Origin: Gammaproteobacteria bacterium
GTDB lineage: Bacteria > Pseudomonadota > Gammaproteobacteria > Pseudomonadales > Pseudohongiellaceae
DNA: 64,000 nucleotides
Reading direction: 5' to 3'
Assembly (NCBI GenBank): GCA_029245395.1
Contig: JAQWPL010000024.1
Span: 90,887-154,886, forward strand
Below the pieces are notes generated by a model, which did no database searches, had not been told where the DNA came from, and saw only the letters and a list, made by a program, of their open reading frames with translations. Below, in pieces: positions 1-64,000 of the stretch; positions within the stretch are counted from its first letter, which is position 1; the number at the start of each line of letters is the position of its first letter. Made by a program: the position numbers and the translations under genes.

Positions 1-974
1 GCCCACCAGACCTTACCAAATCTGTCGATGTTCAGGCCATGGGGATCGCCTTCCGTATCAGGCAACAGGTAATCGGTAACTTCTCCGGTTCGAGGATCAA
101 GTTTACCAATCCGGTTCGGACTGCTTCGCTCGGTGAACCAGACATTGCCATTCTGATCGATATCCGTTTCCTGGGCGCGGCGGTTTGTGTTTCCCGCATC
201 GAGGACCGGATCTAATGGCAGGTAATACTCAACGAACATCGCGCGACTAAGCGCTTCTTCATCGAGTGGAAAATCTGCCGGAACAGCCCGGGGAATACTG
301 TCGAGTCCGAAGTTACTGGTTAAATACGCAGCAATCTCACTGCTTTGTTGGGCATCGAATGTGCCTTCCCTGATATGGCCTCTTGTGATCATGCGGCCCA
401 CCACTCCATCCCAATACACGCCTGGCATACTTTGCTGTCCGAAAAAAGTGGGGTTATGACAGCTTAAACAAGAGTCTGCGACGTACTCATATCCAGTGCC
501 AGGCGGAAATAATTCCTCCATGGCAATGAATTCAGTACCGGCCGTACCAAATCGCTCCTGTTGGGCGGCAGGGACAATTCCTTCCTGCATGGAGAAGTCA
601 GCGACAACGTTTGATCCTGACTGGATATCAATAGTTTGTGTAGGTGCCGTTAAACCAAATTTTCTTACACTGATCTCGTAAGTGCCTGAAAGCATATTGA
701 CCGCTTCATAGCGCCCATTGGCTGTGTACACCATATACAGAATATCTTTATCGATATTCATGGCATAAATCTGGGCGGCTTGAAACGGCAGCGTCGAATC
801 GACTGTTCCTGACAAGGAACTCAGTCCTGAAAGTGGTCCATCGGCCATGTCTGACTGGGAACTCGTGTCAGGAGTGGTTGCTGCAACCGGGGCAGACGTG
901 GTCACATCAGTTGAATCACTACAACCGGTGATCATGGCTACTGTTAACAAGGGCAGCAGAATTATTTTTTTCAT
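1..974 (-). CDS. Lipoprotein with a c-type haem motif and Vgb/NHL-like beta-propeller repeats (3' end runs off the window)
   Basis: Absent from the ORF track because it is open at the window edge. Hand translation from ATG at 974 gives MKKIILLPLLTVAMITGC (lipobox). Later come ADSCLSCHNPTFFGQQSMPGVYWDG (CxxCH) and DQNGNVWFTERSSPNRIGKLDPRTGEVTDYLLPDTEGDPHGLNIDRFGKVWW (repeat units). No stop seen in this frame down to position 3. Confidence 0.6.
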   Translation of the reverse strand, partial: MKKIILLPLLTVAMITGCSDSTDVTTSAPVAATTPDTSSQSDMADGPLSGLSSLSGTVDSTLPFQAAQIYAMNIDKDILYMVYTANGRYEAVNMLSGTYEISVRKFGLTAPTQTIDIQSGSNVVADFSMQEGIVPAAQQERFGTAGTEFIAMEELFPPGTGYEYVADSCLSCHNPTFFGQQSMPGVYWDGVVGRMITRGHIREGTFDAQQSSEIAAYLTSNFGLDSIPRAVPADFPLDEEALSRAMFVEYYLPLDPVLDAGNTNRRAQETDIDQNGNVWFTERSSPNRIGKLDPRTGEVTDYLLPDTEGDPHGLNIDRFGKVWW

Positions 975-1041
975 GATGTCGGATCTCCGTGTATCGCTCG
1001 CGGACGCTCTTATGTGCCGGCGAAAAAATTTGTTATTTTGA

Positions 1042-2580
1042 TTAGGGCGCGTTGCAGGAAAAATTTGCCGCATCATCAATACTGCCGGTTCCTGTAAAGG
1101 TCGCCACCTGTGGATGGGGGCACAAAGGCCGAGTCCGGGTGCCACCATTTTCAATAGAGCCCGAAATGATAATTCGCTCCGGTGCTACATCAGTATCAAC
1201 CCAGCGTTTTAATTCAGCACCTACATCAAATTCGCCAAGGGCGCCTTCCCAACCACAATGTTCCTTGTTGGGCACCATGAACAGACGCACCGATTCCTGG
1301 GCGCTCAGGGAGCCTATCGTATTCACAACACTGTTGTAGTAATCAATAGCGAGGTCTGGCGGGATATAAGTGTCATTCCAGCCTTCCCATAACAGGAGCT
1401 TACCCCCACTAGCCACAAATTCACTGATATCCGGGCTCAGGGCATTAACGACAAGATTTTCCGGTGCATCGGCAAGGGCGACATCTGTTGCGTAGTTGAC
1501 AGGATGCTCCTTGGAGTTCCAGCTCTCGTCCTTGAAGACAAAGTACTTGAAAAAGTTCTCGGATAACCTGAAAGGCGCGTCACCAGTCGTAGTTCGGGTC
1601 CAGGTGATCTCGCTGCCAGGTTGTGGCCCGGGAAAAATCTGTTGGTGGGTGAGCGGGTTTGTGGCGCCGGCATAGATTTTTCGAACTGCAGTCACCTGTG
1701 GGGCCGTCAGGCAGGATGCGCCATCAGTGCCTGCGGCACACTGGATTGATGCTGGATCAAATTTACAGAGGAGTGGATTTTCAAGCACACCATCAAGAAC
1801 CCTGTCGAGCACGTCACACTGCTGGATCACGGCATCATGAAGAACGACATATTTTTCCGGCGAGATGTAGCTAGCCTCATTCAGATGAGTTGCGTCCCAG
1901 TTCCACATCTGGTGAAAGATGTGGTGCGTTTTATCGGACATTCCAGTGATTGCTACTGCGTCATAGTCTCCAGGATAACGCTGTATCGCATTCTGGGCTG
2001 TGACTGCGCTACCGCCACAGCCGTTGATGAAAGAAAAAGCAGGGCCGCTGCCGTAATAAGCCGCCATGATGGCTTTTGCTTTAACCGGCACTTCATGGCC
2101 CGACCGATAGCCAAAATCAATCACTTTTTCAGGCTCTGTCAAAGCATAACTTGAGTCGCCGGCATGCCCGGTGTCACTTCCGGCTGTTGCATAACCTGCC
2201 CGTAGCGAGGTAGCCAAATCATTGTATGGAACAGACCCTCCGATACCAGAACTGCCCCGGCCCTCGAACGTGCCGTTCCAGCCGTTGGCTGGCAGCCAGG
2301 CTTCCATTTTAATGTCTGAGCTTGGCGTCGGTTTCACGGTTGCTGCCACGCGGCAGAAAGCGGGTAAATCAGCATAAGCAGCGGCATTACCAGTAGCGAG
2401 GCGAAATTGCCCAGCAGCAATATGCTCAGCCGCCGTAATGGTGGTATAGGGTAAGGAAAGGTCCGTAAGATTTTCACAGACTGCAGGGGCCTGCGCCGCC
2501 TGTACCCCTTGTACAAGCAGTGGAACGGATACCAGAAGTACCACACCTGGCAACATTATTTTTCCAGTGGATCGTTTCAC
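1042..2580 (-). CDS. Tannase/feruloyl esterase family alpha/beta hydrolase homologue, exported
   Basis: Family-typical CENLTDLSLPYTTITAAE near the N-terminus, then FINGCGGSAVTAQNAIQRYPGDYD, then EHCGWEG near the C-terminus. Signal peptide MLPGVVLLVSVPLLVQGVQAAQA. Start set at GTG 2580 behind AGGAGAGG; the track ORF extends to a TTG at 2619. Confidence 0.8.
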   Translation of the reverse strand: MKRSTGKIMLPGVVLLVSVPLLVQGVQAAQAPAVCENLTDLSLPYTTITAAEHIAAGQFRLATGNAAAYADLPAFCRVAATVKPTPSSDIKMEAWLPANGWNGTFEGRGSSGIGGSVPYNDLATSLRAGYATAGSDTGHAGDSSYALTEPEKVIDFGYRSGHEVPVKAKAIMAAYYGSGPAFSFINGCGGSAVTAQNAIQRYPGDYDAVAITGMSDKTHHIFHQMWNWDATHLNEASYISPEKYVVLHDAVIQQCDVLDRVLDGVLENPLLCKFDPASIQCAAGTDGASCLTAPQVTAVRKIYAGATNPLTHQQIFPGPQPGSEITWTRTTTGDAPFRLSENFFKYFVFKDESWNSKEHPVNYATDVALADAPENLVVNALSPDISEFVASGGKLLLWEGWNDTYIPPDLAIDYYNSVVNTIGSLSAQESVRLFMVPNKEHCGWEGALGEFDVGAELKRWVDTDVAPERIIISGSIENGGTRTRPLCPHPQVATFTGTGSIDDAANFSCNAP

Positions 2581-2878
2581 GTTTTCCTCTCCTATGTCGG
2601 CTTTTATGGCCAGCTTCAAGAATTTAGAAGGCGGTATAACTAATTATTTTTAATAAAATGTTTTATTTGAACAGTTAGTTCAATTCCGAGCCCTGAACCT
2701 AGCAGAATATAAAGAAATATACATATTTATTGATATCGGTAAAACAAAAGAAATGTAATTGGAATCTACTTTCTATGGTTTGCAGGCAAAATACAATAAG
2801 AAGCGCTGTCTACCCGATTGATCTTGGCGTTACTGTTAACGTAGACTATAAAGACAGCTACTCTGCAGAGGGAACAAT

Positions 2879-3274
2879 ATGAAAATCCTGACTACGGCCG
2901 CGATACTTCTGGGCTTGAGCTCATTGATCGCTACACCATCTCTTGTTTTGGCACACCATTCCGTCGGCGCCACGTTTGATCCGCAAGCAACAGTTACGCT
3001 GGAAGGCACCGTGACCAAAATTGACTGGTTCAATCCTCATATCTGGATATACATTACTGTTGATGGCAGCACGGAAGAATACCAGTGTGAAGGTTCCAGC
3101 CCGAACTCCTTGCGTCGGCGGGGCTGGTCCAAGGATTCTCTCAATCCAGGCGACCATGTTACAGTGGAGGGACTGAAGGCCAGGAATGACCCTTACAGTT
3201 GCTATGCCCGTTCCGTAAAACTTGCCGACGGTAAACAGCTATTTTCAGGAAACGCCTCGGAGCTTGGTCAATGA
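2879..3274 (+). CDS. Secreted N-module protein (DUF6152-like by recollection); predicted mature N-terminus HHS
   Basis: Signal peptide ending VLA then HHSVGATFD. Shared motifs WFNPHIWIY and LRRRGWSKDSLNPGDHVTVEG. Paralogous to 14821-15246 and to the N-terminal parts of 17338, 25915 and 38704. Confidence 0.85.
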   Translation: MKILTTAAILLGLSSLIATPSLVLAHHSVGATFDPQATVTLEGTVTKIDWFNPHIWIYITVDGSTEEYQCEGSSPNSLRRRGWSKDSLNPGDHVTVEGLKARNDPYSCYARSVKLADGKQLFSGNASELGQ

Positions 3275-4044
3275 GCAAACATGTCTTGAAAGCGATCACT
3301 TTGTCGGGCGCAGTGCTAACCCTCTGCACCCTGGTGTCGTCAGCAGCATACTCCCAGTCGCAGGACATTCCCCGGTTGGCCGACGGCAAGCCTGATTTCA
3401 ACGGCATCTGGGACCGTCCACGGGTTGGTAACATTACCAGGGATGTGCAGGGCTGCGGCTCTGGTAGCGTGGGATGCAGCTCGATATCATCCGGACCATT
3501 GGCATTCACGCCCGAAGGCCTGGCAGCTCATGAAGGCCCGAAAATAGATTATCCTGGCCGTTGCCTGCCCTGGGGTTACACCCGGGCTTACCATACAACC
3601 TACCCGATCATGTATGTGCAAACAGCAAAGGTTTTTGCGGTCCTGTTTGAATCGAATAACATCTTTCATATCGTGCCCACAGACGGCCGTGAGCATCCTC
3701 CTGAAGTCGAATCCACATGGATGGGCAAGTCATTCGGCCACTACGAAGGTGACACTCTGGTCATTGATTCCCGAGGGTTCAATGGCTTGTCCTGGATCGA
3801 CAACGGCGGCGAACATCCTGTCAGTGAAGAAATGCATATCACAGAACGTATCAGTCACATTGATGCCGACACCCTGCAATACCATATCACCCTCGAAGAT
3901 CCCAAGTTTTACTCCGAGCCCATAGTGAACACCCGGGTCTTCGTGCGAATGCCTGATGATACCGAACTCTATGAATACTGGTGCATGGAAAACAACAAGG
4001 CACTGATGGACGGTCTGCTTCCCGATACCATATTGACGGAGTAA
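3271..4044 (+). CDS. Secreted C-module protein of the same two-module family
   Basis: ATGA overlap with the upstream N-module gene. Signal peptide, then DGKPDFNGIWDRP, RCLPWGY, GKSFGHYEGDTLVIDSRGF, ITERISHIDADTLQYHITLEDP and EYWCMENN. These motifs recur in seven other copies. Confidence 0.85.
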   Translation: MSKHVLKAITLSGAVLTLCTLVSSAAYSQSQDIPRLADGKPDFNGIWDRPRVGNITRDVQGCGSGSVGCSSISSGPLAFTPEGLAAHEGPKIDYPGRCLPWGYTRAYHTTYPIMYVQTAKVFAVLFESNNIFHIVPTDGREHPPEVESTWMGKSFGHYEGDTLVIDSRGFNGLSWIDNGGEHPVSEEMHITERISHIDADTLQYHITLEDPKFYSEPIVNTRVFVRMPDDTELYEYWCMENNKALMDGLLPDTILTE

Positions 4045-4049
4045 CGGTC

Positions 4050-5021
4050 ATGACCATGAACAATCAATTCTGTCTGCTCCGGTCCATCCATTTCCGCCTC
4101 CTGGCAGCAGGACTGATTGTCAGTCTCTGGTCAGTGACCGCACCGGCTCAGGAAAATACTTCCTATTCAGACCCTGGCACGTTTCCGGTTCACAACATGG
4201 AGACCATCGCCCTGAAAGACAATCTCCGCGGCACCGAAGTCCTGGTTCGAGTGTACTACCCGGAAGGCGCAGGTCCGTTTCCTGTTATCGCTTTCTCTCA
4301 TATGAATGGTGGTAACAAGGATATGTTCAGTGAAATAGGCACGCATTGGGCCAGCCATGGTTTTGTGGCCGTGCATTCAAGTCATGATGATACTGGCGTC
4401 ACCATGGCCCCCAACGGTGGAGGCATGCAACCGTCGGAACAAAAGGTTCGCGACCGGTTGCGCGACGTAATCGTAGTCTTTGATGCGCTCGATCAAATCG
4501 AGCGCGATGTTCCCGCCCTGGCGGAAAAACTTGATCGTGAGAAGCTGGCTGTTGCGGGACACTCTTATGGCTCATTTATCTCATTTATTGCTGGCGGTGT
4601 GACCATCGATATTGGTGGCGAAACAAATACAAATCTCGGCGATTCCCGTGTCAAATGTATTCTGCCAATGTCACCTTCCGGACCTGGTGATTACGGATTG
4701 AGTGATGCAAGCTGGCGCAACCTGGCTATGCCAACGCTAATTTTTAACGGCACCAACGATGCGCGGGCCGGGCGTGCAGAAGACTGGCGTATGGAACCTT
4801 ACCGGTTGAGCCCCGAAGGTAACAAATTTCAAATTATTATCGAAGGTGCTACTCACCGTGAGTACGGTGGAGATATACCCGGTGATGCACCAAAATATGT
4901 CAAGGCTGCATCAGCGGCTTTCTTTGATTTCTGTCTGAATGGAACCGCTGAAGGGAAATCCTATCTACAAGGTGGTTTCGACGAATTTGCCGATGGTGCG
5001 GCGACGATCTCCTTTAAATAG
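4050..5021 (+). CDS. Exported alpha/beta hydrolase (dienelactone hydrolase / PAF-acetylhydrolase-like)
   Basis: Signal peptide ending TAPAQE; nucleophile elbow VAGHSYGSF (GxSxG). The track ORF starts at 3981 inside the upstream gene; ATG 4050 follows the upstream stop. Confidence 0.75.
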   Translation: MTMNNQFCLLRSIHFRLLAAGLIVSLWSVTAPAQENTSYSDPGTFPVHNMETIALKDNLRGTEVLVRVYYPEGAGPFPVIAFSHMNGGNKDMFSEIGTHWASHGFVAVHSSHDDTGVTMAPNGGGMQPSEQKVRDRLRDVIVVFDALDQIERDVPALAEKLDREKLAVAGHSYGSFISFIAGGVTIDIGGETNTNLGDSRVKCILPMSPSGPGDYGLSDASWRNLAMPTLIFNGTNDARAGRAEDWRMEPYRLSPEGNKFQIIIEGATHREYGGDIPGDAPKYVKAASAAFFDFCLNGTAEGKSYLQGGFDEFADGAATISFK

Positions 5022-5123
5022 CGAAATTTCGCTGCACAGTAATTGTAGCGAGTTCTGACAGGTACATTTCTTGTAGGTTGTATTTTGACCTATTCAATTA
5101 TCAAAATCGTTAAGGTACAAACC

Positions 5124-5870
5124 ATGAAAAAAATTAGCCTATCTTTTATAGCTGTATTACTGCTGTTATCAGGATCATTGCAGGCATTGACCCTTGCTGA
5201 ATTGAGTGCAGCACTGAGTAATTCCGACACTAGAGCCGAAGCTGATAAAGTCAGAGATGCTGGCCGCAAACCAGCTGAAGTAGTCAATTTTCTGGGTATA
5301 GAAGAAGGCATGACTGTCATTGATTTGGTCGCAGCTACTGGCTATTACACTGAAGTGTTGTCACATGCAGTAGGCGCGTCTGGCAAGGTGTATATGCAAA
5401 ACTCTCCAGCATCACTTACGGGTGACCGCGGAACGCGCACGGCGGCAGCAATTGACGCTCGGTTGGCCAATAATCGACTCGCCAATGTTGAAAGTTTGAA
5501 CCGGGATTTTGCAGATTTGGGATTATCACCTAACTCGATAGATGCAGCGATTATCGCTCTGGAAATACATGAGTTAACCAGATCCAGTGATCCAGATGCA
5601 GCCGGTAATTTTCTCGCCTATATTAGAACAGTGCTGAAACCTGGAGGAATACTTGGAGTTGTTGACCATGCGGGTAATCCTGGTAGTGATAATGGCGCTA
5701 TCCACCGCGCAGATGAAGAGCAGATTGTAGGGCTTGCTGAAGCTGTAGGTTTTAGTGTGGTTGGAACATCGGACCTATTGCGTATGCCAGAAGATGATCG
5801 TACAACGGCGGTTTTTGGTCCGGATATTCGTGGCAAAACTGATCGCTTCCTTTTGAAATTACAAAAGTAA
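5124..5870 (+). CDS. Class I SAM-dependent methyltransferase-like protein with an N-terminal signal peptide
   Basis: MKKISLSFIAVLLLLSGSLQA signal. VIDLVAATGYYTEVL resembles motif I and LKPGGILGVVDH the post-I/II region. ATG 5124 preferred over the track's TTG at 5085. Confidence 0.7.
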   Translation: MKKISLSFIAVLLLLSGSLQALTLAELSAALSNSDTRAEADKVRDAGRKPAEVVNFLGIEEGMTVIDLVAATGYYTEVLSHAVGASGKVYMQNSPASLTGDRGTRTAAAIDARLANNRLANVESLNRDFADLGLSPNSIDAAIIALEIHELTRSSDPDAAGNFLAYIRTVLKPGGILGVVDHAGNPGSDNGAIHRADEEQIVGLAEAVGFSVVGTSDLLRMPEDDRTTAVFGPDIRGKTDRFLLKLQK

Positions 5871-5891
5871 TTATTGGGCTGAAGCAGTTAA

Positions 5892-8129
5892 ATGGCACAG
5901 CAACCTCCTTCAATCAAACATACTCCGCTGACTGGTGACATTGCCCTGAACCGCCGTACTTTTATCAAACTCGGCGGCATCGCCGGTGGTGGTCTGGTGC
6001 TTGGTTTTACCCTTGGCGACAAGACCTGGGCCCAGGAGTCCGGTGATCCGCTAACCACGAATTACATCCAGATCCATCCAGATGGCAAGATAATTATCAT
6101 GGCAACACAGCCGGAAGTGGGTCAGGGCGTCAAAACCGCCTTTCCCATGCTGGTTGCCGAGGAGCTGGATGCGAACTGGGCCGATGTCGAGGTCCTGCAG
6201 TCTGAAATCGATGCCGGTCGATACGGCAGCCAGGCCGCTGCCGGTTCCCGTGGCACGCCAACCGTCTGGCTTCCCTTGCGGCAGGCAGGAGCCACTGCCA
6301 GGGCCATGCTGGTTGCCGCGGCAGCCATCCGTCTGGAGGTAGATGCCTCTGAGCTGCGCACACAAGACAGTAGCGTTTTCCACGATGCTTCCGACCGCAG
6401 TCTTTCCTACGCCGATCTGTCAGAACTGGCAGCGACCATGCCGATACCCGAGCCGTCATCTCTGCTTCTTAAGGAACGCGATGAGTGGCGCTTGATTGGC
6501 GGCAGTATCCCGGGGGTGGATAACACCAACATAGTCACCGGCAGCCCTCTTTTCGGTTTTGATCAGTTTCAGCCGGACATGCTCTATGCCAATTTTGTAA
6601 AAAGCCCCAGGGTCGGGGCGAAAGCCGAACTAGCTAATCTGGATTTCATCAAGACCCTTCCCGGCGTGGTTGACGCCTTCATTATGGAAGGCAGGGGTCT
6701 TCCTAATGACTATGTCCGGCGAGAACCTGCGATTCATTCCGGTGTGGTAGTAGTGGCCCGCTCTACCTGGAGCGCCATGAAGGCTGCTCGTCAGTTAGAA
6801 ATCCGCTGGGACAATAGCACCGCTGCATCGGATACCTGGACTGACCATGTGGCGACTGCCAGAACACTGGCCGGGAAACCCGGCCTGGAAACACTCAACG
6901 AGAAGGGGAGTGTGGACACTGTTTTTGACAGCGCTGACACAATAGCGGAAGGGTTTTATACCTATCCTTTTCTGGCCCATGCCAACCTTGAGCCGCAAAA
7001 CTGCACTGCCCGGGTTACCAATGACGGCATCGAGTTATGGGCGCCCACCCAGACTCCGCAGCGCGCCCTTACAGAACTTTCGGCGTTTTTCAATATTCCT
7101 GAGTCCAGTATTAATCTACATCAGATTCGCATCGGTGGTGGGTTCGGACGCCGGCTCGCCAATGACTATGTGGTAGAGGCCGCCGCCATCGCCGCCCGTT
7201 TTGATGTACCGGTAAAAGCTTTCTGGACCCGAGAAGATGATATGACCTTCGATTTCTACCGTCCCGGTGGTTTTCATTCCTTCAAGGCTGCCATTGACGG
7301 CGAAGGCAAACTAACTGCCTGGCAGGATCACTTCATTACCTTTGCTCGGTCTGGTTCCACTGAACCTCTGCGTACTGCCAACCTGCCGCCCGATGAATTT
7401 CCGGTGAGTGTGCTTGCCAATGCACGATTAACCCAGACCACTCTGGATTCCGGTATGCCGGCGGGCCCGATGCGCGCCCCTCGTTCCAATGCCATTGCTT
7501 TTGTCGTGGAATCTTTCCTGCATGAATGTGCAGTGGCTGCCAATCGCGACCATGTGGAATTTCTGCTGGAAGTGTTGGGTGAATCCCGCTGGCTTGATCC
7601 CGGTAATACGGGTTCACTAAACACCGAAAGGGCAGCATCTGTCATTCGCCTGGCCGCTGAAAAGGCTGACTGGGGCCGGCAGATGCCTGCTGGTCGCGCC
7701 CTTGGACTGGCTTTTCATTTCAGCCATGCCGGTCATTTCGCCCATGTAGCGGAGGTCAGTGTCAACGCTGGGAACCAGGTGACAATTCACAAGATTACTG
7801 TTGCCGGGGATATCGGTCCGATCATTAATATTAGTAGTGCCCACAACCAGGTTGAAGGCTGTGTGATTGATGCCATCAGCGCGCTTGGTCTGGAAATCAC
7901 GTTCAGAAATGGGCGGGTCGACCAGCAAAACTTCCACCAGTATCCCCTGGGCAGGATCGGCATCACACCGGAAATCGATATTCACTGGATTGAGTCTGAT
8001 TATAATCCAACAGGCCTGGGCGAACCGGCTTACCCACCTGTTATCCCGGCAGTAACCAATGCAATTTTTTCAGCCACGGGTCACCGGATACGAACGTTGC
8101 CGATCACTAAGGAAGGGTTTTCAGTTTAA
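5892..8129 (+). CDS. Molybdopterin-binding oxidoreductase large subunit (IorB / aldehyde oxidase-xanthine dehydrogenase family), Tat-exported
   Basis: Twin-arginine region NRRTFIKLGGIAGGG; IRIGGGFGRR motif; C-terminal [30 protein letters not shown]. Clear paralogue of 30174-32285. Confidence 0.85.
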   Translation: MAQQPPSIKHTPLTGDIALNRRTFIKLGGIAGGGLVLGFTLGDKTWAQESGDPLTTNYIQIHPDGKIIIMATQPEVGQGVKTAFPMLVAEELDANWADVEVLQSEIDAGRYGSQAAAGSRGTPTVWLPLRQAGATARAMLVAAAAIRLEVDASELRTQDSSVFHDASDRSLSYADLSELAATMPIPEPSSLLLKERDEWRLIGGSIPGVDNTNIVTGSPLFGFDQFQPDMLYANFVKSPRVGAKAELANLDFIKTLPGVVDAFIMEGRGLPNDYVRREPAIHSGVVVVARSTWSAMKAARQLEIRWDNSTAASDTWTDHVATARTLAGKPGLETLNEKGSVDTVFDSADTIAEGFYTYPFLAHANLEPQNCTARVTNDGIELWAPTQTPQRALTELSAFFNIPESSINLHQIRIGGGFGRRLANDYVVEAAAIAARFDVPVKAFWTREDDMTFDFYRPGGFHSFKAAIDGEGKLTAWQDHFITFARSGSTEPLRTANLPPDEFPVSVLANARLTQTTLDSGMPAGPMRAPRSNAIAFVVESFLHECAVAANRDHVEFLLEVLGESRWLDPGNTGSLNTERAASVIRLAAEKADWGRQMPAGRALGLAFHFSHAGHFAHVAEVSVNAGNQVTIHKITVAGDIGPIINISSAHNQVEGCVIDAISALGLEITFRNGRVDQQNFHQYPLGRIGITPEIDIHWIESDYNPTGLGEPAYPPVIPAVTNAIFSATGHRIRTLPITKEGFSV

Positions 8130-8174
8130 GTAATTAATACCTGAGTATTTAGATGTTTTGTCTTTACTGTTATT

Positions 8175-8843
8175 TTATGACTGCTCAGGCAGCACATAAT
8201 AATAGACAGAGACAAAATGGCAGAAGCTGCCCATTAGCACAAAGCAATGAAAAATGGCGTGGTTAAAAGGTATCTTCCGGATGCTGTACAAGATAGCGCC
8301 TATTGAATAAAACAATCCCCCACCCATCAACCAGAATAATCCCGCGGTTGGGAGTTTTTCTATTAACGGTTTAATGGCAAAAATAACCAACCAGCCCATG
8401 AACACATACATGAGTGTGGATAAAATTCTATATCGACCGGTATAGAAAAGTTTCAAACCGGTTCCCATCAAAGCAAGTCCCCAGCTAACTGCAAAAATTA
8501 CCCACCCGACCCACCCTTGTAACGTGATCAGGGCAAACGGTGTGTAAGTTCCTGCTATGAGAATATAAATGGTGACATGATCAAAAACTCTAAGCTTTTT
8601 TCGTTGAACAGGGTTTTTACACCGATGATAAAGCGTAGAAGTCACATAGAGTAAAACCAGGCTGGAACCGAAAACTGTAAAACTGGTGATAGGCAGGACG
8701 CCGGTTTCCTGGGTAGCTCGCAGTATCAGGAACACCAGGGCGACTATGCTGAAAAAGGCACCAACAGCATGGCTATAAATATTGATCAGTTCTTCGGGTT
8801 GAGAATAAACCGGGGATTCGTGGTTTGAGGACAAGCTATTCAT
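8175..8843 (-). CDS. Hemolysin III / PAQR family membrane protein
   Basis: Seven hydrophobic segments; family motifs FDHVTIYILIAGTYTPF and HAIFHCFVLMGSFCHF. Confidence 0.85.
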   Translation of the reverse strand: MNSLSSNHESPVYSQPEELINIYSHAVGAFFSIVALVFLILRATQETGVLPITSFTVFGSSLVLLYVTSTLYHRCKNPVQRKKLRVFDHVTIYILIAGTYTPFALITLQGWVGWVIFAVSWGLALMGTGLKLFYTGRYRILSTLMYVFMGWLVIFAIKPLIEKLPTAGLFWLMGGGLFYSIGAILYSIRKIPFNHAIFHCFVLMGSFCHFVSVYYYVLPEQS

Positions 8844-9210
8844 GGTTGACTGCGTGGTAGGTTTTCAAAAGTGAAATTAACCAGAAAATTATTCACTGAA
8901 AACCATTCTATTAAGAATGTGCGTCAGTCTATTCTCTTCAAAGACAACTTGAAAGCGGATGGGTTAATGCCGCGAAAGCGAAGCGACCACAGTTAATGAC
9001 TGCGGATTGCACTGCTCAAATCAAAGCGTGCAGAGTAAATTTAATATCCCATAGAAAGGTATACGTGCAATCGTCAGGCATCAAATAATCAATGCTCATA
9101 GCAATTACAGCTTTTGCCAGGTTATCAATTGCTGGACTACTCGGATTTTCCTGTTTATTCTTATTTGCTCATATTAAAAAAAATTCAGATAGCACGCGAG
9201 GATATTGCGT

Positions 9211-12200
9211 ATGAATAGCCGGACTCCCGGAGTAACTGTCTTAAACAATGAGGCAGAACCCCGCATAAAAGTGGCAGATCAAGCCACAATCGACGGCTGT
9301 GAAGCCGTGGCTCGTGTGGCCTACAAGGTCAATGAAGTCTGTATTATCTATCCAATTACCCCTGCCTCACCCATGGGTGAATATGCTGATCAATGGGCTG
9401 CGCAAGGAAAAACCAATATTTGGGGCGTAGTTCCTGATGTAGTTCAAATGCAGAGTGAGGCCGGCGCAGCAGGATCCGTGCATGGCGCGCTACAAACCGG
9501 CTCGCTGACCACAACATTTACGGCCTCCCAGGGGCTACTACTGATGATCCCCAATATGTACAAGATTGCGGGTGAACTCACTTCCACAGTAGCTCATATT
9601 GCCTCGCGCTCCCTTGCTGCCCAGGCCTTGTCAATTTTCGGAGATCACCAGGATGTCATGGCTGCACGGCAGACTGGCTTTGCCATGTTGTGTTCCAATT
9701 CAGTGCAAGAAGCCCAGGATTTTGCTCTCATCAGCCAGGCCGCGACGCTTGAAAGCCGTGTTCCCTTTGTACATTTTTTCGACGGATTTAGAACGTCCCA
9801 TGAGATCAATACCATTGATCTGGTGGATGACGAACAAATAGAAGGAATGATAGATCATAAGCGAATTCATGAGCACCGTGCCCGCGCCCTGAATCCAGAA
9901 AATCCCTTCATACGCGGTACAGCACAGAATCCAGATACTTACTTCCAGGCCCGGGAGACTGTTAACCCGTTCTATAACGCTATACCTAAAATTGTGCAAG
10001 ACCATATGGACCGCTTTGCTGGTTTGACTGGCAGGGAATATCAGGTGTGTGAATATTTCGGTGCGCCGGATGCAGAGAGGGTGATTGTCACAATGGGTTC
10101 CTCTTGTGAAGTGGTCAAGGAAACGCTCGACTATCTGGTGCTTTCCGGAGAGACCAAGCTAGGTGTGATTATTCCTCGCCTTTACCGCCCATTCCCCGGA
10201 AAAATGCTGGCCAGCATGATTCCTGCTACCTGCAAGACTATCGCAGTGCTTGATCGCACCAAGGAGCCCGGTGCAGGAGGAGAGCCACTATATAAGGATG
10301 TGGTCACTGCCCTGTTCGAAGCCCATACAGACGGCGAACTGGCCTGTGAGAGTATGCCGGTGATAACCGGTGGTCGTTATGGTCTGTCTTCCAAGGACTT
10401 TACGCCCGCCATGGTCAAGGGTGTATTTGATGAACTTGCCAAAGAGCGCCCCAAAAACCATTTCACTGTGGGCATTATTGATGACGTGACTCATACCAAT
10501 ATTGACTACGATCCCACTTTCATCGTCGAGCAACCAGGCGTTTATTCCGCCATGTTCTACGGACAGGGTGGAGACGGCACAGTGGGTTCCAATAAGAACA
10601 CTGTGAAGATCATTGGCAAGGCCGGTTCTCTCCAATCCCAGGCCTTCTTTTATTACGATTCTAAGAAAGCCGGTTCCCAAACCATTTCCCATCTGCGTTT
10701 TGGCCCCCGCAAAATCGAAGCACCGTACTACATTCAAAAAGCTGATTTCGTCGCCTGTCACCTGTTCAGTTATCTCTCCAAAACTGATGTTCTGGAATAT
10801 GCTGCGCCAGGTGCCACCTTTCTGGTTAACAGTACCCATGGCCCCGATGAAATCTGGGACAAGTTGCCCCGTGAAGCGCAGCGGGACATCATCGACAAAC
10901 AATTAAAATTTTATGTGATCGACGCCTATAACGTGGCGGGTGAGGCAGGTCTGGGCAGGCGTCTGAGTACCGTGATGCAGGCTTGTTTCTTTGCTATTTC
11001 CAGCGTACTGCGGCCGGACGAGGCGATTAAGAAAATCAAGGAAGAAATTCACAATACCTTTATCAAGAAAGGCGAGAAAATTGTCGAGATGAATTACGTA
11101 GCAGTGGATATGGCGCTGGCAAATATGCACAGAGTGGAGGTGCCGCAATTAATTACCAGCCTCTTCGATATGCCGCCTCCCGTCAGGGTAGGAGCACCCG
11201 AATTCGTGCGCAACGTGGTCGGACCGCAGATCGCTGGTAAGGGCGATCAGTTACCTGTGAGCATGCTGCCTGTAGACGGCACCTATCCGTCCGGTACCAC
11301 GGCCTGGGAAGTGAGTGATCTCACCCTGGAAGTTCCGGTTTGGGAACCCGATATCTGTGCTCAATGCGGCAATTGCGAAATCGTTTGTCCGCATGCCGTA
11401 ATACGAATGAAAACCTATGAACAGGATTCTCTGGAAGAGGCACCCGATGCATTCAAGTCAGTCCGGCTCAAGGGTCGAGGCATCGACCCCGATCAGCGCT
11501 ATACCTTGCAGGTCGCAGTGGATAATTGCACAGGTTGCGGGCTCTGTGTGGCCGCCTGTCCTGTGGACAGTCATCCCGATAAGCCGGGCATGAAGGCCAT
11601 CAACATGGCCTTAAAAGATCCCATTGTTGACGAGGAAAGAGAATCCTGGGATTTCTTCCAGACTCTGCCCCAGCGTGAACGCGGTGACCTCACCGGAATG
11701 CGTATGCGTGAAACGCAACTTATGGAACCTTTATTTGAATTCTCCGGGGCATGTGCAGGCTGTGGTGAGACCCCTTACCTCAAGCTGTTGACTCAGCTTC
11801 ACGGCGATCAATTGTTTGTTGCCAATGCTACTGGATGCTCGTCAATATTCGGTGGCAATCAGCCAACAACACCCTGGTCCAAGAATGCCGCAGGGCGCGG
11901 TCCTGCCTGGTCCAACTCACTGTTTGAGGATGATGCTGAGTTTGGCTATGGCTTCCGCGTGAGTCTGGACAAATTGCGCGATTATGCGCGTATGGCTCTG
12001 AAAGATCTGGCACCAACTGTGGGTGAAGGCCTGGTCACTGAGATCCTGACGGCGTCTCAGGAAAGCGGTACGCAGCTTGAAGCCCAGCGCGATCGAATCG
12101 TAGAGCTACGCAAACGTTTGGTGGGTACTCCTGATCCCAGGGCGTTGGATTTGCATGCACTTGCCGATCACTTACTTGACCGAGTCGTGTGGATCGTCGG

Positions 12201-12828
12201 TGGTGACGGCTGGGCTTATGACATTGGCTTTGGTGGTCTTGACCATGTACTGGCCAATGATCGGGATGTCAATATTCTGGTTATGGATACCGAGGTGTAC
12301 TCCAACACTGGCGGGCAAAATTCGAAATCCACGCCACGCGCTGCAACGGCAAAATTTGCTACAGGAGGAAAATCTGTGGCAAAGAAAGACATGGGCATGT
12401 TGGCCATTGATTACGGTCATGTCTATGTGGCACAAATAGCCTTCGGTTCCGATCCGAAGCAGACAGTTCGTGCCATGCAGGAAGCGGCAGCGCACAAGGG
12501 ACCGTCAATCATCATTGCTTACGCCACCTGTATCGCCCATGGCTTCGATCTGACTTATACGGTTGAACACATGAGATCCGCGGTGGACAGTGGTTACTGG
12601 CCACTTTATCGCTATGATCCCAATCTCGCCAAGTTAGGTCGCAACCCCATGCAACTCGATTCGGGTGAGCCCAACATAACTTTCAAAGATTATGCCATGT
12701 CAGAGAATCGCTACCGTTCCCTGGCGCGGGCCAACCCGGAACATGCAGACGAGCTCATGGATCTGGCCGAGGCCGATGTACTCAAACGCTGGCAGGCAGT
12801 AAAGCGTCTGGCTCGGGGAGTTGAATAA
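9211..12828 (+). CDS. nifJ: Pyruvate:ferredoxin (flavodoxin) oxidoreductase, single-polypeptide type
   Basis: About 1200 aa. AIYPITPASPMGE..MQSEAGAAGSVHGALQTGSLTTTFTASQGLLLMIPNMYKIAGEL; two ferredoxin motifs CAQCGNCEIVCP and CTGCGLCVAACP; TPP region GGDGWAYDIGFGGLDH. ATG 9211 behind GAGGA; the track starts at TTG 9205. Confidence 0.95.
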   Translation: MNSRTPGVTVLNNEAEPRIKVADQATIDGCEAVARVAYKVNEVCIIYPITPASPMGEYADQWAAQGKTNIWGVVPDVVQMQSEAGAAGSVHGALQTGSLTTTFTASQGLLLMIPNMYKIAGELTSTVAHIASRSLAAQALSIFGDHQDVMAARQTGFAMLCSNSVQEAQDFALISQAATLESRVPFVHFFDGFRTSHEINTIDLVDDEQIEGMIDHKRIHEHRARALNPENPFIRGTAQNPDTYFQARETVNPFYNAIPKIVQDHMDRFAGLTGREYQVCEYFGAPDAERVIVTMGSSCEVVKETLDYLVLSGETKLGVIIPRLYRPFPGKMLASMIPATCKTIAVLDRTKEPGAGGEPLYKDVVTALFEAHTDGELACESMPVITGGRYGLSSKDFTPAMVKGVFDELAKERPKNHFTVGIIDDVTHTNIDYDPTFIVEQPGVYSAMFYGQGGDGTVGSNKNTVKIIGKAGSLQSQAFFYYDSKKAGSQTISHLRFGPRKIEAPYYIQKADFVACHLFSYLSKTDVLEYAAPGATFLVNSTHGPDEIWDKLPREAQRDIIDKQLKFYVIDAYNVAGEAGLGRRLSTVMQACFFAISSVLRPDEAIKKIKEEIHNTFIKKGEKIVEMNYVAVDMALANMHRVEVPQLITSLFDMPPPVRVGAPEFVRNVVGPQIAGKGDQLPVSMLPVDGTYPSGTTAWEVSDLTLEVPVWEPDICAQCGNCEIVCPHAVIRMKTYEQDSLEEAPDAFKSVRLKGRGIDPDQRYTLQVAVDNCTGCGLCVAACPVDSHPDKPGMKAINMALKDPIVDEERESWDFFQTLPQRERGDLTGMRMRETQLMEPLFEFSGACAGCGETPYLKLLTQLHGDQLFVANATGCSSIFGGNQPTTPWSKNAAGRGPAWSNSLFEDDAEFGYGFRVSLDKLRDYARMALKDLAPTVGEGLVTEILTASQESGTQLEAQRDRIVELRKRLVGTPDPRALDLHALADHLLDRVVWIVGGDGWAYDIGFGGLDHVLANDRDVNILVMDTEVYSNTGGQNSKSTPRAATAKFATGGKSVAKKDMGMLAIDYGHVYVAQIAFGSDPKQTVRAMQEAAAHKGPSIIIAYATCIAHGFDLTYTVEHMRSAVDSGYWPLYRYDPNLAKLGRNPMQLDSGEPNITFKDYAMSENRYRSLARANPEHADELMDLAEADVLKRWQAVKRLARGVE

Positions 12829-12830
12829 AG

Positions 12831-14660
12831 ATGGAAGCTAATAAGAAAGAAGTAGCACGAAACGGCAAAGCGATACCACAAGGGCCTAATCGCCAGCCGC
12901 ATTTCTCTTTGTCACAGGAGCTCGGTGTGGCAAACCAGCCCAAGGATATGGACTGGCTCGACAAAAACATTCCTTGCCAGGCTGCCTGTCCCGCCCATAC
13001 CCGGATTCCTGATTACCTGGGCGAAATAAGTCTTGGCAATTACGACGCCGCTTATTTAATCAATTTGGTCGACAACGTGTTCCCCGCCGTGTTGGGCCGT
13101 GTCTGTTCTCGCCCTTGTGAAGATGTCTGCCGCCATGGCCGCGAGGGGCTTGGCGAACCGGTTGCTATTTGTTTTTCAAAACGTGCAGCGGCGGACCTGG
13201 GTAGCAACAAACTTGTTGTACTTGAGCCACTGTATCCCGAGACCGGCAAAACTGTCGCTATTATCGGTGGAGGTCCTGCAGGGCTTGCCGCAGCCAGGGA
13301 ACTGGCTCTGTTCGGGCACAAGTCAACAGTGTTCGAAAAATATTCAATACCTGGTGGCATGATGAACCAGGGTATTCCCGAATTTCGACTGCCACGAGAA
13401 ACTATTGACAAGGAAATCGATCAGATCCGCGAGTTGGGTGTGGAGATTCTTTGCAACCAGAACATTGGCAAGGACGGCGACACCACTATAGAAGAACTTT
13501 TGAAGTCACACGATGCCGTTGTTATTGCCGCCGGGACACTGTCACCAAATATTCTCGATCTGCCTGGCAAAGACAAGGGTGGCATCCTGCATGGACTTGA
13601 TTTTCTCCTGGAAGCAAACGAAACCGGAAAATCTGATATCGGCAAGAATGTCATTGTTGTGGGAGGAGGATTTACCGCCATGGACTGCGCCCGAACAGCC
13701 ATCCGCCTGGGCTCTCCATCCAGTGTCTTTTACCGGCGTTCGCGCGATGAAATGTCAGTGACGAAAGATGAGATCGATGAACTCATCCATGAAAAAATTC
13801 CTCTTGAGCTCATGGTTGGTCCGGTCTCCTATAACGGCGACGGTGATGTCAACAGCATGCGTTTCATCCGCAACGAGCTTGGGGAACCAGACGAAGGTGG
13901 CCGGCGCCGTCCGGTGGCAGTTGAAGGTAGTGAATTTGATGTGGATGTTGACACCATACTACTGGCTACAGGCCAGTGGCAGGACACCACCTGGCTGGAT
14001 GCATCAGTTGCTCCCAACGTGCTTGATAAAGATGGCTGGATTCCAGGCGGTTCACCCGTTACTACCAATCATCCGGGATTATTCCTGGCGGGGGATTATT
14101 CCATCGGCGCTTCGACTTTGATCCAGGCTATTGGTCACGCCAAGGAATGTGCGCGTTCAGTAGATGAATACCTTATGGGCGAGACGCGTAAAATGGATGT
14201 TGCCCAGATTGGCAACTCGTTACAAACTGGCCGTGTGCCCGAAATGGACGACATTCCGCGGCAGATAATCCCTACCATTGCTATCGAAGATCGTACCCTG
14301 CGCGCTGAAGTGGAAACAGGTTATGATCCGGAACTTGCCACAAAGGAAACCTTGCGCTGCTATCTGTGCCATTACAAATTTGAGATAGACAACGACTATT
14401 GTATTTATTGTGAAAAATGTCTCGATGTGAAACCTCACGAAAACTGCATCGTGCGCATTGATGATCTGGACTACGATGATGAAGATCGTATCGCCGGCTA
14501 CACGCGAGCGAAGGATCCGACTCCATTCAAATACAATCTTCTTTACATAGACCAGGATCAGTGCACTCGCTGCGGTCGTTGTGAATCAGTCTGCCCCGTG
14601 GAATGTATTTCCATTCAGAAAGTGACAAGGGATGTGACACGCCCGTGCGATGTTGACTAG
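12831..14660 (+). CDS. GltD-like NAD(P)H-dependent FAD oxidoreductase with C-terminal 4Fe-4S ferredoxin domain
   Basis: N-terminal Fe-S cysteines (CQAACPAH, CSRPCEDVC); dinucleotide fold VAIIGGGPAGLAAA and a second VIVVGGGFTAMD; C-terminal CIYCEKC and CTRCGRCESVCP. Starts 2 nt after the PFOR stop. Confidence 0.8.
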   Translation: MEANKKEVARNGKAIPQGPNRQPHFSLSQELGVANQPKDMDWLDKNIPCQAACPAHTRIPDYLGEISLGNYDAAYLINLVDNVFPAVLGRVCSRPCEDVCRHGREGLGEPVAICFSKRAAADLGSNKLVVLEPLYPETGKTVAIIGGGPAGLAAARELALFGHKSTVFEKYSIPGGMMNQGIPEFRLPRETIDKEIDQIRELGVEILCNQNIGKDGDTTIEELLKSHDAVVIAAGTLSPNILDLPGKDKGGILHGLDFLLEANETGKSDIGKNVIVVGGGFTAMDCARTAIRLGSPSSVFYRRSRDEMSVTKDEIDELIHEKIPLELMVGPVSYNGDGDVNSMRFIRNELGEPDEGGRRRPVAVEGSEFDVDVDTILLATGQWQDTTWLDASVAPNVLDKDGWIPGGSPVTTNHPGLFLAGDYSIGASTLIQAIGHAKECARSVDEYLMGETRKMDVAQIGNSLQTGRVPEMDDIPRQIIPTIAIEDRTLRAEVETGYDPELATKETLRCYLCHYKFEIDNDYCIYCEKCLDVKPHENCIVRIDDLDYDDEDRIAGYTRAKDPTPFKYNLLYIDQDQCTRCGRCESVCPVECISIQKVTRDVTRPCDVD

Positions 14661-14696
14661 AATTGAGATAATAGCTGCTGTCTGGAAGGAAAAATA

Positions 14697-14718
14697 AAAG
14701 GGGCAAGAGTAACTTATT
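14697..14718 (+). repeat. REP-like hairpin repeat, copy a (AATAA-AGGGGCAAGAGTAAC-TTATT)
   Basis: Shares a conserved core with copies at 20758-20785, 45362-45384 and 48275-48301. The flanking stem differs but remains complementary. Confidence 0.6.
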
Positions 14719-14820
14719 AAAAAATAAATGGTCGTCTCACCAGGAATTAAGCCTGGGATAAACGGATTTTGAGTAGTTTGAGATTGATCTGGATCTAACT
14801 ACGATTTCCGTACCAATTCT

Positions 14821-15246
14821 TTACCTGGTTGGTGCCGCACCAACACCGTTAGAGCTCGCATTGAGTTCTGTGCCGTCGGGTAGCGTGATGGCACCACCGT
14901 TGGCCCGGTTCTCACCATCACGGGAACGATAGCCAAGGACGGTAACTTGCGTCCCGGTGGGCAGGGAGTTGCGATTCCAACCCCGTCGAATCAGTGCATT
15001 GGGGGCGCCGCCTTCAATTGCCCATTCCTGAACCTCACCACTTTCAGTGGTAACGTTGATATAAATGTAGGAATGCGGATTGGTAAATACCAGGCGTATG
15101 ACTTCACCTCGCAGTTGTATTGGCTGATTGATATCGAACTCAGACGAAAATGAATGGTGGGCAAAAACCGGAAACGTGGTTGCCATGCCTGACATAAAAA
15201 TTAGCACCATGATTTTTAATGCAGGAATGTTATCTATGCGTGGCAT
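14821..15246 (-). CDS. Secreted N-module protein (paralogue of 2879-3274)
   Basis: Signal peptide ending VFA then HHSFSSEFD; FTNPHSYIY; LIRRGWNRNSLPTGTQVTVLG. ATG 15246 behind AGAGGG; the track ORF extends to 15327 into the upstream gene. Confidence 0.8.
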   Translation of the reverse strand: MPRIDNIPALKIMVLIFMSGMATTFPVFAHHSFSSEFDINQPIQLRGEVIRLVFTNPHSYIYINVTTESGEVQEWAIEGGAPNALIRRGWNRNSLPTGTQVTVLGYRSRDGENRANGGAITLPDGTELNASSNGVGAAPTR

Positions 15247-15289
15247 CTTGTGACCCTCTTTAAAATTCTTTTTGGACTTCAAACCAGTG

Positions 15290-16120
15290 TTACTCAGAAA
15301 TCGGTTCTTCGCTTTCCAGATCTCCATACATTAGCTCTTCGGCATATTCCACACAGTTAAACTCAAACAGTCGTGCGTCTGCTTCGATATTTCTGTACAG
15401 CGGCATTTCTATGGTCCAGGGGCGTGAAAATGTCATGGGATCATCGATAGTCGCCTGGTATTGCAGGGTGTTTGCGCTGATCGGGGTATAGCGTTCAGTA
15501 ACTACCATGGCATAACTGTGATGATTACCAGCCCGGTCGAGCCATGTTTGATCAATAGTGGAATTGATTTCTATAACCAGGGTATCACCGTCCCAGGAAC
15601 CATTTGATCTACCCATCCATAAATCAACCGGTGCAATCTCATGGTCATCCTCATTCATATACACAGGACGATTTGCGTTCGCATACGTGTAGCTGAAAGT
15701 CATGATGTCGCCTTCACCTTGCACGATCTGGAATGGATAAGGCATGTACGTGGCGCGGGGGAGCCCTGGCATAAAACAACTGGCTTCAGGGTCGGAGGCT
15801 GGCCAGCCGCTACGGTTTTCTTCACGTTTTGCCAGGGCCTCTGGTAAATAGGGGATTTCACCACCAACAACAACACTTTGCCCGGCGGGTATGGCGGCTA
15901 TTGCGCCAAGTTGCCAGAAATCATCAAGAGCTTCAGCGGAATGTGCTTCCAGGTTCCAGTGGGCTGTATTGGCGGCCTGCCAGATACCATTCAGATTGGG
16001 TTTGCCGCCAATGCGTGCAGGGCGGTCACGTTCTTGTGCCACTGCAAAAGCTGAAAATAGTATCAGGGCAAGGACAGCCGCGAGAAAAGTAGCGAGATTT
16101 GGTAGCAGTCGTGGTTTCAT
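15290..16120 (-). CDS. Secreted C-module protein (paralogue of 3271-4044)
   Basis: Signal peptide MKPRLLPNLATFLAAVLALILFSAFAVA; GGKPNLNGIWQAA, SCFMPGLP, GRSNGSWDGDTLVIE, VTERYTPISANTLQYQATIDDP, EFNCVEY. Confidence 0.8.
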   Translation of the reverse strand: MKPRLLPNLATFLAAVLALILFSAFAVAQERDRPARIGGKPNLNGIWQAANTAHWNLEAHSAEALDDFWQLGAIAAIPAGQSVVVGGEIPYLPEALAKREENRSGWPASDPEASCFMPGLPRATYMPYPFQIVQGEGDIMTFSYTYANANRPVYMNEDDHEIAPVDLWMGRSNGSWDGDTLVIEINSTIDQTWLDRAGNHHSYAMVVTERYTPISANTLQYQATIDDPMTFSRPWTIEMPLYRNIEADARLFEFNCVEYAEELMYGDLESEEPISE

Positions 16121-16166
16121 CTGACCTATTATAGACACACATGGCACTTTTGGGGGAGTAGGAATC

Positions 16167-17351
16167 ATGGTCTTTCACTCTAGTAATAATTCCAGTATTA
16201 ATGGAACAAGTAAGGTCACAAAGAAATCCTGTACCGTTCTAGGACTAACCCTTTTATCTATGGGGCTTGCTGTTGCCCAGCAGGCTATTTCGCAGAATGA
16301 TGATGCCCTGGTTCCTGCTGAACGTACTGCTGCAGCCGTCGTCGATTCCAGTTGGGAAGTGCCACGTTTTTCCTGGGGAGATCCAAATCTGGAAGGTACC
16401 TTCACCAGTCGTGACATGAGCGGCATACCCATGGCAAGGCCCAGTCAATTTGGTACACGCGATACATTGAATGCGGAAGAATATCGACAACGTGCCGCCG
16501 GTGGTTCGGGAGGGCTTGGCTCATTACGAGGCGGAGATGAGTTTGAAGGAGAAGCGCGACTGCAACTCAGTGCACTGGATTCCTCTGAAGTCGGTACGCG
16601 TGTCTTTGGCTATACCTCTTATATCATTGATCCCGCCGATGGCCGGATGCCGGCCCTGACTCCAGAAGGCGAGCAGCGTCAGTCTGCAAATCGGCGAGGT
16701 CAGGCGGCGGGTCCATTTTTTACCACGGCAGACTTTTCCTACTATGACCGTTGCATCACGCGCGGTGTCACAGGGTCGATTATGCCCTCCCTATATGGCG
16801 ATGCCATGCGCATTGTGCAGTCACCCACTGAAGTCGCTATTACCTATGAGATGCTCCATGAGACACGGATTATTCCCCTTGGTGAGGGGGCTTTTCCTGA
16901 TGCGCAAATCAAACAATATATGGGTGCGTCCATTGGCCACTTTGAAGGCGACACCTTGGAGATTGAAACCCGAAATTTAACCGACAAACTAAGGGTTGGT
17001 CGCATGCCCCACAGTGAGGACGCGGTGCTTACGGAACGAATCACGCGCATTGATCCGGACATGATCAACTACTCTGTAACCGTAGACGACCCGAGAACCT
17101 TTGTGAGTCCCTGGACTTTTCGCATGACGCTGACTACACAACCAGACTACGAAGTACTCGAATATTCCTGTCATGAAGGAAATTTCTTTATAGCCACTGC
17201 ACTCAGAGCAGAAAAGAACTATCAGGACAGTGTAGCCCAGGCCCTTGCCCGCGGTGAGGCGATCCCCGAACGTAATGTTGCAGGCGGTGGTTCTGACATC
17301 TATCTGGCGCCATCATCCGCTGAGGCTGTGGATATCAATGCTGATCAATAG
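16167..17351 (+). CDS. Secreted C-module protein with an extended N-terminal region
   Basis: Divergent from 16120. WGDPNLEGTFTSRD, GASIGHFEGDTLEIETRN, LTERITRIDPDMINYSVTVDDP, EYSCHEGN. Confidence 0.8.
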   Translation: MVFHSSNNSSINGTSKVTKKSCTVLGLTLLSMGLAVAQQAISQNDDALVPAERTAAAVVDSSWEVPRFSWGDPNLEGTFTSRDMSGIPMARPSQFGTRDTLNAEEYRQRAAGGSGGLGSLRGGDEFEGEARLQLSALDSSEVGTRVFGYTSYIIDPADGRMPALTPEGEQRQSANRRGQAAGPFFTTADFSYYDRCITRGVTGSIMPSLYGDAMRIVQSPTEVAITYEMLHETRIIPLGEGAFPDAQIKQYMGASIGHFEGDTLEIETRNLTDKLRVGRMPHSEDAVLTERITRIDPDMINYSVTVDDPRTFVSPWTFRMTLTTQPDYEVLEYSCHEGNFFIATALRAEKNYQDSVAQALARGEAIPERNVAGGGSDIYLAPSSAEAVDINADQ

Positions 17352-18483
17352 GCATTGTCTGGATAAATTATCCAGAATAACCAGCATGCTATTGCTTGCT
17401 CTCCTGAGCGCAAACCCGGCAATGGCACACCATGGTTTTGGCCGCTTCGATCCCACTACAGAGATCCAAATTGAAGGAACCCTGACTGATCTCGAATTTG
17501 TGAACCCGCATTCCTATGTCTATTTTGAAACAGTTGCCTCTGATGGCGCTGTCATGGAAATGGGTTGTGAGATGCGTGCTGCCACTGTGCTACGTCGATC
17601 GGGCTGGTCTTCTGAACTCTTTATCGAGGGGGCACACATCGTCGTAAACGGCAATCCCCATCGTGACGATCCGTCTTCATGCTATGTAGAGACATTGGCC
17701 ATTGGCGAGGCGCCAACCCTTGAACGTTACCAGCAGCTCAATGAGGATGATTCCGCACAGAGACCTGAACGGGCATTACGTTTGTCCGATGGCACGCCAA
17801 ACATTTCCGGTGACTGGGCGCAGGAACAATACCTGATGGCTCAACCCAAGGCGGTGGGTGCACGTGGCGTGTTGGTACCCAAGACTATGGTAGAAAGCAT
17901 AGAGTCCGGAGAGATTGATTCAGGGCAAGCACCGGGTGCAGGGTGGGGCGCGCGTCCCGTGACCCTGACCGCAGCAGGTGAAGCGGCGGCAGAGGTGTTA
18001 CGTAATGAGCCGCCGGAAGAAAACCCGCGTGTCACTTGTCAGATTACCAGCATCCTCTTCGACTGGGTCTTCGATGGCCCCATCAATCGCATCAGCCGGG
18101 AAGGGGACAGTATAACCATCGAATATGGACGTGACCTGGTACGTACCATAGTCATGAACATGGATAGCCATCCTGCCAATATTGCATTGAGCAGAAGCGG
18201 GCATTCAATAGGCCGATGGGAAGACGATACTCTGATTGTGAATACTGTTGGCTTTTTACCAGGCAGACTTGCTGGTAACGTGCCCCACAGTGATCAATTG
18301 CATATCACTGAGCGTTTCACGTTACAAAGTGACCGGCTGAATCGGGTGGTATTACAGAGAGAGTTTCAGGCTGAGGATGCTGTTTACTTTACTGATTTGT
18401 ATTCTGGTAACGATAATGTCCTGCTTGCGGATGCGCCATTTGCTGTTGATGAATGCAAAGAACTTGCATTCGAATACAAATAA
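17338..18483 (+). CDS. Secreted fused N-module + C-module protein
   Basis: Signal ending AMA then HHGFGRFD; FVNPHSYVY; LRRSGWSSE. C-part: DGTPNISGDWAQE, GHSIGRWEDDTLIVNTVGF, ITERFTLQ, VDECKE. Overlaps the upstream stop by 14 nt; the track ORF starts at 17245. Confidence 0.75.
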   Translation: MLINRHCLDKLSRITSMLLLALLSANPAMAHHGFGRFDPTTEIQIEGTLTDLEFVNPHSYVYFETVASDGAVMEMGCEMRAATVLRRSGWSSELFIEGAHIVVNGNPHRDDPSSCYVETLAIGEAPTLERYQQLNEDDSAQRPERALRLSDGTPNISGDWAQEQYLMAQPKAVGARGVLVPKTMVESIESGEIDSGQAPGAGWGARPVTLTAAGEAAAEVLRNEPPEENPRVTCQITSILFDWVFDGPINRISREGDSITIEYGRDLVRTIVMNMDSHPANIALSRSGHSIGRWEDDTLIVNTVGFLPGRLAGNVPHSDQLHITERFTLQSDRLNRVVLQREFQAEDAVYFTDLYSGNDNVLLADAPFAVDECKELAFEYK

Positions 18484-19371
18484 ATGGGGGATAGACCACT
18501 GTTTTCCCTATTTTTCTCATTGCACTTAACACCAAAAAAACTCTGGTCTGTCTTCTTTTGTATTTGCCTTTTTTCAAAGGCAGGCATTATTTATGCACAA
18601 GTACCAGACTATGAAGCAGCCTTGTTGCATGAATTCAGTTCGTTAAATGCCAGGCAAGGGGTGGCCGTTAACGCGACGCATTTTTTTGTTGTTAACAATA
18701 CGCGTATTACCATGCATGACAAAAATTCCGGTGAAACCGTGGAACAATGGGATGGCGAATCAGTTACTAATAGCGCCAGATTGATTCACCTGGATAGCGG
18801 CATGGTCAAAGATGGCCTTCTTTATGCGGCTCATTCCAACTACCCCAATTCGCCAATGCGCAGTTCTATTGAAACCTGGAATGCCAACACACTGGAACAT
18901 GTCGGCTCTCACAGTTTTGGTGTCTTGCTGGGGTCATTGACCTGGCTGGACTTTCATCAGGATCACTGGTGGGCCACCTTTGCAAATTATGATCTGGTAC
19001 AACTGGGGAAAATTCAGCCCTATGGGACAACGGCGGCCACCACTTTGGTAAAAATGGATAATGATTTCACTATTCTCCAACAGTGGCTTTTCCCGGAAAT
19101 TCTCCACAGTCGTTTTACCCCGATGAGTAATTCTGGCGGCTCCTGGGGACCAGATGGTTTCCTTTATATAACTGGTCACGATCATCCTGAAGTGTATGTT
19201 CTACAAATACCTGAACAGAGTAGTGAGGTTCAATGGGTTGCAACAGTAAAGGTTCCTTGGATTGAAGGGCAGGGTATCGCCTGGGACCGCTCCACAGAGG
19301 AGCGCATTATGTGGGGGATATCGAGAAGTGAAGGAAAAGTATTCAGTTTTTCACTCCCGGAAATCAGGTAA
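18484..19371 (+). CDS. Hypothetical exported protein (possibly beta-propeller-like)
   Basis: ATG directly follows the TAA of the upstream gene. Hydrophobic N-terminus. I recognise no family motif. Confidence 0.6.
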   Translation: MGDRPLFSLFFSLHLTPKKLWSVFFCICLFSKAGIIYAQVPDYEAALLHEFSSLNARQGVAVNATHFFVVNNTRITMHDKNSGETVEQWDGESVTNSARLIHLDSGMVKDGLLYAAHSNYPNSPMRSSIETWNANTLEHVGSHSFGVLLGSLTWLDFHQDHWWATFANYDLVQLGKIQPYGTTAATTLVKMDNDFTILQQWLFPEILHSRFTPMSNSGGSWGPDGFLYITGHDHPEVYVLQIPEQSSEVQWVATVKVPWIEGQGIAWDRSTEERIMWGISRSEGKVFSFSLPEIR

Positions 19372-19433
19372 GTCAGGGAACCTTGTTCACATTTTAATTT
19401 ATATATTTAATTAAAGATTTGAATATCGAAATT

Positions 19434-19466
19434 TAAAAAAAGGGCTCTAAAAGAGCCCTTTGGTTT
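19434..19466. terminator. Bidirectional Rho-independent terminator
   Basis: AAAAAAA-AGGGCTCT-AAA-AGAGCCCT-TTGGTTT between convergent genes. Confidence 0.8.
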
Positions 19467-19716
19467 AAATTCATGACTTACCTTTTTTATTTGAATTTTT
19501 TTTTGCGGTGGCGCTTTATATTTTTCCTTTTTCTCTGCCTGTAATTATTCCATTAGTTTTTAAGCTATTGAGCAAATGAGAAACTTCACTAACTACTTCT
19601 CCATGCAATTCATTTGAATCGCTTAAGCTATTAATGGTATCTACTATTGTGCAGCCGTTATCCATCAAGTAATTATTGACGCTGGTATCTGTGTCTTTAA
19701 TGGTTACTGTAAGCAA

Positions 19717-20484
19717 CTATAAGTCGGTATTGGGACAGGCGTCTTCATTATCCGATATACCATCACCATCAGTATCAAACGAGGCCCCATACAGATCAGT
19801 AATAGTTCTACTAAAATTGTAGCCAACTTTATCTGTAAACCTGTCATCATCCCGCTGATTAAAAATAAGTACCTTTTTGGTATTGGCGTCAAGATTGTTA
19901 AATGGATCTGGATAAATGCCCGGCTCATCTAAATGAAGAGCGGGATCTGTTGGTTTATATATGAACGATGTTAAGGCGTTTCTTCTTATTTCTCGCCAGC
20001 TATCTCCATCGAGATTATCATAATTTTTTAAAGTCCAATCTTCTGAATATCTATCCCTGGAAGTGAGAGTGCCAATGCCCCAGTCTGTCCATTGCTGGGA
20101 AGTGTTGCTAGAGTCGTCACTAGGATTCCCATTTGATTCGAATTCAATATTATCCTGAATAATTAAAATATTATTTTCATCATATATTGATAATTCAACA
20201 TTCAAAATACTGTCATTCCAGTTATTAACTTCAAAGCATCTGAGAGAATCACAACCGCTGTTATGAGACGAGAGTGCTGACTCAGGATCATAAGTCACAA
20301 TGGTCTGAAACTCTCCGTTGTTAATAAATGTTTGTCCATCCGCTTCGTAAAGATACAAGGAGGTTATTGATCCTTCTGTTACAAATACATCATCTGAAAA
20401 AGCATTTGCTGAATACATTAAAGTTGATGTTGCCAATACCTGTGAAATTATTAAGAAATAATTATTGTTCATAATTGATTTCAT
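19717..20484 (-). CDS. Orphan secreted protein with a C-terminal thrombospondin type-3-like Ca-binding repeat
   Basis: Signal MKSIMNNNYFLIISQVLATSTLMYSANA; C-terminal DTDGDGISDNEDACPNTD. Visibly AT-rich relative to neighbours. ATG 20484 behind GGAGGG. Confidence 0.65.
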   Translation of the reverse strand: MKSIMNNNYFLIISQVLATSTLMYSANAFSDDVFVTEGSITSLYLYEADGQTFINNGEFQTIVTYDPESALSSHNSGCDSLRCFEVNNWNDSILNVELSIYDENNILIIQDNIEFESNGNPSDDSSNTSQQWTDWGIGTLTSRDRYSEDWTLKNYDNLDGDSWREIRRNALTSFIYKPTDPALHLDEPGIYPDPFNNLDANTKKVLIFNQRDDDRFTDKVGYNFSRTITDLYGASFDTDGDGISDNEDACPNTDL

Positions 20485-20672
20485 CTTTTCGCCCTCCACT
20501 AAATTAAATAACTGGATTAAGACAAATCGCAGTGAGAATTTAACCTACAAGAAGAAGTATTGAAATAATGGAGAACTGGATCACTAATTGGGCATGTGGG
20601 CTATTTTAGAGGCTGAATTAATCTGTTTTTGAGAACTGGAAAGGATGTCAAAATGAGATACATAGAAGAAAA

Positions 20673-20786
20673 GTGTTCTGACCTTGTTTTTAAAGATCAC
20701 CTACCTGCACATAAAACATATATGTAGAATGCATCAAATCAAGAATCAAGGGGAATTAAAGGGGTCAGAGTCACTTGATTCTTGAG
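20673..20786 (+). repeat. MITE-like composite repeat, copy 1 (includes REP-like hairpin copy b)
   Basis: 20673-20737 matches 22217-22281: GTGTTCTGACC...TCACCTACCTGCAC.TAAAACAT..GTAG.TAGAAT.CATCAA. A 12-bp perfect inverted repeat TCAAGAATCAAG (20739-20750) / CTTGATTCTTGA (20774-20785) encloses AAAGGGGTCAGAGTCA. Confidence 0.7.
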
Positions 20787-20800
20787 TTGTGCTGTCCTGA

Positions 20801-22135
20801 TCAGGCCTTGCTTGCCGGCGGAACGGGGCGGTCAATCACGAATGCCGCACTGGAAATCAGCACGGCACCAACGCACATTACAGCAAAGAACGGAACTGTA
20901 CTGCCTGCACCAATATCAAGCAGCGTGCCGCCAAACGCACTGGAACCGATGGCACCAAAGCGGCCCATGAAGATACCAAAGCCGATACCTGCTGAACGGC
21001 ATGAGGGCGGATAGGCGTGGGTCATGATGGCGTACATACTGGCGATACTGGCACTGAAAAAGGCAGCCGCTATGCCGATCAATGCAACCACTATCATCCT
21101 TTCGCTGTCACTCGGCACTTCCGACAGTGATTCCAACATAATGGGGAGCAGGATCAGGGTCACTAATAGTATTCCACTGAAAGAGGCCATGGCCAGTTTC
21201 GAGCCGAAGCGCTGCACAATCAGTCCGGCAGCGATGGAAGCAAAAATAGAGGTCAACCCGGCGATGGCAACCGCATTGGCGGCTTGATCAAATTCGAAGC
21301 CCTTTGCGGTCAGTATGGTGGTAGTCCAGCCCAAGATGCCATAAGCTACCATCGTCGCTGCAGTAAAGGCAAGACCTACGCCGATATTGAGTCGCTTGTT
21401 AGTGCGATGCAGCACGCCAATTGTACCGCCATCGGTATCGGGAAGATGAGTTTCTTCAATAAGATCAAGTTCTTCGTCAGTAACCCTTAGTGCTGCCTTC
21501 TTTGCTTCCTCAACTTTACCGCGTGCCATTAGGAAAGTGGGACTGTCGCGCAAGAAGGCGATGATCAAGACAACAACCAGGAGAGTAAGAACACCCAGAA
21601 AAACAAAGGAGCCATTCCAGCCATAACTTTCCACCAAACCGGGAGCCATGAGCCCCACCACCATACCGCCAGCGGGTGTACCCACTGAAAGGGTGGTCAC
21701 GCCCACTGAGCGCCAGCGTTCCGGTAACCACTCACCAGCCAGAGTGATGGCATTGGCATAGGCAGAACCGAAGCCCAGGCCACTGACTAGTCGCCAAAAT
21801 GCCATTTGCCAGACATCGGCGGATGTACTGACGGCGATGGTACCAAGGGAAAAAACAATAGCAGCAAGCGCCAGCGACCAGCGCCGTCCAACGATATCTC
21901 CGAGCCATCCTCCGCTCCAGGAACCGAGACCGAAACCGACCAGCGCTGCACTCAAGGCCAACCCAAAAGTTCCCCGGTCAATCCCAAAATCCTCAATGAT
22001 GAGGGGCGCTACGACACCGAGCATTTGTGCGTCCATACCGTCGGCGACTAGAACCACCCCGCAAATAATGAATGTAACTACCTGAAATGTACGTAGTGGT
22101 GTGCGTGCCATGACTTCACTGAATGTAACTGACAT
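20801..22135 (-). CDS. MFS transporter, aromatic acid:H+ symporter-like
   Basis: Twelve hydrophobic segments; motif A GWLGDIVGRRWS; N-terminus resembles the PcaK/BenK/MhpT type. Confidence 0.85.
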   Translation of the reverse strand: MSVTFSEVMARTPLRTFQVVTFIICGVVLVADGMDAQMLGVVAPLIIEDFGIDRGTFGLALSAALVGFGLGSWSGGWLGDIVGRRWSLALAAIVFSLGTIAVSTSADVWQMAFWRLVSGLGFGSAYANAITLAGEWLPERWRSVGVTTLSVGTPAGGMVVGLMAPGLVESYGWNGSFVFLGVLTLLVVVLIIAFLRDSPTFLMARGKVEEAKKAALRVTDEELDLIEETHLPDTDGGTIGVLHRTNKRLNIGVGLAFTAATMVAYGILGWTTTILTAKGFEFDQAANAVAIAGLTSIFASIAAGLIVQRFGSKLAMASFSGILLVTLILLPIMLESLSEVPSDSERMIVVALIGIAAAFFSASIASMYAIMTHAYPPSCRSAGIGFGIFMGRFGAIGSSAFGGTLLDIGAGSTVPFFAVMCVGAVLISSAAFVIDRPVPPASKA

Positions 22136-22216
22136 AAAACTTCCCCTAAAGATCGAAAGTAGAATTTACCACTAAATGACTCTTAGCTCTTTAATTCTCA
22201 CTCTTTTTTTTAAAAT

Positions 22217-22281
22217 GTGTTCTGACCCGGATTCTTGAGGTCACCTACCTGCACCTAAAACATGTAGGTAGAATACATCAA
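22217..22281 (+). repeat. MITE-like repeat, copy 2
   Basis: About 80 percent identical by eye to 20673-20737 and in the same orientation, on the other side of the MFS gene. Confidence 0.7.
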
Positions 22282-22318
22282 TTAGAGTGAAGATTTTCCC
22301 AAATATCAGGATGGGATT

Positions 22319-22582
22319 ATGCCAAATTACCTACGGACAATACTTCCAATTGCCATAATGAGTGGCTGTTGTGGTGTCGTCCTTGCTCAATTCAGTACTG
22401 GCCAGGAATATATCATGGTCAATTATGCCGCGGAGGCTGAAAAAAACCCGGTTGCTACGCTCCATGCCCGCATAGCCAGTGGGGAGGTGACGTTCGAGTA
22501 TAAGGATGATCGTGGCTATCTGGATTCCATGCTGGAAGCCCTGGATATCCTGCGCGACACAAAACCTGATTTTCGTCTCTAA
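22319..22582 (+). CDS. Short exported hypothetical protein, possibly a truncated gene remnant
   Basis: Signal-like N-terminus. NPVATLHARIASGEVTFEYKDDRGYLDSMLEALDI resembles the N-terminus of much longer proteins I recall, and the ORF then ends abruptly. Confidence 0.35.
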   Translation: MPNYLRTILPIAIMSGCCGVVLAQFSTGQEYIMVNYAAEAEKNPVATLHARIASGEVTFEYKDDRGYLDSMLEALDILRDTKPDFRL

Positions 22583-22618
22583 TACCTAACTGTTGAACTG
22601 GGGAGTAGAAGAAGACTA

Positions 22619-23473
22619 TTAAGGGTTTGGTAATGCAGCCAGGCGCTGCCGGGCATTTTTCAGACGCTCGTTTAGAAAAGCGACAAAGTCCTCCTGGTCC
22701 ACGAAGGGATGAGGTTGTCCGGGTTGTCTCTGGATAAGCATTTCAGCGCGCTGAAAAATCAGTGCTCCCCAGGGATGGCTGGTGAGGTTTACTGCAATAT
22801 CAGATGGCAGATCCCTTTGCAGGCGTTGTACGCTGTCGATAAACCATTCGAAGTTTTCGGCAACCCTGGAGGTTACATTATGGCCGCCAAACAGGAATGC
22901 TTGATGGGCTTCATCACCATCTCGTACGGGAAACTGCATGGAAAGCACGCCTGGCGTATGTCCAGGTGTGATGTAAAACTTAATTGTAGTATCACCCAGC
23001 GTAAGTGAATCACCGTCCTCAAACACCAGGTCTACTTCCTGATCCAGCATGGCCCAGTCTGCACTGCTCATTGCAATTCTGGCGCCAGAGACTTCCCTGA
23101 CTTCCTCGGATCCGCCGGCATGGTCGTTGTGCCCATGGGTAATCAGAACATACTTGACATCGTCCGGCTCAAAACCTAACTCCTGTACGGACTGTAAAAG
23201 CTGGGCAGTAAACTCATTATAGAGTGAGTCAAACAGGATCAGTCCCTCGTCAGTAACAAGCAGATAGGCGCTGACAAAGGTGGTCCCCACGTAATAAAAA
23301 TTATCAAAGAGTTGAACAGGACCTGCATATTCTTGCGTCTGTGGCGTGGCGTCAGCTGGACGCTGCCCGTCAGTGGCGGCGCTCAGTTCTTGGGCATGAG
23401 ACAACTGGGATATTGAAAGTGAAAGTGACAGCACTAGCAAACAAAAATGAAACAAACCGGTTATTTTTCTCAT
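22619..23473 (-). CDS. Exported metallo-beta-lactamase fold hydrolase
   Basis: Signal peptide; HxHxDH motif ITHGHNDHAGG; later TPGHTPG. Confidence 0.85.
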   Translation of the reverse strand: MRKITGLFHFCLLVLSLSLSISQLSHAQELSAATDGQRPADATPQTQEYAGPVQLFDNFYYVGTTFVSAYLLVTDEGLILFDSLYNEFTAQLLQSVQELGFEPDDVKYVLITHGHNDHAGGSEEVREVSGARIAMSSADWAMLDQEVDLVFEDGDSLTLGDTTIKFYITPGHTPGVLSMQFPVRDGDEAHQAFLFGGHNVTSRVAENFEWFIDSVQRLQRDLPSDIAVNLTSHPWGALIFQRAEMLIQRQPGQPHPFVDQEDFVAFLNERLKNARQRLAALPNP

Positions 23474-23502
23474 TACTGATCCCTTGGGTTGATTCATTTG
23501 TT

Positions 23503-24564
23503 CTATGGTAATCGCGAGTAAGTATAATCACCTGATACATGTGAAATGATAAAGCTTTCTACCTCACCATCATTGTTAACAATAAACCGGTAACCGAGTC
23601 CCAACCCGTCAAATAAGGTCTCTGAAAAAGGCACCAGTGCTCGCGGCACACCTTCCTCCAGGCCTGCGGCTCCGAGGCCCAATGCGCTGTAAGCGCTAAC
23701 GATAGTGGCGATCAGTTCGCCTCCTATGAATGATATTTCGTAAACCCGCTCGCCTCCACCATAAATCCCGCTGTAAACACCGACGTACTGCGCCAGGATT
23801 TCTGGCGACACAGATACTCTTTTCGCTTCGGTTACTGATAAGTTACCCGACCAATCGTCACTGCCGCGTTCGCACACTGACTCAAGCATTTCCGTATCTG
23901 CCTGCACAGTCATATTCATGTCAAAGCCCCACGGTGTTGCGAAGGCATCTGGATCGGTAAAGGTAATCTCTGCTTGCATGTGGCCGAAATCCGAACGGCT
24001 GTAGCGCTCATTAACGCGCAGTGCTTCAGTGTGCGAAACCCCGAATCGACTGACCCAGGTTTGATCGTTAAAGCCAACAGTATCGACAACAAGGGTGTCA
24101 CCATCCCAATGGCCCACTGAATACCCTGTCCAGCTTGGTACCGGGTTTGCTTCCAACTCGCGACCATCCATATGAATCAGCCGATAAGTGAGATTTTCGT
24201 TCAAGATGATTAAAGTTGCCGGTGTCTGAATAAAGCGTTTCCAGCCTGCAAAACTTTCTGTCTCGGGTCCGTTAGGCAGACACCGAAATAGGGGGCGTTC
24301 CTTATAGAAGTCCTGCTGACGTTGACTGGCAAGTTCAGAAACCCAGGGTTGCAAATTAGCGGGATCGAGACGGGCGACGGGAGGAGGTCCATTCCATATG
24401 CCGGTAAAATCCGGCTTGTTATCGAGTCCACGTGGTGCTGGCGCGGTCAGATCAGGTTCGCCATCCGCGGTACGTGGGATGTCCGGCCAGAGACGAGCCA
24501 GCCATTGGGCTGTTGCAGGTACCGTGATTGAGAACAGTATTAGTACCACTACAAATTTTTTCAT
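23503..24564 (-). CDS. Secreted C-module protein with an extra C-terminal domain
   Basis: DNKPDFTGIWNGP, RCLPNGP, GYSVGHWDGDTLVVDTVGF, VNERYSRSD, ESVCERG. About 110 further residues follow (YVGVYSG...ISFIGGELIA), resembling DUF3471-like tails. Confidence 0.8.
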   Translation of the reverse strand: MKKFVVVLILFSITVPATAQWLARLWPDIPRTADGEPDLTAPAPRGLDNKPDFTGIWNGPPPVARLDPANLQPWVSELASQRQQDFYKERPLFRCLPNGPETESFAGWKRFIQTPATLIILNENLTYRLIHMDGRELEANPVPSWTGYSVGHWDGDTLVVDTVGFNDQTWVSRFGVSHTEALRVNERYSRSDFGHMQAEITFTDPDAFATPWGFDMNMTVQADTEMLESVCERGSDDWSGNLSVTEAKRVSVSPEILAQYVGVYSGIYGGGERVYEISFIGGELIATIVSAYSALGLGAAGLEEGVPRALVPFSETLFDGLGLGYRFIVNNDGEVESFIISHVSGDYTYSRLP

Positions 24565-24574
24565 AGGTGAGTTC

Positions 24575-25609
24575 TTAGGCTGATTCAGAATTTTGCCTTT
24601 CATTCAATTTTTTAATTGCCCAGCGCGCTGAAACTCTCGGTTTGTCTGATTGATGATCAACAAGCCTGTCTTCTCCTAATTCTGTAACACGAAGTTGCTG
24701 CGCCTCGACCATCGCCTTGTCCTCTGCCAGGGCTACCTGAATTTCTTCCGTTAATTTTACCGTTGCAGCAGGATTGTCAGTTTCGTGTCCATTTGATACT
24801 GACCAAAAATAAAAACAAGACGTGTCAGTTTCAGGGGTAATCGTGTGAAATATTCGCATGTCAAAACGTGGCGCACCCGCAGTTTTTCGGTCTTCACCGG
24901 CAGGTACACCACCGGAATACTGAATCACAGTAGAGGGAGCGACAAATTCAAATTCTTGCCACCGATCAATCCGCTCTGGTAGCTGCACGCAATTATTGTA
25001 TGTTTCCGGAGGAGGGGAGTTTTGCATAAATCGATTAAGGACTATGCCGTTGTCGGTAGTGGATAAGTCGTTTTGCGCAACCATATGTACATCGGGTGAA
25101 GACCCGCCCACTGAGCCTGAATGAAGGTAAGATAAATGGGTGGCATCCAGTAGATTATCAATCAGCATAATATAATGAGACTTTACGGGGAGCACGTCAT
25201 GGTAATGAGGCCAATTCTTTGTGTCATTATGAAAGGGATGATCAGGAATTAAACTTTCGTCAGCCTTTTCCGGGGAGCCTATCCATATCCAAAGCATTTG
25301 ATCTTTTTCAATTAATGGGAAACTGTCTACGCGCGCTTTTGCCGATATGTTTTTTTGGTTAGGAATTTCTACACAAGCACCGCTACAGTCAAATACAAGG
25401 CCGTGATAATTACAACGAAGTCCATTTTCTACTACTGCTCCTAAACTAAGCGGTGCGCCCCTATGACTACAGCTATCCAACAGAGCATTCGCTTTGCCTT
25501 CCAGTGTTCGATACAAAACAATAGGTTTGTTACATATCCTTCTAGCGATTGGATTTGTAGTAATCTCATCTGCCCAGGCAGCTAAATACCATGAATTATT
25601 GACTATCAT
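24575..25609 (-). CDS. Rieske [2Fe-2S] non-haem iron oxygenase, VanA/phthalate-family type
   Basis: CSHRGAPLSLG...CNYHGLVFD Rieske motif; N-terminal WYLAAWADEI typical of VanA-like oxygenases. No reductase gene adjacent. Confidence 0.85.
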   Translation of the reverse strand: MIVNNSWYLAAWADEITTNPIARRICNKPIVLYRTLEGKANALLDSCSHRGAPLSLGAVVENGLRCNYHGLVFDCSGACVEIPNQKNISAKARVDSFPLIEKDQMLWIWIGSPEKADESLIPDHPFHNDTKNWPHYHDVLPVKSHYIMLIDNLLDATHLSYLHSGSVGGSSPDVHMVAQNDLSTTDNGIVLNRFMQNSPPPETYNNCVQLPERIDRWQEFEFVAPSTVIQYSGGVPAGEDRKTAGAPRFDMRIFHTITPETDTSCFYFWSVSNGHETDNPAATVKLTEEIQVALAEDKAMVEAQQLRVTELGEDRLVDHQSDKPRVSARWAIKKLNERQNSESA

Positions 25610-25914
25610 TTCTTATTCTCATCAAGAACTCTTCTCATTACTTGCCAGTAAGAACCTTAAGGCAAGAGATATTTCATGCAGTATATATATACATATAATA
25701 GTAAGTGGAATCAAAGGGGAGGGGAAGCTTGAAATGAGAAAATGTTGAGCCCCTTTAGTTTGGTTTGCCCTGCAGGTCCGTCAGCCGGCTGACTATCTTT
25801 GGATTTCTTAAGAAAGCTGTACTAATTCCAGCTAGATGCAAGTTTTATTGTCTCTGGAATGTATAACAGTTTAAGATTGCTTTAAACAGCATTGATATCC
25901 GGGAGAATGATCTG

Positions 25915-26946
25915 ATGGAAATTAACCATCTCAATCCGATTTTTAAATTTGTCATCTTAACGGCTTCACTGCTGTTGTTTCCTTTCAGTGCCATTGCTCA
26001 CCATTCGCATGCAAATCTTAATGCCAATGATATTCAGACTCACCGTGGTGTCGTAGAACAATACGGCTGGGGTATGCCGCATGTCTATATAAAGGTAAGC
26101 GCACCCAATTCAAAGGGTGAAATCGTTTTATATAATATCGAGTTGGTCAATCCGCCTGGCATGCTACAACGGGGCTGGGATAAAAACTCATTGAAACCAG
26201 GAGACTTGATTACATGGGAAGGTACAGCTGACCATAATCCAAATCGTTATTACTCTGGCCTGAATTGGGCCGAAAAGGCTGACGGCAACCGACTCACGAT
26301 GACAGTCAGGCCTGCGGAAACTAATCCATCAATTGATTTTTCCGGTCTCTGGATGAGAGATCTGCGAGGTGGTAAGCCCTTTTATACGCCCCCTGAAGAT
26401 TGGCCCTACAGCGAATTGGGAAAACAAATGGTCGCTAGCTTTAATGAAAACGACAACCCTCAGGTTTCCTGTATTAACCCGGGCATTCCCAAAGCCACAT
26501 TATTACCTTATCCCATGCACATTACCCGGCAAGATGAGCAAACTTTGATTTTCAAATATGAATTGCGTGAACATCAAAGAACCATCGTATTGGGTCGGCC
26601 CAGGTTACAAGAAGAACCCTCTGTTTTAGGAACTTCAGTTGCACGCATGGGAGACAATAAAATTATTATAGAAACAGATAATTTTGTTGCAGATAAATGG
26701 GGAACACATACAGGTGTCAACTCCAGTGCACAGAAACGTCTGCGTGAAGAAATTTCATTATCAGAAGATGGTAAATCCCTGAATATTATGATGGTAGTAA
26801 CGGACCCGGTATATTTTACTCAACCGGTTATTATCGATTATCACATGAAGAAAATGCCAGACCGTGAATTGATTCAGTTGCCTTGTACGCTAGAGAACTC
26901 AAGGTTTTTTCTCGATGCTGGTTTAATCGGCCGTGTATCGGAGTAG
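25915..26946 (+). CDS. Secreted fused N-module + C-module protein
   Basis: Signal ending AIA then HHSHANLN; WGMPHVYIK; LQRGWDKNSLKPGDLITWEG. C-part: IDFSGLWMRD, SCINPGIP, QLPCTLEN. Confidence 0.8.
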   Translation: MEINHLNPIFKFVILTASLLLFPFSAIAHHSHANLNANDIQTHRGVVEQYGWGMPHVYIKVSAPNSKGEIVLYNIELVNPPGMLQRGWDKNSLKPGDLITWEGTADHNPNRYYSGLNWAEKADGNRLTMTVRPAETNPSIDFSGLWMRDLRGGKPFYTPPEDWPYSELGKQMVASFNENDNPQVSCINPGIPKATLLPYPMHITRQDEQTLIFKYELREHQRTIVLGRPRLQEEPSVLGTSVARMGDNKIIIETDNFVADKWGTHTGVNSSAQKRLREEISLSEDGKSLNIMMVVTDPVYFTQPVIIDYHMKKMPDRELIQLPCTLENSRFFLDAGLIGRVSE

Positions 26947-26969
26947 GTTGAGTGACAGAATGCTGACGA

Positions 26970-26992
26970 TGGTGGGCCCACCAAGACTCGAA
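26970..26992 (-). repeat. Partial copy of the tRNA(CAT) 3' end (att-like direct repeat)
   Basis: TGGTGGGCCCACCAAGACTCGAA matches 22 of 23 nt of 48317-48339, the 3' end of the intact tRNA, in the same orientation. Confidence 0.75.
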
Positions 26993-27099
26993 ACGTTTAT
27001 CCTTTAAATATATTTAAATAAAATTACTCTGAGCCTTTGCTCTACTTCATTTTTGGAGTTTACTTGTCAAAACAAAAATTTGAGACGCCGGGGAATATT

Positions 27100-28749
27100 A
27101 TGAGTTTTAAGAAAACACAGTCATGGTCACACATTAATCGACGCCGCTTTCTGAAAATGGGAGCCAAATCTACCGCTGGACTGGCAATGGGTGGGCTTGC
27201 CCTGCCTGGTATGACACAAGATATGCGTCTGACCACCATTGGTGGTATTGCCAGGACGCGGCACGGCCGGGTACGTGGATTACTGAAGGAAGGGGTGCAA
27301 CAGTTTTGGGGAGTCCCTTATGGATCTTCAACTGGTGGAGCCAACCGATTTATGCCGCCACAAGCACCGAAACCCTGGTCTGGCGTGAATGACCACTTCC
27401 AGGTTGGCCAGAATGCTCTGATACAACCGGGAACCAGTGAACCGGCTCCGGTCGTGACGGCATTGAACCGACTCAGTGAACAAGGTGAGGATTGTCTTAG
27501 TGTCAATATCTTCACCCCAGCACTGGATAATGCCGCACGCCCAGTGATGGTGTGGATGCATGGTGGGGGATTCTCGGCTGGGGCAGGCAACTACCTGTTA
27601 TATGACGGCACCAATTTGGCGAAAAAAGAAGATGTGGTTGTGGTTTCAGTTAACCATAGGCTGAATATTTTCGGTTTCTTACATCTGGCAGATATAGGTG
27701 GAGATAAATGGGCGCAATCCACCAATATGGGCGTGCAGGATCTGGTTGCTACCCTGCAATGGGTGAAAGACAATATTGAAAACTTTGGTGGTGATCCGGA
27801 CAGGGTCACCATCTTTGGTCAGTCTGGCGGCGCTGGAAAAACCAACACGGTTATGGCGATGCCGTCAGCGGAAGGGCTGTTTCATCGTTCTGTTGCACAA
27901 AGTGGTTCCGCGTTCAGAGGCACATCGGCAGACGATGCCAGTGAAGCCACCGAACGCTTTCTCGGCAAGCTGGACCTCCGGAACAACCAGCTCGACCAGT
28001 TACAAACCATGGGCTACCGGCAAATTCAGGATGCTTTCTACAGTGAGCCTGCTATTCGCGGTCTTGGCTCAGGGCCAGTGATTGATGGCACTATTCTTCC
28101 TCGCCATCAGTGGGATCCCACAGCGCCATCATATTCTGCCAACGTTCCGTTGATGATGGGTTCCACAGAAACCGAAAACGGCTGGGTAGGGCCTCCGCCT
28201 TATGAGCTATCTGAAGCCGATATGCTTAATCGTTTTGTCACCCGATTGGCGAATAATGATGATGCCAGTGGTGGTCAGTTGCTTGCGCTGTATAAACGTG
28301 TTTATCCAGAAATGCGCAACCAGATGCTTTGGCTGACCGCGGAATCGGACAACACGCGGCGCAGGAATGCCCATACCATGGGTCGACTAAAGTATGAGCA
28401 GGGTACCTCAGAAAGCTATCTGTATTTCTTCGACTGGCATTCCCCGGTGCACAATAATCGTATGGGTTCTTACCATACTCTGGATATTCCCTTTGTGTTT
28501 TACAACATGGATCTGGGCGCATCAATGATGGGAGCGTCACAGGAGCGTTATCAGCTTGGACATGTCATGAGTGCGGCCTGGGCAGCCTTTGCCAGAAATG
28601 GCAATCCGAATCATGCCGACATGCCAACCTGGCCTGCGTTTAATCCCAATGAGTTTCCAACCATGATGTTTGGGGATGAAGTGCGGATGGTTAATGATCC
28701 TAATCGGGAGACGCGTTTGGCGTTGGATGCTTTGCGCGCCAACAGCTGA
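27100..28749 (+). CDS. Carboxylesterase/lipase type B family, Tat signal
   Basis: RRRFLKMG twin-arginine; EDCLSVNIFTP; VWMHGGGF; nucleophile IFGQSGGAG. Confidence 0.9.
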   Translation: MSFKKTQSWSHINRRRFLKMGAKSTAGLAMGGLALPGMTQDMRLTTIGGIARTRHGRVRGLLKEGVQQFWGVPYGSSTGGANRFMPPQAPKPWSGVNDHFQVGQNALIQPGTSEPAPVVTALNRLSEQGEDCLSVNIFTPALDNAARPVMVWMHGGGFSAGAGNYLLYDGTNLAKKEDVVVVSVNHRLNIFGFLHLADIGGDKWAQSTNMGVQDLVATLQWVKDNIENFGGDPDRVTIFGQSGGAGKTNTVMAMPSAEGLFHRSVAQSGSAFRGTSADDASEATERFLGKLDLRNNQLDQLQTMGYRQIQDAFYSEPAIRGLGSGPVIDGTILPRHQWDPTAPSYSANVPLMMGSTETENGWVGPPPYELSEADMLNRFVTRLANNDDASGGQLLALYKRVYPEMRNQMLWLTAESDNTRRRNAHTMGRLKYEQGTSESYLYFFDWHSPVHNNRMGSYHTLDIPFVFYNMDLGASMMGASQERYQLGHVMSAAWAAFARNGNPNHADMPTWPAFNPNEFPTMMFGDEVRMVNDPNRETRLALDALRANS

Positions 28750-28762
28750 ATATAACGGTTTA

Positions 28763-29362
28763 ATGAATAAAAAATCGAAAAGAGGAACACAAATGCTCAG
28801 TTCTCAACGTTCAATTAATAGATTGCGACGCCTAACATTCGCGCTATGCGGAGGCATCTTGTTGGCGATCAGTAGCGTGCTGCCTGTTGCTGCGCAAGTA
28901 CCGATCACAACGCAGGAAACACTCCTGGACCGTCTGCAAATAGAAGACATGTTGCTCGCCTATTATTATGGCTTTGAGGTGGACGAAGGGCATGACTGGA
29001 CCGCACTGTATACGGACGATGCTGTGCTGGATATAAACGGATTGGTGTATGAAGGGAAAACAGAGATACAAGGGCTATACGACAACTACGGAGAAATCTC
29101 TCCAGAGGAAGACGTGCCTGGTAAGGTCCATGTGCTAATGACCAATCCCCGTATCATCGTCAGTGGCAACACGGCAACAGCGCATATGATCTACACGGAA
29201 ATCATGAATGATACGGTATACCTGGCACCACGCTTGATAGAGCAGGGCCGCGAAGATACTGAATTCAGAAAAATAAATGGCAGCTGGTTTATCACCAAAC
29301 GCCTCATCACCCAGGACGGCGGCTTACCACCGGCTTACTTTGATACTTATAAGCCTCGTTAG
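28763..29362 (+). CDS. Exported SnoaL-like / NTF2 family protein
   Basis: Signal peptide. LDRLQIEDMLLAYYYGFE and WFITKRLI are typical of the SnoaL_4 pattern. Confidence 0.6.
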   Translation: MNKKSKRGTQMLSSQRSINRLRRLTFALCGGILLAISSVLPVAAQVPITTQETLLDRLQIEDMLLAYYYGFEVDEGHDWTALYTDDAVLDINGLVYEGKTEIQGLYDNYGEISPEEDVPGKVHVLMTNPRIIVSGNTATAHMIYTEIMNDTVYLAPRLIEQGREDTEFRKINGSWFITKRLITQDGGLPPAYFDTYKPR

Positions 29363-29370
29363 TGTCATGC

Positions 29371-29520
29371 TTGGGAATCGAACGCGACCTGTATACCTTA
29401 CACTACGAAGCGACTATCGATGATCCCGGCGCATACACAGAGGCCTGGACCGTCGCGATGGATATCAACCGGGATCGGGAAGGAGAACTGATCGAATAAA
29501 TCTGTCAGGAAAACAACTAG
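29371..29520 (+). pseudogene. 3'-terminal fragment of a C-module paralogue
   Basis: Translates to GIERDLYTLHYEATIDDPGAYTEAWTVAMDINRDREGELIE*ICQENN*. This aligns with ERITRIDPDMINYSVTVDDPRTFVSPWTF...EYSCHEGN, but it has no N-terminal part and an internal stop at 29497. Confidence 0.7.
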
Positions 29521-29540
29521 TGGGATGGCAGTAATCGGAA

Positions 29541-29576
29541 CAAATAGGGCAAATAGGGCAAATAGGGTAAGTAGGA
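29541..29576. repeat. 9-bp tandem repeat (CAAATAGGG x3 plus a degenerate unit)
   Basis: Read directly from the sequence, upstream of the 2Fe-2S subunit gene. Confidence 0.8.
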
Positions 29577-29640
29577 CAAAGACAAAATCACGGCAATGAT
29601 AAAATTGTTAACTTATATCACTCTTATATAAGGGGAAGGT

Positions 29641-30177
29641 ATGGCGATCATCAGCTTCACGCTCAATGGGAATGTCGAGACAATAGACGTGGTACCCGAT
29701 ATGCCGCTGTTGTGGGCTCTGCGAGATACCCTGGGGCTTACCGGTACCAAATTCGGTTGCGGGATTGCGCAGTGTGGTGCTTGTACCGTGCATTTGGATG
29801 GCGCGCCTGTACGTTCGTGTGTGCTCCCGGTGACAGCTGTGAATGGCAGGAACATTACCACCATCGAAGGCTTGCCTGCTGACATTGGCTCCTCAGTGCA
29901 GCGTGCCTGGCAGGATGTCGATGTGCCGCAGTGCGGGTATTGTCAATCTGGACAAATCATGTCGGCGACTGCACTGCTCAGTGTCAATGCCAACCCAACA
30001 GATACCGAGATCAATTCGGCCATGAACGGCAACATCTGTCGTTGTGGCACCTATCAGGTCATTCGTGAGGCGATTCATCGTGCAGCTGACTATATTGCGG
30101 ACAATGAACTTGCGAGCAATTCACTTGCAACTAATGCACTTGAGAAAAACGAAGACGAAGCAGGAGGTGCCGTATGA
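29641..30177 (+). CDS. [2Fe-2S]-binding small subunit of a molybdenum hydroxylase (IorA-like)
   Basis: [12 protein letters not shown] and [10 protein letters not shown]...CRCGTY cluster motifs. Confidence 0.9.
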
Positions 30178-32285
30178 ACCATCTTCCTTTCAAGCTGGAT
30201 CGTCGTCAATTTCTGGGTTCCAGTGTCGCGACGGCTGGTGGTCTCTTCCTGGGAACAGTCTGGCACAGCGAACTGTCAGCTCAGTTCGGGCGCCCGGCAC
30301 CGGCAGTTGTTCCTGACGCCTTCATTCATATTGGCGCAGACGATATTGTTACCCTGATAATTCACAAGCCTGAAGTGGGTCAGGGCACTGAAACCTCCAT
30401 TGCTATGCTGTTGGCCGAGGAGCTGGATTGTGATTGGGATAAAGTCCGAACCGTTTTTGCCCCCGTTGATGCTGTATACGGGGCACCTTTTCAGGGGACT
30501 GTCGGAAGCATGGCAATACGTACAAGTTGGATGCCCATGCGAATGACTGGCGCCGCTGGCCGCGAAATGCTGATTCAGGCGGCAGCAACTCAATGGGGTA
30601 TTGATCCTTACCGTTGTCGGACCGGCAATAGTCTGGTCACGGATATAGAGACCAATGAAAGTCTCAGTTATGGCAGCCTGGCCGAAGCCGCTTCAACGCT
30701 TGAAGTACCTGATAATCCTCGCCTGAAGGAGGCCAGTGAATTCAACTTGCTGGGCACTCCGGTTAAACGCCGGGATACCGCTGTCAAAATTAACGGGCAG
30801 GCACAATACGGAATTGATATCAGCCTGCCAGGAATGGTCTATGCGGTGTTGGCCAGATGCCCGGTTCCAGGTGGCACACTGCTGAGTTTTGATGTCAGCG
30901 CTACAAAGGCTGTACCCGGCGTTCTGGATGTCATCGAAGTCCCTCAGGGAGTTGCTGTCATTGCCGATAACACCTGGGCTGCCATTTCCGGTCGCAGGGT
31001 GCTTCAGGTACTGTGGGACGAGGGTGAAAATGCCACACTGAATTCAACCGACATCAGTGCGCACCTACATGAACTGGTGTCGCAGCCGGGTGTAGTGGCA
31101 CTCGATAAGGGTGATGCAGACACAGCCCGGGAAGCCACTGTAAAAACTGTTGAAGCGCGTTATGAAGTGCCTTATCTGGCCCATGCGCCGATGGAACCAC
31201 TCAATAGTGTTGCTAGAGTGAATGCTGAAACCTGTGACGTGTGGACCGGCACCCAAATGCCGGGTATTGCACACCTCTCTGCCGTTCAAGCCTGCGGTTT
31301 GCCCGCAGACCAGGTGAATATCCACTCACAATACGTTGGCGGGGGATTTGGCTCTCGAGGCGGCGGTCCTCTGGTAGCCGAAAGCGTCGAGATTGCCAAA
31401 CAACTTGGTGGCGTGCCGGTCAAGCTGTTATGGACTCGCGAGGATGATCTGCAACATGATCGTTTTCGACCCGTTTCCTGCGTTCAATTTAATGCTGGCG
31501 TCGATGCGTCAGGAATTCCAGTGTCATGGAAGGGAACCGTGGCCTGTTCATCTTTCATGGGTTTGCGCGATGGCATTGATCGGGAATCAATTTCTGGCCT
31601 GGCCGAACTTGCCTATGATTTCCCCTATGTCCATTTCCAATACCATGAGCCGGGTATTACAGTTCCCACCAATTATTGGCGCTCGGTCGGGCTTTCCCAG
31701 AATACGTTCTTTGCCGAAAGCTTTATCGATGAGCTTGCCGTACAGGCAGGCATGGATTCGGTTGACTACCGCAGGACATTGCTTGCCGACAATCCGCGGT
31801 TGTTGGCTGTACTCAATCTGGCAGCGGAAAAGGTTGGCTGGAACGGCCCGCCACCAAATGGCAGGTTTCGAGGCGTTGCCGTGATGAATGGTTTCGGCAG
31901 TTTCAATGCGCAGATTGTTGAAATTTCTCTGGAGGCGGAACAGGTACACGTCCATCGTGTGGTGAGTGCTATTGATTGCGGCAGCGTTATTAATCCTGCA
32001 GGTGTTGTTCAGCAGGTGCAAAGTGCAATTGTGTACGGCTTGAGTGCAGCTTTACGGGGCGAGATCACGTTTGAGCAGGGTCGAGTTCAACAGACCAATT
32101 TGCATCAATATGAGCCACTGCGCTTGAAGGAAATGCCGGTAGTAGAAGTGCATATCGTAGCCAGCGATGCCGCGCCGGGAGGTGTTGGAGAATTAGGAAC
32201 ACCAGCAATCGCTCCGGCAGTAACTAATGCCATTTTCAGCGCTACAGGGAAAAGACTACGTCGGCTTCCAATCGACCTTGCATAA
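30174..32285 (+). CDS. Molybdopterin-binding large subunit (IorB-like), Tat signal
   Basis: ATGA overlap with the small subunit gene; [15 protein letters not shown]; [11 protein letters not shown]; [28 protein letters not shown]. Confidence 0.9.
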
Positions 32286-32290
32286 CGAAT

Positions 32291-32335
32291 AAAAGGGGAC
32301 AGTGACTTTTTTAAGAAAAGTCACTGTCCCCTTTT
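32291..32335. terminator. 20-bp perfect inverted repeat, probable bidirectional terminator
   Basis: AAAAGGGGACAGTGACTTTT (32291-32310), loop TTAAG, AAAAGTCACTGTCCCCTTTT (32316-32335), between convergent ORFs. The core resembles the REP-like motif. Confidence 0.65.
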
Positions 32336-32551
32336 ACTGTATTTATATTCTACTAATTCAAAACTGCCTTCGGTTCTTTCTGCTACTTCCAGCATAACTT
32401 CGATAAAGCGATAAGCAGTGGTTCGATATCGTTCTGGTTGTGAAAAATAGACAGGAAACATTTTTGTATGGATACGAATATCAGGTGCCAAATTACTTAT
32501 TATTTGAGCTGCGTCCATGGGAGAGCCAAATTTTGGGGGATTAAGCTGCAT
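32321..32551 (-). CDS. Hypothetical small protein, possibly a gene remnant
   Basis: 76-aa ORF with no recognisable motif. Its last codons lie inside the palindrome arm. Confidence 0.3.
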   Translation of the reverse strand: MQLNPPKFGSPMDAAQIISNLAPDIRIHTKMFPVYFSQPERYRTTAYRFIEVMLEVAERTEGSFELVEYKYSKRGQ

Positions 32552-32575
32552 CAGTTTAGGGGTTGCTCCTGCTCA

Positions 32576-32869
32576 TCATAAACGACGATCTCTTACCTGT
32601 ACGGATGCAATCTCAGAGCCATCGTGATGATAATAGCGGGAGTCTGCACCAACTCTGGCCCCTCGTTGAATTACGGAAGCTTCAAGGCTAAGCCGCTGCA
32701 GTTGACGGACACTGTTCGGGGTCACGAATATGCCGGCTCCCACCTCGCCAAGTTTCGGTGCCTGCTCGTAGACTGTTACATCTAGCCCCTGCGAGATGAG
32801 CGCATTTGCGGTAAACAGCCCTCCGATGCCTCCCCCGACTATGGCTACCCGAAGCGGTTCACTCTTCAT
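32576..32869 (-). pseudogene. Truncated FAD-dependent aromatic monooxygenase (N-terminal ~100 aa only)
   Basis: LRVAIVGGGIGGLFTANAL...VYEQAP..GEVGAGI is the Rossmann N-terminus of salicylate/3-hydroxybenzoate hydroxylase-type enzymes, which are normally about 380-400 aa. The ORF stops after about 97 codons. Confidence 0.6.
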
Positions 32870-33143
32870 TTCTTCCCCTTTATATGTCGTTGTCACTTGT
32901 TGAAACTTTCTGCCAGCAATGAGTAATCAGGTGATAATCATTTCACGAAATCCAATTCCATACTATGTGGCCCTGATTTCCATCTGAAATTGTTCAAAAA
33001 ACAGTTGGGCCCTAGTATAAATTCAATCCTGGTCTTGGTGATCTCGAAGAATTTTTGCCAATCGGGACGTCACCAGGGTCTTTGACGCTCTTCGATTGTG
33101 ATATAACAGGCCTGAATGGGATAGGCGAGGAAGTAAAAACACC

Positions 33144-33896
33144 ATGAATGAAAAAGACAGAGTAATCAATGATCTGGTAATTGCAAACCGCATCCTTGCC
33201 AGGGAGGAGGTGGTTGACGCCTATGGCCATATCTCTATTCGCAATCCGGATAATCCCAATACCTTTTTCATTGCCAGATCACTGGCACCGCAGCTGGTAA
33301 CAGCTGACGATATCGTTGAGCTGGATTTGGATGGAAATCCTGTCAATGACGAGGCGCGCCCTCTTTACCTTGAAAGGTTTATCCATGCGGCCATACTGAA
33401 AGCCCGGCCTGAGATGCATTCGACCGTCCATGCCCATGCGGAAGATATCCTGCCATTTGGTATTGCAAATGGCATACCCCTGCGCCCGGTAATTCATTCC
33501 GGCAGCTTTATAGGAGCCAATGTGCCTGTGTGGGATATCGCTGATAACTTTGGTGACACAAATTTACTGGTAACGAACATGGATCAGGCTGACGATCTGG
33601 CCAGGACCCTGGCAAATAACAATGTCGCATTGATGAGGGGGCATGGCTTTGTCTCTGCTGCCCGTTCACTGATTGAAGCTGTACGCATGTCGGTCTATTT
33701 ACCAAGAAATGCCCGCGTGCTATCTCGTGCAGTTCATCTGGGCGGGGATATCAAGTTTTTGTCTCAGGGTGAAATTGATGCAAGGAATCAGGGTTATAAA
33801 CCCTATTCGCCAGAAACATGGCGTACCTGGGAATATTGGGCCATCAAATGTGACTGTGGTCATATGCTGGTGAAACCCGATGAAAATAACGAATAG
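33144..33896 (+). CDS. Class II aldolase/adducin family protein
   Basis: AYGHISIR, HSTVHAHAEDILPF, LMRGHGFVSAARSL. Confidence 0.8.
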   Translation: MNEKDRVINDLVIANRILAREEVVDAYGHISIRNPDNPNTFFIARSLAPQLVTADDIVELDLDGNPVNDEARPLYLERFIHAAILKARPEMHSTVHAHAEDILPFGIANGIPLRPVIHSGSFIGANVPVWDIADNFGDTNLLVTNMDQADDLARTLANNNVALMRGHGFVSAARSLIEAVRMSVYLPRNARVLSRAVHLGGDIKFLSQGEIDARNQGYKPYSPETWRTWEYWAIKCDCGHMLVKPDENNE

Positions 33897-33967
33897 GAAC
33901 GCGGCAGGAAAAGCTCCATTATCCTGACTCGCGCCGGAACAAAAAGACAATTTACAGGGAACCTTAA

Positions 33968-34951
33968 ATGTTAAAACTATCTTTTGCCTGCGGCCCCTAC
34001 GATAGAACGGAAGCATTGCAATACAAGCGAATAGACGTAGAGGGGATTGACCTAGATTATCTGGAAATCCAGGTCCCACGACAGATTTTTGATCGGATGG
34101 TGGGCGAAAGGGCCTTTGATATGTCCGAACTGTCTCTTTCAGAATATATAGTGATGACTTGCAAAGGTAATAGTCCCTTTGTTGCCCTTCCGGTGTTTCC
34201 GTCAAAATCCTTTCGCCATGGATTTATCACCATCAATGCAAAATCGGGGATCAAAGCGCCCGGGGATCTGGCCGGAAAACGCATTGGCGTTCCTCTTTAT
34301 ACCATGACGGCGGCTATCTGGATTCGTGGTGATCTTCAGAATATCTATGGTGTTGATTTGTCCGATGTCCAATGGATACAAGGCGCCGTCGAAAAACCCG
34401 GCGCACATGGCAACCCCCCCAATGTACCCGTTTTGCTGCAACCGGCGAACATAGTTCAGAACACTTCTGACAAGTCCCTGTCCGAAATGCTCAGGGACGG
34501 GGAAATAGATGCCCTGATTGGTTCTCGGTTGCCCGAAACCATACGCACAGATCCGGACAAGGTAACGCGTTTGTTTCCAAACCCCCGCGAAGAGGAAAAA
34601 CGTTATTACCTTGAACATCATATCCACCCGATCATGCATACGGTCGTCATTCAGCGGAAAATCTATGAAGAGAATAGATGGATTGCCCCCACTCTGTTCA
34701 AGGCTTTCGAGGAAGCAAGAAACTGGGCCATGGAAAGAATGTATTTTTCTGCCGCCCAGCGCTACATGCTGCCTTGGCTATTTGATGACCTGCATGAGGT
34801 TGATGCTGTTTTCGGTAAGGATCTTTGGGCCTATGGCGTGGAAAAAAATCGCTCTACCCTGGAAGCCTTGGTCAACTATATGCAACAACAGCATTTTATC
34901 GAGGAAATAGTGTCGGTTGATGATCTGTTTGTTCCAATACAGGAGTTATGA
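33968..34951 (+). CDS. PhtD-like (4,5-dihydroxyphthalate decarboxylase family) cytoplasmic PBP2-fold protein
   Basis: MLKLSFACGPYDRTEALQYKRIDVEGIDLDYLEIQVPRQIFDRMVGERAFDMSELSLSEY matches my recollection of the PhtD N-terminus. No signal peptide. Confidence 0.55.
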   Translation: MLKLSFACGPYDRTEALQYKRIDVEGIDLDYLEIQVPRQIFDRMVGERAFDMSELSLSEYIVMTCKGNSPFVALPVFPSKSFRHGFITINAKSGIKAPGDLAGKRIGVPLYTMTAAIWIRGDLQNIYGVDLSDVQWIQGAVEKPGAHGNPPNVPVLLQPANIVQNTSDKSLSEMLRDGEIDALIGSRLPETIRTDPDKVTRLFPNPREEEKRYYLEHHIHPIMHTVVIQRKIYEENRWIAPTLFKAFEEARNWAMERMYFSAAQRYMLPWLFDDLHEVDAVFGKDLWAYGVEKNRSTLEALVNYMQQQHFIEEIVSVDDLFVPIQEL

Positions 34952-35083
34952 GGTCAATGGTGAATTCTCGGACAGCGGACATATCAGGTACGATGGATTT
35001 TTCCAACGCCAATGCATGGATGCAGTTTGCAAAAGCTAATCTAATTAACGTAACTTGATAAGCCATTGGAGAAGAGGCAAAAA

Positions 35084-36052
35084 ATGCGGCAATGGTTGTT
35101 AGCAGCAGGTGTAATGATTCTCTCTGCGGGATGTTCTGAAAGTAACGAAGGGCAATTCCCCCGGGAAAATATTTCTATCATCATTCCTTACGGACCCGGC
35201 GGTGGTTTTGATACCACGGTGCGTGTGTTCGCCCCCTATTTTGCGGCACAGCTCGGTGACCAAGTGAATGTGCTGCCACAAAATATGCCGGGCACCGGTG
35301 GCAGACGCGGCACTGCAAGTGTCTTTCGGGCTGACCCGGATGGATACACGCTGGGAATACTCAATATGCCTGGTCTGGTTTTGCCGAGCATACTTGGCGA
35401 AACAGTAGATTATGACCTGCGTCAGATGAGTTGGATAGGGCGCATTGAGTCACAGGACTTTGTGTTATTGGTTCAGGCTGACTCAGACATCCATTCGATA
35501 GAGGATCTTCAGGCCCAGGACCGGATCACCTTTGTTTCTATAGGCTACGGCGCTACTGTATTGGCCGCTATACAAATCATCGCCGAGCAACTTGGCCTGA
35601 TGAACAGGGACCCGATATTTCTAACCGGCTATGAAGGAACCACTGATCAATTGGTGGCATTGGTACGCGGTGATGGAAATGCCACCCTGTCGCCGGTCTC
35701 CACAGCCCTGCAATACATAGAGTCCGGCAATCTGCGGCCAATTGCTGTTACCGGAGAAAATCGCAGCAGCGTACTTGCAGACGTACCCACTTTTGTTGAA
35801 CTTGGCTATCCGGATTTGTCACAGCTGAATGTACAACGCTTGTTGGCGGGGCCGCCCGGTTTGGACTCAGCGATAATGGCCTTGTTGCGCGATGCATTTT
35901 TGCGGGCCATAGATGACCCTGAATTCAAATCCGCTGCTGCCACCGCACAAATGGATGTAGCGCCTCTTGATGGCGAATTGGCCGCGGTCGAGGTTGATGC
36001 GAATTTCAATTTCTACGAAAAGTTTAAAAGCAATCTGGCCAATCCCAATTAA
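35084..36052 (+). CDS. tctC: Tripartite tricarboxylate transporter substrate-binding lipoprotein (TctC/Bug family)
   Basis: Lipobox LSAGC; IIIPYGPGGGFDTTVR motif. Confidence 0.8.
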   Translation: MRQWLLAAGVMILSAGCSESNEGQFPRENISIIIPYGPGGGFDTTVRVFAPYFAAQLGDQVNVLPQNMPGTGGRRGTASVFRADPDGYTLGILNMPGLVLPSILGETVDYDLRQMSWIGRIESQDFVLLVQADSDIHSIEDLQAQDRITFVSIGYGATVLAAIQIIAEQLGLMNRDPIFLTGYEGTTDQLVALVRGDGNATLSPVSTALQYIESGNLRPIAVTGENRSSVLADVPTFVELGYPDLSQLNVQRLLAGPPGLDSAIMALLRDAFLRAIDDPEFKSAAATAQMDVAPLDGELAAVEVDANFNFYEKFKSNLANPN

Positions 36053-36082
36053 CACCAATGAATTTCAGAGCCGGCCCTGTTC

Positions 36083-37579
36083 ATGTTTGAGCCTTTAATA
36101 ACTGCCATCATGTTTCTGTTTAGTGATGGTCTTAACTTCTTCTATTTGATCCTGGGTGTAAGTGTTGGCATTTTGTTTGGCATTATTCCTGGCCTCGGTG
36201 GTGTTACAGCGATAGCCCTGTTATTGCCCTTGACCTTCGGCATGTCCCCCGAACAGGCGTTAATACTCATGGGTGGCGTAATGGGTGCTGTCTCTGCCGG
36301 CGGGGCGGTAACGGCAATTCTGCTCAATACACCCGGTACAGCGCCGAATGCCGCGACCTGTTTTGACGGTTATCCCCTGACTCAGCAAGGCAAGGCTGGG
36401 CTGGCAATTGGTGCCGCTGCATCCGCATCAGCCATAGGCGGCACCTTTGGATTATTCATCCTTGTCCTGGTGCTTCCCATAGCGAAAACTATCGTTTTAT
36501 GGTTTGGCCCGCCGGCTTTTTTTATGTTGGCATTATTGGGATTGACGTCATTGACCGTATCAAGCGGAAATATGTTGCGGGGACTTATTGCCGGCTGTTT
36601 GGGGTTGTTTGTTGGCTTTGTTGGCTACGACGAGATTGGTGGAACAGCGCGCTATACCGGAGGAAGCGACTATTTATGGAATGGTCTCTCCATCGTACCG
36701 GTACTGATCGGACTCTTTGCCATCGCCGAGATGATCTCATTGTTTGTTAAAGGGGGAACGATCACAACGCAAGGATCACAATCCAGCATTCGCTTTTCCG
36801 ACACAATCCAGGGCGTCAAGGCCACATTGAAAAATTACAAGATTGTCATGTGCGGCTCAGGAATCGGCGCGCTTATCGGCGCAATACCCGGTGTAGGAGG
36901 AGTCGTTGCCTCATTCATGTCCTATTCATTTGCTTCGCAAATTACCAAAGATAATGAAAATTTTGGCAAAGGGGATATCCGTGGTGTGATTGCCTCTGAG
37001 TCTGCAAACAATGCCAAGGATGGCGGGGGGCTGATTCCCACGCTGGCATTCGGGGTCCCCGGAAGCGCTGAGATGGCAGTATTTCTTGGCGTGCTGATAT
37101 TGCATGGCCTGAATCCCGGTCCGCTGCTGCTGATTGAACGTGAATACACGATTTTTGTCTTGATCCTTACTCTGCTTGGCGCAACCATTCTCAGCGCTGT
37201 GTTCATCTGTATCGCAGCATTTTATCTGGTCAGAATAGCTTATATAGATTCCTCCATTCTCATTCCTTCAGTGATATCCGTATCACTCGTGGGTGCATAC
37301 GCGGTTAATAATACGTTAGGGGATGTGTTTACAGCGGCATTCTTCGGTCTGCTGGGTTATTTGATGATACGTTTTGATTATCCCAGAATTACCCTGATTA
37401 TTGCGCTGGTGTTATGTAGCCTGATGGAGCGCAACTATACCCAGTCAATGATCATGTTTCAGGGGGACTGGACCGGATTTTTCCGTGATAACACGGCCGT
37501 GGTGTTGCTACTGTGTTCTGTTGTCGCCTTGTCAATCCCGGCATTTCAATCAATACGCAAGAAAAAGGGGTATGGATAA
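36083..37579 (+). CDS. tctA: Tripartite tricarboxylate transporter large permease
   Basis: About 500 aa polytopic protein; GIIPGLGGVTAIALLLP and GAIPGVGGVVASFMSY motifs. Confidence 0.85.
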   Translation: MFEPLITAIMFLFSDGLNFFYLILGVSVGILFGIIPGLGGVTAIALLLPLTFGMSPEQALILMGGVMGAVSAGGAVTAILLNTPGTAPNAATCFDGYPLTQQGKAGLAIGAAASASAIGGTFGLFILVLVLPIAKTIVLWFGPPAFFMLALLGLTSLTVSSGNMLRGLIAGCLGLFVGFVGYDEIGGTARYTGGSDYLWNGLSIVPVLIGLFAIAEMISLFVKGGTITTQGSQSSIRFSDTIQGVKATLKNYKIVMCGSGIGALIGAIPGVGGVVASFMSYSFASQITKDNENFGKGDIRGVIASESANNAKDGGGLIPTLAFGVPGSAEMAVFLGVLILHGLNPGPLLLIEREYTIFVLILTLLGATILSAVFICIAAFYLVRIAYIDSSILIPSVISVSLVGAYAVNNTLGDVFTAAFFGLLGYLMIRFDYPRITLIIALVLCSLMERNYTQSMIMFQGDWTGFFRDNTAVVLLLCSVVALSIPAFQSIRKKKGYG

Positions 37580-38058
37580 TGGAGCGATCCGGAAAGTTAC
37601 CATCCTCTTTGATTGTCGCCCTGGTGATGTTGATCACCGCAATCTTGATGTTAATCACCGCCTATAGCTACAGTGGCGGCAGCGGTATCTTTCCAAGGTT
37701 TATCGGCTGGATATTCATCGCTTTGACCATGACAGAATGTCTGGTGCAATTAAAGGCAGTTATGTTGTTACCCGCCACTGAAACGAAATACTTGGTCCCG
37801 GTTGCTGATTTGTTCACGGACAAAGTACTGAAGGAAATAAAAGGCTTTCTCTGGATTGGCCTTTTCCTGATGCTGCTGTATTTAACAGGTTTTCTGATTA
37901 CCGTCCCGCTCTATGTATTCGCTTTCTTGCGGCTGTCGGCAGAAAAATCCTTTAAACAATGCACGATCATGGCGGCGCTTGCTGCCCTGTCTATCTATAT
38001 ACTGTTTGTCGTATTGCTCCAATACCGATTATTTCAGGGCTTACTGTTCGGCGCCTGA
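37579..38058 (+). CDS. tctB: Tripartite tricarboxylate transporter small permease
   Basis: TAATG overlap with tctA; four hydrophobic segments; about 160 aa. Confidence 0.65.
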   Translation: MERSGKLPSSLIVALVMLITAILMLITAYSYSGGSGIFPRFIGWIFIALTMTECLVQLKAVMLLPATETKYLVPVADLFTDKVLKEIKGFLWIGLFLMLLYLTGFLITVPLYVFAFLRLSAEKSFKQCTIMAALAALSIYILFVVLLQYRLFQGLLFGA

Positions 38059-38102
38059 GTTTGATAGTGGCAAGACAAAAAAGCTTCGACATGGCTCCGT
38101 TT

Positions 38103-38520
38103 TGACTGGACTTCCCAGCCTTTGCTAGACACCAAATAGCGTTAAAATGTAACTCTATGAGAGGTGTTTATGAAAGGCAAGCGATACACAGAAGAATTTA
38201 AAATCGAAGCAGTAAAACAAGTGACTGACCGAGGTTATTCGGTAGCCGATGTCGCACAGCGACTCGGCACCACCACCCACAGCCTGTATGCCTGGCTAAA
38301 GAAATATGGCCAGCCAAACCCCCGGCAAGCGGATAAGTCTGAAATAGAAGCTGAGAATGCTCGGCTCAAGGCAGATTTGCGACGCATGACCGAGGAGCGC
38401 GACATTCTAAAAAAGGCCGCCGCGTACTTTGCCAACGACCCCGGGTAAAGTACGTTTTTATTCGTGATCATCGGCATGAGTTTTCCATTGAGGCCATGTG
38501 CCGTGTTTTTAATTTGAGTG
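38103..38520 (+). mobile_element. IS3-family insertion sequence remnant (left end, orfA, first ~25 codons of orfB)
   Basis: TGACTGGACTTCCC left end is IS3-like. An orfA follows. After the orfA stop another frame reads KYVFIRDHRHEFSIEAMCRVFNLSG (orfB N-terminus) and then similarity stops. Confidence 0.75.
38164..38448 (+). CDS. IS3 family transposase OrfA (HTH)
   Basis: MKGKRYTEEFKIEAVKQVTDRGYSVADVAQRLGTTTHSLYAWLKKYG plus a leucine-zipper-like tail. Confidence 0.85.
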   Translation: MFMKGKRYTEEFKIEAVKQVTDRGYSVADVAQRLGTTTHSLYAWLKKYGQPNPRQADKSEIEAENARLKADLRRMTEERDILKKAAAYFANDPG

Positions 38521-38703
38521 GATGTCCTATTTAAAATTTTAATCCATCATTTGATTAGGGGTAAAACAAGGAATCAAGGGGAACCAGCTACCAGTATGCT
38601 GTTGATGTGTGGACTCGTTACTGTTGCAGGTTTATGCTCCCTTTTATACCTGTATTAATAGAGTAGACGGCAAGAAATGTACGTTGATTTAATAACGGAG
38701 AAA

Positions 38704-39834
38704 ATGATGAAACGCTTTTTAGCCAAATCTGTATTTTCAGCACTGACACTGACAATGGTGCTCAATAGCGTAAATGTCCTGGCACACCATTCCTTTGCCG
38801 CAGAGTTCGATGCTGACTCAATCGGTCACTTCCAGGGGGTTATTACCGAGGTGCGTTTCACCAATCCTCATGTTCGCTATCGGATTGAAGTGGAAAGTGA
38901 TGATGGCATCACTGAATCCTGGGAGCTGCAAGCTCGCAGTATTACCTCGCTAAGAGCGGAGGGCTGGTTAAAGGACAGTGTCAATGTGGGCGATGTGGTC
39001 TCGGTAGAGGGGCAGTTAGGCAGGAACGGCACAAAAAAACTTTTTATACGAGGTATTCAAATACAAGGTGGAGCGGGTTTAGGCAATATGGCGCGCAGTG
39101 AAAATGAAAATACCGGAAGCCAGGATGATCTTGTCGTCGCCAATGCGCAGGGTGGTTATGGTTTTGGGGATATTGAAACGAATTATCCTGTCGATATCAC
39201 CGGGTACTGGAGCAACCGATACAAATTTCAAACCACAGTAGATGACCTTCAACCGAAGCCGGTGCCGTTAACCCCTGAGGGCCGGGCGCTCTATGAAAGT
39301 AACGATAAATATGATGATCCGGTACTGCGCTGCCTCGCCTACGGTTTACCACGCACGTTTGGCAATCCTTACAACATGACAGTCTACGATGCAGGTACTC
39401 ATTACATGATGTTGCATGTTGATCAAAATTCCCCGCGCCGAGTCTGGATGGATGGAAGGTCACCCGATGCCAATACCCCAGCAACGTCCAATGGCTATTC
39501 GGTGGGACGCTGGGAAGGCAGGGAACTGTATATTGATACAACCCACTTATTAGGAGGCTGGCTGGATGGTTCCGGTTACCCCATGAGTGGCGAAGGTACA
39601 CGCATTGAAGAGCGTTTCACCATTGCCGCAGATGGCCTCACCATGGACCGAGTCATGACAATTCATGATCCGTATTACACTGCACCTTTGACGCGAGTAC
39701 GTGGTTCAGCGCGGGGCACTAACCTGGATGTTTATCAGCAGGGAGCCTGCGATCCCACCGGCTACTTTTCAGATCTGCGGGAAGCCGGCACGTTGGGTGA
39801 ATACCTAAATCCGGAACAATACCTGGCTCAATAA
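38704..39834 (+). CDS. Secreted fused N-module + C-module protein
   Basis: Signal ending VLA then HHSFAAEFD; FTNPHVRYR; LRAEGWLKDSVNVGDVVSVEG. C-part: VDITGYWSNR, RCLAYGLP, GYSVGRWEGRELYIDTTH, IEERFTI, QGACDP. Confidence 0.8.
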   Translation: MMKRFLAKSVFSALTLTMVLNSVNVLAHHSFAAEFDADSIGHFQGVITEVRFTNPHVRYRIEVESDDGITESWELQARSITSLRAEGWLKDSVNVGDVVSVEGQLGRNGTKKLFIRGIQIQGGAGLGNMARSENENTGSQDDLVVANAQGGYGFGDIETNYPVDITGYWSNRYKFQTTVDDLQPKPVPLTPEGRALYESNDKYDDPVLRCLAYGLPRTFGNPYNMTVYDAGTHYMMLHVDQNSPRRVWMDGRSPDANTPATSNGYSVGRWEGRELYIDTTHLLGGWLDGSGYPMSGEGTRIEERFTIAADGLTMDRVMTIHDPYYTAPLTRVRGSARGTNLDVYQQGACDPTGYFSDLREAGTLGEYLNPEQYLAQ

Positions 39835-39863
39835 TAACTGCATCAATAGTACCTGATTAAAAA

Positions 39864-42299
39864 ATGGTCATGGGTTTAAACAACATTTGGAGAAATATCG
39901 GTAGCGTTTTTACCATGCTGCCGGTTGTCCTTTTTATGATGATCGGCTGGAGTCCTTCAGCCATCAGTGCTGATGAACGGCCCGTGAATGGAAATGTCGC
40001 TTACGATAGTCTGGAAGACTGGACAAGTCGCAGTGATCCGGAATTAAATCTTTTAGAGCAATACTGCATGGAGTGCCATAACTCCACGGATTGGGCTGGG
40101 GGCGTGGCCTTTGATTTGATGTCTCTGGAGGAACTGGATCATGACGCCGCCATCTGGGAAGAGGCAGTTCGCAAGCTCCGGGCTGGACTAATGCCCCCCC
40201 AGGGAAAACCGCGACCGGAGCGAGCAATACTTGATGGCATGGCGAAGTGGTTAGGAACCGGCCTGGATCTGGCCTGGGATGTATCGCCCAATCCGGGTGC
40301 GGAACCGGTTTCGCGCCTCAATCGTGAAGAATACAGGAACGCGGTGTGGGATGTGCTGGCGTTCGATGCAGGGGATCTCGTGGGCACGCTTCCTGCGGAC
40401 GAAATTGCAGGAGGCTTTGACAATATCGCACAGGTTCTTAGCATGTCGCCGACTTTGCTTGAAGGCTACCTTTCGGTGGCGATGCAGATCAGTAAGCAAG
40501 CGGTAGGCGATATTGCCACGGTGCCGACACAGGTCGAGTACCGGGCAGGTGGTGGGAATTCTCAACAAGGTTATGTCGAGGGTCTTCCGCTCGGAACACG
40601 TGGGGGCATGATGGTCGAGCATTTCTTCCCCGTTGATGCGAAATACGAGTTTCAGATCTCAGCCAACATCGCTGCCTATGGGCGTAGTCCTGATACCGGG
40701 CGAATGAGTTGGTGTGAAGGCCCCAAAATTGAAGTGATGTTCAATGGTGTCTCCCTGCCAGTGGAAGACCCCACGCAGTTTCGACTTGAAGTACCCGCTG
40801 GTCCACATTCCATTGCATTGGCTCTACTCGATGAGCGTCATTGTATCGGCACCGGCGAGTTCCTCCTCGGCGACACCAACCCGTCAGCCGGAAGTGTCCA
40901 GGGTCTGGAAATCGATGGACCGTACAACATAAGCGGAGCTGGAGACACGCCCAGCAGAAGAGCGATTTTTGTCTGCCAGCCTGATCGTCCAGAAGCGGAA
41001 GAGTCTTGTGCCCGGCAAAACCTTAGTCAACTCGCCACTCGAGCTTATCGGCGCCCGATCGGTACCCAGGATCCGGAAGTCGATACATTGATGCAATTCT
41101 ATGATACGAGCCGCAATGTTGAAGGTGGGAATTTCGAAAGCGGTATTCAGAGCGCACTCACATGGTTGCTTGCGGACCCCAGGTTTCTGTACCGATTCGA
41201 GGAAGAGCCAACTGGTCTAATGGCTGGTGAGGTGTACCGAATCAGTGATATCGAGTTAGCTTCCAGGTTGTCCTTTTTCCTCTGGAGCAGCATCCCGGAT
41301 GAGGCACTGCTGGGATTGGCTGCGCAAGGGGAGCTGGGAGAGGAAGATGTGCTGGAGCGGGAAGTGCAGCGCATGTTGACGGACCCACTCGCGGCTACGC
41401 TTATAGAGAACTTTGTCGGCCAGTGGTTGCTGTTGCGCCAGTTGGAGGAAGCGGTACCGCAAGCCCCGGCATTCGATGCTGACTTGCAGGAAGCCATGCG
41501 GCAGGAGACCTTGCTCTTCTTCCGGAGTCTGGTACGTGAAGACAAAAATCTCCTGAACCTTCTCGACGCTGACTATACCTATTTGAACGAACGTCTCGCG
41601 ACGCACTATGGAATGGAAGGTGTGTGGGGCGGGTACATGCGCAGAGTCGAGCTGCCAGAGGACAGTCCCCGCCGGGGTCTTCTGGGGCACGGTAGCATAC
41701 TGACTGCGACGTCGGTACCGAATCGAACTTCACCGGTGATCAGGGGGGCGTGGATCGTGGAAAACATTCTCGGGGCTCACGTGCCGCTTCCGCCTCCAGG
41801 TGTTGAGACAAATCTCGACCAGCCGGCATCCGGTCAGGATGTGCAGGCTGACACCCTGCGCCAGAGACTGGAGTTGCATCGGGCTGATCCGTCTTGTGCA
41901 TCCTGCCACCAGATTATGGATCCCGTCGGTTTTGCACTGGAGAACTTTGACCTGATCGGTCGTTGGCGCTCACTCGACAATGGGCTGTCAATCAACACAG
42001 CGTCCGAGATGGTAGATGGTACTTATATAGATGGGCCTGCTACATTGCGTGCCGCCCTGTTGGCAAGACCGGAAGCTTTCATGACCTCCATTAGCGAGCG
42101 ATTGCTCACCTACGCGCTGGGAAGGGAGCTGGATCACTTTGACGCGCCTGCGGTGCGACGTATCGTTGAGCAGGCAGTCTCGGAAGGGTTTACCTGGACT
42201 GCGCTGGTGCAGGCGGTTGTGTTGAGCGACCCGTTTCAGCAGCGCATTAAACCGGAAGTAGAGGGCGTGACCACTGCGCAAACTGCCCCCCGGGACTAG
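39864..42299 (+). CDS. DUF1592/DUF1587/DUF1588/DUF1595-type protein with N-terminal CxxCH
   Basis: [23 protein letters not shown]; large alpha-rich body; C-terminal [19 protein letters not shown], typical of this family. Confidence 0.75.
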
Positions 42300-42371
42300 G
42301 GGCTGTGTACACTATGACCCGACATATAGACATATATAGAACAGAGAAAAAAGAACAGAGCAAAAGCTGAT

Positions 42372-43655
42372 ATGAATTATCTGACGAAGAAACATATATC
42401 CCGGCGTAAACTCCTGCGAGGCACTGGCGTTTCACTTGCTCTGCCTTTTCTGGAGTCCATGAATCCGGCCGGGACGCTACGCGCTGCCGAGTTGGGGACA
42501 CCCAGGTCGAGGTTGGCTTGTATCTATATTCCTCATGGCGCAGTTCAGGATCGCTGGGAACCGTCGGCCGTTGGCAGGAACTTTGAGTTCAGTCCGACGC
42601 TGCAGGCCCTGGAGCCATTCCGCGATCACATCAATATTGTCAGCGGTCTGACTTTACCAGCGGCATATGAAGGGGATCCTTCTGCTGGCGCGAATCACCG
42701 TCGTTCTTCCCGGTGCTGGCTTACCTGTGTTGCACCTGGCACTGGCCCGTCACCGACTTCGATGGATCAGGTGGCAGCAGATTACATCGGTCAGGATACG
42801 CAGCTACCTTCACTGGAGCTCTCTCTGGAAGAGCGTTTCTCCATATCCTACCGAACACCCAACAATCCGATGCCTATGCAGGCCAATCCGCGGGTGGTGT
42901 TTGAACGGCTGTTCGGGGACGGCAGTTCTCCGGAAAAACTCGCCGCGCGAAGACAACAAAGGGCGACCATTCTTGATGTCGTACGACAGGAAATTAATTC
43001 TTTGCAGCGCACACTGCCATCAAATGACCGCATCCGGATGGAGCAATACCTGAACGATGTCCGTGAAGTGGAGCGACGCCTGAGCCTGGAAATGGATGCT
43101 TTACCCCGGGAACTGGACCTGCCTGATAGACCATCAGGCATTCCGGATAATTTTGAGGATCATGCGATGATCATGTTCGATTTGATAGCGCTTGCCTGGC
43201 AGGCTGACATAACGCGTGTTTCCACCATGATGTTGGCACAGGAGCTCACTAATCGGGCGTTTCCGCGGAGCGGAGTGAATGAGCCTTTCCATAATTGTTC
43301 CCATCACATGGAAATCGCGGAAAATATAAACCGTCTTGCGACACTTAACGCCTACCATTTGCGCAGCACAATGGGTTATTTCGTCGCCAGGCTGAGCGCG
43401 ACGCCAGACGGAGATGGCTCTCTGCTGGATCATTCCCTGGTAATGTACGGTAGTGGAATGGGCGACTCACAGAATCACAACCACAACTCGCTGCCGGTTG
43501 TGCTTGCGGGCGGCGCATCCGGAAGGGTGGCTGGCGGGAAGCATGTGCGCGTGGACGCCAGCACCCCGATTTCCAATCTTCTGGTAACGATGCTCGACAA
43601 GGTGGGCGTGCCTGTCGACAGGTTTGCAGACAGCAACGGTAGCGTGGATATCTGA
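42372..43655 (+). CDS. DUF1552 family protein, Tat signal
   Basis: SRRKLLRGTGVSLALPFLESM is the family-typical N-terminus. This family usually pairs with DUF1592 genes. Confidence 0.75.
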   Translation: MNYLTKKHISRRKLLRGTGVSLALPFLESMNPAGTLRAAELGTPRSRLACIYIPHGAVQDRWEPSAVGRNFEFSPTLQALEPFRDHINIVSGLTLPAAYEGDPSAGANHRRSSRCWLTCVAPGTGPSPTSMDQVAADYIGQDTQLPSLELSLEERFSISYRTPNNPMPMQANPRVVFERLFGDGSSPEKLAARRQQRATILDVVRQEINSLQRTLPSNDRIRMEQYLNDVREVERRLSLEMDALPRELDLPDRPSGIPDNFEDHAMIMFDLIALAWQADITRVSTMMLAQELTNRAFPRSGVNEPFHNCSHHMEIAENINRLATLNAYHLRSTMGYFVARLSATPDGDGSLLDHSLVMYGSGMGDSQNHNHNSLPVVLAGGASGRVAGGKHVRVDASTPISNLLVTMLDKVGVPVDRFADSNGSVDI

Positions 43656-43674
43656 ACATGGAGGAGACTCTGTC

Positions 43675-45321
43675 GTGAGCATAGTAAAAAGTCGGATATT
43701 GTTTTACCCGTGTTGGTTGTGCGGTGTTCTGTTGATCAGTTCGCTCGCCCAGTTCGGCGGCTCGGCAATTGCCCAGACACTATCCGTGCCGAGACCGGAT
43801 CAGTTGCAGGGTTCACCTGTTGCGGAAGCGGCCAGGCAAGGGGACCGGCAAGCTGTGCAGACATTGCTGGAGCAAGGGCAGGATGTTAACGGCTGGAGCA
43901 GGGATGGCACACCGGCTCTGCACTGGGCAGTACGCGTTAACGACCAGGGTCTGGTCGACATGCTGCTCACTGCGGGTGCAGACGTGGATGGTGCAAATCG
44001 GTATGGGCAAGCCCCCATCCACGTTGCCGTGCAGCATCAACATGCAGACATACTTCAGCGCTTGCTGGAGGCCGGCGCCGATATAGAGACAACGGATGCA
44101 AGCGGAGAGCAGCCGCTGCTCCTGGCAACACGACTTGGTGCTTTCGACATGGTGGAGGCGTTGTTGGCCCACGGGGCGCAGGTAGATGCGCGTGATCTGA
44201 GCTATGGACAATCGGCCCTGATGATTGCCGTGCGAGAGGAAAATTCTGCACTGGTGCAGCGTCTTCTTGGAGCCGGCGCCGATGTCAACGCGCAGAGTCT
44301 GGCTGGTGAGGCAGACAGGTTTATCCTTCCCAGCGAAGTACCTGTGGGGACATCCAAGGGAGTGGGTATCAACCGTATGGGATGGCCGGACCGAGGAATG
44401 CGCCTCCCGATCACCGGAATGAAGACTCCTCTTATGTATGCAACAAGGCAGGGCAATCTTGAACTCACACAAATCCTGGTGGAAGCAGGAGCCGACATCG
44501 AGATTGCGGATGCAAATGGATTCAAGCCTCTGATCAATGCGATCCTTAATCACAGTATAGTGAACGTCAATAGTTCCGGGCAAAGTGAGCACTTGATGAT
44601 TGCCCGGTATTTGATCGAGGCAGGCGCGAACGTCAATGCCCAGGACTGGTATGGGCAAACGCCTCTTTGGGCTGCAGTCGATATTCGAAACCTGTATTTC
44701 CAGGTGACAGCAGCGTCCAATCGGGTGGACAGAGAGTCTGCATACGCGCTGATAGAGTTACTGCTGGCAGCGGGTGCAGATCCGAATTCACGAACAAAAG
44801 AATTCCCTCCCGAAAGGCGCTTTATTGCAGGCACCGGTTCCAACGGGTGGGTCGACATGACGGGACAAACACCATTTCTGCGCGCGTCGCTGGCGGGCGA
44901 TCTGCGGGTATTGCACCTGCTACTCGAGAATGGGGCTGATCCCAGTATCACTACATACGGAGGCACCACTCCGTTAATGGTGGCTGCCGGTATCACCTGG
45001 GCATTCTCGGAAACTTACGATGAAGGCAGTGATGCTCTCCTGGAAACGGTGAAGCTGACACATGCACTTGGACACGGTATCAACGCTGTTAACTCGATGG
45101 GGTTACGAGCGATTCACGGTGCTGCCAATCGCGGATCCAACGACATCATCTCCTACCTGGTGGAGAACGGTGCGCTACTGGATGTGATCGACAATGAAGG
45201 TCGCACGCCCATCGCCTGGGCAGAGGGCGTACTGACGGGGGCGCGAGCGCCGTTCCAGAAGACGGAGACGATCGCACTGTTGCAGGAGTTACAGTCCAGA
45301 GCTCCGTTGCAACTCGAATAA
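43675..45321 (+). CDS. Exported ankyrin-repeat protein
   Basis: GTG 43675 behind GGAGGA; signal peptide ending AIAQ; many GxTPLHxA / LLxxGADVNA repeat units. Confidence 0.8.
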   Translation: MSIVKSRILFYPCWLCGVLLISSLAQFGGSAIAQTLSVPRPDQLQGSPVAEAARQGDRQAVQTLLEQGQDVNGWSRDGTPALHWAVRVNDQGLVDMLLTAGADVDGANRYGQAPIHVAVQHQHADILQRLLEAGADIETTDASGEQPLLLATRLGAFDMVEALLAHGAQVDARDLSYGQSALMIAVREENSALVQRLLGAGADVNAQSLAGEADRFILPSEVPVGTSKGVGINRMGWPDRGMRLPITGMKTPLMYATRQGNLELTQILVEAGADIEIADANGFKPLINAILNHSIVNVNSSGQSEHLMIARYLIEAGANVNAQDWYGQTPLWAAVDIRNLYFQVTAASNRVDRESAYALIELLLAAGADPNSRTKEFPPERRFIAGTGSNGWVDMTGQTPFLRASLAGDLRVLHLLLENGADPSITTYGGTTPLMVAAGITWAFSETYDEGSDALLETVKLTHALGHGINAVNSMGLRAIHGAANRGSNDIISYLVENGALLDVIDNEGRTPIAWAEGVLTGARAPFQKTETIALLQELQSRAPLQLE

Positions 45322-45361
45322 TCTACTTTTATCCAAAATGTTTACATTTGAAAATTGGATC

Positions 45362-45384
45362 AAATGACTCTGACCCCTTTGATT
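45362..45384 (-). repeat. REP-like hairpin repeat, copy f (reverse orientation)
   Basis: AAATGACTCTGACCCCTTTGATT is the reverse complement of AATCAAAGGGGTCAGAGTCATTT. Confidence 0.65.
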
Positions 45385-45562
45385 TACACCTTTGATTTTT
45401 CTCAGACGGTGTTGGTGCTGAAGGGCCCAGAAGTAGCGAAACCAGAGGTGGAACGAGCATTGAGGTGAACCGATAAGTACTTCACTTGGTACGGGTTTTT
45501 ATGCTAGTTTCGGCAGCCTGGAAAAGAAACCCCAAAACAATATTATGAAAAGGGATTAAGTC

Positions 45563-48208
45563 ATGAAATCTGGTCGTTTGTTCATTTATTCATTACTGGC
45601 ATCAGCTTGTTTTGCCTTCAGCGTCCAGGCTCAGGAAGCAGTGAAAAACGGTCCCTGGTCTGATGACTCCATCTGGTCAGAAGGAGAAGTTCCACAAGCG
45701 GGTGGCAGAGTCAACATTGGCGATGATGTCAATGTCGTGCTCGATGTTAGCCCTCCCGCATTGAGTGGCATCACGATCAACGGCAAGCTTAGCTTCTCGG
45801 ATGAGTCAGAGTTTGAATTGACCACTGAGTGGATTCTGGTGTTCGGCGAGCTCGAGATCGGCACCGAAGCCAGGCCTCACACATCCAATGCGACCATTAC
45901 CCTCACCGACAACGTCAAGGATGAGCAACTGATGGGCATGGGCGATCGTGGCATTATGCTCTCGGGTGGCACTCTGAACCTGCACGGTAACCGCACCAAC
46001 GCCTGGACCAAGCTGGCTGAAACCGCCGAAGCTGGTAGCACCTCCATTGAAGTGCTAAGCGCCGATCAATGGCAGGTGGGTGACGAGATCGTTCTCGCTT
46101 CGACGGATTATAATCCGCGGCAGGCCGAAACTCGCCATATCACGGCCATCAGCGGCAACAGCATCTCCCTGGACGAACCTCTGGAGTACATGCACTTCGG
46201 CGAGATTACCTTTGAGGTGGATGAACGCGGTGAAGTGGGACTCCTGACCCGGAACATCAAGGTTCAGTCATCTGAAGATTCGCTTGAGTCATATTTAGGC
46301 GGCCACATCATGGCGATGATCACAAGCAAAATGTATGTAGAAGGTGTTGAACTGCATCGCATGGGCCAGCACCTGGAACTGGCGCGCTATCCGATTCACT
46401 GGCACCTTGTAGGCGATAGCGGTGAAGGCCAGTACGTCCGCAACACTGCCATCCACGACACCTTCAACCGCTGTGTGACCGTGCACGGCACCAATGACCT
46501 GCAGATAGAAAACAACGTGACTTACAACACCGTGGGTCACTGCTTCTTCATGGAAGACGGTATCGAGACCGGCAACGAATTCATCTCAAACCTGGCGATC
46601 CAAACCAAGTGTCATCCCACCATGGAATGCGTTCCATCCAATCTGGCCGCAAACGGTGAGATTGATGTTGAAAACAGCGGTGCACTCAGACAAACCAGTT
46701 TTTCCGGGGAGCATATCCTGCTGCCATCAGATAATACGGTGTCGTCATTCTGGATCACTAACCCAGACAATAGTTACATTGATAACGTGGCTGCAGGTTC
46801 TGATGAGACCGGCTTCTGGTTTTCCCTGCCGCTGCATCCGAATGGCGCCTTTCTGGGCTCAGAAGATAGCCTGAACACCTGGCCGCGCCGAACGCCGCTG
46901 CGCGCATTCAGAGGCAACGTGTCTCATTCCAACTTCGACGGGTTCATGATTGACCGGCACATCAACGAAGATAACACCTTCGGTCTGGCCTCCATTCCGT
47001 TGCTGCCGTTGGCAAATCCTGCTGACCTGGAAAGCGAAGCGTTGGAGACGCACTTCGAGAACTTGACCTCCTACAAGAACCGCAATGGGGGTCTCTGGGG
47101 CCGGGGCGACCTCTACATATACAGCAACTTGAAACTCGCTGACAATGCCATTGGCATGACGCAGGCCGCTGGCGACATCGGCACCTCACGGTTTAGTTCA
47201 CGGCTGGTTGATTCGCTGGTCGTGGGCGAGACCGATAATATCGGCAATCCCACGACGCCGGAGGAAGTCGCCTACGGTCGCAGCCTGCCGAAGCCTCCCA
47301 TTCCGGATTTCCCCATCCGCGGCTACGAATACTATGACTACCGCGATGATGTGGTGAACACGACATTCGTGAATTTCCAGGACAATGACAGGCGCAAAAC
47401 AGGCGCGCTGTCCTTCCTGCTATTCACGAGCGCGGGGCTCAGTACTGGAAGCACGATCAGCGGTGCGCAATTCGTCAACGCCAAGCCGGTCTATTTCCCG
47501 AATTTCGATCTCCGGTTCGATAATGATAACCGCGGCGGCGACGCATATCGGACCCTGTCGTTCCGCGACCTGGACGGCTCAGTGACCGGCATCCCCGATT
47601 CCCAAGTCATGCTCCACGATGGCGAGCACGACAGTGTCGTCACCGACGACACCTGTGAAATCCATCCCACCTGGAACGCCTCTGTGTGTACGGGTGATAT
47701 CGGTCGCCTGAATCTCTCGGACAGTAGAGGATGGCTTCCAGGCGCAGTCGATCTCGAATCCCGGACCGCTCGGTACGCTTTGCTCTCTTCGCTCGGTCCA
47801 AATGCTCCAGACACTCCCCTCGTTCAGGCCCAACGTGCCGCTCTGTTTTCTCGTCGTGCTCCGCAGGCACCTATCGCGCTTGTTCGCAATGGCAAGGAAT
47901 TCAAGATATTCGGCGACCAGAGCACTGTGAAAGCCGGCACCGAGATACAGGTAAAAACCGAAAGGCAGGAAGTCACTCTCAGTCTGACCGAAATGGAACA
48001 GGGCTCATGGGTCATATTTGAACTGCCGGGTTTCACCAATGCAGCTACCGGAACCGAACAAGGCAGCATGGACGCATTGCACCAGGTGAACGAGACGTCC
48101 TATTTCAACGACGGAGCTACCATGTGGGTCAAGCTGGTGGCCGATGCTCCGGTCATGGAGATCATTCGTCCAACGGATCTGCAAGCCAGTATAACGGTCA
48201 GCCGCTAG
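45563..48208 (+). CDS. Secreted G8-domain / right-handed beta-helix protein, CEMIP/TMEM2-like
   Basis: Signal peptide. G8-like WSDDSIWSEGEVPQAGGRVNIGDDVNVVLDVSPPALSGITINGKLSF. ARYPIHWHLVGDSGEGQYVRNTAIHDTFNRCVTVHGT...GHCFFMEDGIETGNEF matches the conserved core I recall from CEMIP-type proteins. Confidence 0.75.
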   Translation: MKSGRLFIYSLLASACFAFSVQAQEAVKNGPWSDDSIWSEGEVPQAGGRVNIGDDVNVVLDVSPPALSGITINGKLSFSDESEFELTTEWILVFGELEIGTEARPHTSNATITLTDNVKDEQLMGMGDRGIMLSGGTLNLHGNRTNAWTKLAETAEAGSTSIEVLSADQWQVGDEIVLASTDYNPRQAETRHITAISGNSISLDEPLEYMHFGEITFEVDERGEVGLLTRNIKVQSSEDSLESYLGGHIMAMITSKMYVEGVELHRMGQHLELARYPIHWHLVGDSGEGQYVRNTAIHDTFNRCVTVHGTNDLQIENNVTYNTVGHCFFMEDGIETGNEFISNLAIQTKCHPTMECVPSNLAANGEIDVENSGALRQTSFSGEHILLPSDNTVSSFWITNPDNSYIDNVAAGSDETGFWFSLPLHPNGAFLGSEDSLNTWPRRTPLRAFRGNVSHSNFDGFMIDRHINEDNTFGLASIPLLPLANPADLESEALETHFENLTSYKNRNGGLWGRGDLYIYSNLKLADNAIGMTQAAGDIGTSRFSSRLVDSLVVGETDNIGNPTTPEEVAYGRSLPKPPIPDFPIRGYEYYDYRDDVVNTTFVNFQDNDRRKTGALSFLLFTSAGLSTGSTISGAQFVNAKPVYFPNFDLRFDNDNRGGDAYRTLSFRDLDGSVTGIPDSQVMLHDGEHDSVVTDDTCEIHPTWNASVCTGDIGRLNLSDSRGWLPGAVDLESRTARYALLSSLGPNAPDTPLVQAQRAALFSRRAPQAPIALVRNGKEFKIFGDQSTVKAGTEIQVKTERQEVTLSLTEMEQGSWVIFELPGFTNAATGTEQGSMDALHQVNETSYFNDGATMWVKLVADAPVMEIIRPTDLQASITVSR

Positions 48209-48232
48209 GCCAGATCCAGCCTGAAAACAAAG

Positions 48233-48262
48233 CCCTCGGCATTCATGCCGGGGGTATTTTTA
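48233..48262 (+). terminator. Rho-independent terminator
   Basis: CCCTCGGCAT-TC-ATGCCGGGGG followed by TATTTTTA, 25 nt after the stop. Confidence 0.7.
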
Positions 48263-48274
48263 TTACAGACTATG

Positions 48275-48301
48275 AATCAAAGGGGCCAGAGTAACTTGAT
48301 T
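48275..48301 (+). repeat. REP-like hairpin repeat, copy g
   Basis: AATCAA-AGGGGCCAGAGTAAC-TTGATT. Confidence 0.65.
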
Positions 48302-48316
48302 TGGCGGAATGGAAAA

Positions 48317-48393
48317 TGGTGGGCCCACCAGGACTCGAACCTGGGACAAACGGATTATGAGTCCGTTGCTCTAACCAACTGAGCTATAGGCCC
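48317..48393 (-). tRNA. tRNA with CAT anticodon (elongator Met or lysidine-modified Ile2)
   Basis: 77 nt: GGGCCTA-TA-GCTC-AGTTGGTTA-GAGC-A-ACGGA-CTCATAA-TCCGT-TTGTC-CCAGG-TTCGAGT-CCTGG-TGGGCCC-ACCA. The cloverleaf folds by hand. Not initiator-like: no three G-C pairs in the anticodon stem and 1-72 is paired. Confidence 0.9.
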
Positions 48394-48580
48394 TTTTAGC
48401 CGGCGTCTTTTGTCCGTACTTTTCGTTGTAGCATTTATTTCTCCTCAGTCATGTATTAGTAATACACTCCTTCGTCAAAAAAATACTACGCCTGGATTAC
48501 GAACAAAATACTTGCCTAAAAAGTCTTATTTGATTTGTACGGGTAGGAAGCCAGGAATTAGAAACCTTTTTATCAGGTAC

Positions 48581-48624
48581 AAAAAAAACAAGCACGCAAT
48601 TATAAGGGGATAACTGCGTACTTG
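48581..48624 (-). terminator. Rho-independent terminator on the minus strand
   Basis: On the minus strand, CAAGTACGCA..loop..TGCGTGCTTG is followed by eight T, about 50 nt downstream of the 23-codon ORF. Confidence 0.6.
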
Positions 48625-48866
48625 CTATATGCTCAGGTTATAAGTGGGGGACCTGAGACTAAGGGAGTCTGTTATTGACGATTTAAATCACCAAGTGTCA
48701 ATGCAAGGGCCATTACGATGCCAAAGGCTGCGAGGACTGTCATGTTCGTGCTCCTGAGTGGTAATCACTCGCTCGTTTAACTTGGTGGCCACTTTACGCG
48801 TCTCAAGGTATAAATAATAATGAATAATTATTAACATACCTATGAATGTGAGTTATATTAAGGCTC

Positions 48867-49796
48867 ATGGATATTCGTCACTTAGCCAGGGTCGACCTGA
48901 ATCTGCTCATTACGCTCCAGGTATTAATGGAGGAGCAAAGTGTGTCCAGAACAGCGGAAAAGCTGTTCCTGACGCAGCCTGCCATCAGCAAATCCCTCTC
49001 GCGCTTGCGGGATATTTTTGATGATCCTCTGTTTACTCGTACCGGCAGGGGGTTAGTGCCGACGCCTTTTACCCAGTCCCTGAAACAGCCGCTTGAATCC
49101 ATTTTGGATGACATGGAAAACCTGTTTGTTTCGGAAACTTTTGATCCTGCCACTTACAAAGGTGAGTTCATCATTGCCATCAATGAATTTATGGACATGG
49201 TGCTGTTTCCTATTCTGGTGGAAGAGTTAAGCCGAGAGGCGCCGGGGATGCATCTGGTCACTCTCACTCAACAGGAAAATCAGCTGGCTGGTTTGGAAAA
49301 AGGCGAGCTGGATTTTGTACTGAACCTGAAGTTTTCGGACATTCCACCGAATTTTCAGTCTGACCTGCTTATCGAAGTGCAACCTGCTTTATATGCCAGA
49401 GCCAAGCATCCCCTCATGAAACGCAAGAAGCTGACTTTTGAGGAGCTTTTGGAATATCCCCGTGTTGGCTTGAACATGCCGGATATGGATAAGTTGAGCG
49501 TATTCATGAACGACACTACTTCTGCAACGCTGATGCCATGGCCAAGTGCGTTTGAAACAGAAAACCTGATTACGGCACTGGAGGTGATTAGCCGGACCGA
49601 TTACTTGCTTCCTGGTTCCTGCCTGATCAGACATTTTGCGACAAAGGATTTGTTATTCAAGGAATTACCGTTTCAGATAGGCCCTGGGGTGAAGATTGAA
49701 TATTGTCTGGTATCCCATGACAGGGCGGCACGCTCGCCTGCCCACCAGTGGTTGCGGGAAAAGATTATTTCACTGGCGGGGAAGATAGAGACCTAA
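48867..49796 (+). CDS. LysR-family transcriptional regulator
   Basis: N-terminal wHTH LNLLITLQVLMEEQSVSRTAEKLFLTQPAISKSLSRLR. Confidence 0.9.
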   Translation: MDIRHLARVDLNLLITLQVLMEEQSVSRTAEKLFLTQPAISKSLSRLRDIFDDPLFTRTGRGLVPTPFTQSLKQPLESILDDMENLFVSETFDPATYKGEFIIAINEFMDMVLFPILVEELSREAPGMHLVTLTQQENQLAGLEKGELDFVLNLKFSDIPPNFQSDLLIEVQPALYARAKHPLMKRKKLTFEELLEYPRVGLNMPDMDKLSVFMNDTTSATLMPWPSAFETENLITALEVISRTDYLLPGSCLIRHFATKDLLFKELPFQIGPGVKIEYCLVSHDRAARSPAHQWLREKIISLAGKIET

Positions 49797-49833
49797 TAGT
49801 TTAAATAATGAAAAAACCTGTAAGTCTTGGTAA

Positions 49834-50460
49834 CTACAATAGCGCTTTTTCTTTATTAACCAGGAAATCAACAATATCCAGAGTTTCCTGTGAAAGAGCT
49901 ACCAGGTATTTGCCATTTACAATCAGAGAAGGTGTGGACCGTGCACCCGCCTGAATAGCCTGGTTCTTGGCGCGGTTAATTTCACTGTTCACTGTGAATG
50001 AATTGTAGGCCTTGTTGAAATCAGCTTCGTTGGTGCCGTGTTCGGCAAATAACTGTTTCAGTTCTTCTTTATCACGCAGGCGGTTGTCCTGCAGGTGCAT
50101 GGCATTAAATATTTTCATATGCATATCTACCAGCGCCCCAAGTGACCTGGCTACGTAATAGGCGCGGGCGTGAACTTCCCGCCAGTCATCCCATATGGCA
50201 GGCAGGCGCAGGCAGATCACGCTTTCATCCTGTTTTTCAATCCAGTTTGCCAATTGCGGTTCAAACTGGAAACAACCGGGGCATCCGTACCAGAAATATG
50301 CAGTGACTTCGATGGCGTCGGGGGTTCGATCAGGTAATGGGTTTTCAATGACGGTAAAGTCTCTGCCAGGCAGGAAACGGTCTGGTTGAGCAAAAACACC
50401 AGATGCAAGAGGCAGGAGACAAGAGGCAAGGAGAAGTACCGGGATTCTTATTGCTCGCAT
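49834..50460 (-). CDS. dsbA: DsbA-family thiol:disulfide oxidoreductase (CPGC active site)
   Basis: FWYGCPGCFQFEP; signal MRAIRIPVLLLASCLLPLASGVFA. An alternative upstream ATG at 50520 abuts the heptamer repeat. Confidence 0.75.
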   Translation of the reverse strand: MRAIRIPVLLLASCLLPLASGVFAQPDRFLPGRDFTVIENPLPDRTPDAIEVTAYFWYGCPGCFQFEPQLANWIEKQDESVICLRLPAIWDDWREVHARAYYVARSLGALVDMHMKIFNAMHLQDNRLRDKEELKQLFAEHGTNEADFNKAYNSFTVNSEINRAKNQAIQAGARSTPSLIVNGKYLVALSQETLDIVDFLVNKEKALL

Positions 50461-50520
50461 TGCCAGGATTCTGTTTGTAAGAAATTGCGTTGTATCGATA
50501 AATAATTTTTTTATAATCAT

Positions 50521-50579
50521 CTTGTCTCTTGTCTCTTGTCTCTTGTCTCTTGTCTCTTGTCTCTTGTCTCTTGTCTCTT
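50521..50579. repeat. Heptanucleotide tandem repeat (CTTGTCT) x8.4
   Basis: Counted directly: eight perfect units plus CTT. It fills the whole gap between the stop at 50581 and the ATG at 50520. Confidence 0.95.
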
Positions 50580-50580
50580 T

Positions 50581-50913
50581 TTAGCACATGCCCAGTGGTG
50601 TTAACTCTGACTCAAAAGTGACCATTTGAAATTCAGGCAGATCAACTGCAGAAGCTGACGCATTAGAGACATCACATTGAGCCAGTTGCCCGGCATCTGA
50701 CATCTCCAGTTGTTGTTGGCTACTAACCAGTTGCAATACATTGATAGCTACAGAAGCAACCAATGCTGAGGCCAGCACCAGTGGCATATAACGATGCCAA
50801 ATAGACTCGCCAGATTCGTTATTAATCTGTTCTATGCCTTTTTCCAGATAGTTTGCTGAAGGATTGGCAAGATTCAATTGTGACAGTTTTTTCTCTAATT
50901 CATTTTCAGTCAT
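50581..50913 (-). CDS. Putative anti-sigma factor (single-pass membrane protein)
   Basis: 8-nt overlap with the ECF sigma gene; one TM segment, MPLVLASALVASVAINVL. Confidence 0.5.
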   Translation of the reverse strand: MTENELEKKLSQLNLANPSANYLEKGIEQINNESGESIWHRYMPLVLASALVASVAINVLQLVSSQQQLEMSDAGQLAQCDVSNASASAVDLPEFQMVTFESELTPLGMC

Positions 50914-51373
50914 TGAGTAACTCCTTTAACTTTGCAAGACCGCGTCTGTACCAGGATGCCACTGTGTTGGGAGAGGCTTCCATGATGTGGGCGATCTCAT
51001 CAAAGGTCAGGTCTTCAAATAATTTCAATATAAGGACCTGTTGTTCATCCAGGGCTAACGTCTGGATTTGTGTTTTTATCTGCTGAATCAGTGTGCTGTG
51101 TCCTGCATCACCGGAAGTCGTCTCGAGGTAATCCTCTTGTATATCCACCAATGCTACCTGTCGGCTTACCTGTTTCAAGCTATGTAATGCCTTGTTACGT
51201 ACCACTCGATACAGGTAAGCAGCTGTGTCACGAGGCGCTTCCCGTAAAGAAGCAACTGCCAGCAATGCTTCATGCACACTATCTTCAGCCGCCGCGCGAT
51301 TGCGGGTGATTGCCAAGGCCGACACATACAGGTGGCGCTGGTGCTGAAGAAATACCTTTTCCAGTTGTTTCAA
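50906..51373 (-). CDS. ECF-type RNA polymerase sigma-70 family factor
   Basis: Region 2: AEDSVHEALLAV..YLYRVVRNKAL. Region 4: LDEQQVLILKLFEDLTFDEIAHIMEASPNTVASWYRRGLAKLK. Confidence 0.85.
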   Translation of the reverse strand: MKQLEKVFLQHQRHLYVSALAITRNRAAAEDSVHEALLAVASLREAPRDTAAYLYRVVRNKALHSLKQVSRQVALVDIQEDYLETTSGDAGHSTLIQQIKTQIQTLALDEQQVLILKLFEDLTFDEIAHIMEASPNTVASWYRRGLAKLKELLND

Positions 51374-51525
51374 ATGCTTTTACTGCCTTTCTTTACCTTA
51401 TAAGAGTTCTGACGGGTAAAAATTTGTGCAGTTCCTTAGAAAAAAATATATTTTGGGAAATAATTAAGAGTGAAGAGGAAAGAGGAAAGAGGAAATGTAA
51501 GGAGTTAGAAGGAAATAAGAACAAT

Positions 51526-51553
51526 AAAAAAGGCGCCTGTTGGCGCCTTTTTT
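51526..51553. terminator. Bidirectional Rho-independent terminator downstream of rpoD
   Basis: AAAAA-AGGCGCC-TGTT-GGCGCCT-TTTTT. Confidence 0.8.
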
Positions 51554-51567
51554 ATAAGTTGGAACTA

Positions 51568-53403
51568 TCAGGATTCGTCCAGGAAGCTTTTCAGGTGATC
51601 CGAGCGAGTCGGATGACGCAGCTTACGCAGTGCTTTCGCTTCAATCTGACGAATACGCTCACGGGTTACATCGAACTGCTTGCCTACTTCTTCCAGCGTG
51701 TGGTCGGTATTCATATCAATACCGAAACGCATACGCAGTACTTTGGCTTCACGCGCAGTCAGGCTACCCAGCACTTCATTGGTAGCTTCACGCAGGCCTT
51801 CGTCCAGGGAAGAATCCACTGGAGAATCAATGTTGGCATCTTCAATGAAATCACCCAGATGTGAGTCTTCATCATCGCCAATGGGTGTTTCCATGGAGAT
51901 AGGTTCTTTGGCGATTTTAAGCACTTTGCGGATTTTGTCTTCAGACAGTTCCATGCGATCGCCAAGTTCTTCCGGTGTCGGTTCGCGGCCTTTCTCATGC
52001 AACATCTGACGTGAAATACGATTGAGCTTGTTGATGGTTTCAATCATGTGTACTGGAATACGGATAGTTCTGGCCTGGTCCGCGATGGAACGCGTAATGG
52101 CCTGCCTGATCCACCAGGTGGCGTAGGTCGAGAACTTGTAACCTCGACGATATTCAAATTTGTCCACGGCTTTCATCAGGCCGATATTGCCTTCCTGAAT
52201 AAGGTCGAGGAATTGCAGACCACGATTGGTGTATTTTTTGGCAATAGAGATAACCAGACGCAGGTTGGCTTCTACCATATCTTTTTTGGCGCGGCGTGAT
52301 TTTGCTTCGCCTATGGACATGCGGCGGTTGATGTCCTTGATTTCACCAATGGTCAGTCCGGTTTCTTCTTCAACCAGGCCAAGTTTTTTCTGGGCGCGGA
52401 CAATTTCAACTTTCACCTTGGCCAGAGTCTCGGAGTAATCTTTCCGGCGCAGGTGGCTGTCTATCCACTTTTTGTTGATCTCATTACCCGGGAAGCTTTT
52501 AATGAAAACACTGCGTGGCATACGACCGGTGTTGATAGCCAGATTGCGAGCATTTCTTTCATGGCGACGGATACGTTTCAGACAAACACGGATATGTTCC
52601 AGCAGCGGGTCAAACTGGCGAGGGGAAAGCTTAAAAAATTTGAACACTTCACCCAGTTTTTCCAGGGATTCGATACCCTTGGCATGATCGCGGCCGTATT
52701 TCTTCAGAGCTCGCTGTGTTGAGCGAAACTGTTTGCGCAATTCATCAAAACGAATTTTTGCCAGTTCAGGATCCGGACCGGTAGGGGCTTCATCGTCATC
52801 ATCGTCAGTAGAAGCAGCATCACCAGTTTTGTCAGTTTTAGCAGGGGCTTCTGCTGCGGGACTGTTTTGTGCGACCTGAACACTGTCATCACCAATATCA
52901 AGATAACCAGTCAGTATATCCGGCAGACGCTTCTCTTCTTTTTCTACCATTTCATATTGATCCAGCACGTAATCCACTGTGCCTGGGAAAAAGGCCATGG
53001 CCGACATCAATTCACGGATACCTTCCTCAATACGCTTGGCAATTACAATCTCGCCTTCGCGGGTAAGCAGTTCTACTGTTCCCATTTCCCGCATGTACAT
53101 ACGCACGGGATCTGTGGTGCGACCGGCTTCGTTTTCAACTGCTGCCAGGGCGGCTGCAGCTTCAGCAGCAGCCAGTTCATCTGTTTCACTTTCGATCATC
53201 AACAACTGGTCGGCATCCGGTGCGGTTTCAAACACCTTGATACCCATGTCGTCGATCATCTGAATTATGTCTTCGACCTGATCCGGGTCAGAAATTGATT
53301 CAGGCAGGTGGTCATTCACTTGTGCATAGGTCAGGTAATTCTGCTCCTTACCTTTGGCAATCAATGCTTTGAGACTGGACTGTTGGGTTTGGACTTTGCT
53401 CAT
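51568..53403 (-). CDS. rpoD: RNA polymerase primary sigma factor
   Basis: 611 aa; acidic spacer; conserved regions [67 protein letters not shown] and [30 protein letters not shown]. Confidence 0.98.
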
Positions 53404-53550
53404 CTTAAGTGTGATACCTGTATAAGAGAATCTAGTTTTGGTAGGTCAAAAAATAGCCGCGTATTTTAACCAATGCAGTATAGGGATACTAGCTATATTT
53501 ACTTCTCTAAGTGGGGCTTAGACCGCAGAATTCAAGGGAAAACGCAGTAT

Positions 53551-55338
53551 TTAGCCTTGATCGGGGGTGTTTTCTTCACCAGGAGCTTCGCTATTTCCAG
53601 TATTGCGACGAGAGTCCAGTTTCTGGCGGGCTTGCTCAATCCAGGAATGGTGGCTCAGTTTGTGGTGATGGGCTTTCAGTAAATGACCAATAATGTCATT
53701 GAATTCCTGCTCTATTCCCTCAGTAGGCGTTATCTGCTCACGGTTTAGCAACTGCGTCAGCTGGCTTCCCAGGGGGGTGGCGTAGATGCGTCCGAGCAAT
53801 TCAGGTGTGGTGCTGGCCGGGTGCTTTTTTGCCAGGGTTACGACTTGAAGCAGCAAATCCATATCAGGGCTTTCGATTGCTGCCAGATCCGAGTGTTCCA
53901 GATCAGCGGCAACTCCTGGCTTCAACAGAATAAGGTTAACGGCTCTCATACACACCGAACGGCCTGCCGGACTTTTCCTGACAGGGGGTTTGCTGCGCAC
54001 TGGAATTGTGTCCAGTTTCCTGCCTGAATCGGGCGTTTTTTCCATGCCTGCCAGAGTTTGCAAGGCAACACCTGTAATTGTGGATAATTGATCAAGCATT
54101 AGCTGGTGATAGATACCTTTTGGGACTTTTTCAATATGGGGTAGGGCCATTCTGCCAAGTCGGGCACGGCCCTCAAGGGAATTCATGTCCACTTGTTTTC
54201 CCAGTGACTGGAAGAAATATTCAGCAAGTTGGGTGGCCTCATTCATGTTTTTTACAAAAGCCGACTTACCGATCTTGCGCACCTCGGTGTCGGGGTCTGC
54301 TCCATCAGGTAGAAATAAAAACCGGGCAGTACGGCCGTCTTCCATTAATGGCAAGGCCTGTTCCAGTGCTCGCCAGGCGGCCTCGCGGCCGGCATCGTCA
54401 CCATCAAAGCAAAACACAACCTCTGGCACCAATTTGAACAGGCGGCGCAGGTGGCTTGTGGAAGTCGCTGTCCCCAGTGTGGCGACACTGTAAGTAATGT
54501 CATTCTGGGCCAGGGCAATGACGTCCATGTAGCCTTCTACGATCAGTATTTTTTCGAGCTTCCTGGTATTCTTTCTGGCTTCATATAAACCATAAAGCTC
54601 TTCGCCCTTGTGAAAAACCGGGGTTTCGGGAGAGTTCAGATACTTGGGCTTGTCGTCTCCAAGCACACGTCCGCCAAAGGCAATTATCCGGCCACGGTTG
54701 TCCCTGATGGGGTAAATAATGCGGTCCCGGAAACGATCGTAAAGAGGATGTTGCTTGTTGTCCGGGTTCTCTATCAGCATGCCTGCATTGATCAGGGCTT
54801 TTTTGAGTGGCTCATTTGTTCCGATTGATTCCAGCAGGTTGCTCCAGCCTGGCGGGGCATAGCCAAGCGCAAAGTCGCGGGCGATTTCACCGGACAGGCC
54901 GCGGCTTTTCAGATATTCCACCGCACGGGTTTTGTCAGGGTGCTTGCGCAATTGTGTTTGGTAGTAACGGCAGCTTTGTTCCAGCACTTCAAACAATACC
55001 TGGTTCTTCTCACGGCTGCGCAGGGCATCGTTGGATTCTTCACGAGGGACTTCCATGCCCATCTGGCTGGCCAGTTTTTCAATGGCCTCCACATAATCCA
55101 TGTTTTCGTAATTCATCAGAAAGCCCAGGGCATTGCCACCGGCGCCGCAGCCAAAGCAGTAATAGAACTGTTTATCAGGCTCGACGCTGAAGGAGGGGGT
55201 TTTTTCCTGGTGAAAGGGGCACAGGCCTTTGTAATTCTTACCGGCCTTTTTTAATGTTGTATAGGCATCGATCACATCGACAATGTCGACGCGATTAAGC
55301 AGATCATCAATAAAATTTTGTGGGATCAGGCCTGCCAT
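53551..55338 (-). CDS. dnaG: DNA primase
   Basis: Zinc ribbon CPFHQEKTPSFSVEPDKQFYYCFGCGAGGN; TOPRIM EGYMDVIAL...FDGDDAGREAA. Confidence 0.97.
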   Translation of the reverse strand: MAGLIPQNFIDDLLNRVDIVDVIDAYTTLKKAGKNYKGLCPFHQEKTPSFSVEPDKQFYYCFGCGAGGNALGFLMNYENMDYVEAIEKLASQMGMEVPREESNDALRSREKNQVLFEVLEQSCRYYQTQLRKHPDKTRAVEYLKSRGLSGEIARDFALGYAPPGWSNLLESIGTNEPLKKALINAGMLIENPDNKQHPLYDRFRDRIIYPIRDNRGRIIAFGGRVLGDDKPKYLNSPETPVFHKGEELYGLYEARKNTRKLEKILIVEGYMDVIALAQNDITYSVATLGTATSTSHLRRLFKLVPEVVFCFDGDDAGREAAWRALEQALPLMEDGRTARFLFLPDGADPDTEVRKIGKSAFVKNMNEATQLAEYFFQSLGKQVDMNSLEGRARLGRMALPHIEKVPKGIYHQLMLDQLSTITGVALQTLAGMEKTPDSGRKLDTIPVRSKPPVRKSPAGRSVCMRAVNLILLKPGVAADLEHSDLAAIESPDMDLLLQVVTLAKKHPASTTPELLGRIYATPLGSQLTQLLNREQITPTEGIEQEFNDIIGHLLKAHHHKLSHHSWIEQARQKLDSRRNTGNSEAPGEENTPDQG

Positions 55339-55475
55339 TGTTTTAGGTCTTATTCTTATTGGCGGTCATTCTAGCCAAGTTCGTGAGAAAAAGCGTTATG
55401 TTCAGTGTAATCATGGGAATGTCGATACAATTTGCTAAAATGAAAAAATGAGCTATTTTGAAAGAAACGAAAATA

Positions 55476-55883
55476 ATGAATAAAGAACAGATGGGGCATA
55501 TCTACACTGAGATCAGCCTGGGTAATGCGGCCAATAATACTGTCCGGCCTGTTACCGTCAATGCGCTGGCAGATACTGGCGCATTGATGCTATGTATTCC
55601 TGAACATATTGTTGTGCAGTTACAACTGGAAAAAATAGAAACCAGGGAAGTGATGCTGGCTGATGGTAAATGTACGACTGTGCCGTATGTAGGGCCGATC
55701 AAAGTTACTTTTGGTGAAAGGCAGTGTTTTGTCGGTGCGCTGGTGTTGGGAAATGAAGTATTGCTGGGTGCCGTGCCGATGGAGGATATGGATCTGGTGT
55801 TAAACCCGGCTCGTCAGCAAGTTACTGTAGATTCTGCCAGCCCTAATATCCCTCAATCGAGGGTTAAGAAAGCAGCTGCTTAA
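55476..55883 (+). CDS. Retropepsin-like (clan AA) aspartic protease family protein
   Basis: ALADTGALMLCIPE (D-T-G) and LLGAVPMEDMDL. The start could instead be the MGHIYTEISL ATG at 55491. Confidence 0.65.
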   Translation: MNKEQMGHIYTEISLGNAANNTVRPVTVNALADTGALMLCIPEHIVVQLQLEKIETREVMLADGKCTTVPYVGPIKVTFGERQCFVGALVLGNEVLLGAVPMEDMDLVLNPARQQVTVDSASPNIPQSRVKKAAA

Positions 55884-56316
55884 CTAGTTTACTTACAACC
55901 GCCATATCGGCGCGACCCGCCAGTAGCGGTCGAACTTCATTCATTACTTTACCCATGTCCTGCATGGTAGCCGCACCAGAATCGGTTATCGCTTTGTTGA
56001 CGATAGCCGTAATTTCTTCTTCGCTCATTGCCGCCGGCATGAATTCCTGGATAATTTCAATTTCAGCACTTTCGATATCAGCAAGATCCAGACGGTCGCC
56101 ATCGGTATATTGTTTTACCGAATCACGACGCTGCTTGATCATTTTGTCGAGGATGGAAATGATACGGTCTTCAGGAAGATCAATGCGCTCATCCACTTCA
56201 ATGCGTTTCAATTCAGAAAGCATCAGCCGAACGGTTGACAAGCGCGGCTTATCCTTTGCGCGCATGGCATCTTTCATTGCATCCGTGATGCTGATCTTCA
56301 GTGCGTGGTCCGTCAT
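55864..56316 (-). CDS. GatB/YqeY domain protein
   Basis: LKISITDAMKDAMRAKDKPRLSTVRLMLSELK...; sits in the canonical position between rpsU and dnaG. Confidence 0.85.
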   Translation of the reverse strand: MTDHALKISITDAMKDAMRAKDKPRLSTVRLMLSELKRIEVDERIDLPEDRIISILDKMIKQRRDSVKQYTDGDRLDLADIESAEIEIIQEFMPAAMSEEEITAIVNKAITDSGAATMQDMGKVMNEVRPLLAGRADMAVVSKLVKQLLS

Positions 56317-56341
56317 AATGAAAGGATTAGTTTAGGAGAGT

Positions 56342-56557
56342 TTAATAGAGGCGCTGAGTACGACGGGATTCACGAGACACTTTTTTCGCGTGACGTTTTA
56401 CAGCGGCGGCGGCTTTGCGCTTGCGCACAGAAGTCGGTTTTTCGTAGAACTCGCGGCGGCGTACTTCAGCCAGAACTCCTGCTTTTTCGCAGGAACGCTT
56501 GAAGCGGCGCAAGGCGACATCAAAAGGCTCGTTTTCTTTTAACTTTACTATCGGCAT
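56342..56557 (-). CDS. rpsU: 30S ribosomal protein S21
   Basis: [42 protein letters not shown]... Confidence 0.98.
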
Positions 56558-56605
56558 TACTGGCTACCTGTAAATCGGTTTATCCCTGAGTATGAGGGCG
56601 CAGAA

Positions 56606-56634
56606 TTGTAATGGCAAAGCCCCGGAATTGCAAA
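56606..56634 (-). promoter_or_regulatory. Sigma-70 promoter candidate for rpsU-yqeY-dnaG-rpoD
   Basis: Minus strand reads TTGCAA, a 17-nt spacer, then TACAAT, about 50 nt upstream of the rpsU ATG. Confidence 0.55.
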
Positions 56635-56901
56635 GGTTTTAGGGGATAATTGGAGTATCCAGGGGCGCAATGGCTACTTCCATTAGCCGCTATTTTTAGT
56701 AGACTATAAATCCTTGAATTCCGGTTTATACCCATGAAACGCAGCAAAAAGATCAAATCCCTGTTTCTGGCAGGCTATTTCTCCCTTCTGGACTGGTCCT
56801 GACGCCTGTCTAGCTTCCTTAAACCCACTTTCCTGAACTGGTTTCAGGCGGCGGGCAGCCATTTTTTATAATTAAATCAATGATTTCATACAGGTGTAGC
56901 A

Positions 56902-58560
56902 ATGACTGCAGAAAATATAATTGTTTCAGGTGAAGACCTGACTATCGACGAAGTAGTGCAGGTGGCACGCAACGAGACCAACGTAGCTATCTCAGATGAT
57001 TCGCAGGTTCAGGAGCGGGTCAAAAAATCCAACGAATTCATTCTCAAAGCCGTGGAGAATAATAAACCCATTTATGGGGTTACCAGTGGATTCGGGGCCC
57101 TGGCCTACAAGACGATATCCAAAGATCAGGCTATTGAGTTGCAGAACAATATCCCCTGGTTCCATAAAGTAGGCACCGGTAACCGCCTGCCTGTTGAAGA
57201 TGTGCGTGCGGCCATTCTGGTCAGAATGAATTCCCACTTGCAGGGAGCGTCCGGTATTCGCATGTCCATGATTGAGCGCATGGGCACTTTCCTGAATGCA
57301 GGCGCGACACCGGTCGTGCGTGAATTTGCTTCAATAGGCGCCAGCGGGGATTTGTCACCGCTGTCCTATATTACCGCCTGTCTTATCGGGCTCGATGAAA
57401 GCTGGAAAGTGGATTATCAGGGCAGGGAAATAGGCGCACAGTCCCTGTTAAAAGAACTTGGACTGGAACGGGAAGAGTTAGGTCCCAAAGAAGGCCTGGC
57501 CATGGTCAATGGGACTTCCGTGATGACGGGCATTGCCGCCAATGTGGTTTACGATACCCGGAATTTACTGGCACTTTCGTTTGGAGCCCATGCCTTGTTG
57601 TTCCAGGGACTCAATGCCACCAATCAGTCTTTTCACCCCTTTATCCATGCCCGCAAACCTTTTCCCGGGCAGGTGTCCGCAGCGCAGGTCATGCTGGATT
57701 TGTTGACTGGATCCAAATTGATTGAGGATGAATTGGGAGGTCAGCATGAATTTCGCGGCGGTGATGAGCCCATCCAGGATCGTTATTCCCTGCGCTGCCT
57801 GCCGCAGTACATGGGGCCGATAGTGGATGGCGTGCGACAAATAGCCGAACAGGTGGAAATGGAAATTAATGCCGCCACTGACAATCCTTTAATTGATGAA
57901 GCTGAAGGCAACACTTATCACGGTGGCAATTTCCTGGGGCAGTACATCGGCGTCAGTATGGATCAGTTGCGCTACCACATTGGTATGCTGGCTAAACATC
58001 TGGATGTTCAGATCGCCATGGCGGTAATGCCGGCATTCAGTAATGGTTTGTCCGCCATGCTGGTGGGAAATGCAGAAAGGGTCGTCAACGGTGGCATGCA
58101 GAGCTTACAACTATGCGGCAACTGCATCATGCCGCAATTACAGTTTTACGGAAATTCCCTGACCACTCACTATCCCACTCATGCAGAAGGTTTTAATCAG
58201 AATATAAATTCTCAGGGCTTTGGTTCGGCCAATCTTGCCCGGCGTTCTGTAGACATGTACCAGCAATACATTGCAATAAGCCTGTTATTCGGTGTGCAGG
58301 CAGCTGAGCTACGCTCAAAAATTATGGTTGGGCATTATGATGCCAGTCAGACTGTCTCGGAAAAAACACTGCCGTTATACAGTGCAATTTATGAGGTTAT
58401 CGGCCGTGATTTTGATGAGAAACAGGCGTTGATCTGGAATGATTATGAGCAGGGAATGGATAAATATATTGAAGCAATCACCAATGATATCCGCAACAGC
58501 GGCGCTATAGTGAAGGCGATATCAGGAATTGCGGCTAGACTGAATACCCCAGCCCCTTAA
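56902..58560 (+). CDS. MIO-dependent aromatic amino acid ammonia-lyase, cyanobacterial PAL-like
   Basis: MIO tripeptide in SIGASGDLSPLSYI. Long colinear similarity, from memory, to Anabaena/Nostoc PAL (GVTSGFG, QDRYSLRCLPQY, TDNPLID, YHGGNFLGQY, FNQNINSQG). Confidence 0.85.
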   Translation: MTAENIIVSGEDLTIDEVVQVARNETNVAISDDSQVQERVKKSNEFILKAVENNKPIYGVTSGFGALAYKTISKDQAIELQNNIPWFHKVGTGNRLPVEDVRAAILVRMNSHLQGASGIRMSMIERMGTFLNAGATPVVREFASIGASGDLSPLSYITACLIGLDESWKVDYQGREIGAQSLLKELGLEREELGPKEGLAMVNGTSVMTGIAANVVYDTRNLLALSFGAHALLFQGLNATNQSFHPFIHARKPFPGQVSAAQVMLDLLTGSKLIEDELGGQHEFRGGDEPIQDRYSLRCLPQYMGPIVDGVRQIAEQVEMEINAATDNPLIDEAEGNTYHGGNFLGQYIGVSMDQLRYHIGMLAKHLDVQIAMAVMPAFSNGLSAMLVGNAERVVNGGMQSLQLCGNCIMPQLQFYGNSLTTHYPTHAEGFNQNINSQGFGSANLARRSVDMYQQYIAISLLFGVQAAELRSKIMVGHYDASQTVSEKTLPLYSAIYEVIGRDFDEKQALIWNDYEQGMDKYIEAITNDIRNSGAIVKAISGIAARLNTPAP

Positions 58561-58601
58561 CAATAAGCAGGCATCAAGGATGATGTCAATACATTGTATT
58601 T

Positions 58602-58890
58602 ATGTTAACGTTTGAATGGAATCAGGCAAAAGCTCGTCAAAATTTCTTAAAGCATGGTCTTTCATTTACTGAAGCATCTACTGTTTTCGATGATGACAAA
58701 GCAAAGTTGTATTTTGATCCGGATCATTCTGAAAATGAGGAAAGATACATTTTGTTGGGTCTGAGTAATTAGTGGTCTGCTCTGCGTAGTTTGTTTTACT
58801 GAAAAACAAACGGATGTCTTAAGAATTATATCAGCCAGAAAAGCGAACAAGACAGAATCGCTGGTTTATTTGAAAGGGTTATACAGATGA
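58602..58890 (+). pseudogene. brnT: BrnT-family (DUF497) toxin gene with a frameshift
   Basis: Frame 1: MLTFEWNQAKARQNFLKHGLSFTEASTVFDDDKAKLYFDPDHSENEERYILLGLSN, stop at 58770. Frame +1 continues ISGLLCVVCFTEKQTDVLRIISARKANKTESLVYLKGLYR, stop at 58888-58890, overlapping the brnA ATG. Confidence 0.7.
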
Positions 58891-59108
58891 GAAAACATTA
58901 CGATTTTTCTGCAATGGATAGTAAAAAAAATCCATACGCCTCAAAAATAAAAAAACCAGTAACCATGCGCTTGAGTGAAGAGGTGGTAGATTATTTCAAG
59001 GCAATGGCCGTGGCATCTGGAGTGCCCTACCAGAGTCTGATAAACCTTTATTTAAAAGATTGTATCGACCAGAAAAGAAAAATTGACATTAACTGGCGCG
59101 CCAAATAA
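58887..59108 (+). CDS. brnA: BrnA-family antitoxin (RHH/CopG-like)
   Basis: MRKHYDFS...KKPVTMRLSEEVVDYFKAMAVASGVPYQSLINLYLKDC. Confidence 0.8.
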   Translation: MRKHYDFSAMDSKKNPYASKIKKPVTMRLSEEVVDYFKAMAVASGVPYQSLINLYLKDCIDQKRKIDINWRAK

Positions 59109-59139
59109 ACGCTAGTTGATGCATAGTTAATGAATGGAA

Positions 59140-60843
59140 TTAGTTAATCGAGAGATTCTGACCAGGATAAATCAGATTGTTGTTGAGACTGTTCCAACGT
59201 TTGATGTTTTCTACTGACACCCCAAAACGGCGGGCGATGATGCTCAGGTTATCGCCCTGTTTTACCAGGTAAGTAGTGATAGGGGTGGCGGCTACAGAGT
59301 GAATAGTCAATTCCTGGTTGATATAGATGGTTGTTCCGCGGATATTATTCCACTGCTGGATATCCCTGACTGAAATATTAAAGCGTTCTGAAATCTGGCC
59401 AAGGGTGTCGCCGCGACGCACCTGGTAAATGGTCGGAACTAAAAAGTCATCTTCGACATCCTGGCTTAGACTGACGGCCATCAATGGTGCCGCTTCGGTT
59501 GAGCCGTTAAGTTCAACCAGCTGGAATTCATCCTGCAACTTAATAGGCCTGAACAGGTTTTCTCCGTATACCACTGAAGTCTTTTCACTATTTGCCAGAC
59601 TGATATCTGTGGAAATTCCACCGCCGGGAATCAATAATTTTTGGTTGGGATAAATTAGGTGTCCCCGAATGCCATTAACAGCCCTAAGTTCCTCGACGTT
59701 AGAATCAAAGGATCTGGCAATTGAGTCAAGGGTGTCGCCACGGCGAATGACATATTCGCTGGGAGAGACTTTTTCCTCTTCAGGAAGGTTTTCAAAAGCC
59801 CTTACGAAGCGTTCAAAAGTATCCATGGGTATGCGCAGGTCATACGCTGCAGCCTGATCCGGCAGGCTGGCTTTAATTAATGAAGGATTCAGATTTCTGA
59901 TTGTAGCCAAATCGGTGCCAGCAAGCATGGCGGCGGCTTCCAGGGACAATAAACCATTAACTTTCACAACATCGTAGCCAATTTCCTGGCCAAAATTTTC
60001 TGCCTGAATGCCATACATTTTCGGATTGGAAACTATCAGAGCTGCCGCAATAAACTTGGGAACGAAGCCGCGTGTTTCCCGAGGCAGAAAGGGATAGATT
60101 TCCCAGTAGGACGGGTTGTCCTTTATAGACTTACCGGCGCGACGAGCGGCACGGGTGATACACCGGTAGCTGCAGTTATAACCTGCCAGAACCAATTCCC
60201 AGTTGCCGTTGTAACTTGTATAGAGCTCCTTGAAATGTCTTGCCGCTGCACGTGTTGCTTTTTCCGGGTCGCGTCGTTCGTCGACCCAGGTATTTATTTC
60301 CAGCCCTGAACCTTGTGCTGTGCCATACATGAATTGCCACATACCAACGGCGCCAGCAGAGCTTCTTACGGTTGGACGCAGGCCACTTTCCCCAAGAGCA
60401 ATATATTTGAGTTCGTCAGGAACGCCTTCCTCCTCAAAGATTTTTTCAATCATTGGGAAGTAGGTGTGACTTCTTTCAATCCAGACGTGCAGCAGTGTGC
60501 GGCGATTTTGCAGATAATCATTGACTGCCCGTTCAACAACGCTATTGGCAGTCATTTTAATAGTGGGTGTTTCCGGCAGTTGCTCTGCCTGTTTAATAGC
60601 ATCCTCTTCAGTTATTGGTTCCTGAACACCATCAATATTGACTTCGCCGAGCTCGCCGGCTTCTTTGACCAGTGATTCCACAATGAGATCTTGGGGCGCA
60701 GGTCGACTGTCACCTGAGGCGGCACTTTCCTGAAGGGGAGGGGAGTCTGTCTGGAGGTAGCTACAAGCTGTGCTTGCAGTAATGACCAACGCGATAAAAA
60801 TTATTTTGCAGCTTTGTTTGTAATAACTTATTGGCACTAACAA
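59140..60843 (-). CDS. mltD: Membrane-bound lytic murein transglycosylase D-like lipoprotein (SLT domain + three LysM)
   Basis: Lipobox ITASTAC; SLT motif IALGESGLRP..AVGMWQF; three LysM units (YVIRRGDTLDSIARSF, YQVRRGDTLGQISERF, YLVKQGDNLSIIARRF). TTG/GTG start. Confidence 0.85.
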   Translation of the reverse strand: MLVPISYYKQSCKIIFIALVITASTACSYLQTDSPPLQESAASGDSRPAPQDLIVESLVKEAGELGEVNIDGVQEPITEEDAIKQAEQLPETPTIKMTANSVVERAVNDYLQNRRTLLHVWIERSHTYFPMIEKIFEEEGVPDELKYIALGESGLRPTVRSSAGAVGMWQFMYGTAQGSGLEINTWVDERRDPEKATRAAARHFKELYTSYNGNWELVLAGYNCSYRCITRAARRAGKSIKDNPSYWEIYPFLPRETRGFVPKFIAAALIVSNPKMYGIQAENFGQEIGYDVVKVNGLLSLEAAAMLAGTDLATIRNLNPSLIKASLPDQAAAYDLRIPMDTFERFVRAFENLPEEEKVSPSEYVIRRGDTLDSIARSFDSNVEELRAVNGIRGHLIYPNQKLLIPGGGISTDISLANSEKTSVVYGENLFRPIKLQDEFQLVELNGSTEAAPLMAVSLSQDVEDDFLVPTIYQVRRGDTLGQISERFNISVRDIQQWNNIRGTTIYINQELTIHSVAATPITTYLVKQGDNLSIIARRFGVSVENIKRWNSLNNNLIYPGQNLSIN

Positions 60844-60934
60844 ATCTCACTATTAAGGAAGAAAGTCCAATTATCCATGAATTATTGCGAAGGGGTAACA
60901 AATAAATTGAGAAATTTTTGCAATTGTGAAGTAG

Positions 60935-61411
60935 TTACTCTTTATCTGCTTCAATGCCATATTCGTCCTGGTATTCTTCGACTCGTTCAGAAAGGTTTTG
61001 TGCGGCATTTCTAAATGCCGGATTGTTCTCCAGCAATTCCATGGCCTTTTCACGAAGCTGACTGTTCTTCTCCGTTAGTATTGCAGAAATCATGTAATCG
61101 ACGCCGGATAAACTCAGTGTGGCAGCCGTGGAAAGTTCATCGCGCATGTATTTTGTTTGGCAAATCCGCTCCTTGATGATTGAGCCGACTACTCGCTCAT
61201 ATTGGCACTCTATCCTGAAATCCTCATCATCTACGAGATCGTTAAACAGGGCATAGAATTGGTTTTCTGCCTGGTCGACCTGAAGCTGAAGATTGATTCT
61301 ATCTCTGCTTGCTTCAACAGTAATTTCTTCAGGCAAGATATCATCTTCTGCCGCGATACTTGGTTGAAAGAGCAGAGTTGATAACAGGACCAGGTATGCA
61401 GTTTGTTTCAT
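60935..61411 (-). CDS. Hypothetical exported protein
   Basis: Signal MKQTAYLVLLSTLLFQPSIAA; no recognisable motif. Confidence 0.55.
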   Translation of the reverse strand: MKQTAYLVLLSTLLFQPSIAAEDDILPEEITVEASRDRINLQLQVDQAENQFYALFNDLVDDEDFRIECQYERVVGSIIKERICQTKYMRDELSTAATLSLSGVDYMISAILTEKNSQLREKAMELLENNPAFRNAAQNLSERVEEYQDEYGIEADKE

Positions 61412-61428
61412 ATTTGATACCAAATGTA

Positions 61429-62448
61429 TTAACCAATTTGTATGACGACTTTACCTAAATGCGCCTGACTTTTGAAGTAACCGACGGCTTCTACGGTGTC
61501 ATCAAAATCAAACACCTTGTCTATAACGGGGTGGATATCATTGGTTTGAATTGTCTCGTTCATTGTTTCAAACATACGGCGGTTGCCAACAAATATGCCA
61601 TGAATGCTACTAGCCGTCATCATCAAGTTGCGTGGATTGCATTCACCTTCAGGTCCCGCAAGAACTCCTATCATGCCAATTTTTGCACCCAGACCCAGGC
61701 ACTGCATTGACTTGCCGATGGTGCCAATGCCGCCAACTTCCACAACGCAGTCGACTCCTTTGCCATCTGTGAGTATTTTAACTTCTTCTTCCCAGTCAGG
61801 ATGCTCGCTGTAGTTCACCAATGAGTCAGCGCCCAGTGCTTTTGCTTTGTTAAGCTTTTCATCGCTGGAAGAAGTGATGATGACTTTAGCGCCCACGGCT
61901 TTGGCAAATTGTAGCCCGAACATGGAGACGCCACCGGTGCCAAGCAGCAGCACGGTGTCATCGGCACCAACTGGCGTGCCAGCTTCCATCATGGCATGCC
62001 AGGCTGTTACAGCAGCGCAAGGCAAACAGGCGGCTTCTTCAAAGTTTAAATTGCCGGGTATGTGTACTGCATCGTCTTCTTTGTAAACAGCATATTCACT
62101 AAGTACGCCGGGTGCAGAATGACCCAGGGCCGGATTGATAAAGGGGTTGGCAGGGCCGTCTATCAGCCCCTGGAAAAAAGTGCCTGCCACTTTATCGCCG
62201 GGCTTGAAGCGGGTAACTCCTTCACCTATGGCTTCAACTTCCCCTGCACCATCTGATCCCAAGATGGTATCGCTTTGTACCGGGCCACCAAAGTACTTAC
62301 CAGCAATAATGCCCAGGTCACGAAAATTCAAGGATGCGGCATGCATCTTTACCAGAATGTCTCCAGGACCAGCCTGCGGTTTTTCCAGTTCAACTTGCTC
62401 TAAACCTTCAATGGAAGTACTGCCCGCTTTTAATTGATACGCCTTCAT
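61429..62448 (-). CDS. MDR-family NAD(P)H quinone oxidoreductase / alcohol dehydrogenase-like
   Basis: MKAYQL..GPGDILVKMHAASLNFRD; cofactor fold LLLGTGGVSMFGLQFAKAVGAKVI. Confidence 0.8.
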   Translation of the reverse strand: MKAYQLKAGSTSIEGLEQVELEKPQAGPGDILVKMHAASLNFRDLGIIAGKYFGGPVQSDTILGSDGAGEVEAIGEGVTRFKPGDKVAGTFFQGLIDGPANPFINPALGHSAPGVLSEYAVYKEDDAVHIPGNLNFEEAACLPCAAVTAWHAMMEAGTPVGADDTVLLLGTGGVSMFGLQFAKAVGAKVIITSSSDEKLNKAKALGADSLVNYSEHPDWEEEVKILTDGKGVDCVVEVGGIGTIGKSMQCLGLGAKIGMIGVLAGPEGECNPRNLMMTASSIHGIFVGNRRMFETMNETIQTNDIHPVIDKVFDFDDTVEAVGYFKSQAHLGKVVIQIG

Positions 62449-62598
62449 AATGGGTTTGCCCACACTGTAAATAGATGTATTAATAATAAAAAATTGGCAT
62501 GCATCATACCACGCTGTAGTAGATAATTGGGTGGTTACCAAGCATCGCTAAGTGCTGCCTGTGGTATTATTCCCTCCCCCTTAATTGCACAAATGCCC

Positions 62599-63627
62599 AT
62601 GAAAGTTCTTGGTATTGAAACCTCTTGTGATGAAACTGGCATCGCCCTTTATGATAGTGAAAAGGGACTCCTGGCGGATGCACTTTATAGCCAAATAGAA
62701 TTGCATCAGAAATACGGTGGGGTTGTTCCCGAGTTGGCTTCTCGCGATCACATCAGAAAAACGTTGCCGTTGATCCGGGAAGTTCTGGATAAGGCTGACT
62801 GTGCATTAAGCGATCTGGATGGCATTGCCTACACAGCAGGCCCGGGTCTAGCTGGTGCGTTGCTTGTAGGTGGGTCTATTGGCAGATCGCTGGGGATGAC
62901 GCTGAATATTCCAGTCATTGGAGTGCATCATATGGAAGGGCATCTGCTGGCCCCATTGCTGGAAAAAAACGGCCCGGAATTTCCCTTTGTTGCTTTGCTG
63001 GTCTCAGGGGGGCATACACAGTTGGTGGAAGTACCGGAAATCGGTCGCTATACCGTGATGGGCGAATCACTGGATGATGCCGCCGGAGAAGCCTTTGACA
63101 AGGTGGCGAAAATGCTTGGCCTGCCTTATCCCGGTGGCCCTCATGTGGCAAAACTTGCGGAACCTGGTACTCCAGGACGCTTTGATTTTCCACGCCCAAT
63201 GACAAACCGTCCTGGCCTGGATTTCAGTTTCAGTGGTCTTAAAACTTTTACAATGAATACTGTAGAAAAAAATAAAGTGAATGGTGTGCTTGATGAACAG
63301 ACTCGGGCAGATATCGCCTGGGCATTCCAGGAGGCAGTGGCTGATACGATGGTGATTAAATGCCGACGCGCGTTTAAACATAGTGGGTTGAAGCGGCTCG
63401 TGATGGCTGGTGGTGTCAGTGCCAATTTACGGTTACGTGAAAAACTGGCAATAATGGCCAAAGAAGAAGGTGGGGAGCTGTACTACCCGGGTTTTGCCTA
63501 CTGTACTGATAATGGAGCTATGATTGCCTATGCCGGATGCATGCGTTTACTAGCCGGCCAGCAAGATGATCTCAGCATTTTGGCGAAACCACGCTGGAAC
63601 CTAGAAACACTGCCATCACTGTCTTAA
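62599..63627 (+). CDS. tsaD: tRNA N6-adenosine threonylcarbamoyltransferase
   Basis: [19 protein letters not shown]; [12 protein letters not shown]; SGGHTQL. Confidence 0.95.
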
Positions 63628-63685
63628 AGTATTAATTATTGTAGGGGCGCTGGTTGGGTGCCCAAAGTAAATAAAGAGGTGGAAA

Positions 63686-64000
63686 ATGGAAATAGTTTAT
63701 ATTCGTGGTCTTGAGGTTAGAACTGTAATCGGCGTATTTGATTGGGAACGGGAAATTCGCCAGCGCGTCACGCTGGATCTGGAAATGAAATCAGATTTCA
63801 GCAAGGCAACTGAAAATGACGAAATTGAATATGCCCTGGATTACAAGGCTGTCTCAAAAAGACTTACTGCCTATATAGAAGAAAGTAGTTTCAAGTTGCT
63901 GGAAACGCTGGGTTCCAGGATAGCTGATATCGTGCAGGAAGAATTTGATGTGGCCTGGCTGCGCATGGAGTTGGGAAAGCCCGGAGCTGTTACAGGCGCC
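63686..64000 (+). CDS. folB: Dihydroneopterin aldolase (3' end off window)
   Basis: MEIVYIRGLEVRTVIGVFDWEREIRQRVTLDLEM...DYKAVSKRL. Open to the window edge, so absent from the ORF track. Confidence 0.8.
   Translation, partial: MEIVYIRGLEVRTVIGVFDWEREIRQRVTLDLEMKSDFSKATENDEIEYALDYKAVSKRLTAYIEESSFKLLETLGSRIADIVQEEFDVAWLRMELGKPGAVTGA

Follow-up and report, generated by a model that had tools for sequence, protein, structure and literature searches.

CusF, an OB-fold protein, serves as a copper chaperone in the periplasm, and ZinT/YodA has a calycin-like barrel and a His-rich N-terminus. Calycins are up-and-down beta-barrels of 8-10 strands with a G-x-W motif on the first strand; most of them are binders, FABP and CRABP holding carboxylates with a buried Arg. 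The second sphere of LPMOs features a Glu/Gln-type position. Histidine-brace copper proteins bind Cu in a T-shaped N3 geometry, in which a further conserved His contributes the third nitrogen. According to a review (PMC10952591), all known classes of these proteins have the brace unmasked by cleavage of the signal peptide immediately ahead of His1. These are the described systems closest to a two-module protein family encoded in several copies in the window (the whole 64-kb stretch of DNA that was analysed), the source of which is a marine gammaproteobacterial genome. The N-module belongs to the Pfam family DUF6152 (PF19649), an entry that consists of a name only, with no function or structure given and no literature found, and in which the obligate partner, the C-module, is neither described nor represented by a model.

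The N-module shares with the histidine-brace proteins (LPMOs, CopC, PmoF1/PCuAC, YcnI and X325/Bim1) export, an invariant His1 predicted to be exposed and a further invariant His, and its nearby Glu/Gln position (95% of modules) recalls the LPMO second sphere. In contrast, the known classes have Ig-like, cupredoxin-like or DUF1775 folds and no sequence relation to the N-module, for which an OB fold is predicted, which has an invariant second His at position 2 and whose copper site is putative. The best structural matches of the C-module are calycins (FABP/CRABP, lipocalins and tardigrade SAHS), at a weak level (E about 1e-3, TM about 0.5). Like lipocalins, it has a G-x-W near its start; it differs from calycins in its size (about 100 residues more), its N-terminal elaboration, a fixed cluster of acidic residues and a pair of invariant Cys. 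CusF and ZinT/YodA show no sequence similarity to the modules and belong to a metal-transport context, whereas in the present case each fold forms a partner module of its own, in a context of catabolic enzymes.

Module inventory of the window

The six-frame translation of all 64 kb was searched with N- and C-HMMs built from the window copies, and exactly five N-modules and seven full C-modules were found (Table 1), with neither module between 40 and 64 kb; one C-module relic completes the count. An earlier note on this DNA had claimed five N- and eight C-modules, and all of its listed open reading frames exist, the eighth C-module being the relic, which it had described as a pseudogene fragment at 29371-29520. 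This description was supported by the HMM match at 29353-29496, a segment absent from the training set, and by the reading that continues to 29520 with an in-frame stop within the E-x-x-C-x-E-N-N motif (DDPGAYTEAWT, then GELIE-stop-ICQENN-stop). The longest open reading frames of C2, C4, F1 and F3 begin slightly upstream (at 16168, 24603, 17245 and 38677, respectively), and the internal ATG starts given in the earlier note were preferred as more plausible. A hydrophobic signal-like segment opens all nine module proteins of the window, in agreement with the signal peptides claimed for all copies. The previously noticed ATGA overlap of the N1 and C1 genes is real, and C3 overlaps the start of F1 by 14 nt.

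Table 1. Module genes, relic and neighbouring genes, in positions of the window.
Feature	Position	Strand	Description
Tannase/feruloyl-esterase family gene	1042-2619	-	Context; divergent from N1-C1; Pfam Tannase E 1e-80
N1	2879-3274	+	Stand-alone DUF6152 module; signal peptide, then mature HHS; Pfam PF19649 E 2e-24; N-HMM E 2e-57
C1	3271-4044	+	Stand-alone C-module, predicted calycin-like barrel; translationally coupled to N1; C-HMM E 8e-88
N2	14821-15246	-	Stand-alone DUF6152 module downstream of C2; Pfam E 2e-32
C2	15290-16120	-	Stand-alone C-module upstream of N2; C-HMM E 1.6e-88
C3	16167-17351	+	C-module with N-terminal insert and C-terminal tail; divergent from C2; C-HMM E 2e-81
F1	17338-18483	+	Fused N-C; Pfam DUF6152 E 8e-19 on residues 24-110; C-HMM E 5e-73 on C-terminal part
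Exported MBL-fold hydrolase gene	22619-23497	-	Context; 6 bp downstream of C4; Pfam Lactamase_B E 7e-23
C4	23503-24564	-	C-module with C-terminal tail of ~120 aa, without adjacent N; C-HMM E 4e-73
Rieske oxygenase gene	24575-25609	-	Without signal peptide
F2	25915-26946	+	Fused N-C, upstream of carboxylesterase gene; Pfam DUF6152 E 1e-15; C-HMM E 8e-78
C-module relic	29353-29520	+	Last ~50 residues, in-frame stop; C-HMM E 6e-6, profile positions 171-207
F3	38704-39834	+	Fused N-C, 30 bp upstream of PSD/PSCyt - HXXSHH - ankyrin operon

The window C-modules are mutually homologous, with pairwise BLASTP values up to E 1e-27 (2e7-residue database size). Identity between window paralogues is 20-38%, whereas, with the exception of F2 and N1, they all have orthologues at 60-91% identity among the sequences fetched, so that the copies are old subfamilies and not recent duplicates. 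Orthologues of N2 (74% identical, with the same neighbours), C2 (83%) and C3 (80%) were found in locus L084, and F3 is 100% identical to a protein of a Gammaproteobacteria MAG (P0121) annotated as 'DUF6152 family protein', the name that fused proteins already bear at NCBI. C1 shares 50-60% identity with Acidobacteriota proteins, and F2 is the most divergent window copy. The tail of C4 is common to P0342 and others, and its match to DUF3471 reached only E 0.2-0.3. At least two C copies were present in 34 of 79 loci of other genomes, and the related contig L164 displays the same multi-copy layout as the window. The family expansion reported earlier is thereby retained as regards the multiple copies, but other genomes share it, and the paralogues are of ancient origin.

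Sequence and predicted folds of the two modules

All five N-modules match DUF6152, with E values of 1e-15 to 2e-32 and scores of 58-112 bits, far above the curated gathering threshold of 27 bits, and no other Pfam family matches them. The module is predicted to be a small domain with an OB fold (a closed barrel of five strands) resembling that of SSB and PriB (Foldseek E 4e-4, TM about 0.6), many SSB, PriB and LysRS matches to the N part being found at E 4e-4 to 1e-2 with target-normalised TM values of 0.55-0.70; this likeness is at the fold level only and does not imply nucleic-acid binding, the protein being exported. Membership of a known histidine-brace class (AA9-17, CopC, PCuAC or DUF1775) was considered and rejected, since Foldseek gave this OB fold (SSB, PriB, LysRS N-domain) and Pfam gave DUF6152 only. 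The His residues of both the HH and NPH motifs were present in 274 of 279 N-modules, the remaining five being three truncated pieces and two C-N fusions, which carry the OB domain internally, lack HH and have NPY or NPL in place of NPH; the His-less DUF6152 tail of P0338 still scored 58 bits against the Pfam model. In 120 fused proteins HH is located at residue 17-39 and is preceded by Ala or Gly at position -1 (120/120) and by a small residue at position -3 (117/120). These AxA-type residues suggest that HH forms residues 1 and 2 of the mature protein, with signal-peptide cleavage predicted from sequence. At the position next to the NPH turn, 144 of the 279 modules have Glu and 122 have Gln, and the NPH His is lost jointly with HH in the C-N fusions, a loss seen in only two proteins. 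The beginning of strand 1 and the loop joining strands 1 and 2 are at opposite ends of a canonical OB fold, and the three His may therefore form no single monomer site. The conserved His-His tip is suggestive of a metal-dependent periplasmic system that has so far gone undescribed.

No Pfam, NCBIfam or PDB sequence match was obtained for the C-module, even when 48 members were scanned singly; one marginal Lipocalin_9 signal (E 0.07) came from P0287, and no lipocalin or FABP Pfam model matches the window C copies. The family comprises about 19,000 clusters at 50% identity. Judged from these sequence searches, the C-module fits no characterised family, and the N-module belongs to DUF6152, itself of unknown function, which is in keeping with the earlier view that neither module belongs to a well-characterised family. 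Conservation was computed on 87 non-redundant C-modules from many phyla (C1 numbering), and the top columns were G45 (100%) and W47 (91%) of the G-x-W, C98, G152, S154, G156, W158, G160, T162-L163-V164, E192, R193, D210, P211, E235, C238 and E240, to which the five signposts recognised by the earlier note correspond.

For the C-module (about 230 aa), the predicted fold is a beta-barrel of calycin-like (FABP/lipocalin-like) type that starts with the G-x-W. Its two invariant Cys probably form a disulfide, and S154, E192/R193, D210, E235 and E240 constitute a fixed polar set. The AF2 model of C1 (pLDDT 85) has 10 strands, and C-module matches to CRABP, FABP and SAHS were weak (Foldseek E 3e-4 to 3e-3, TM 0.5-0.57), none of those of C1 reaching E 1e-3; the model of F3 (pLDDT 79) gave an OB fold together with a FABP-like barrel. 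The C-module was also considered as an alpha/beta-hydrolase, G152-x-S154-x-G156 being conserved, but this motif lies in a predicted barrel strand (residues 153-159) and not on the strand-turn-helix that forms the nucleophile elbow of that fold. No hydrolase Pfam model matched, and no hydrolase fold was hit with a meaningful TM-score, the best TMq being 0.15 over ~65 aligned columns, with class A beta-lactamases, so that this candidate was rejected. With FABP and CRABP as the closest folds, R133 and R193 conserved, and many divergent paralogues placed beside different enzymes and near MFS, TctABC or TonB-like barrels, the barrel, with or without its OB partner, might be a passive periplasmic binder or shuttle that moves hydrophobic or aromatic acids between exported enzymes and transporters (MFS, Tct, TonB-type barrels) with no metal chemistry. 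This reading is doubtful, as S154, E192, D210, E235, E240 and the two Cys are fixed across C subfamilies sharing only 22-30% identity, which is unusual for binders of different ligands, and as it leaves unexplained the invariant His-His/NPH set, the joint His loss in C-N fusions and a fusion to cytochrome c.

Pairing, fusions and genomic neighbours

When 79 C-anchored loci of other genomes were inspected, 55 of 59 N-modules were located less than 600 bp from a C-module, with the gene orders N>C (34), C>N (16) and fused (2). On the N-anchored side, 65 of 80 metagenome loci carry a same-strand C-module within 600 bp, and only 4 of the 80 have room on both sides and no C-module. The adjacency spans Acidobacteriota, Gammaproteobacteria and Alphaproteobacteria in both gene orders, and ATGA-type translational coupling also occurs in L081. 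Fusions of the types N-C (120 proteins, widespread, about 370 aa), C-C (16) and C-N (2) were found. C-C-N cassettes, in which C3-like copies pair with N2-like modules, are frequent among the N-anchored metagenome loci, and one of them (L168) contains a cytochrome c-C fusion and has a PQQ dehydrogenase and another cytochrome c next to it. The strong co-occurrence beyond this genome and the widespread N-C fusions sustain the Rosetta-stone argument put forward in the earlier note. The fused model has a pTM of only 0.61 and a low-confidence linker, so that no rigid N:C interface is predicted; moreover, no N lies within 10 kb at 35 of the 79 C-anchored loci, and an adjacent N is absent in 25 of 29 cases of the C4-like subfamily, which suggests that C can function without an adjacent N. 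Both observations would suit independent proteins that share operons, with accidental fusions and no functional coupling, but such independence is very improbable in view of adjacency across three groups, both gene orders and both anchoring directions, of four kinds of fusion and of ATGA coupling in the window and in L081.

Among the neighbours, those that recur are esterases of the tannase family, PQQ dehydrogenases, c-type cytochromes and MBL-fold hydrolases; any single family is found at about 20% of loci at most. In L008, L011, L012 and L074, tannase and C genes are arranged as tannase-C-tannase or tannase-C, with gaps of 18-93 bp (18-60 bp in the sandwiches). PQQ dehydrogenases occur in 17 loci (9 on the same strand within 400 bp) and MBL-fold hydrolases in 9 other loci. 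Since PQQ dehydrogenases and TonB-type barrels are abundant in Acidobacteriota, part of this adjacency is expected by chance. In the window, the C4 gene is flanked by the Rieske oxygenase and MBL-fold hydrolase genes; the claim that the modules sit beside exported hydrolases and oxygenases holds for the hydrolases, which are exported, and not for the oxygenase.

Several of these neighbours are metalloenzymes (MBL-fold, amidohydrolase, PQQ dehydrogenase), the N-terminal His motif resembles that of copper-trafficking histidine-brace proteins, and CusF and ZinT are precedents for periplasmic OB-fold and calycin-like metal binders. The His cap might accordingly belong to a metallochaperone or scavenger that captures Cu, Zn or another periplasmic ion and loads the neighbouring exported metalloenzymes, in analogy to CopC, YcnI, PCuAC, CusF and ZinT. 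Such a role is quite unlikely, however, because the recurrent neighbours include no metal transporter and no CopA/B/C/D, Cus, Sco or multicopper oxidase, nor is any copper-homeostasis family among the annotated neighbour clusters, and the esterases that lie closest (those of the tannase family and a carboxylesterase) are serine hydrolases, which have no catalytic metal. In addition, five N and seven C copies within 37 kb would be a high number for a chaperone, and neither module is related in sequence to the ZinT, CopC, CusF and YcnI families.

Proposed function

The explanation preferred, although only tentatively, is that the region carries paralogous sets of one two-part periplasmic protein system, in which N and C may form a complex of a metal-binding His cap working with a ligand-holding barrel. 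Signal-peptide cleavage would expose the invariant His1-His2 on the OB fold of N, with the third invariant His in the N-P-H turn, and one N would join one or two C, whether as separate polypeptides or fused into one. The barrel of C would hold a small organic ligand, such as an aromatic acid, alcohol or ester product, and the N-terminal His cap would bind a metal ion (the leading candidate being copper in a histidine-brace-like site) and would act on, or next to, the barrel ligand. The complex would serve the exported catabolic enzymes encoded alongside, namely esterases (of the tannase family and others), PQQ dehydrogenases together with c-type cytochromes, and MBL-fold hydrolases, and in some cassettes electrons could arrive via the fused or neighbouring cytochrome c.

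A further proposal, which is unlikely as it stands, is that DUF6152 represents a new structural class of histidine-brace-type copper centre on an OB fold and, with its calycin-barrel partner or partners, would constitute a periplasmic oxidoreductase (oxygenase or peroxygenase-like) acting on small aromatic or alcohol-derived substrates in the barrel and reduced via PQQ dehydrogenases and c-type cytochromes. If true, this would be a counterpart, for soluble substrates, of the activation of LPMOs that depends on PQQ or cytochromes.

Module copies in the window and their age

The open reading frames in which the earlier note had recognised an expanded family of exported two-module proteins were all found in the window, and the N-module was identified as a member of Pfam DUF6152 (PF19649), which is a label only; its five matches in the Pfam scan of the window proteins had E-values of 1e-15 to 2e-32. 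When HMMs made from the window copies were run against the six-frame translation of all 64 kb, exactly the five N-modules counted in the note were recovered, and its eight C-modules (an unnamed exported module of about 230 residues, predicted to be a barrel) were recovered as seven full copies and one short relic; no module was found beyond 40 kb. The C-modules of the window are mutually homologous (BLASTP E-values down to 1e-27 at a database size of 2e7 residues, identity 22–38%). The relic, absent from the training set, was recovered by the C-module HMM with an E-value of 6e-6, extends to 29520 with its stop codon within the terminal E-x-x-C-x-E-N-N motif, and looks like the 3' remnant of a rearrangement that removed the first ~180 codons. 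The ATGA overlap between N1 and C1 was confirmed, and C3 and the fused protein gene F1 overlap by 14 nt. The presence of rpoD and dnaG at 51–55 kb identifies the window as chromosomal DNA.

Among the sequences fetched, most window copies have a best outside orthologue much closer than any paralogue of the window, with identities listed in the table; the paralogues share 20–38% identity, and no close orthologue of F2 or N1 was present in that set. Recent tandem duplication was rejected as the origin of the copies, since most paralogues, F2 and N1 excepted, have much closer orthologues elsewhere. The divergent cassette N2<-C2 / C3->F1 is retained in locus L084, and locus L164 retains nearly the whole layout, with the MBL gene, the PSD/PSCyt, HXXSHH and ankyrin genes and the F3 orthologue. 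The module copies are thus old, and the expansion described in the note is a real multi-copy set, but one that is not unique to this genome.

Positions of the modules, their neighbours and selected genes of other loci (identities are those of the best match outside the window)
Feature	Position	Strand	Remarks
Tannase/feruloyl-esterase family gene (MHETase-type), exported	1042-2619	-	Flanks N1-C1
N1	2879-3274	+	DUF6152 match; 47%
C1	3271-4044	+	91%
PETase/dienelactone-hydrolase-like protein	3981-5021	+	Flanks N1-C1
Methyltransferase-like ORF	5085-5870	+	Apparent signal peptide (MKKISLSFIAVLLLLSGSLQA)
Two oxidoreductase genes	9205-14660	+	1207-aa fused pyruvate/2-oxoacid:ferredoxin oxidoreductase, then 609-aa FAD/NAD(P) Fe-S oxidoreductase (GltD/DPD-like)
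N2	14821-15246	-	DUF6152 match; 74%
C2	15290-16120	-	83%
C3	16167-17351	+	80%
F1, fused N-C	17338-18483	+	DUF6152 match in N-terminal part; 70%
Protein with signal-like N-terminus	18484-19371	+	Starts one base after F1 stop
Protein with signal-like N-terminus	19717-20499	-	Ends in TSP3-like Asp-rich repeat (E 0.009)
C4	23503-24564	-	66%
C4 tail	23503-23870	-	C-terminal ~120 aa
F2, fused N-C	25915-26946	+	DUF6152 match in N-terminal part; 27% (barrel part), 37% (N part)
SnoaL_4-domain protein with long N-terminal extension, followed by C-module relic	28670-29520	+	Protein ends at start of relic
C-module relic	29353-29496		Range of HMM match
F3, fused N-C	38704-39834	+	DUF6152 match in N-terminal part of 38677-39834; 80% (barrel part), 60% (N part)
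PSD/PSCyt, HXXSHH (DUF1552), ankyrin operon	39864-45321	+	Starts 30 bp after F3
Exported 881-aa protein	45563-48208	+	G8 domain and CEMIP-type beta-helix (Pfam E 1.6e-79)
Tannase-C-tannase sandwich	L008 8127-11907
Tannase-C-tannase sandwich	L011 8508-12311
P0338, C-N fusion	L167 3136-5581
P0301, cytochrome c-C fusion	L168 6001-8420		Cytochrome_CBB3 at N-terminus (Pfam E 2e-15)

Pairing of the two modules in other genomes

A search with the C-module profile against one genome per GTDB species provided 79 loci, each with 10 kb of flanking sequence. Most are from Acidobacteriota (Bryobacterales, Vicinamibacterales, Terriglobia), some from Gamma- and Alphaproteobacteria, and together they contain 143 C-modules and 59 N-modules. 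For 55 of these N-modules a C-module is found no more than 600 bp away, in the orders N>C (34), C>N (16), divergent (3) and fused (2), and two to six C copies occur in 34 of the loci. Similarly, 80 metagenome loci were anchored on an N-module pattern derived from seven related sequences and biased towards N2-like modules; a same-strand C-module was found within 600 bp in 65 of them (C>N 53, N>C 12), and only four lacked one with 900 bp or more available to each side. Three-gene cassettes of the form C-C-N or N-C-C are frequent, N2-like modules pair with both C2-like and C3-like barrels, and C4-like barrels, with their C-terminal tail, were without an adjacent N-module in 25 of 29 cases. The architectures among 390 fetched proteins were C (252, including P0301, which also has an N-terminal cytochrome c domain), N-C (120), C-C (16) and C-N (2), the fused N-C proteins of ~370 aa being common in Gammaproteobacteria and Hyphomicrobiales.

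Co-occurrence outside this genome is therefore strong from the C- and the N-anchored side, and the pairing counts, cassettes and fusions bear out the Rosetta-stone argument of the earlier note, whose finding is real and whose interpretation is supported: N and C are very probably functional partners. That the two are merely co-located without any coupling is scarcely credible, being contradicted by the pairing from both anchoring directions and by the four kinds of fusion.

Predicted folds, fixed residues and the N-terminal histidines

Neither module belongs to a characterised family: DUF6152 carries no assigned function, and the C-modules of the window were unmatched in Pfam and NCBIfam (the NCBIfam scan of all nine proteins returned nothing). 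Profile searches of PDB chains found nothing meaningful for the N-module or the fused N-C proteins and no sequence relative of the C-module, and a literature search for DUF6152 or PF19649 found no publication. F3 is 100% identical to an NCBI 'DUF6152 family protein' of a Gammaproteobacteria MAG. In its AF2 model (pLDDT 79, pTM 0.61), the N-terminal part matched the OB folds of SSB, PriB and the LysRS N-domain (E 4e-4, target-normalised TM 0.55–0.70) and the barrel matched CRABP (E 3e-4, TM 0.53–0.57). The C1 model (pLDDT 85, pTM 0.79) weakly matched the calycin barrels SAHS, CRABP, FABP and nitrophorins at E 3e-3. The models suggest that the C-module is calycin-like at the level of fold; by sequence it belongs to none of the lipocalin or FABP families.

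The signposts that had been read from the window copies were found to be positions fixed across 87 C-modules sharing less than 60% identity. In C1 numbering, these include the lipocalin-like G-x-W (G45 and W47), C98 and C238 (both at 100%), G152, S154, G156, W158 and G160 followed by T162-L163-V164, E192/R193, D210/P211, E235 and E240, as well as an Arg at position 133. A serine hydrolase, considered from the G-x-S-x-G motif, was rejected, as the motif is predicted to lie in a barrel strand and the hydrolase fold is absent from the model. More than 640 word-sharing relatives of C1 were found, all annotated 'hypothetical', and even those in Acidobacteriota are 50–60% identical to it. When 1.84 billion cluster representatives (50% identity clusters) were searched exhaustively with HMMER, 19,297 proteins passed E <= 1e-3, and 11,036 of them E <= 1e-10. 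Soil Acidobacteriota and marine Gammaproteobacteria are rich in this family, which is catalogued only in part. The conserved tail of C4 (…PEILAQYVGVY…) is common to a large subfamily of ~355-aa C4-like proteins (P0342, P0360, P0371 and others) and matched DUF3471 marginally, with E-values of 0.2–0.3.

In 279 N-modules drawn from the window, 159 other loci and the 390 proteins, a His-His pair (HH) and the His of an N-P-H turn (NPH) were carried by 274; the residue preceding HH is Ala in 264 and Gly in 9, and one further position is Glu in 144 and Gln in 122. In the 120 annotated fused proteins HH stands at residue 17–39, after a hydrophobic segment and an A/V-x-A site, so that HH is predicted to open the mature chain as its residues 1 and 2. 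In both C-N fusions, P0338 and P0373, the DUF6152 domain is at the C-terminus (P0338 tail against Pfam DUF6152, E 7e-16, model positions 18–94), where, being internal, it cannot have a free N-terminal amine; HH is missing from both, and NPH is replaced by NPY or NPL. This joint loss, seen in two proteins, suggests that the three His work together as a unit dependent on the mature N-terminus. The P0338 gene lies in a cassette with a normal HH-bearing N gene directly upstream, and the search for further C-N fusions with the His-less P0338 tail gave no word-sharing relatives. The loss follows the same logic as the copper histidine brace, in which signal-peptide cleavage unmasks the His1 amine and every known class is exported (PMC10952591).

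With a His1 that is invariant and predicted to be unmasked, and with its further invariant His, the N-module recalls the histidine-brace proteins; its predicted fold is none of theirs, however, and its metal site is putative, so it is not filed as a histidine-brace protein. A literature search for a histidine brace combined with an OB fold found nothing relevant. The chance that the His set is a metal site may be put at about even.

Neighbouring genes and a proposed complex of the two modules

Molybdopterin oxidoreductases, one of which has a Tat signal, are also encoded in the window. On either side of C4 are the genes of a cytoplasmic Rieske VanA-like oxygenase and of an MBL-fold hydrolase that is exported, F2 is followed by a carboxylesterase with a Tat signal, and MFS and TctABC transporters are found nearby. 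In the operon after F3, the PSD/PSCyt protein has the domains DUF1587/1595/1592/1588/1585 and a weak cytochrome c match, and the ankyrin-repeat protein has 565 aa; the F3 orthologue of L164 adjoins the same trio, PSD and ankyrin genes lie near those of L082, L083 and L165, and an ankyrin gene only near that of L166. The gene directly after F1 is probably co-transcribed with it; no Pfam or PDB relatives were found for its product or for that of 19717-20499. Most SAM-methyltransferase models scored below the Pfam gathering score for the methyltransferase-like ORF, only Ubie_methyltran narrowly passing (21.5 against 20.1 bits); it would be odd for a SAM-dependent enzyme to be exported. The two oxidoreductase genes at 9205-14660 are embedded among genes of exported catabolic enzymes, and the G8 and CEMIP-type beta-helix architecture is better known in animal hyaluronan-binding or depolymerising proteins.

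Across the 159 other loci, neighbours within 4 kb were clustered after masking module positions on both strands, as antisense ORFs overlie the C genes in GC-rich Acidobacteriota. Recurrent families were PQQ dehydrogenases (17 loci, nine of the genes being co-directional and at most 400 bp away), MBL-fold hydrolases (9), TonB-like barrels (8), DUF6644 (7), ankyrin proteins (6) and the tannase family (6, including tannase-C-tannase sandwiches). In Bryobacteraceae MAGs a C1-like barrel lies between two tannase-family genes with gaps of 18–60 bp and no N-module. Lactonase-like NHL/SGL proteins, amidohydrolases, GMC oxidoreductase and aldehyde dehydrogenase also recur, and in L168 the cytochrome c-C fusion is followed by a C and then an N gene, with a PQQ dehydrogenase, another cytochrome c and an MBL-fold hydrolase as neighbours. 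No neighbour family is universal. Several of the recurrent families are very numerous in Acidobacteriota; by a rough estimate PQQ dehydrogenases may be several-fold enriched near the modules. A literature search combining PQQ, Acidobacteria and lipocalin found nothing relevant.

Tentatively, these results may be read as a periplasmic complex of one OB-fold N-module and one or two calycin barrels, in which the barrel, probably stapled by C98-C238, would hold a small organic ligand, perhaps carboxylate-bearing or aromatic as the conserved Arg/Glu and the FABP-like fold suggest. The N-terminal HH, probably with the NPH His, would bind a metal, with Cu(II)/Cu(I) as the foremost candidate given the likeness to histidine braces. 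In the service of the exported esterases and dehydrogenases encoded beside it, the complex would act on the ligand or hand it on. A redox role is plausible, given the cytochrome c fusion and the PQQ dehydrogenase and cytochrome neighbours. This mechanism, taken as a whole, is somewhat less probable than its metal site. It is weakened by the large distance, in a canonical OB fold, from the N-terminus to the loop between strands 1 and 2, by the pTM of 0.61 of the fused model and by the many C-modules without an adjacent N-module.

A passive carrier of hydrophobic or aromatic acids would fit both the fold and the nearby transporters, but it leaves the fixed polar residues and the His set unexplained and is rather unlikely. 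A metallochaperone, which the His cap would fit, is more doubtful still, as metal-transport neighbours are absent (no copper or zinc homeostasis family occurs among the annotated neighbour clusters), the copy number is high and the partners are serine esterases.

The two-module nature, the barrel family, the C-C-N cassette and the N-terminal His signature appear undescribed in the sources searched. A large C-module family, which has no family model, structure or literature, is now firmly linked to DUF6152, turning two anonymous gene sets into one defined system with handles in the invariant N-terminal HH, the two invariant Cys and the C-C-N cassette. The finding is a solid lead into a large uncharacterised periplasmic system whose role, read from sequence, is putative. 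Were the system no more than a carrier, it would still account for the unannotated partner that recurs beside tannase-family esterases and PQQ dehydrogenases. Were the His cap a copper site, the few known histidine-brace proteins would gain a further fold, and tannin-, lignin- or plastic-like esters would seem to be broken down with the help of periplasmic chemistry that has gone unrecognised.

Follow-up and report, generated by a model that had tools for sequence, protein, structure and literature searches.

A candidate N-terminal-histidine metal centre on the OB-fold domain DUF6152, part of a conserved two-protein unit

The stretch of gammaproteobacterial DNA analysed here (64 kb in total, referred to as the window) encodes five DUF6152 domains, which we call N-modules. 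As judged from a structural model, the N-module is a Sec-exported OB-fold domain of about 105 residues. It carries a well-supported but unproven candidate for an N-terminal-histidine metal centre, set in a conserved two-protein unit; the concept of such a centre is known, its setting on this fold would be new. On balance we favour a mononuclear metal site on the mature N-terminal pair His1-His2 together with His29, with Glu46 and Trp58 nearby (residues are numbered as in mature module a), on an OB barrel that works with a second domain, the C-module.

In the mechanism that we propose, signal peptidase I would cut after A-x-A and the mature protein would begin with His1-His2. The free alpha-amine and the imidazole of His1 would then bind one transition-metal ion, and His2 and/or His29 (the histidine of the NPH motif in loop L12) would coordinate it too, giving a histidine-brace-like N3/N4 site on the face of the OB barrel where ligands are canonically bound. 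Glu46 and Trp58 would be located in the first or second shell, and in ligand count the H1/H2/H29 site would come closest to the CuB site of pMMO. N-module and C-module barrel would probably act as one periplasmic unit on or alongside enzymes for organic substrates, such as esterases, Mo-hydroxylases and PQQ dehydrogenases. What the analysis shows are the motifs, the predicted fold, the N-C pairing and the genomic contexts; from these we infer where the precursor is cut, that the ligands cluster, that a metal is bound, which metal it is and what the domain does.

N-terminal-His metal centres underlie LPMOs, the CuB site of pMMO and several copper chaperones, and to our knowledge they have so far been found only on beta-sandwich or cupredoxin-type folds. 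A version on an OB fold would, if true, widen the structural range of this chemistry. Among OB proteins dedicated to metal it would also be just the second kind, by the count of PMC10656224, in which CusF/SilF are the only OB-fold proteins with metal binding as their sole function. Copper is weakly indicated as the most likely metal, by analogy and by a His/Met-rich clade described below. Nickel, zinc and iron may also be considered, nickel because DUF4198 shows that N-terminal-His sites can prefer this metal (PMC12537917).

The five N-modules and their predicted fold

N-module a (2879-3274, plus strand) is a stand-alone DUF6152 gene for 131 amino acids, identified by its ORF and translation and by its Pfam match (E 2e-24). 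It consists of a predicted signal peptide (2879-2953) followed by His1-His2 (2954-2959), the NPH motif (3032-3040) and the Glu46 codon (3089-3091), and it contains a cysteine pair, Cys45-Cys83, encoded at 3086-3088 and 3200-3202. N-module b (14821-15246, minus strand; Pfam E 2.8e-32), with His-His at 15154-15159 and NPH at 15073-15081, is also stand-alone. Its length of 141 amino acids is counted from the ATG at 15246, which is preceded by a GAGGG ribosome-binding site; the mechanical ORF reaches 15327. The remaining three are fused N+C proteins on the plus strand. Protein c (17338-18483, 381 amino acids) has its His-His at 17428-17433 and NPH at 17503-17511, and protein e (38704-39834, 376 amino acids) at 38785-38790 and 38863-38871, respectively. 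Protein d (25915-26946, 343 amino acids), a member of the His/Met-rich clade, has His-His at 25999-26004, as part of a His-His-Ser-His that starts at 25999, and MPH instead of NPH at 26074-26082. A purine-rich ribosome-binding site is present upstream of all five genes.

All five N-modules match Pfam DUF6152 (PF19649) with 57.9-111.1 bits, compared with a gathering score of 27, and protein a is identical to MDG2175977.1, annotated as 'DUF6152 family protein'. No other Pfam family was matched even at E values up to 10, apart from tRNA_anti-codon with an E of only 0.21, and a search of NCBIfam gave no match. The pairwise identity among the five is 31-37%; invariant are the alanine at -1, H1, H2, the P-H and G-W pairs and several glycines.

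In all precursors the n-region contains K/R, the h-region is free of charges and the residues at -3/-1 are small. The c-region has A/V/L at -3 and alanine at -1 directly before HH in all five: VLA/HHSVGATFD in a, VFA/HHSFSSEFD in b, AMA/HHGFGRFD in c, AIA/HHSHANLN in d and VLA/HHSFAAEFD in e (the slash marks the putative cut). A scan with the simple -3/-1 rule alone returned 3-8 candidate sites per precursor and is not discriminating. We infer the signal peptidase I site directly before His1 from these rules together with the point at which conservation starts. The possibility that HH is itself a requirement of the signal peptidase was rejected, since positions +1/+2 are not so constrained and internal domains also start at HH. 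An earlier reading of this DNA, made from the sequence only, had located the N-modules, had seen an AxA-type site immediately before HH in each of them and had placed an (N/M)PH motif about 25-30 residues after HH. All five ORFs were found at or near the positions it gave, the AxA pattern is present in each, and the histidine of the (N/M)PH motif is located 27-28 residues downstream of His1 in all five. What that reading omitted were the family, already named DUF6152 in Pfam, and the fold.

The AlphaFold2 model of mature module a, calculated with 127 homologues (pLDDT 88.2, pTM 0.81), has the topology b1(8-25)-b2(30-36)-b3(42-46)-helix(50-55)-b4(68-76)-b5(82-90), which is that of a classical OB fold. 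In this model NPH forms loop L12 and Glu46 is located at the end of strand 3; the first 10 residues have a pLDDT of only 71-74, here as well as in a model of fused protein d. A Foldseek search of the PDB with the module a model retrieved the LysRS anticodon-binding domain, Stn1, SSB/Rim1 and TiaS OB domains. The top 50 matches were OB domains with query TM-scores of 0.47-0.59, and no LPMO, CopC, PmoB or cupredoxin was among these 50.

About half of the members, including a and c, contain both Cys45 and Cys83, and the coevolution of the two positions fits a disulfide in an exported protein. Signal peptides together with a coevolving cysteine pair in many members point to an oxidising compartment. 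A nucleic-acid-binding OB protein of the SSB or tRNA anticodon-binding type was considered and rejected, since all members are exported and many have the predicted disulfide.

Conservation of the histidines and their coupling

With a profile of the five N-modules, at least 15,706 clusters at 50% identity were detected (E <= 1e-3; 8,556 at E <= 1e-10). This is a very large, neglected family: we found no paper on DUF6152 or PF19649 in the literature, there is no solved structure, and searches of PDB sequences with the N-module and with N+C, using single sequences and profiles, gave chance-level matches only. Matches in genomes came mainly from Acidobacteriota (Bryobacterales, Vicinamibacterales, Terriglobia) and from gammaproteobacterial MAGs. 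Soil Acidobacteriota and Gammaproteobacteria from sea and soil are rich in DUF6152, and its carriers are nearly all uncultured. The conservation counts given below cover 485 collected and 119 sampled sequences of this family.

The 485 collected DUF6152 sequences are non-redundant, with a mean pairwise identity of 42% and single pairs down to about 15%. H1, H2, G18, P28 and H29 are conserved in 100% of them, E46 in 97%, W58 in 92% and S3 and D9 in 91% each, and the combination of A-x-A/HH and PH is present in 485 of 485. Where D9 is replaced, Asn is found (7%), E46 is replaced by Gln (2%) and W58 by Phe. The swaps of D9 for Asn and of E46 for Gln suit hydrogen-bonding roles as well as ligation. 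The sequence-only reading had singled out the N-terminal His and the NPH histidine; His2, Glu46 and Trp58 are conserved to about the same degree as these two.

This set was mostly retrieved by tools that favour high scores or these same motifs, and therefore an independent metagenome sample was drawn. A DNA pattern that encodes the motif E-x-G-x-P-N-x-L-x-R-x-G-W from the middle of the domain served to collect it; HH and NPH are not part of this motif. DUF6152 accounted for 122 of the 123 matches. Both A/HH and PH were present in all 119 untruncated members, alanine was the residue at -1 in 113 of 118, and the upstream Met preceded HH by a median of 24 residues.

Three indirect computational lines, coevolution, loss of the triad and a concerted switch in one clade, appear to link the N-terminus to the NPH histidine. 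Coevolution was analysed by mean-field DCA on 456 sequences with an effective number of 261, a depth at which the results are indicative and not proof. The top pairs recover the OB strand ladders and the Cys45-Cys83 disulfide (rank 1). The N-terminal segment (residues 3-8) is coupled to the NPH loop and its neighbours by the pairs 7-31 (rank 12), 8-27 (rank 19), 3-58 (rank 21) and 8-31 (rank 26); the pair 30-47 holds rank 2, and 46-58 was coupled in a smaller run. Taken together, these couplings, including 30-47, would place H1/H2, H29, E46 and W58 in a single cluster. All pairs of invariant columns received an identical score; they are pseudocount artefacts and were disregarded.

The second line comes from eight tandem proteins, in which the second DUF6152 copy starts exactly at the HH position. 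The H1-H2-H29 triad is complete in about 385 of 393 N-terminal domains versus none of the eight internal second domains (Fisher p = 8e-13). Three of the internal domains retain HH and have Arg for His29, one retains HH and has Asn, and four have no HH, one of which keeps PH. The break of the triad in eight out of eight internal copies suggests that it decays without a free N-terminus. Four of these domains retain HHSY despite having neither a free amine nor His29, so the His-His pair seems to be of some value without a brace; this is the strongest evidence in the sequences against an obligatory brace.

Third, in the clade to which protein d belongs (115 sequences) the changes F4H, N27M, S49H and L53M occur together, probably as one evolutionary event. 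The four positions are located in the N-terminal segment, in L12 and in the loop from strand 3 to the helix, that is in the elements that bear H1/H2, H29 and Glu46. In protein d of the window itself, position 49 is Asn and not His. His/Met-rich ligand sets are typical of periplasmic copper sites such as those of CopC, PcoC and CusF.

The C-module partner and the genomic neighbourhood

The N-module is nearly always paired with or fused to a C-module, and the two form a conserved two-part unit. C-module a (3271-4044, plus strand; C-module HMM E 5e-103) has 257 amino acids and a signal peptide of its own. Its ATG overlaps the stop codon of N-module a (ATGA), which suggests that the two are translationally coupled. 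C-module b (15290-16168, minus strand; 292 amino acids), identified with the same HMM and also with its own signal peptide, is located upstream of N-module b on the same strand, in the order C then N. In addition, two orphan C-module homologues that contain no DUF6152 domain are encoded at 16167-17351 (plus strand, 394 amino acids, E 1e-24) and at 23503-24603 (minus strand, 366 amino acids, E 3e-32), the latter between a Rieske VanA-like gene and a gene for a metallo-beta-lactamase-fold protein. The two-part unit had escaped the sequence-only reading, in which the orphan at 16167-17351 is not listed either.

Outside the window, a C-module was found within 5 kb at 71 of 80 genome loci. Among 99 N instances, a same-strand C-module lies at a distance of up to 300 bp in 64 and of up to 1.5 kb in 15 more (79/99). 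The pairs occur in both gene orders and fusions also exist; 11 of the 99 N instances are stand-alone without a nearby C-module and keep the motif. A soil acidobacterial C-module is 34% identical to C-module a (E 1e-47), and at one related locus DUF6152 is fused to a metallo-beta-lactamase.

The C-module, with about 250 amino acids, gave no sequence match in Pfam, NCBIfam or the PDB. An AlphaFold model of fused protein d comprises two domains (pLDDT 93.2, pTM 0.88), and the high pTM implies that their arrangement is fixed. In this model the C-module is a ten-strand up-and-down barrel that follows a short helical region. A Foldseek search with the model revealed no significant match for the C-module and weak calycin-type hints (lipocalin, CRBP, avidin, BFA1, DUF3598).

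The modules of the window are located among genes for a tannase/feruloyl-esterase, a PETase/dienelactone-hydrolase-like esterase, a carboxylesterase, two IorB-type molybdenum hydroxylases with a 2Fe-2S subunit, a Rieske VanA-like oxygenase and a metallo-beta-lactamase-fold protein, together with TctCAB transporter genes and a DUF1592/DUF1552 pair. Synteny of operon a was also seen in another metagenome. Elsewhere, PQQ dehydrogenases are the commonest neighbour (6 of 102 flanking ORFs), followed by beta-lactamase-type esterases, 2Fe-2S subunits and metallo-beta-lactamase-fold proteins; MauG-like peroxidases and GSDH are found too. Genes for copper, nickel or zinc homeostasis were found neither in the window nor in a survey of 102 neighbour ORFs, and no RND/CusCBA genes adjoin the modules within the window. 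Paralogy is high: the 64 kb contain five N-modules, and genomes elsewhere have several each. This context, together with the paralogy, argues for a role tied to substrates or redox chemistry and not to metal homeostasis, and the N+C unit does not look like a component of the latter. The sequence-only reading had suggested that the neighbourhood would fit an exported oxidative or metal-handling role; the neighbours are catabolic or periplasmic redox enzymes, and genes for metal handling were seen neither in the window nor among the 102 ORFs.

Known N-terminal-histidine proteins and alternative readings

Centres of this kind have already been described on diverse folds, as the histidine brace, as YcnI's mono-histidine brace and in further 'signal-strapped' families (PMC10952591, PMC8424229, PMC12537917). 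It is an established rule that a histidine exposed by signal-peptide cleavage is a metal chelate regardless of the fold, and on four unrelated folds a His left at the N-terminus by cleavage has correctly predicted metalloproteins (PMC12537917). The invariant His-His behind the signal peptide throughout DUF6152 fits this rule. In the literature we found nothing that joins a histidine brace with an OB fold.

DUF6152 resembles the brace proteins (LPMO AA9-AA17, CopC, PmoB CuB, Bim1/X325) in the signal-peptide cut before a conserved His, which would give a chelate of amine and imidazole, and in a further conserved His 27-28 residues on. H1, H2 and H29 would provide as many donors as the three-His CuB site of PmoB, and a conserved carboxylate and an aromatic residue would be located nearby, as far as their placement can be deduced. 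It differs in its fold, an OB barrel versus the Ig-like/FnIII or cupredoxin-like sandwich of the brace proteins, in having the second His adjacent in sequence (His1-His2), and in the absence of the flat polysaccharide-binding face and the CAZy context. Owing to the OB fold, DUF6152 is not a member of the LPMO, CopC, PmoB, X325 or YcnI families. The histidine-brace-like centre that the sequence-only reading had put forward is partly supported: it stands as a candidate N-terminal-His metal site outside these families.

The metal site of YcnI consists of His1, freed by signal-peptide cleavage, and a Glu, with a Trp next to the metal (PMC8424229). DUF6152 is similar to YcnI/DUF1775 in this respect, since H1 is invariant and the residues E46 (97%) and W58 (92%) are coupled in DCA. 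YcnI, however, has a cupredoxin fold, is membrane-tethered and is encoded in the copper-regulated ycnKJI operon (PMC8424229), whereas DUF6152 has an OB fold, two extra invariant histidines, a beta-barrel partner and no copper operon.

In DUF4198 (Ni), DUF6702 and Ang-1/Ang-2, as in DUF6152, a conserved His on an uncharacterised domain comes after the signal peptide, and the predicted ligands of DUF6702, His1/His28/His32, have a spacing like that of H1 and H29 (PMC12537917). The N-terminal His is conserved in about 100% of DUF6152 sequences, compared with 79% for DUF4198 and 65% for DUF6702 (PMC12537917), so the motif is conserved more strictly than in experimentally validated families. In contrast, their sequences and folds (beta-sandwiches) are unrelated to the OB fold of DUF6152, and their genes are found with TonB/NikR genes or HupE/UreJ permeases instead of a C-module and catabolic enzymes. 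DUF6152 is not mentioned in PMC12537917 or its supplements, and it does not belong to the known N-terminal-His families, since neither the fold nor the Pfam membership agrees.

CusF/SilF share with DUF6152 the small periplasmic five-stranded OB barrel, the use of His (plus Met in the d clade) and a Trp near the metal, which in DUF6152 refers to the candidate site. Their His-Trp-Met-Met site is internal and not at the N-terminus, and they are encoded in cus/sil efflux operons (PMC10656224); DUF6152, in contrast, has the conserved H1, H2 and H29 and no M-x-M motif. A Pfam comparison detected no sequence relation between the two, and CusF/SilF are absent from the top 50 Foldseek matches. A relationship to CusF was rejected, since ligands and context differ.

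These comparisons bear on what such a site would do. As a sub-case of the metal-site reading, the N-module might be a periplasmic carrier or sequestering protein that hands Cu, Ni or Zn on to neighbouring periplasmic enzymes or a transporter, in the manner of CopC, YcnI, DUF6702 or the 'anglerases', and would be neither catalytic nor linked to a substrate. PMC12537917 ascribes transport or sequestration, and not catalysis, to three of its four N-terminal-His families, SilF and CusF are OB folds dedicated to periplasmic metal chaperoning (PMC10656224), and recurrent neighbours of DUF6152 depend on metals or cofactors (PQQ dehydrogenases, metallo-beta-lactamase-fold proteins, MauG-like peroxidases). 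However, no metal transporter, regulator or efflux gene lies beside any locus examined, the partner is a barrel and not a permease, and the number of copies in the window and per genome suits substrate-specific functions better than homeostasis. We regard a carrier as rather unlikely.

Unlikely as well, in our view, is a pocket without metal, in which His1, His2, His29, Glu46 and Trp58 bind or act on an organic ligand at the OB ligand face. As ligands one could think of anionic aromatic acids, sugars, quinone cofactors or tetrapyrroles, with the C-module barrel holding the hydrophobic part. Oligonucleotides, oligosaccharides and small ligands are the classical binding partners of this face in OB folds (PMC10656224). 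The up-and-down barrel with its weak calycin-type matches and the catabolic contexts (tannase, PETase-like and carboxylesterases, Mo-hydroxylases, TctABC transporter) would agree with such a pocket, as would the HHSY kept in internal domains that lack a free amine. What it leaves unexplained is that the His pair forms the very first mature residues in about 100% of members, that the triad has decayed in all eight internal copies and that one clade has added two Met and two His around the site. The strict invariance is also hard to reconcile with many paralogues in different catabolic contexts.

The metal site that we favour might be catalytic, and it could then indicate that aromatic compounds or esters are broken down through a novel oxidative step in the periplasm, a link based on copies that occur in differing contexts beside esterases, Mo-hydroxylases and PQQ dehydrogenases. 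A more far-reaching version, which we consider distinctly speculative and improbable as it stands, is that DUF6152 and the C-module make up a widespread but so far unrecognised class of periplasmic copper oxidases or peroxygenases in bacteria, with a histidine-brace-type copper on the OB fold and a lipocalin-like barrel that presents the substrates. These would be small hydrophobic or aromatic molecules (aromatic esters, lignin- and plastic-derived compounds), and the reducing electrons could come from PQQ dehydrogenases or cytochromes encoded nearby, in the way that fungal LPMOs are said to receive theirs from PQQ-dependent dehydrogenases.

Very unlikely, finally, is a purely structural plug, in which the N-terminal His-His is hydrogen-bonded to the NPH loop, Glu46 and Trp58 and, with neither metal nor ligand, stabilises the barrel or docks the C-module: the packing of the N-terminal segment on the barrel seen in the coevolution, the fixed N-C interface implied by the pTM of fused protein d, the Asp9/Asn and Glu46/Gln swaps expected of hydrogen-bonding residues and the Arg in place of His29 in three HH-keeping internal domains, where a charged side chain could fill the space, would agree with it, but three invariant histidines are rarely demanded by structure alone at such low sequence identities, the motif is kept by the stand-alone N-modules, and the His/Met enrichment of the d clade is chemically specific.

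C-module homologues and metallo-beta-lactamase-fold neighbours

The C-module, a predicted beta-barrel of ~250 residues that adjoins or is fused to the exported DUF6152 domain (Pfam PF19649; N-module), belongs to a family that is wider than the N-C pair, since two C-module homologues without a DUF6152 domain are encoded in the window. One of them (16167-17351, +; C-module HMM E-value 1e-24) carries an N-terminal region of ~170 residues of unknown type. The other (23503-24603, -; E-value 3e-32) has a C-terminal extension of ~120 residues; its gene has a Rieske VanA-like gene on one side and a gene for a metallo-beta-lactamase-fold protein on the other. Proteins of the latter fold were repeatedly found next to DUF6152 and C-module: in the JGI locus of protein P0090, in the window at 22619-23497 (-) and in locus L009 at 11509-12459. 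Furthermore, DUF6152 is fused to a Lactamase_B domain in one protein of 410 amino acids.

Tandem DUF6152 proteins

Two DUF6152 domains in tandem are present in P0126, P0127, P0130, P0135, P0142, P0161, P0164 and P0166, and in all eight the His triad (H1/H2/H29) of the second copy has degenerated; this triad is the candidate metal site, and its H29 is the histidine of the NPH motif. Several second domains have kept HHSY and carry an arginine in place of the NPH histidine. These degenerate domains may be pseudo-sites in which the arginine occupies the space of the metal.

Gene content of operon a and of the remaining window

The conserved gene set at 1042-8129 encodes a tannase-family esterase, N-a and C-a (the modules of operon a), an esterase of PETase/dienelactone-hydrolase-like type and a Mo-hydroxylase of the IorB type, in which a Tat-like motif (RRTFIK) is present. 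This gene order is repeated in L001 (6063-12523), an unrelated metagenome contig, and the set may represent an aromatic-ester catabolic cluster. Within operon a, esterase and Mo-hydroxylase flank a class-I SAM-methyltransferase-like ORF (5085-5870, +) with an apparent Sec signal peptide (MKKISLSFIAVLLLLSGSLQALTLAE); a SAM-dependent methyltransferase would be an oddity if exported. The tannase family is also that of MHETase.

Directly downstream of the fused protein N+C e (38704-39834, +), the genes at 39864-48208 (+) encode a DUF1592/1588/1585/1587/1595 'PSD/PSCyt' protein, a DUF1552 (HXXSHH) protein, an ankyrin-repeat protein of 565 aa and a G8/CEMIP beta-helix protein; for a gammaproteobacterium, this is an unusual run of exported proteins whose functions are unknown. 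A pyruvate:ferredoxin-oxidoreductase-type protein (1207 aa) followed by a GltD-like Fe-S flavoprotein is encoded at 9205-14660 (+), in surroundings otherwise full of oxygen-dependent enzymes. The short ORF at 32576-32896 (-; 106 aa) shows no feature beyond a Rossmann motif for FAD/NAD(P) binding and is possibly a pseudogene or a fragment of a gene.

Follow-up and report, generated by a model that had tools for sequence, protein, structure and literature searches.

A Rieske oxygenase, a C-module protein and a metallo-beta-lactamase-fold hydrolase encoded in a conserved gene block of a marine gammaproteobacterium

Gene content of the locus

The window (the whole stretch of 64,000 nucleotides analysed) carries on its minus strand three genes coding for a cytoplasmic Rieske oxygenase (24575..25609, 344 aa), an exported protein made up of a C-module and an extra domain (23503..24564, 353 aa) and an exported metallo-beta-lactamase (MBL)-fold hydrolase (22619..23473, 284 aa). 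They are separated by gaps of 10 nt (24565-24574) and 29 nt (23474-23502), and a terminator scan inside the trio gave no signal above chance. The ORFs and Pfam matches bear out these identities and spacings as given in the original prediction, which had also recognized that the oxygenase has no signal peptide whereas the two other proteins carry leaders, that no reductase partner is found nearby and that an aromatic-acid-type MFS transporter is located next door.

The product of 24575..25609 is the alpha subunit of a VanA/DdmC-type (phthalate-family) Rieske non-heme-iron oxygenase. It matches the Pfam families Rieske (1e-19) and VanA_C (2e-40, 192/193 profile positions) and displays both metal-binding motifs, the Rieske [2Fe-2S] motif CxH-x15-20-CxxH as CSH-x17-CNYH (CSHRGAPLSLGAVVENGLRCNYH at residue 47) and the mononuclear iron motif D/E-x2-H-x4-H (NLLDATHLSYLH at residue 152, in the VanA_C-type domain). 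DdmC is its nearest solved structure in the PDB (3e-45, 158 bits) and SdmA its best NCBIfam match (94.7 bits for a cut-off of 600). The pairing of Rieske and VanA_C domains, both metal motifs and the absence of a beta subunit are shared with DdmC and VanA (alpha3 phthalate-family oxygenases), from which the protein differs by scores below every equivalog cut-off (VanA, DdmC, SdmA, GbcA and others) and by a reductase that is not adjacent: no FNR-type reductase (PF00175) is encoded on the whole 212-kb contig (C1), and the sole Fer2-FAD-NAD reductase found lies on another contig (G000:C2:26297-27316).

The gene at 22619..23473 encodes an exported subclass-B3-like MBL-fold hydrolase, as judged from its Lactamase_B match (7e-23), its leader peptide and its best NCBIfam matches, which belong to subclass B3 (bla_subclass_B3, 144.9 for a cut-off of 240; CAR, 195.8 for 500) and all remain below the B3 cut-offs. 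The six zinc ligands (H116, H118, D120, H121, H196 and H263) are all kept, the segments HGHNDH, GHTPG and SHP aligning with BJP-1. The fold, the HxHxDH motif with His196 and His263 and the periplasmic export are common to the subclass B3 enzymes BJP-1, FEZ-1 and CAR-1; conversely, the protein scores under the B3 cut-offs, belongs to a catabolic-looking operon and has paralogues that occur together with C-module and DUF6152 genes in conserved operons. Its GC content (0.498 against 0.493 for the window) gives no compositional sign of a foreign gene.

The C-module protein has no Pfam or NCBIfam match. It starts with a Sec-type leader (residues 1-20, MKKFVVVLILFSITVPATAQ, followed by W), and longer in-frame starts at 24603 and 23497 are unsupported, homologues starting at the residue matching 24564. 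More than 6000 homologues were found, the top 120 having 60-90% identity and, for the most part, a length of 350-355 aa; C95 and C231 are conserved, E186 and D204 invariant and several Arg near-invariant. The AF2 model (pLDDT 86.5 over the full protein and 94.8 for the C-module by itself) suggests that the C-module (residues about 28-238, window 23851-24483, minus strand) forms a calycin-like barrel. The best Foldseek match of this domain alone is UnaG (E 7e-3, TM 0.36/0.50), followed among the top matches by nitrophorin, Tp0751 and avidins, none reaching E<0.001. An antiparallel beta-barrel model with a helical N-terminal segment is the likeness with calycins (FABP/UnaG, lipocalins, avidins, nitrophorins), from which the C-module differs by its larger size (about 210 aa), conserved disulfide pair, periplasmic location and 89 copies per genome. 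The C-module shows no recognisable catalytic motif or metal site.

The C-terminal extension of ~110 aa (residues about 240-353, window 23506-23847, minus strand) is similar to the lipocalin (DUF3471) domains found in serine beta-lactamase-fold hydrolases, both in its model and in its sequence. The Foldseek query was the whole two-domain model, and matches were assigned to the extension from their aligned length and because the C-module alone did not return them. They comprise the esterase IS11 (7spn, E 2.6e-6, probability 1.0), a D-aminopeptidase (1ei5) and the PBP-type cyclases Ulm16 (8fek) and SurE (6ksv), with E from 2.6e-6 to 2e-3 and probabilities of 0.98-1.0; in these hydrolases the matched region is the C-terminal lipocalin-like domain. 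The DUF3471 profile (PF11954) aligns over positions 3-89 of 103 with a score far under the gathering cut-off (14.8 bits against 29.3, E=0.039; E=0.0054 in an orthologue), and its motif L-x2-Y-x-G-x-Y ... dGqL is present. A sequence profile search of the PDB returned no relative of the whole protein and at best E=0.47 for the extension. Unlike in the DUF3471 hydrolases, the extension is joined to a second barrel instead of a hydrolase, and the hydrolase encoded next to it is a metalloenzyme, not a serine enzyme. A literature search on lipocalin domains in family VIII esterases found nothing.

The MFS transporter gene (20801..22135, minus strand) lies 483 nt downstream of the MBL gene. Its best family is TIGR00895 (AAHS, aromatic-acid/H+ symporter-like; 215.9 bits, below the cut-off of 418.55), followed by PcaK and MhpT. 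On the other side, a fusion of DUF6152 and C-module (N-C fusion, 25915..26946, plus strand), of the same family as the C-module protein, is transcribed divergently. No ring-cleavage gene adjoins the trio. Elsewhere in the window are found genes for a tannase/feruloyl esterase, a carboxylesterase, a SnoaL_4 protein and Mo-dehydrogenases.

Conservation and rearrangement of the trio

MBL-anchored look-ups led to four further metagenome contigs (L211-L214), ruling out that the trio is unique to this genome. In these, a colinear 3.05-kb block (22617..25631, minus strand), which starts ~20 nt 5' of the ATG of the Rieske gene and ends with the MBL stop codon, recurs with 87% nucleotide identity (blastn). 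Its flanks differ: TBDT/MFS, N-C fusion/BCCT or IS/BCCT. All three genes show dN/dS of 0.07-0.12 at dS of 0.3-0.55 (0.07-0.10 for the oxygenase, 94-95% identical in amino acids to the L211-L214 copies), and the block is conserved under purifying selection. The signs of an operon are the single strand, the short gaps and the gene order kept in L211-L214. All three junctions are spanned by independent metagenome contigs, which excludes an artefact of assembly. Three metatranscriptomes yielded one matching contig of 181 nt, within the Rieske gene, a coverage too sparse to show co-transcription.

The hosts of the trio are several related marine bacteria, and the arrangement is confined to close relatives (~87% nucleotide identity). 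It is absent from the GTDB genus representatives: no orthologue of the MBL gene occurs in 15 genomes of the genus (best identity 41%), each from a different species, two of which have the C-module gene ahead of the Rieske gene. MBL homologues of 88-92% identity were found only within the same trio, and those of ~60% in unrelated gene contexts. Rieske orthologues of 72% identity are located 24-60 kb from the orthologue of the C-module gene with extension, on the same contig; orthologues of the latter at 63-75% identity have different neighbours, and at greater distance the orthologues of the three genes are unlinked. The expected conservation in relatives thus holds for the four contigs with differing flanks and does not extend further.

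Six variants of the arrangement keep the Rieske gene next to the C-module gene with extension, even where their order is reversed or a Y1 transposase has been inserted. The region is prone to rearrangement, as seen from its varying flanks and the presence of IS and Y1_Tnp elements; a strain variant of the locus presents a break at 23507, and the loose-end flank of X1 matched nothing elsewhere within the window. No conservation between the contexts compared is seen in the ~190 nt preceding the Rieske gene. The MFS gene follows the trio in L211 and comes directly after the C-module gene in a relative devoid of the MBL gene. The divergent N-C fusion is also present in L213 and L214 (87% amino acid identity), and the one beside the orthologue P0062 is not its orthologue (23% identity). 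L212 and L213 have a MarR gene in the vicinity of the trio.

The C-module/DUF6152 family and its partners

The C-module/DUF6152 family comprises 135 genes in this genome, i.e. 4.6% of its ORFs. The C-module of ~200-210 aa is common to 6 other ORFs of the window and to 89 in the genome, the extension being limited to 4 of the 89. The other extension-bearing paralogues are not beside Rieske or MBL genes; their neighbours are DUF6152 genes, COQ7 or a contig end. The N-module corresponds to Pfam DUF6152 and is encoded by 72 genes, with 26 C-module fusions; a literature search on DUF6152 found no paper in the library covered. P0042 (482 aa), considered as a fusion, proved to be the read-through of two tandem partial copies.

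The 55 operon partners of the family belong to many enzyme classes, such as sulfatases, amidohydrolases, esterases and Mo-dehydrogenases, Lactamase_B being the commonest Pfam among them. Eight of the 29 MBL-fold genes of the genome abut a family gene for a baseline of 5.4% (p about 1e-4; p=6e-4 without the index case). These MBL-fold genes span several subfamilies, some with degenerate motifs, and a C-module, DUF6152 and MBL operon, in this order, is present in 11 genomes of the genus. Without the index case, the Rieske enrichment has p=0.11; a second, independent pair of a Rieske gene followed by a short C-module gene, only about 30% identical, was found in 5 genomes of the genus. Within 8 kb of 71 diverse family loci, a Rieske gene is present at 3 and a B3-like MBL gene at 2, which rules out that the family is universally tied to either. 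The MBL-fold hydrolase, and not the oxygenase, is the more robust, statistically supported partner. The trio had been proposed as a clue to the substrate class of the family, linking it to aromatic catabolism. This link is plausible at the present locus and cannot be carried over to the family, since one locus cannot define the substrate class of 135 members with such varied partners.

Possible roles of the trio and of the family

We tentatively propose, with a probability of about 0.42, that the trio is one inherited unit, most likely an operon, serving as the entry module for one organic compound, probably poorly soluble and possibly aromatic. The two-barrel C-module protein would act in the periplasm, where it would bind the compound or a conjugate in a calycin-type cavity and present it to the B3-type zinc hydrolase for cleavage at an ester, a lactone, a lactam or some comparable bond. 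The resulting acid would then cross the inner membrane, via the AAHS-like MFS carrier where this is adjacent, and be demethylated or hydroxylated in the cytoplasm by the VanA/DdmC-type Rieske monooxygenase, with a reductase encoded elsewhere, the Fer2-FAD-NAD reductase mentioned above being a candidate. This proposal is supported by the short gaps, the colinearity of the block despite its differing flanks and the low dN/dS, by the six Rieske/C-module variants together with the second Rieske and C-module pair, and by the MBL enrichment beside the family, the C-module, DUF6152 and MBL operon and the rank of Lactamase_B among the partners. It is also consistent with the calycin/lipocalin-type models of both domains, the extension being like hydrolase-linked lipocalin domains, and with the esterases, SnoaL_4 protein and Mo-dehydrogenases of the window. 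The layout of L211 (TBDT-Rieske-...-MFS) gives further support by its parallel with the lignin-dimer (DDVA) cluster of Sphingobium sp. SYK-6, which comprises ddvT (TBDT), ligXa (oxygenase of a Rieske O-demethylase), ddvK (MFS) and ddvR (MarR) (PMC6874591). There, LigXa is likewise clustered with an inner-membrane MFS transporter and its electron-transfer partners are separate proteins; unlike the trio, the DDVA cluster includes neither a periplasmic barrel protein nor a periplasmic hydrolase (PMC6874591).

The linkage restricted to ~87% nucleotide identity, the unlinked distant orthologues and the few Rieske and MBL genes around the 71 loci weaken the proposal, as do the C-module fold matches, none below E 0.001, and the lack of conservation in the ~190 nt just before the Rieske gene. 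As the family accounts for 4.6% of the genes, adjacency by chance has to be reckoned with, as illustrated by the Rieske p-value without the index case, and the oxygenase, being cytoplasmic, may act on another molecule than the two exported proteins. It is possible, if rather doubtful, that two unrelated units are juxtaposed, a periplasmic C-module/MBL pair and a Rieske gene with its MFS gene placed beside it by a recent rearrangement, the block having had too little time to break up. The strong and widespread link of the family to MBL genes, the weak link to Rieske genes outside the genus, which is derived since other species have the two genes 24-60 kb from each other, the mobile elements and the strain break at 23507 all fit this explanation. 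Against it, the Rieske/C-module adjacency survived six rearrangements, even in inverted order, a second pair, only distantly similar, is kept in 5 genomes, and a dS of 0.3-0.55 represents time enough for the replacement of the flanks.

An unlikely alternative role for the C-module protein is that of a catalyst, or of a subunit of a periplasmic metalloenzyme with the DUF6152 His-His proteins, the MBL and Rieske enzymes acting on the products. The frequent pairing and fusion with DUF6152, the N-C fusion adjoining the trio, the invariant E186 and D204 with the near-invariant Arg, and the existence of enzymes among calycin-fold proteins (e.g. the Foldseek match OlmO) point in this direction; nevertheless, no catalytic motif or metal site is apparent, the trio itself lacks an N-module and the fold matches, weak as they are, correspond to binding proteins. 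Even less probable is that the hydrolase is an ordinary environmental B3 beta-lactamase, serving in self-protection against beta-lactams, hitch-hiking in the block and uninformative on the family. Its best matches (CAR, BJP, FEZ), six zinc ligands and leader peptide would agree with such a function, and one source labels its homologues "metallo-beta-lactamase class B", but it scores below every B3 cut-off, and the enrichment of varied MBL-fold subfamilies, some degenerate, beside family genes argues for a shared non-antibiotic role.

In the conserved, compact trio, one member of the family is combined with two enzymes whose chemistry is known and whose active sites are intact, which offers a practical entry point to the family. 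More speculatively, and with clear reservations on our part, the C-module/DUF6152 family could constitute an undescribed periplasmic substrate-handling system, in which calycin-type barrels capture TonB-delivered molecules (diverse, poorly soluble dissolved organics) and pass them before import to periplasmic enzymes, such as MBL-fold and other hydrolases and oxidoreductases. The trio would then be the first case of a family member with an experimentally findable substrate, and a presentation of substrates to periplasmic hydrolases would partly explain the processing of dissolved organic matter by these oligotrophs. The family represents several percent of the genes in an abundant marine lineage; found in none of 16 genomes from other families of the order, it is expanded across this bacterial family and also occurs in soil Acidobacteria.

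Organisation and products of the three-gene locus

The original prediction placed three genes next to each other on the minus strand, and these ORFs were confirmed at 24575-25609 (Rieske oxygenase), 23503-24564 (C-module protein carrying a C-terminal extension of about 110 aa) and 22619-23473 (MBL-fold hydrolase). The predicted gaps of 10 and 29 nt hold with the starts used; longer in-frame starts are available at 24603 and 23497, and in homologues of the middle protein the first residue is the one matching 24564. A consensus scan gave no terminator-like site in either gap and, across the region, a count not exceeding the shuffled expectation. Independent seawater metagenome contigs span the MFS-MBL, MBL-C-module and C-module-Rieske junctions with at least 99% identity, and the layout is therefore no assembly artefact. 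Metatranscriptome coverage of the trio consisted of one 181-nt contig inside the Rieske gene. The spacer between the MBL gene and the downstream MFS gene (20801-22135, minus strand) covers 483 nt (22136-22618), contains an orphan plus-strand ORF of 87 codons without Pfam match (22319-22582) and may be a rearrangement scar. A contig of metagenome X1 matches the C-module gene to 23507 and continues, just beyond the stop codon, with 255 unrelated bases that do not occur elsewhere in the window, which points to a co-occurring strain with different DNA in place of the MBL gene.

The oxygenase is composed of Rieske and VanA_C domains (Pfam) and has CSH-x17-CNYH as its cluster motif and NLLDATHLSYLH as its iron motif. 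Among proteins of solved structure, the dicamba O-demethylase DdmC is nearest to it (3e-45); the oxygenase missed every cut-off of the NCBIfam equivalogs. As anticipated from the sequence, it lacks the leader peptide found on the two other proteins and has no reductase partner nearby, no FNR-type NAD-binding domain being encoded on the whole 212-kb contig. The sole Fer2-FAD_binding_6-NAD_binding_1 protein of the genome, on another contig (C2), is the obvious candidate for a partner in trans. In a complete genome of the genus, the Rieske orthologue (G001:C4:184778-185795, loci L013 and L042) is split into two overlapping frames and is probably a frameshifted pseudogene.

The middle protein has a Sec-type leader followed by two domains and no match in Pfam or NCBIfam. 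Its AlphaFold2 model is confident, both for the whole protein (pLDDT 86.5, pTM 0.80) and for residues 28-238 alone (pLDDT 94.8). The C-module is modelled as an antiparallel barrel with a helical N-terminal segment and contains an invariant (C95) and a nearly invariant (C231) cysteine; structurally, calycins (UnaG, nitrophorin, Tp0751, avidins) come nearest to it, none of them at E<0.001. The whole model also matches the esterase IS11, D-aminopeptidase, Ulm16 and SurE (E 2.6e-6 to 2e-3), and these matches were assigned to the extension since the C-module alone gives none of them. The extension, present in only 4 of the 89 C-module proteins of the genome, gives a weak full-length alignment to DUF3471 (E=0.039; 0.0054 in an orthologue), a lipocalin-like domain accompanying serine beta-lactamase-fold hydrolases. 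More than 6000 homologues were retrieved; the best 120 share 60-90% identity with it, most have 350-355 aa, and those that the sources name at all are called hypothetical. The 353-aa protein is a member of a tight orthologous group. In 13 of the 15 other genomes of the genus, the strongest match of the alignment search was to this protein. A 482-aa metagenome protein (P0042) is a read-through of two partial C-module+extension gene copies in tandem, which indicates that tandem duplicates of the orthologue exist elsewhere.

The third protein is an MBL-fold enzyme with an export signal, whose best matches are the subclass B3 beta-lactamases CAR, BJP-1 and FEZ-1; it has the full set of six zinc ligands, but its scores lie under every curated cut-off.

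Conservation of the trio among relatives

Anchored on the Rieske gene, a search of 40 relatives at first suggested that the trio was not conserved. The two closest species representatives (88% identity for Rieske, 81% for C-module) have the reverse order, C-module ahead of Rieske, near SnoaL and MFS genes, and no MBL gene at the locus. Six genomes with 72% identical Rieske orthologues have no adjoining C-module+extension gene, which is located 24-60 kb away on the same contig in three of them. On a contig whose C-module protein is 90% identical, the order is Rieske, opposed Y1 transposase, C-module, MFS, without the MBL gene, and none of the 15 genus genomes has an MBL orthologue (best match 41%).

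Anchoring on the MBL gene changed this result: the close homologues of the MBL (88-92% identity, the next at 67%) are all located within the same trio, on four metagenome contigs: L211 (TonB-dependent receptor, Rieske, C-module, MBL, MFS, HlyIII), L212 (IS element, trio, BCCT gene), and L213 and L214 (divergent N-C fusion, trio, opposed BCCT transporter). This recurrence means that the arrangement is not unique to the source genome, as it would have to be for the original prediction to be refuted. In all four, blastn yields a single colinear block of 87% identity from 25628/25631 to 22619/22617, outside which homology resumes in some flanks only; in the approximately 190 nt before the Rieske gene, conservation is limited to the last 25 nt or so, including the ribosome-binding region. 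With dN/dS of 0.07-0.12 at dS of 0.31-0.55, the three genes are all under purifying selection. The trio is a unit, but one confined to a shallow clade. Among more distant relatives the linkage is lost: C-module+extension orthologues of 63-75% identity neighbour sulfotransferases, amidohydrolase, DLH, sulfatase, TonB-dependent receptor, 2OG oxygenase, Mo-dehydrogenase plus SnoaL_4, or other MBL subfamilies, and MBL homologues at about 60% identity occur in unrelated contexts.

A 14-bp palindrome, GTCAGCCGGCTGAC (25780-25793), lies upstream of the Rieske gene and is missing from the matching spacer of L213 and L214, where conservation is limited to the 115 nt or so proximal to the N-C fusion and the 25 nt or so immediately preceding the Rieske ATG. 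A conserved operator is an unlikely role for the palindrome.

Partners of the C-module family

The 2.9-Mb genome encodes 89 C-module genes (iterated HMM) and 72 DUF6152, or N-module, genes (jackhmmer), including 26 N-C fusions, for a family total of 135 among about 2900 ORFs. Most of the 16 genus genomes hold at least 62 C-module copies (lowest count 52), other genera of the same bacterial family 7-42, and 16 genomes from outside this family but within the order none. Such a density requires a control for chance adjacency, and 5.4% of the non-family genes of this genome abut a family gene; these genome-wide statistics use calls from a simple longest-ORF caller.

Against this baseline, a family gene borders eight of the 29 MBL-fold genes (binomial p=1e-4, or 6e-4 with the index case removed); the genome has 30 PF00753 genes. 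Two of the eight have degenerate zinc motifs (NWRPEH, QWHPQQ). For large Rieske-domain genes, taken as oxygenases, the figure is 2 of 3 (p=0.0085; 0.11 with the index case removed). Lactamase_B is the commonest Pfam domain among the 55 same-strand partners within 150 nt (4 cases), followed by VanA_C/Rieske, Sulfatase and Amidohydrolase (2 each) and many singletons. The most enriched neighbour by clustering is the [2Fe-2S] small subunit of Mo-dehydrogenases (7 of 8 within two genes, p=7e-7), then TonB-dependent receptors (5 of 16). Mo-cofactor dehydrogenase sites in the window lie at 29641-32285 and 5892-8129. Across 71 diverse family loci, a Rieske gene was found within 8 kb in three and a B3-like MBL gene in two.

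Two further pairings are independent of the index locus. The second VanA-type oxygenase of the genome (G000:C28:29512-31361, L027; 34% identical to that of the trio) has a short C-module gene immediately after it. Of the 11 genus genomes having this oxygenase subgroup, 5 keep the pair (also L016, L017, L018 and L030), and their orthologous C-modules share 73-86% identity; in the six others the pair is missing beside the oxygenase orthologue. A tight operon, C-module, DUF6152, B3-like MBL (G000:C23:7347-9554; MBL exported, HAHPDH intact), occurs in 11 of the 16 genus genomes (L139, L126-L128, L130, L131, L133, L140-L142, L147). The oxygenase operon had been presented as the clearest clue to the substrate class of the family; the clearest guilt-by-association signal for the family comes instead from periplasmic MBL-fold hydrolases. 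Nor does this locus mark out aromatics as what all family members act on; the partners of the family are chemically varied.

Possible function of the trio

The most economical reading is that the trio forms an operon whose products begin the processing of a single compound. The exported barrel protein would bind or present this compound, the exported zinc hydrolase would cleave it, the MFS carrier, in the contexts having one, would import the product, and the cytoplasmic Rieske monooxygenase, fed by a reductase in trans, would act on it. In the main rival reading, the periplasmic pair is one unit and the Rieske (plus MFS) pair another, and nothing but recent ancestry keeps them together; against it, Rieske and C-module genes stay adjacent in six arrangement variants, and the second Rieske-C-module pair is also conserved. 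For the operon reading, the order receptor, Rieske, MFS of L211 resembles that of the ddvT/ligXa/ddvK cluster, which serves a lignin-derived dimer (PMC6874591). An aromatic ester or related compound is a reasonable guess for the substrate at this locus since the window, which also holds several family genes, encodes many enzymes of ester and aromatic chemistry: a tannase/feruloyl esterase (1042-2619, 1e-80), a PAF-AH/PETase-like hydrolase (3981-5021), a carboxylesterase, SnoaL_4 and two Mo-dehydrogenases.

Elsewhere in the window, an N-C fusion (38677-39834) directly precedes a stretch (39864-45321) that encodes, in this order, a planctomycete-type PSD/PSCyt multidomain protein (DUF1592/1588/1585/1587/1595 and a cytochrome c motif), a DUF1552 (HXXSHH) protein and a long ankyrin-repeat protein.

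Follow-up and report, generated by a model that had tools for sequence, protein, structure and literature searches.

A tRNA(CAT)-bounded 21-kb segment as a probable patchwork beside an old, much-reused insertion site in an uncultured gammaproteobacterial lineage

The sublocation classes of tDNAs reportedly go back to Williams in 2002. Integration sublocation classes within the tDNA are also the subject of later work (bioRxiv 10.1101/2020.11.02.365908), and a tDNA together with a displaced fragment of itself is the signature by which genomic islands are called (Islander; Hudson, Lau and Williams 2015, PMC4383910). Islands derived from ICEs and IMEs undergo decay and tandem accretion (PMC5704250). 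Passages of that source describe how successive site-specific integrations at one target build arrays of decayed elements, and describe CIMEs, in which integration and transfer genes have been lost and att-type repeats kept (Pavlovic 2004 and Bellanger 2011, as cited there). In addition, non-functional tRNA gene fragments occur in prokaryotic genomes, as noted in passages of a further source (PMC9897764).

Here we analyze a locus of this kind in a stretch of 64,000 nucleotides (the window) from a poorly known, marine, uncultured host lineage related to Pseudohongiellaceae. ARAGORN finds a single tRNA in the 64-kb window, tRNA(CAT) at 48317-48393 on the minus strand, and a 23-nt repeat of its 3' end lies 21,324 bp away. 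The original prediction read 26970-48393 as an integrase-less relic island bounded by the tRNA. An att-type scar and the absence of an integrase both hold up; the idea that 26970-48393 is one integrated element is not supported. The enclosed 21 kb is probably a patchwork, assembled later beside an old and much-reused insertion site, and not one dead island. The features on which the argument draws are as follows.

14693-14728, plus strand: flank of scar A with a dispersed motif, AAAGGGGCAAGAGTAACTT, which also lies beside the intact tRNA (48279-48297)
14729-14774, minus strand: scar A, older and degenerate, in which 37 of 46 nt match the tRNA 3' half; it reaches from the 3' end to the anticodon loop (blastn-short, alignments)
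14821-17351, unstranded: three-gene DUF6152 module (DUF6152, C-module, C'-module), with an orthologue at 72-80% amino acid identity in L084
17352-26969, unstranded: older accreted segment from the module to scar B, absent between module and tRNA in L084
26970-26992, minus strand: core of scar B, 23 nt that match the tRNA 3' end at 22 positions and cover it from CCA to the T-loop
26993-27008, minus strand: the 16 nt (ACGTTTATCCTTTAAA) with which the ~70-nt insert of a composite scar begins (blastn endpoints, alignment)
27009-38100, plus strand: wedge block 1, GC 0.496, like the left flank (Pfam, fragments, composition)
38164-38448, plus strand: truncated IS3-family transposase orfA (HTH_Tnp_1) without orfB, at the junction of two compositional halves
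38677-45321, plus strand: wedge block 2 (fused DUF6152, DUF1592-type or PSD, DUF1552, ankyrin), GC 0.543, with a distinct tetranucleotide profile
45322-48214, plus strand: G8 gene with its ~240-nt upstream region, adjoining a scar or the tRNA in relatives
48273-48300, plus strand: motif GAATCAAAGGGGCCAGAGTAACTTGATT, which belongs to the dispersed motif family, in the 3' flank of the tRNA
48317-48393, minus strand: intact tRNA(CAT), the target of integration, bounding the accreted zone on its right (ARAGORN)
48867-49796, plus strand: LysR regulator, with which the conserved right flank begins (LysR, rpoD, dnaG, onward)

The target gene is probably a tRNA-Ile2 of the ileX-like kind. Its best E. 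coli matches are annotated as tRNA-Ile, and it sits downstream of rpoD, an order found at 10 of the 11 gammaproteobacterial loci scanned. Rightward from the LysR gene, the flank is syntenic with L084, L085 and L086 up to ~62 kb, and rpoD was its sole match in a plasmid megablast. The closest relative of the LysR gene itself is on a 1.1-kb contig, too short for use. When GTDB genomes were scanned by rpoD, the nearest proved to be Pseudohongiellaceae and Pseudomonadales MAGs with just 77-78% RpoD identity; beyond the tRNA they have nothing in common with the window, and they are therefore unusable as an empty-site test. Neither RpoD nor DUF6152-343 of the window had an identical protein in the collection searched. 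The close relatives compared, designated here by L numbers, are all short metagenomic contigs.

The 23-nt repeat is a genuine tRNA-derived att-type scar, left by a mobile element once inserted in the tRNA gene. The tRNA 3' end at 48317-48339 reads TGGTGGGCCCACCAGGACTCGAA on the plus strand and the repeat at 26970-26992 reads TGGTGGGCCCACCAAGACTCGAA, agreeing at 22 of 23 positions in a match that ends after GAA, within the T-loop. It is oriented like the tRNA and sits on the 3' side, as a displaced tRNA 3' end should, in intergenic sequence 23 nt past the stop codon of the gene at 25915-26946. A search of the window with up to three mismatches returned two sites only, the tRNA 3' end and this one, and the chance expectation for such a 23-mer is zero (no match in 100 dinucleotide-preserving shuffles). 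Furthermore, a homologous copy occupies the same position in L081 and L082. The repeat and its placement were thus correctly recognized in the original prediction.

What lies beyond the scar is a different matter. L081 matches window positions 22611-27008 at 91% nucleotide identity and keeps the scar and the next 16 nt, after which it continues with unrelated genes (TPR, tannase, SBP, cupin, Rieske, SnoaL, PdxA). L081 and L082 together share the left flank, the scar and the 16 nt with the window at 91-94% identity and then diverge, their homology ending at 27008/27009 by blastn endpoints. The prediction had named relatives that keep the 21 kb and lack the repeat as the finding that would speak against an island; the reverse was seen, the repeat being retained without the 21 kb. 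A relative in which the 25915-26946 gene directly neighbors the tRNA was not found, and a precise presence or absence of the unit with att breakpoints (an empty site) was not recovered among the relative contigs.

Several relatives (L081, L108, L101/L102/L159) carry a full composite scar, in which 23-25 nt of tRNA end are followed by a ~70-nt insert and then by the remainder of the 46-nt tRNA 3' half; judged by alignment, scar B is evidently the truncated start, or stump, of this older structure. The composite scar recurs in four lineages. It stands directly upstream of G8 in L108 and L101/L102/L159, whereas in the window G8 adjoins the tRNA, which implies that window positions 27009-45321 are wedged between an old scar and its old neighbor. 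In L108, homology to the window resumes at ~45322-45339 (45339 by BLAST, 45322 by eye), ~95 nt past the full scar. L102 has the order VanA-Rieske orthologue (72% amino acid identity), MarR, scar, G8', G8, with no tRNA or scar within 8.8 kb after G8. In other relatives (L161, L096, L098/L099, L104/L105) the G8 unit lies beside the tRNA or its 46-48-nt 3'-half scar. The left neighbors of the composite scar vary between DUF6152-343, MarR, and CPBP with a hairpin, each abutting the tRNA 3' end within ~20 nt, a variety that pure vertical inheritance of one scar would have difficulty accounting for.

By its sequence, the wedged 18.3 kb (27009-45321) looks like a later mosaic insert. The signs are a truncated IS3 element, pseudogene fragments and two compositional halves. 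Block 1 encodes an esterase (carboxylesterase), a SnoaL-like protein (SnoaL_4), an IorAB-like pair (Fer2/MoCoBD), a class II aldolase, an NMT1-like protein and TctCAB, and also contains a C-module fragment (29395-29517), a REP-like hairpin and an FAD-binding fragment (32576-32896, minus strand); in L192, L195 and L196 the esterase has a different context or gene order. GC content steps up at ~38.6 kb. The region at 38.65-48.3 kb, the sole GC-rich part, is distinct, with GC 0.54 and tetranucleotide distances of 24-26 to segments S2 and S6. For 27.0-38.1 kb (GC 0.496) the nearest in composition is the left flank (1-14.7 kb), at a distance of 9.9. The genes listed for the enclosed segment in the original prediction, including the IS3 remnant, are borne out by Pfam. 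An IS3 composite transposon was looked for and not found: there is a single truncated orfA, with no orfB and no second IS copy bracketing cargo.

Accreted DNA is not confined to the enclosed segment. A second scar, scar A, at 14729-14774 extends it to ~14.7-48.3 kb, well past the left boundary originally proposed. In local alignment scar A with its flank scores 41.5, where the null, 40 simulated windows, reached at most 19. The scar stops precisely at the anticodon loop. Independent scars in L161, L096, L098/L099, L113 and L191 end at the same position, as does a 5'-half tRNA copy in L084; the 46-nt scar of L191 is inverted and in another context. The two scars of the window run in the same direction as the tRNA and lie inside the tRNA-proximal zone. 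The DUF6152 module next to scar A has its L084 orthologue 580 nt from the tRNA 3' end. Between module and scar B (17352-26969) lie genes for a fused DUF6152 protein, a low-GC ORF, an MFS transporter, a metallo-beta-lactamase fold, a C-module, a VanA-type Rieske protein and a second fused DUF6152 protein (25915-26946). The DUF6152/C-module family is present on both sides of the 23-nt repeat. The flank shared by scar A and the tRNA was considered as proof of their common origin and then downgraded: the same motif occurs at 20758, at 45362 and in the 32.3-kb hairpin, and since the similarity comes partly from this dispersed motif it is weak evidence of common descent.

No integrase was found in the large ORFs with Pfam, in the window by tblastn with seven recombinases of viral contigs carrying this att core, or among 1234 six-frame window fragments with a custom tyrosine-integrase HMM; the best tblastn and HMM scores were E=0.38 and 0.66, barring an overlap of the L184 serine recombinase ORF with tRNA sequence. 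Integrase remnants and tandem integrase-bearing islands were likewise looked for in the window and not found. Relaxase and T4SS domains are absent from 14.7-48.3 kb, as are phage structural, replication and packaging genes, the Pfam content being metabolic, transport and periplasmic only. The original observation that the segment contains no integrase was therefore right, and immobility is supported: with no integrase inside, the segment cannot move itself. The prediction had also proposed a search for the att core next to integrases in other genomes. Six IMG/VR viral contigs carry a tyrosine integrase (PF00589) directly beside an exact 28-nt copy of the tRNA end, without the full tRNA. In IMG/VR the 46-nt att core, searched as an exact 45-nt pattern, had 0 matches, and a 25-mer had 16. 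No close relative showed an intact integrase-bearing element at tRNA(CAT).

How, then, should the locus be read? It is unlikely that 26993-48316 is one island, integrated as a unit through the 23-nt core and later stripped of integrase and excisionase. The architecture is right for it (intact tRNA, 3'-side direct repeat and 21.3 kb between), pseudogenes and an IS remnant are compatible with decay, the 9.6 kb nearest the tRNA is GC-rich, and the integrases of the viral contigs use T-loop-type cores of the same sequence. However, L081 and L082 keep the scar and the 16 nt with other content to the right; the 23-mer is, by its alignment, a truncated composite scar that stands upstream of G8 in L108 and L102; and G8 neighbors the tRNA across divergent relatives. 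The left-flank composition of 27.0-38.1 kb, the DUF6152 family common to segment and flanks and the lack of an empty site among relatives also speak against it. Moreover, the esterase block meets its own upstream region no more than 8 nt from the breakpoint, and in L195 that region follows SnoaL and a hairpin. An artefact is scarcely credible, whether the 23-mer matched by chance or the metagenomic assembly made a chimeric join at 27008/27009. The junction of scar and esterase was indeed seen in no other sample, but the shuffles and the homologous scars exclude chance, the junction has no long repeat that could mislead an assembler, and the same clade-specific motifs and gene families occur on both of its sides.

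A further alternative is that movement in trans still goes on. The tRNA-half-bounded units might be integrase-less, CIME-like cassettes mobilized by integrases from elsewhere, or the scar might be a dispersed tRNA-derived repeat spread by another enzyme; we regard this as distinctly unlikely. Candidate cassettes are G8 with the composite scar and a pair of genes (983-aa and DUF1501) in L084; several integrase-less blocks lie between the tRNA and a half-tRNA copy in the window and L084, L098 has ~10 kb without an integrase after its scar, and the composite scar recurs as a unit in its four lineages with different left neighbors. The inverted scar of L191 and a Y1 transposase gene in L083, a contig of a related MAG, also speak for this alternative. 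Against these points, circular or empty-site junctions were not observed, both window scars are direct and tRNA-proximal, the truncation of scar B makes it an unlikely working att site, and scar divergence (70-83%) is similar to that of neighboring genes, which fits passive inheritance. A bolder version, in which the tRNA-Ile2(CAT) locus of this marine clade is an integron-like landing pad where integrase-less cassettes of 1-2 genes, each bounded by a tRNA half, are captured and exchanged in trans by integrases from elsewhere, with crossover in the anticodon loop or T-loop and the clade-specific REP-like hairpin and motif marking the borders, is very doubtful. It would count among such cassettes G8 together with its conserved composite scar, and also the L084 pair of 983-aa and DUF1501 genes, which has a 5' half at its flank.

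The reading we prefer, which seems probable, is that the window holds a long-used and now decayed integration hotspot at the ileX-like tRNA(CAT) downstream of rpoD. Given the scar anatomy and what is known of tDNA integration, tyrosine integrases of incoming elements would have driven recombination between the tRNA gene and a copy of its 3' part on the element, with crossover either in the anticodon loop, for an identity block of 46 nt, or in the T-loop, for one of 23-28 nt. Every integration would have regenerated the tRNA and displaced the original 3' end outward as a scar, of which A and B would be the two left in the window. The composite scar would be older than the split from several relatives, and scarcely more than the G8 gene may at first have lain between scar and tRNA. 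In the window lineage, the 18.3-kb mosaic would have been added later, joining at a TTTAAA sequence that lies 16 nt beyond the core and removing the remainder of the composite scar, presumably through IS3-associated and illegitimate or repeat-mediated recombination and not through att recombination. The ancestral order of scar, G8 and tRNA occurs on no single contig and is pieced together from several. Having no integrase, a truncated left att and ordinary, host-like metabolic cargo, the segment would by now be a fixed part of the chromosome that can no longer be mobilized.

For island calling, the lesson is that a clean signature of tRNA and direct repeat may enclose DNA with no history of moving as a unit, since a scar persists after its element is gone and the interval is filled by rearrangement later on. 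One ileX-like tRNA has here served integrases of at least two sublocation classes, T-loop and anticodon loop, and L084 shows a 5'-side insertion at the same tRNA. In this lineage, the DUF6152, G8 and DUF1592-DUF1552 repertoire has been heavily shuffled around the site.

The locus belongs to a known type of biology; it is ordinary and reveals no new mechanism. Like Islander islands, it has an intact tRNA at one end and a displaced, direct 3' fragment at the other, the fragment lies outside any conserved CDS domain, and the length falls within 2-200 kb. Its stretches of identity stop at one of the two symmetric tyrosine-integrase sublocations, the T-loop (23-25 nt) or the anticodon loop (46 nt), and the occurrence of a second scar at the same tRNA is suggestive of a tandem array. 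Unlike them, it has no integrase in either interval, and Islander rejects such candidates; its left scar breaks off 16 nt after the core, and the enclosed DNA is, from the relatives, not one element and has no phage or conjugation genes. A CIME would similarly have no integration or transfer genes and still be bracketed by att-type repeats. In contrast to a CIME, the window holds no ICE or IME trace (relaxase, T4SS or oriT-associated genes), its attL is degenerate and truncated, with a core intact at 22/23 and a sequence that diverges from relatives' scars 16 nt beyond that core, and neither the window nor close relatives hold a partner element with a cognate integrase. Finally, the window resembles the cases described in passages of PMC9897764 in holding partial, non-functional tRNA copies near an intact parent, and differs from those described there in that its fragments can be traced across relatives to specific breakpoints, one of them being composite with a ~70-nt insert.

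The only tRNA that ARAGORN detects in the window is a tRNA(CAT) at 48317-48393 on the minus strand, with rpoD (51568-53403) and dnaG (53551-55338), also on the minus strand, just to its right. Because a tRNA(CAT) lies downstream of rpoD in 10 of 11 gammaproteobacterial loci examined, and its best E. coli matches are annotated tRNA-Ile, this gene is most likely an ileX-type tRNA-Ile2. The plus-strand reading of its 3' end (48317-48339) is TGGTGGGCCCACCAGGACTCGAA, and 26970-26992 reads TGGTGGGCCCACCAAGACTCGAA, identical at 22 of 23 positions. This copy lies on the 3' side of the tRNA in the same orientation, and the match stops in the T-loop. No other site in the window matches with up to 3 mismatches, and 100 dinucleotide-preserving shuffles gave no match to the 23-mer. 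The direct repeat that had been predicted is thus real, and it is an integration scar. The nearest species-level genomes, Pseudohongiellaceae and Pseudomonadales MAGs with 77-78% RpoD identity, have only the tRNA in common with the window; closer relatives are known solely as metagenomic contigs. On the opposite side of the tRNA, a DsbA-like thioredoxin gene, a 110-aa ORF and an ECF-type sigma factor gene (49834-51373) separate LysR from rpoD; they are missing in relatives L084, L087 and L104, where LysR directly adjoins rpoD, and appear to be a separate 1.7-kb insertion.

The original prediction took 26970-48393 as a single relic island lacking an integrase, and Pfam searches showed its list of enclosed genes to be essentially correct.

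Genes enclosed by the repeat and the tRNA
27037-28749, carboxylesterase
28670-29362, SnoaL_4
29395-29517, C-module fragment
29641-32285, Fer2 and MoCoBD (IorAB-like)
32576-32896, minus strand, FAD-binding fragment
33144-33896, class II aldolase
33968-34951, NMT1-like
35066-38058, TctC, TctA and TctB
38164-38448, IS3-type orfA only (HTH_Tnp_1)
38677-39834, fused DUF6152
39864-42299, DUF1592-type
42372-43655, DUF1552
43624-45321, ankyrin
45563-48208, G8

The absence of an integrase was borne out: Pfam found none among the large ORFs of 1-53 kb, tblastn of seven recombinases from viral contigs with the same att core found no match in the window, and a custom tyrosine-integrase HMM reached only E=0.66 against all 1234 six-frame fragments of the window.

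GC content along the window
1-14.7 kb, 0.506
14.8-27.0 kb, 0.468
27.0-38.1 kb, 0.496
38.65-45.3 kb, 0.543
G8 unit, 0.535
Right flank, 0.469

Compared with its flanks, the proposed island has no coherent foreign signature: GC content varies within it, the 27.0-38.1 kb block has its smallest tetranucleotide distance to the 1-14.7 kb flank, and DUF6152/C-module family members occur on either side of the repeat (2.9-4.0, 14.8-18.5, 23.5-24.6, 25.9-26.9, 29.4-29.5 and 38.7-39.8 kb).

The content of the segment is also uncoupled from the repeat in relatives. The closest relative, contig L081 (JGI 3300010883), is 91.4% identical in nt to window 22611-27008, a stretch that takes in a metallo-beta-lactamase-fold gene, a C-module gene, VanA-Rieske and the DUF6152-343 gene (25915-26946). 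Its copy of the scar, TGGTGGGCCCACTAGAACTTGAA, differs from the tRNA at 3 positions; the next 16 nt are kept as well, and homology ends at 27008/27009. Beyond this breakpoint come genes that the window lacks (TPR, tannase, SBP_bac_3, cupin, Rieske, SnoaL_4 and PdxA); L082, an independent 1.2-kb contig, has the same type of junction. Relatives retaining the 21 kb without the repeat would have spoken against the island; the outcome was inverted, since L081 and L082 keep the scar and 16 nt and then continue into other DNA, holding the repeat without the 21 kb.

In L081, L108 and L101/L102/L159, an insert of ~70 nt, GTTTATCCTTTAAAGG...GATGAATG, comes after the tRNA-like 23-25 nt, and ACAAACGGATTATGAGT then completes the tRNA 3' half as far as the anticodon loop. 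The window has only the first 16 nt of this insert, and its 23-mer is probably the stump of such a composite scar. In L108, ~95 nt separate the composite scar from sequence homologous to the window G8 upstream region (from 45339 by BLAST, back to ~45322 by eye). L102 has the order VanA-Rieske orthologue (72% aa), MarR, scar, G8', G8, and the window VanA-Rieske, DUF6152-343, truncated scar, 18.3 kb, G8, tRNA. We infer that 27009-45321 entered between the old scar and G8, formerly adjacent to it, and that the remainder of the scar was deleted. This later join would not be att-mediated, because the left breakpoint lies 16 nt past the core, the esterase upstream region begins within 8 nt of it, and the truncated IS3 divides two compositionally different halves. 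The esterase upstream region is preceded in L195 by SnoaL and a hairpin, and esterase orthologues (84-92% aa) occur in three other contexts. The presumed ancestral order (scar, G8, tRNA) combines arrangements seen on separate contigs, and L102 has no tRNA within 8.8 kb 3' of G8. Left neighbours of the composite scar vary among lineages, a pattern also compatible with repeated integration of related elements or with mobilisation in trans.

G8 itself is a habitual neighbour of this tRNA(CAT).

G8 and the sequence downstream of it in relatives
L161, G8 96% nt: hairpin, 46-nt tRNA 3'-half copy, unrelated DCC1-like, photolyase-related DPRP, DUF2805
L096, G8 92% nt: arranged as in L161
L098/L099, G8 82% aa: 48-nt scar identical to the window tRNA, then TonB receptor, sulfotransferase, BCCT, MarR, beta-lactamase; no integrase in the ~10 kb past the scar
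L104/L105, G8 80% aa: 2.1 kb, intact tRNA, DUF6152 and a 262-aa gene, LysR, rpoD, dnaG

Newer insertions in these lineages have probably displaced G8 and the old tRNA end outward. Conservation of the G8/CEMIP-beta-helix protein is unusually high (70-83% aa) among contigs L095-L174, from marine and other environmental metagenomes; its gene has a GC3 of 0.65 and is often duplicated in tandem. DUF6152 and C-module genes lie within a few kb of G8 in many unrelated contigs, which suggests that they are functionally linked.

A second, older scar lies outside the proposed island, at 14729-14774; it matches 37 of the 46 nt at the tRNA 3' end and stops at the same point of the anticodon loop. With its flank it scores 41.5 in local alignment, against a null maximum of 19 in 40 simulated windows. 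Directly to its right is a three-gene DUF6152 module (14821-17351), whose orthologues in L084 (RpoD 89-93% aa) lie 580 nt from the tRNA 3' end; relative to L084, the window has ~31 kb extra (17.4-48.3 kb). From this scar and the L084 arrangement, the tRNA-associated accreted zone would span roughly 14.7-48.3 kb. Its older segment includes a minus-strand ORF (19717-20499; GC 0.365, GC3 0.32), by composition the most foreign-looking gene of the window, with no significant Pfam match and only a sub-threshold TSP_3 (E=0.0087). Another 46-nt tRNA(CAT) 3'-half scar (91% identity) occurs at L191 2049-2094; it is inverted relative to the DUF6152-344 gene close by, and its surroundings (sulfatase, aminotransferase) have no relation to the window.

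Two short repeats accompany these loci. One is a clade-specific palindrome of ~45 nt, AAAGGGGACAGTGACTTTTT...AAAAGTCACTGTCCCCTTT, with a 22-bp perfect stem (-34 kcal/mol, z = -9.7). It lies at gene ends, often directly after G8, coincides with several synteny breakpoints, and looks like a REP-like bidirectional terminator.

Hairpin copies
Window, 32291-32335
L095, 3268-3312
L096, 308-356 and 3102-3150
L104, 4555-4600
L108, 362-406 and 3513-3562
L161, 1940-1988
L192, 8587-8631
L195, 240-280

The other, AAAGGGGNCAGAGTNACTT(GAT), resembles one hairpin arm and has 6 matches against 0.15 expected. It occurs at 14697-14715, 20758-20776, 45362-45380 (minus) and 48279-48297, with degenerate copies near 25708-25752 and 27024-27046. 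G8, the esterase, the DUF6152-343 gene and the 19717-20499 ORF each have a copy ~60-250 nt upstream, and the tRNA and the older scar have one alongside; this motif accounts for some of the resemblance among scar flanks. A half-REP is one possible identity, a common regulatory or promoter element another. In L083, a related Pseudohongiellaceae MAG contig, a Y1 transposase gene (PF01797; 12165-12875) adjoins DUF6152 and G8 genes. PF01797 includes REP-associated RAYTs, and this transposase may be linked to the hairpins.

The scars end at the anticodon loop or the T-loop, the two symmetric tRNA sublocations of tyrosine integrases (bioRxiv 10.1101/2020.11.02.365908; PMC4383910), and would be products of such enzymes. 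In L084, a 4.9-kb block of two genes (a 983-aa protein and DUF1501; 4745-9744) without an integrase has the intact tRNA on one side and, on the other, a 40-46-nt copy of its 5' half that ends in the anticodon loop; the block is probably an upstream-side insertion. The 3' scars overlap this 5'-half copy (9705-9744) only in the anticodon loop CTCATAA, the overlap that a 7-nt crossover region would predict. Integrases for exactly this tRNA-end sequence exist: in six IMG/VR contigs, a PF00589 gene directly adjoins a 28-nt exact copy of the tRNA 3' end, with no full tRNA. In another IMG/VR contig, L184, a large serine recombinase ORF (10732-12267; Resolvase, Recombinase, Zn_ribbon_recom) crosses a 31-nt exact copy of this end; according to the Islander paper (PMC4383910), no tDNA-targeting serine recombinases are known.

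The single 21-kb island is therefore supported only in part: the repeat, its reading as an integration scar and the missing integrase stand, and the unity of the content is not supported, given L081/L082, the neighbours of G8 and the composition. The best description is that of an integration hotspot at an ileX-like tRNA, built up in several layers and since decayed, into which an 18.3-kb mosaic was later wedged. Such hotspots are already well known, and this one is a fresh instance; element decay and tandem accretion at one target have been described for ICE/IME-derived islands and CIMEs (PMC5704250).
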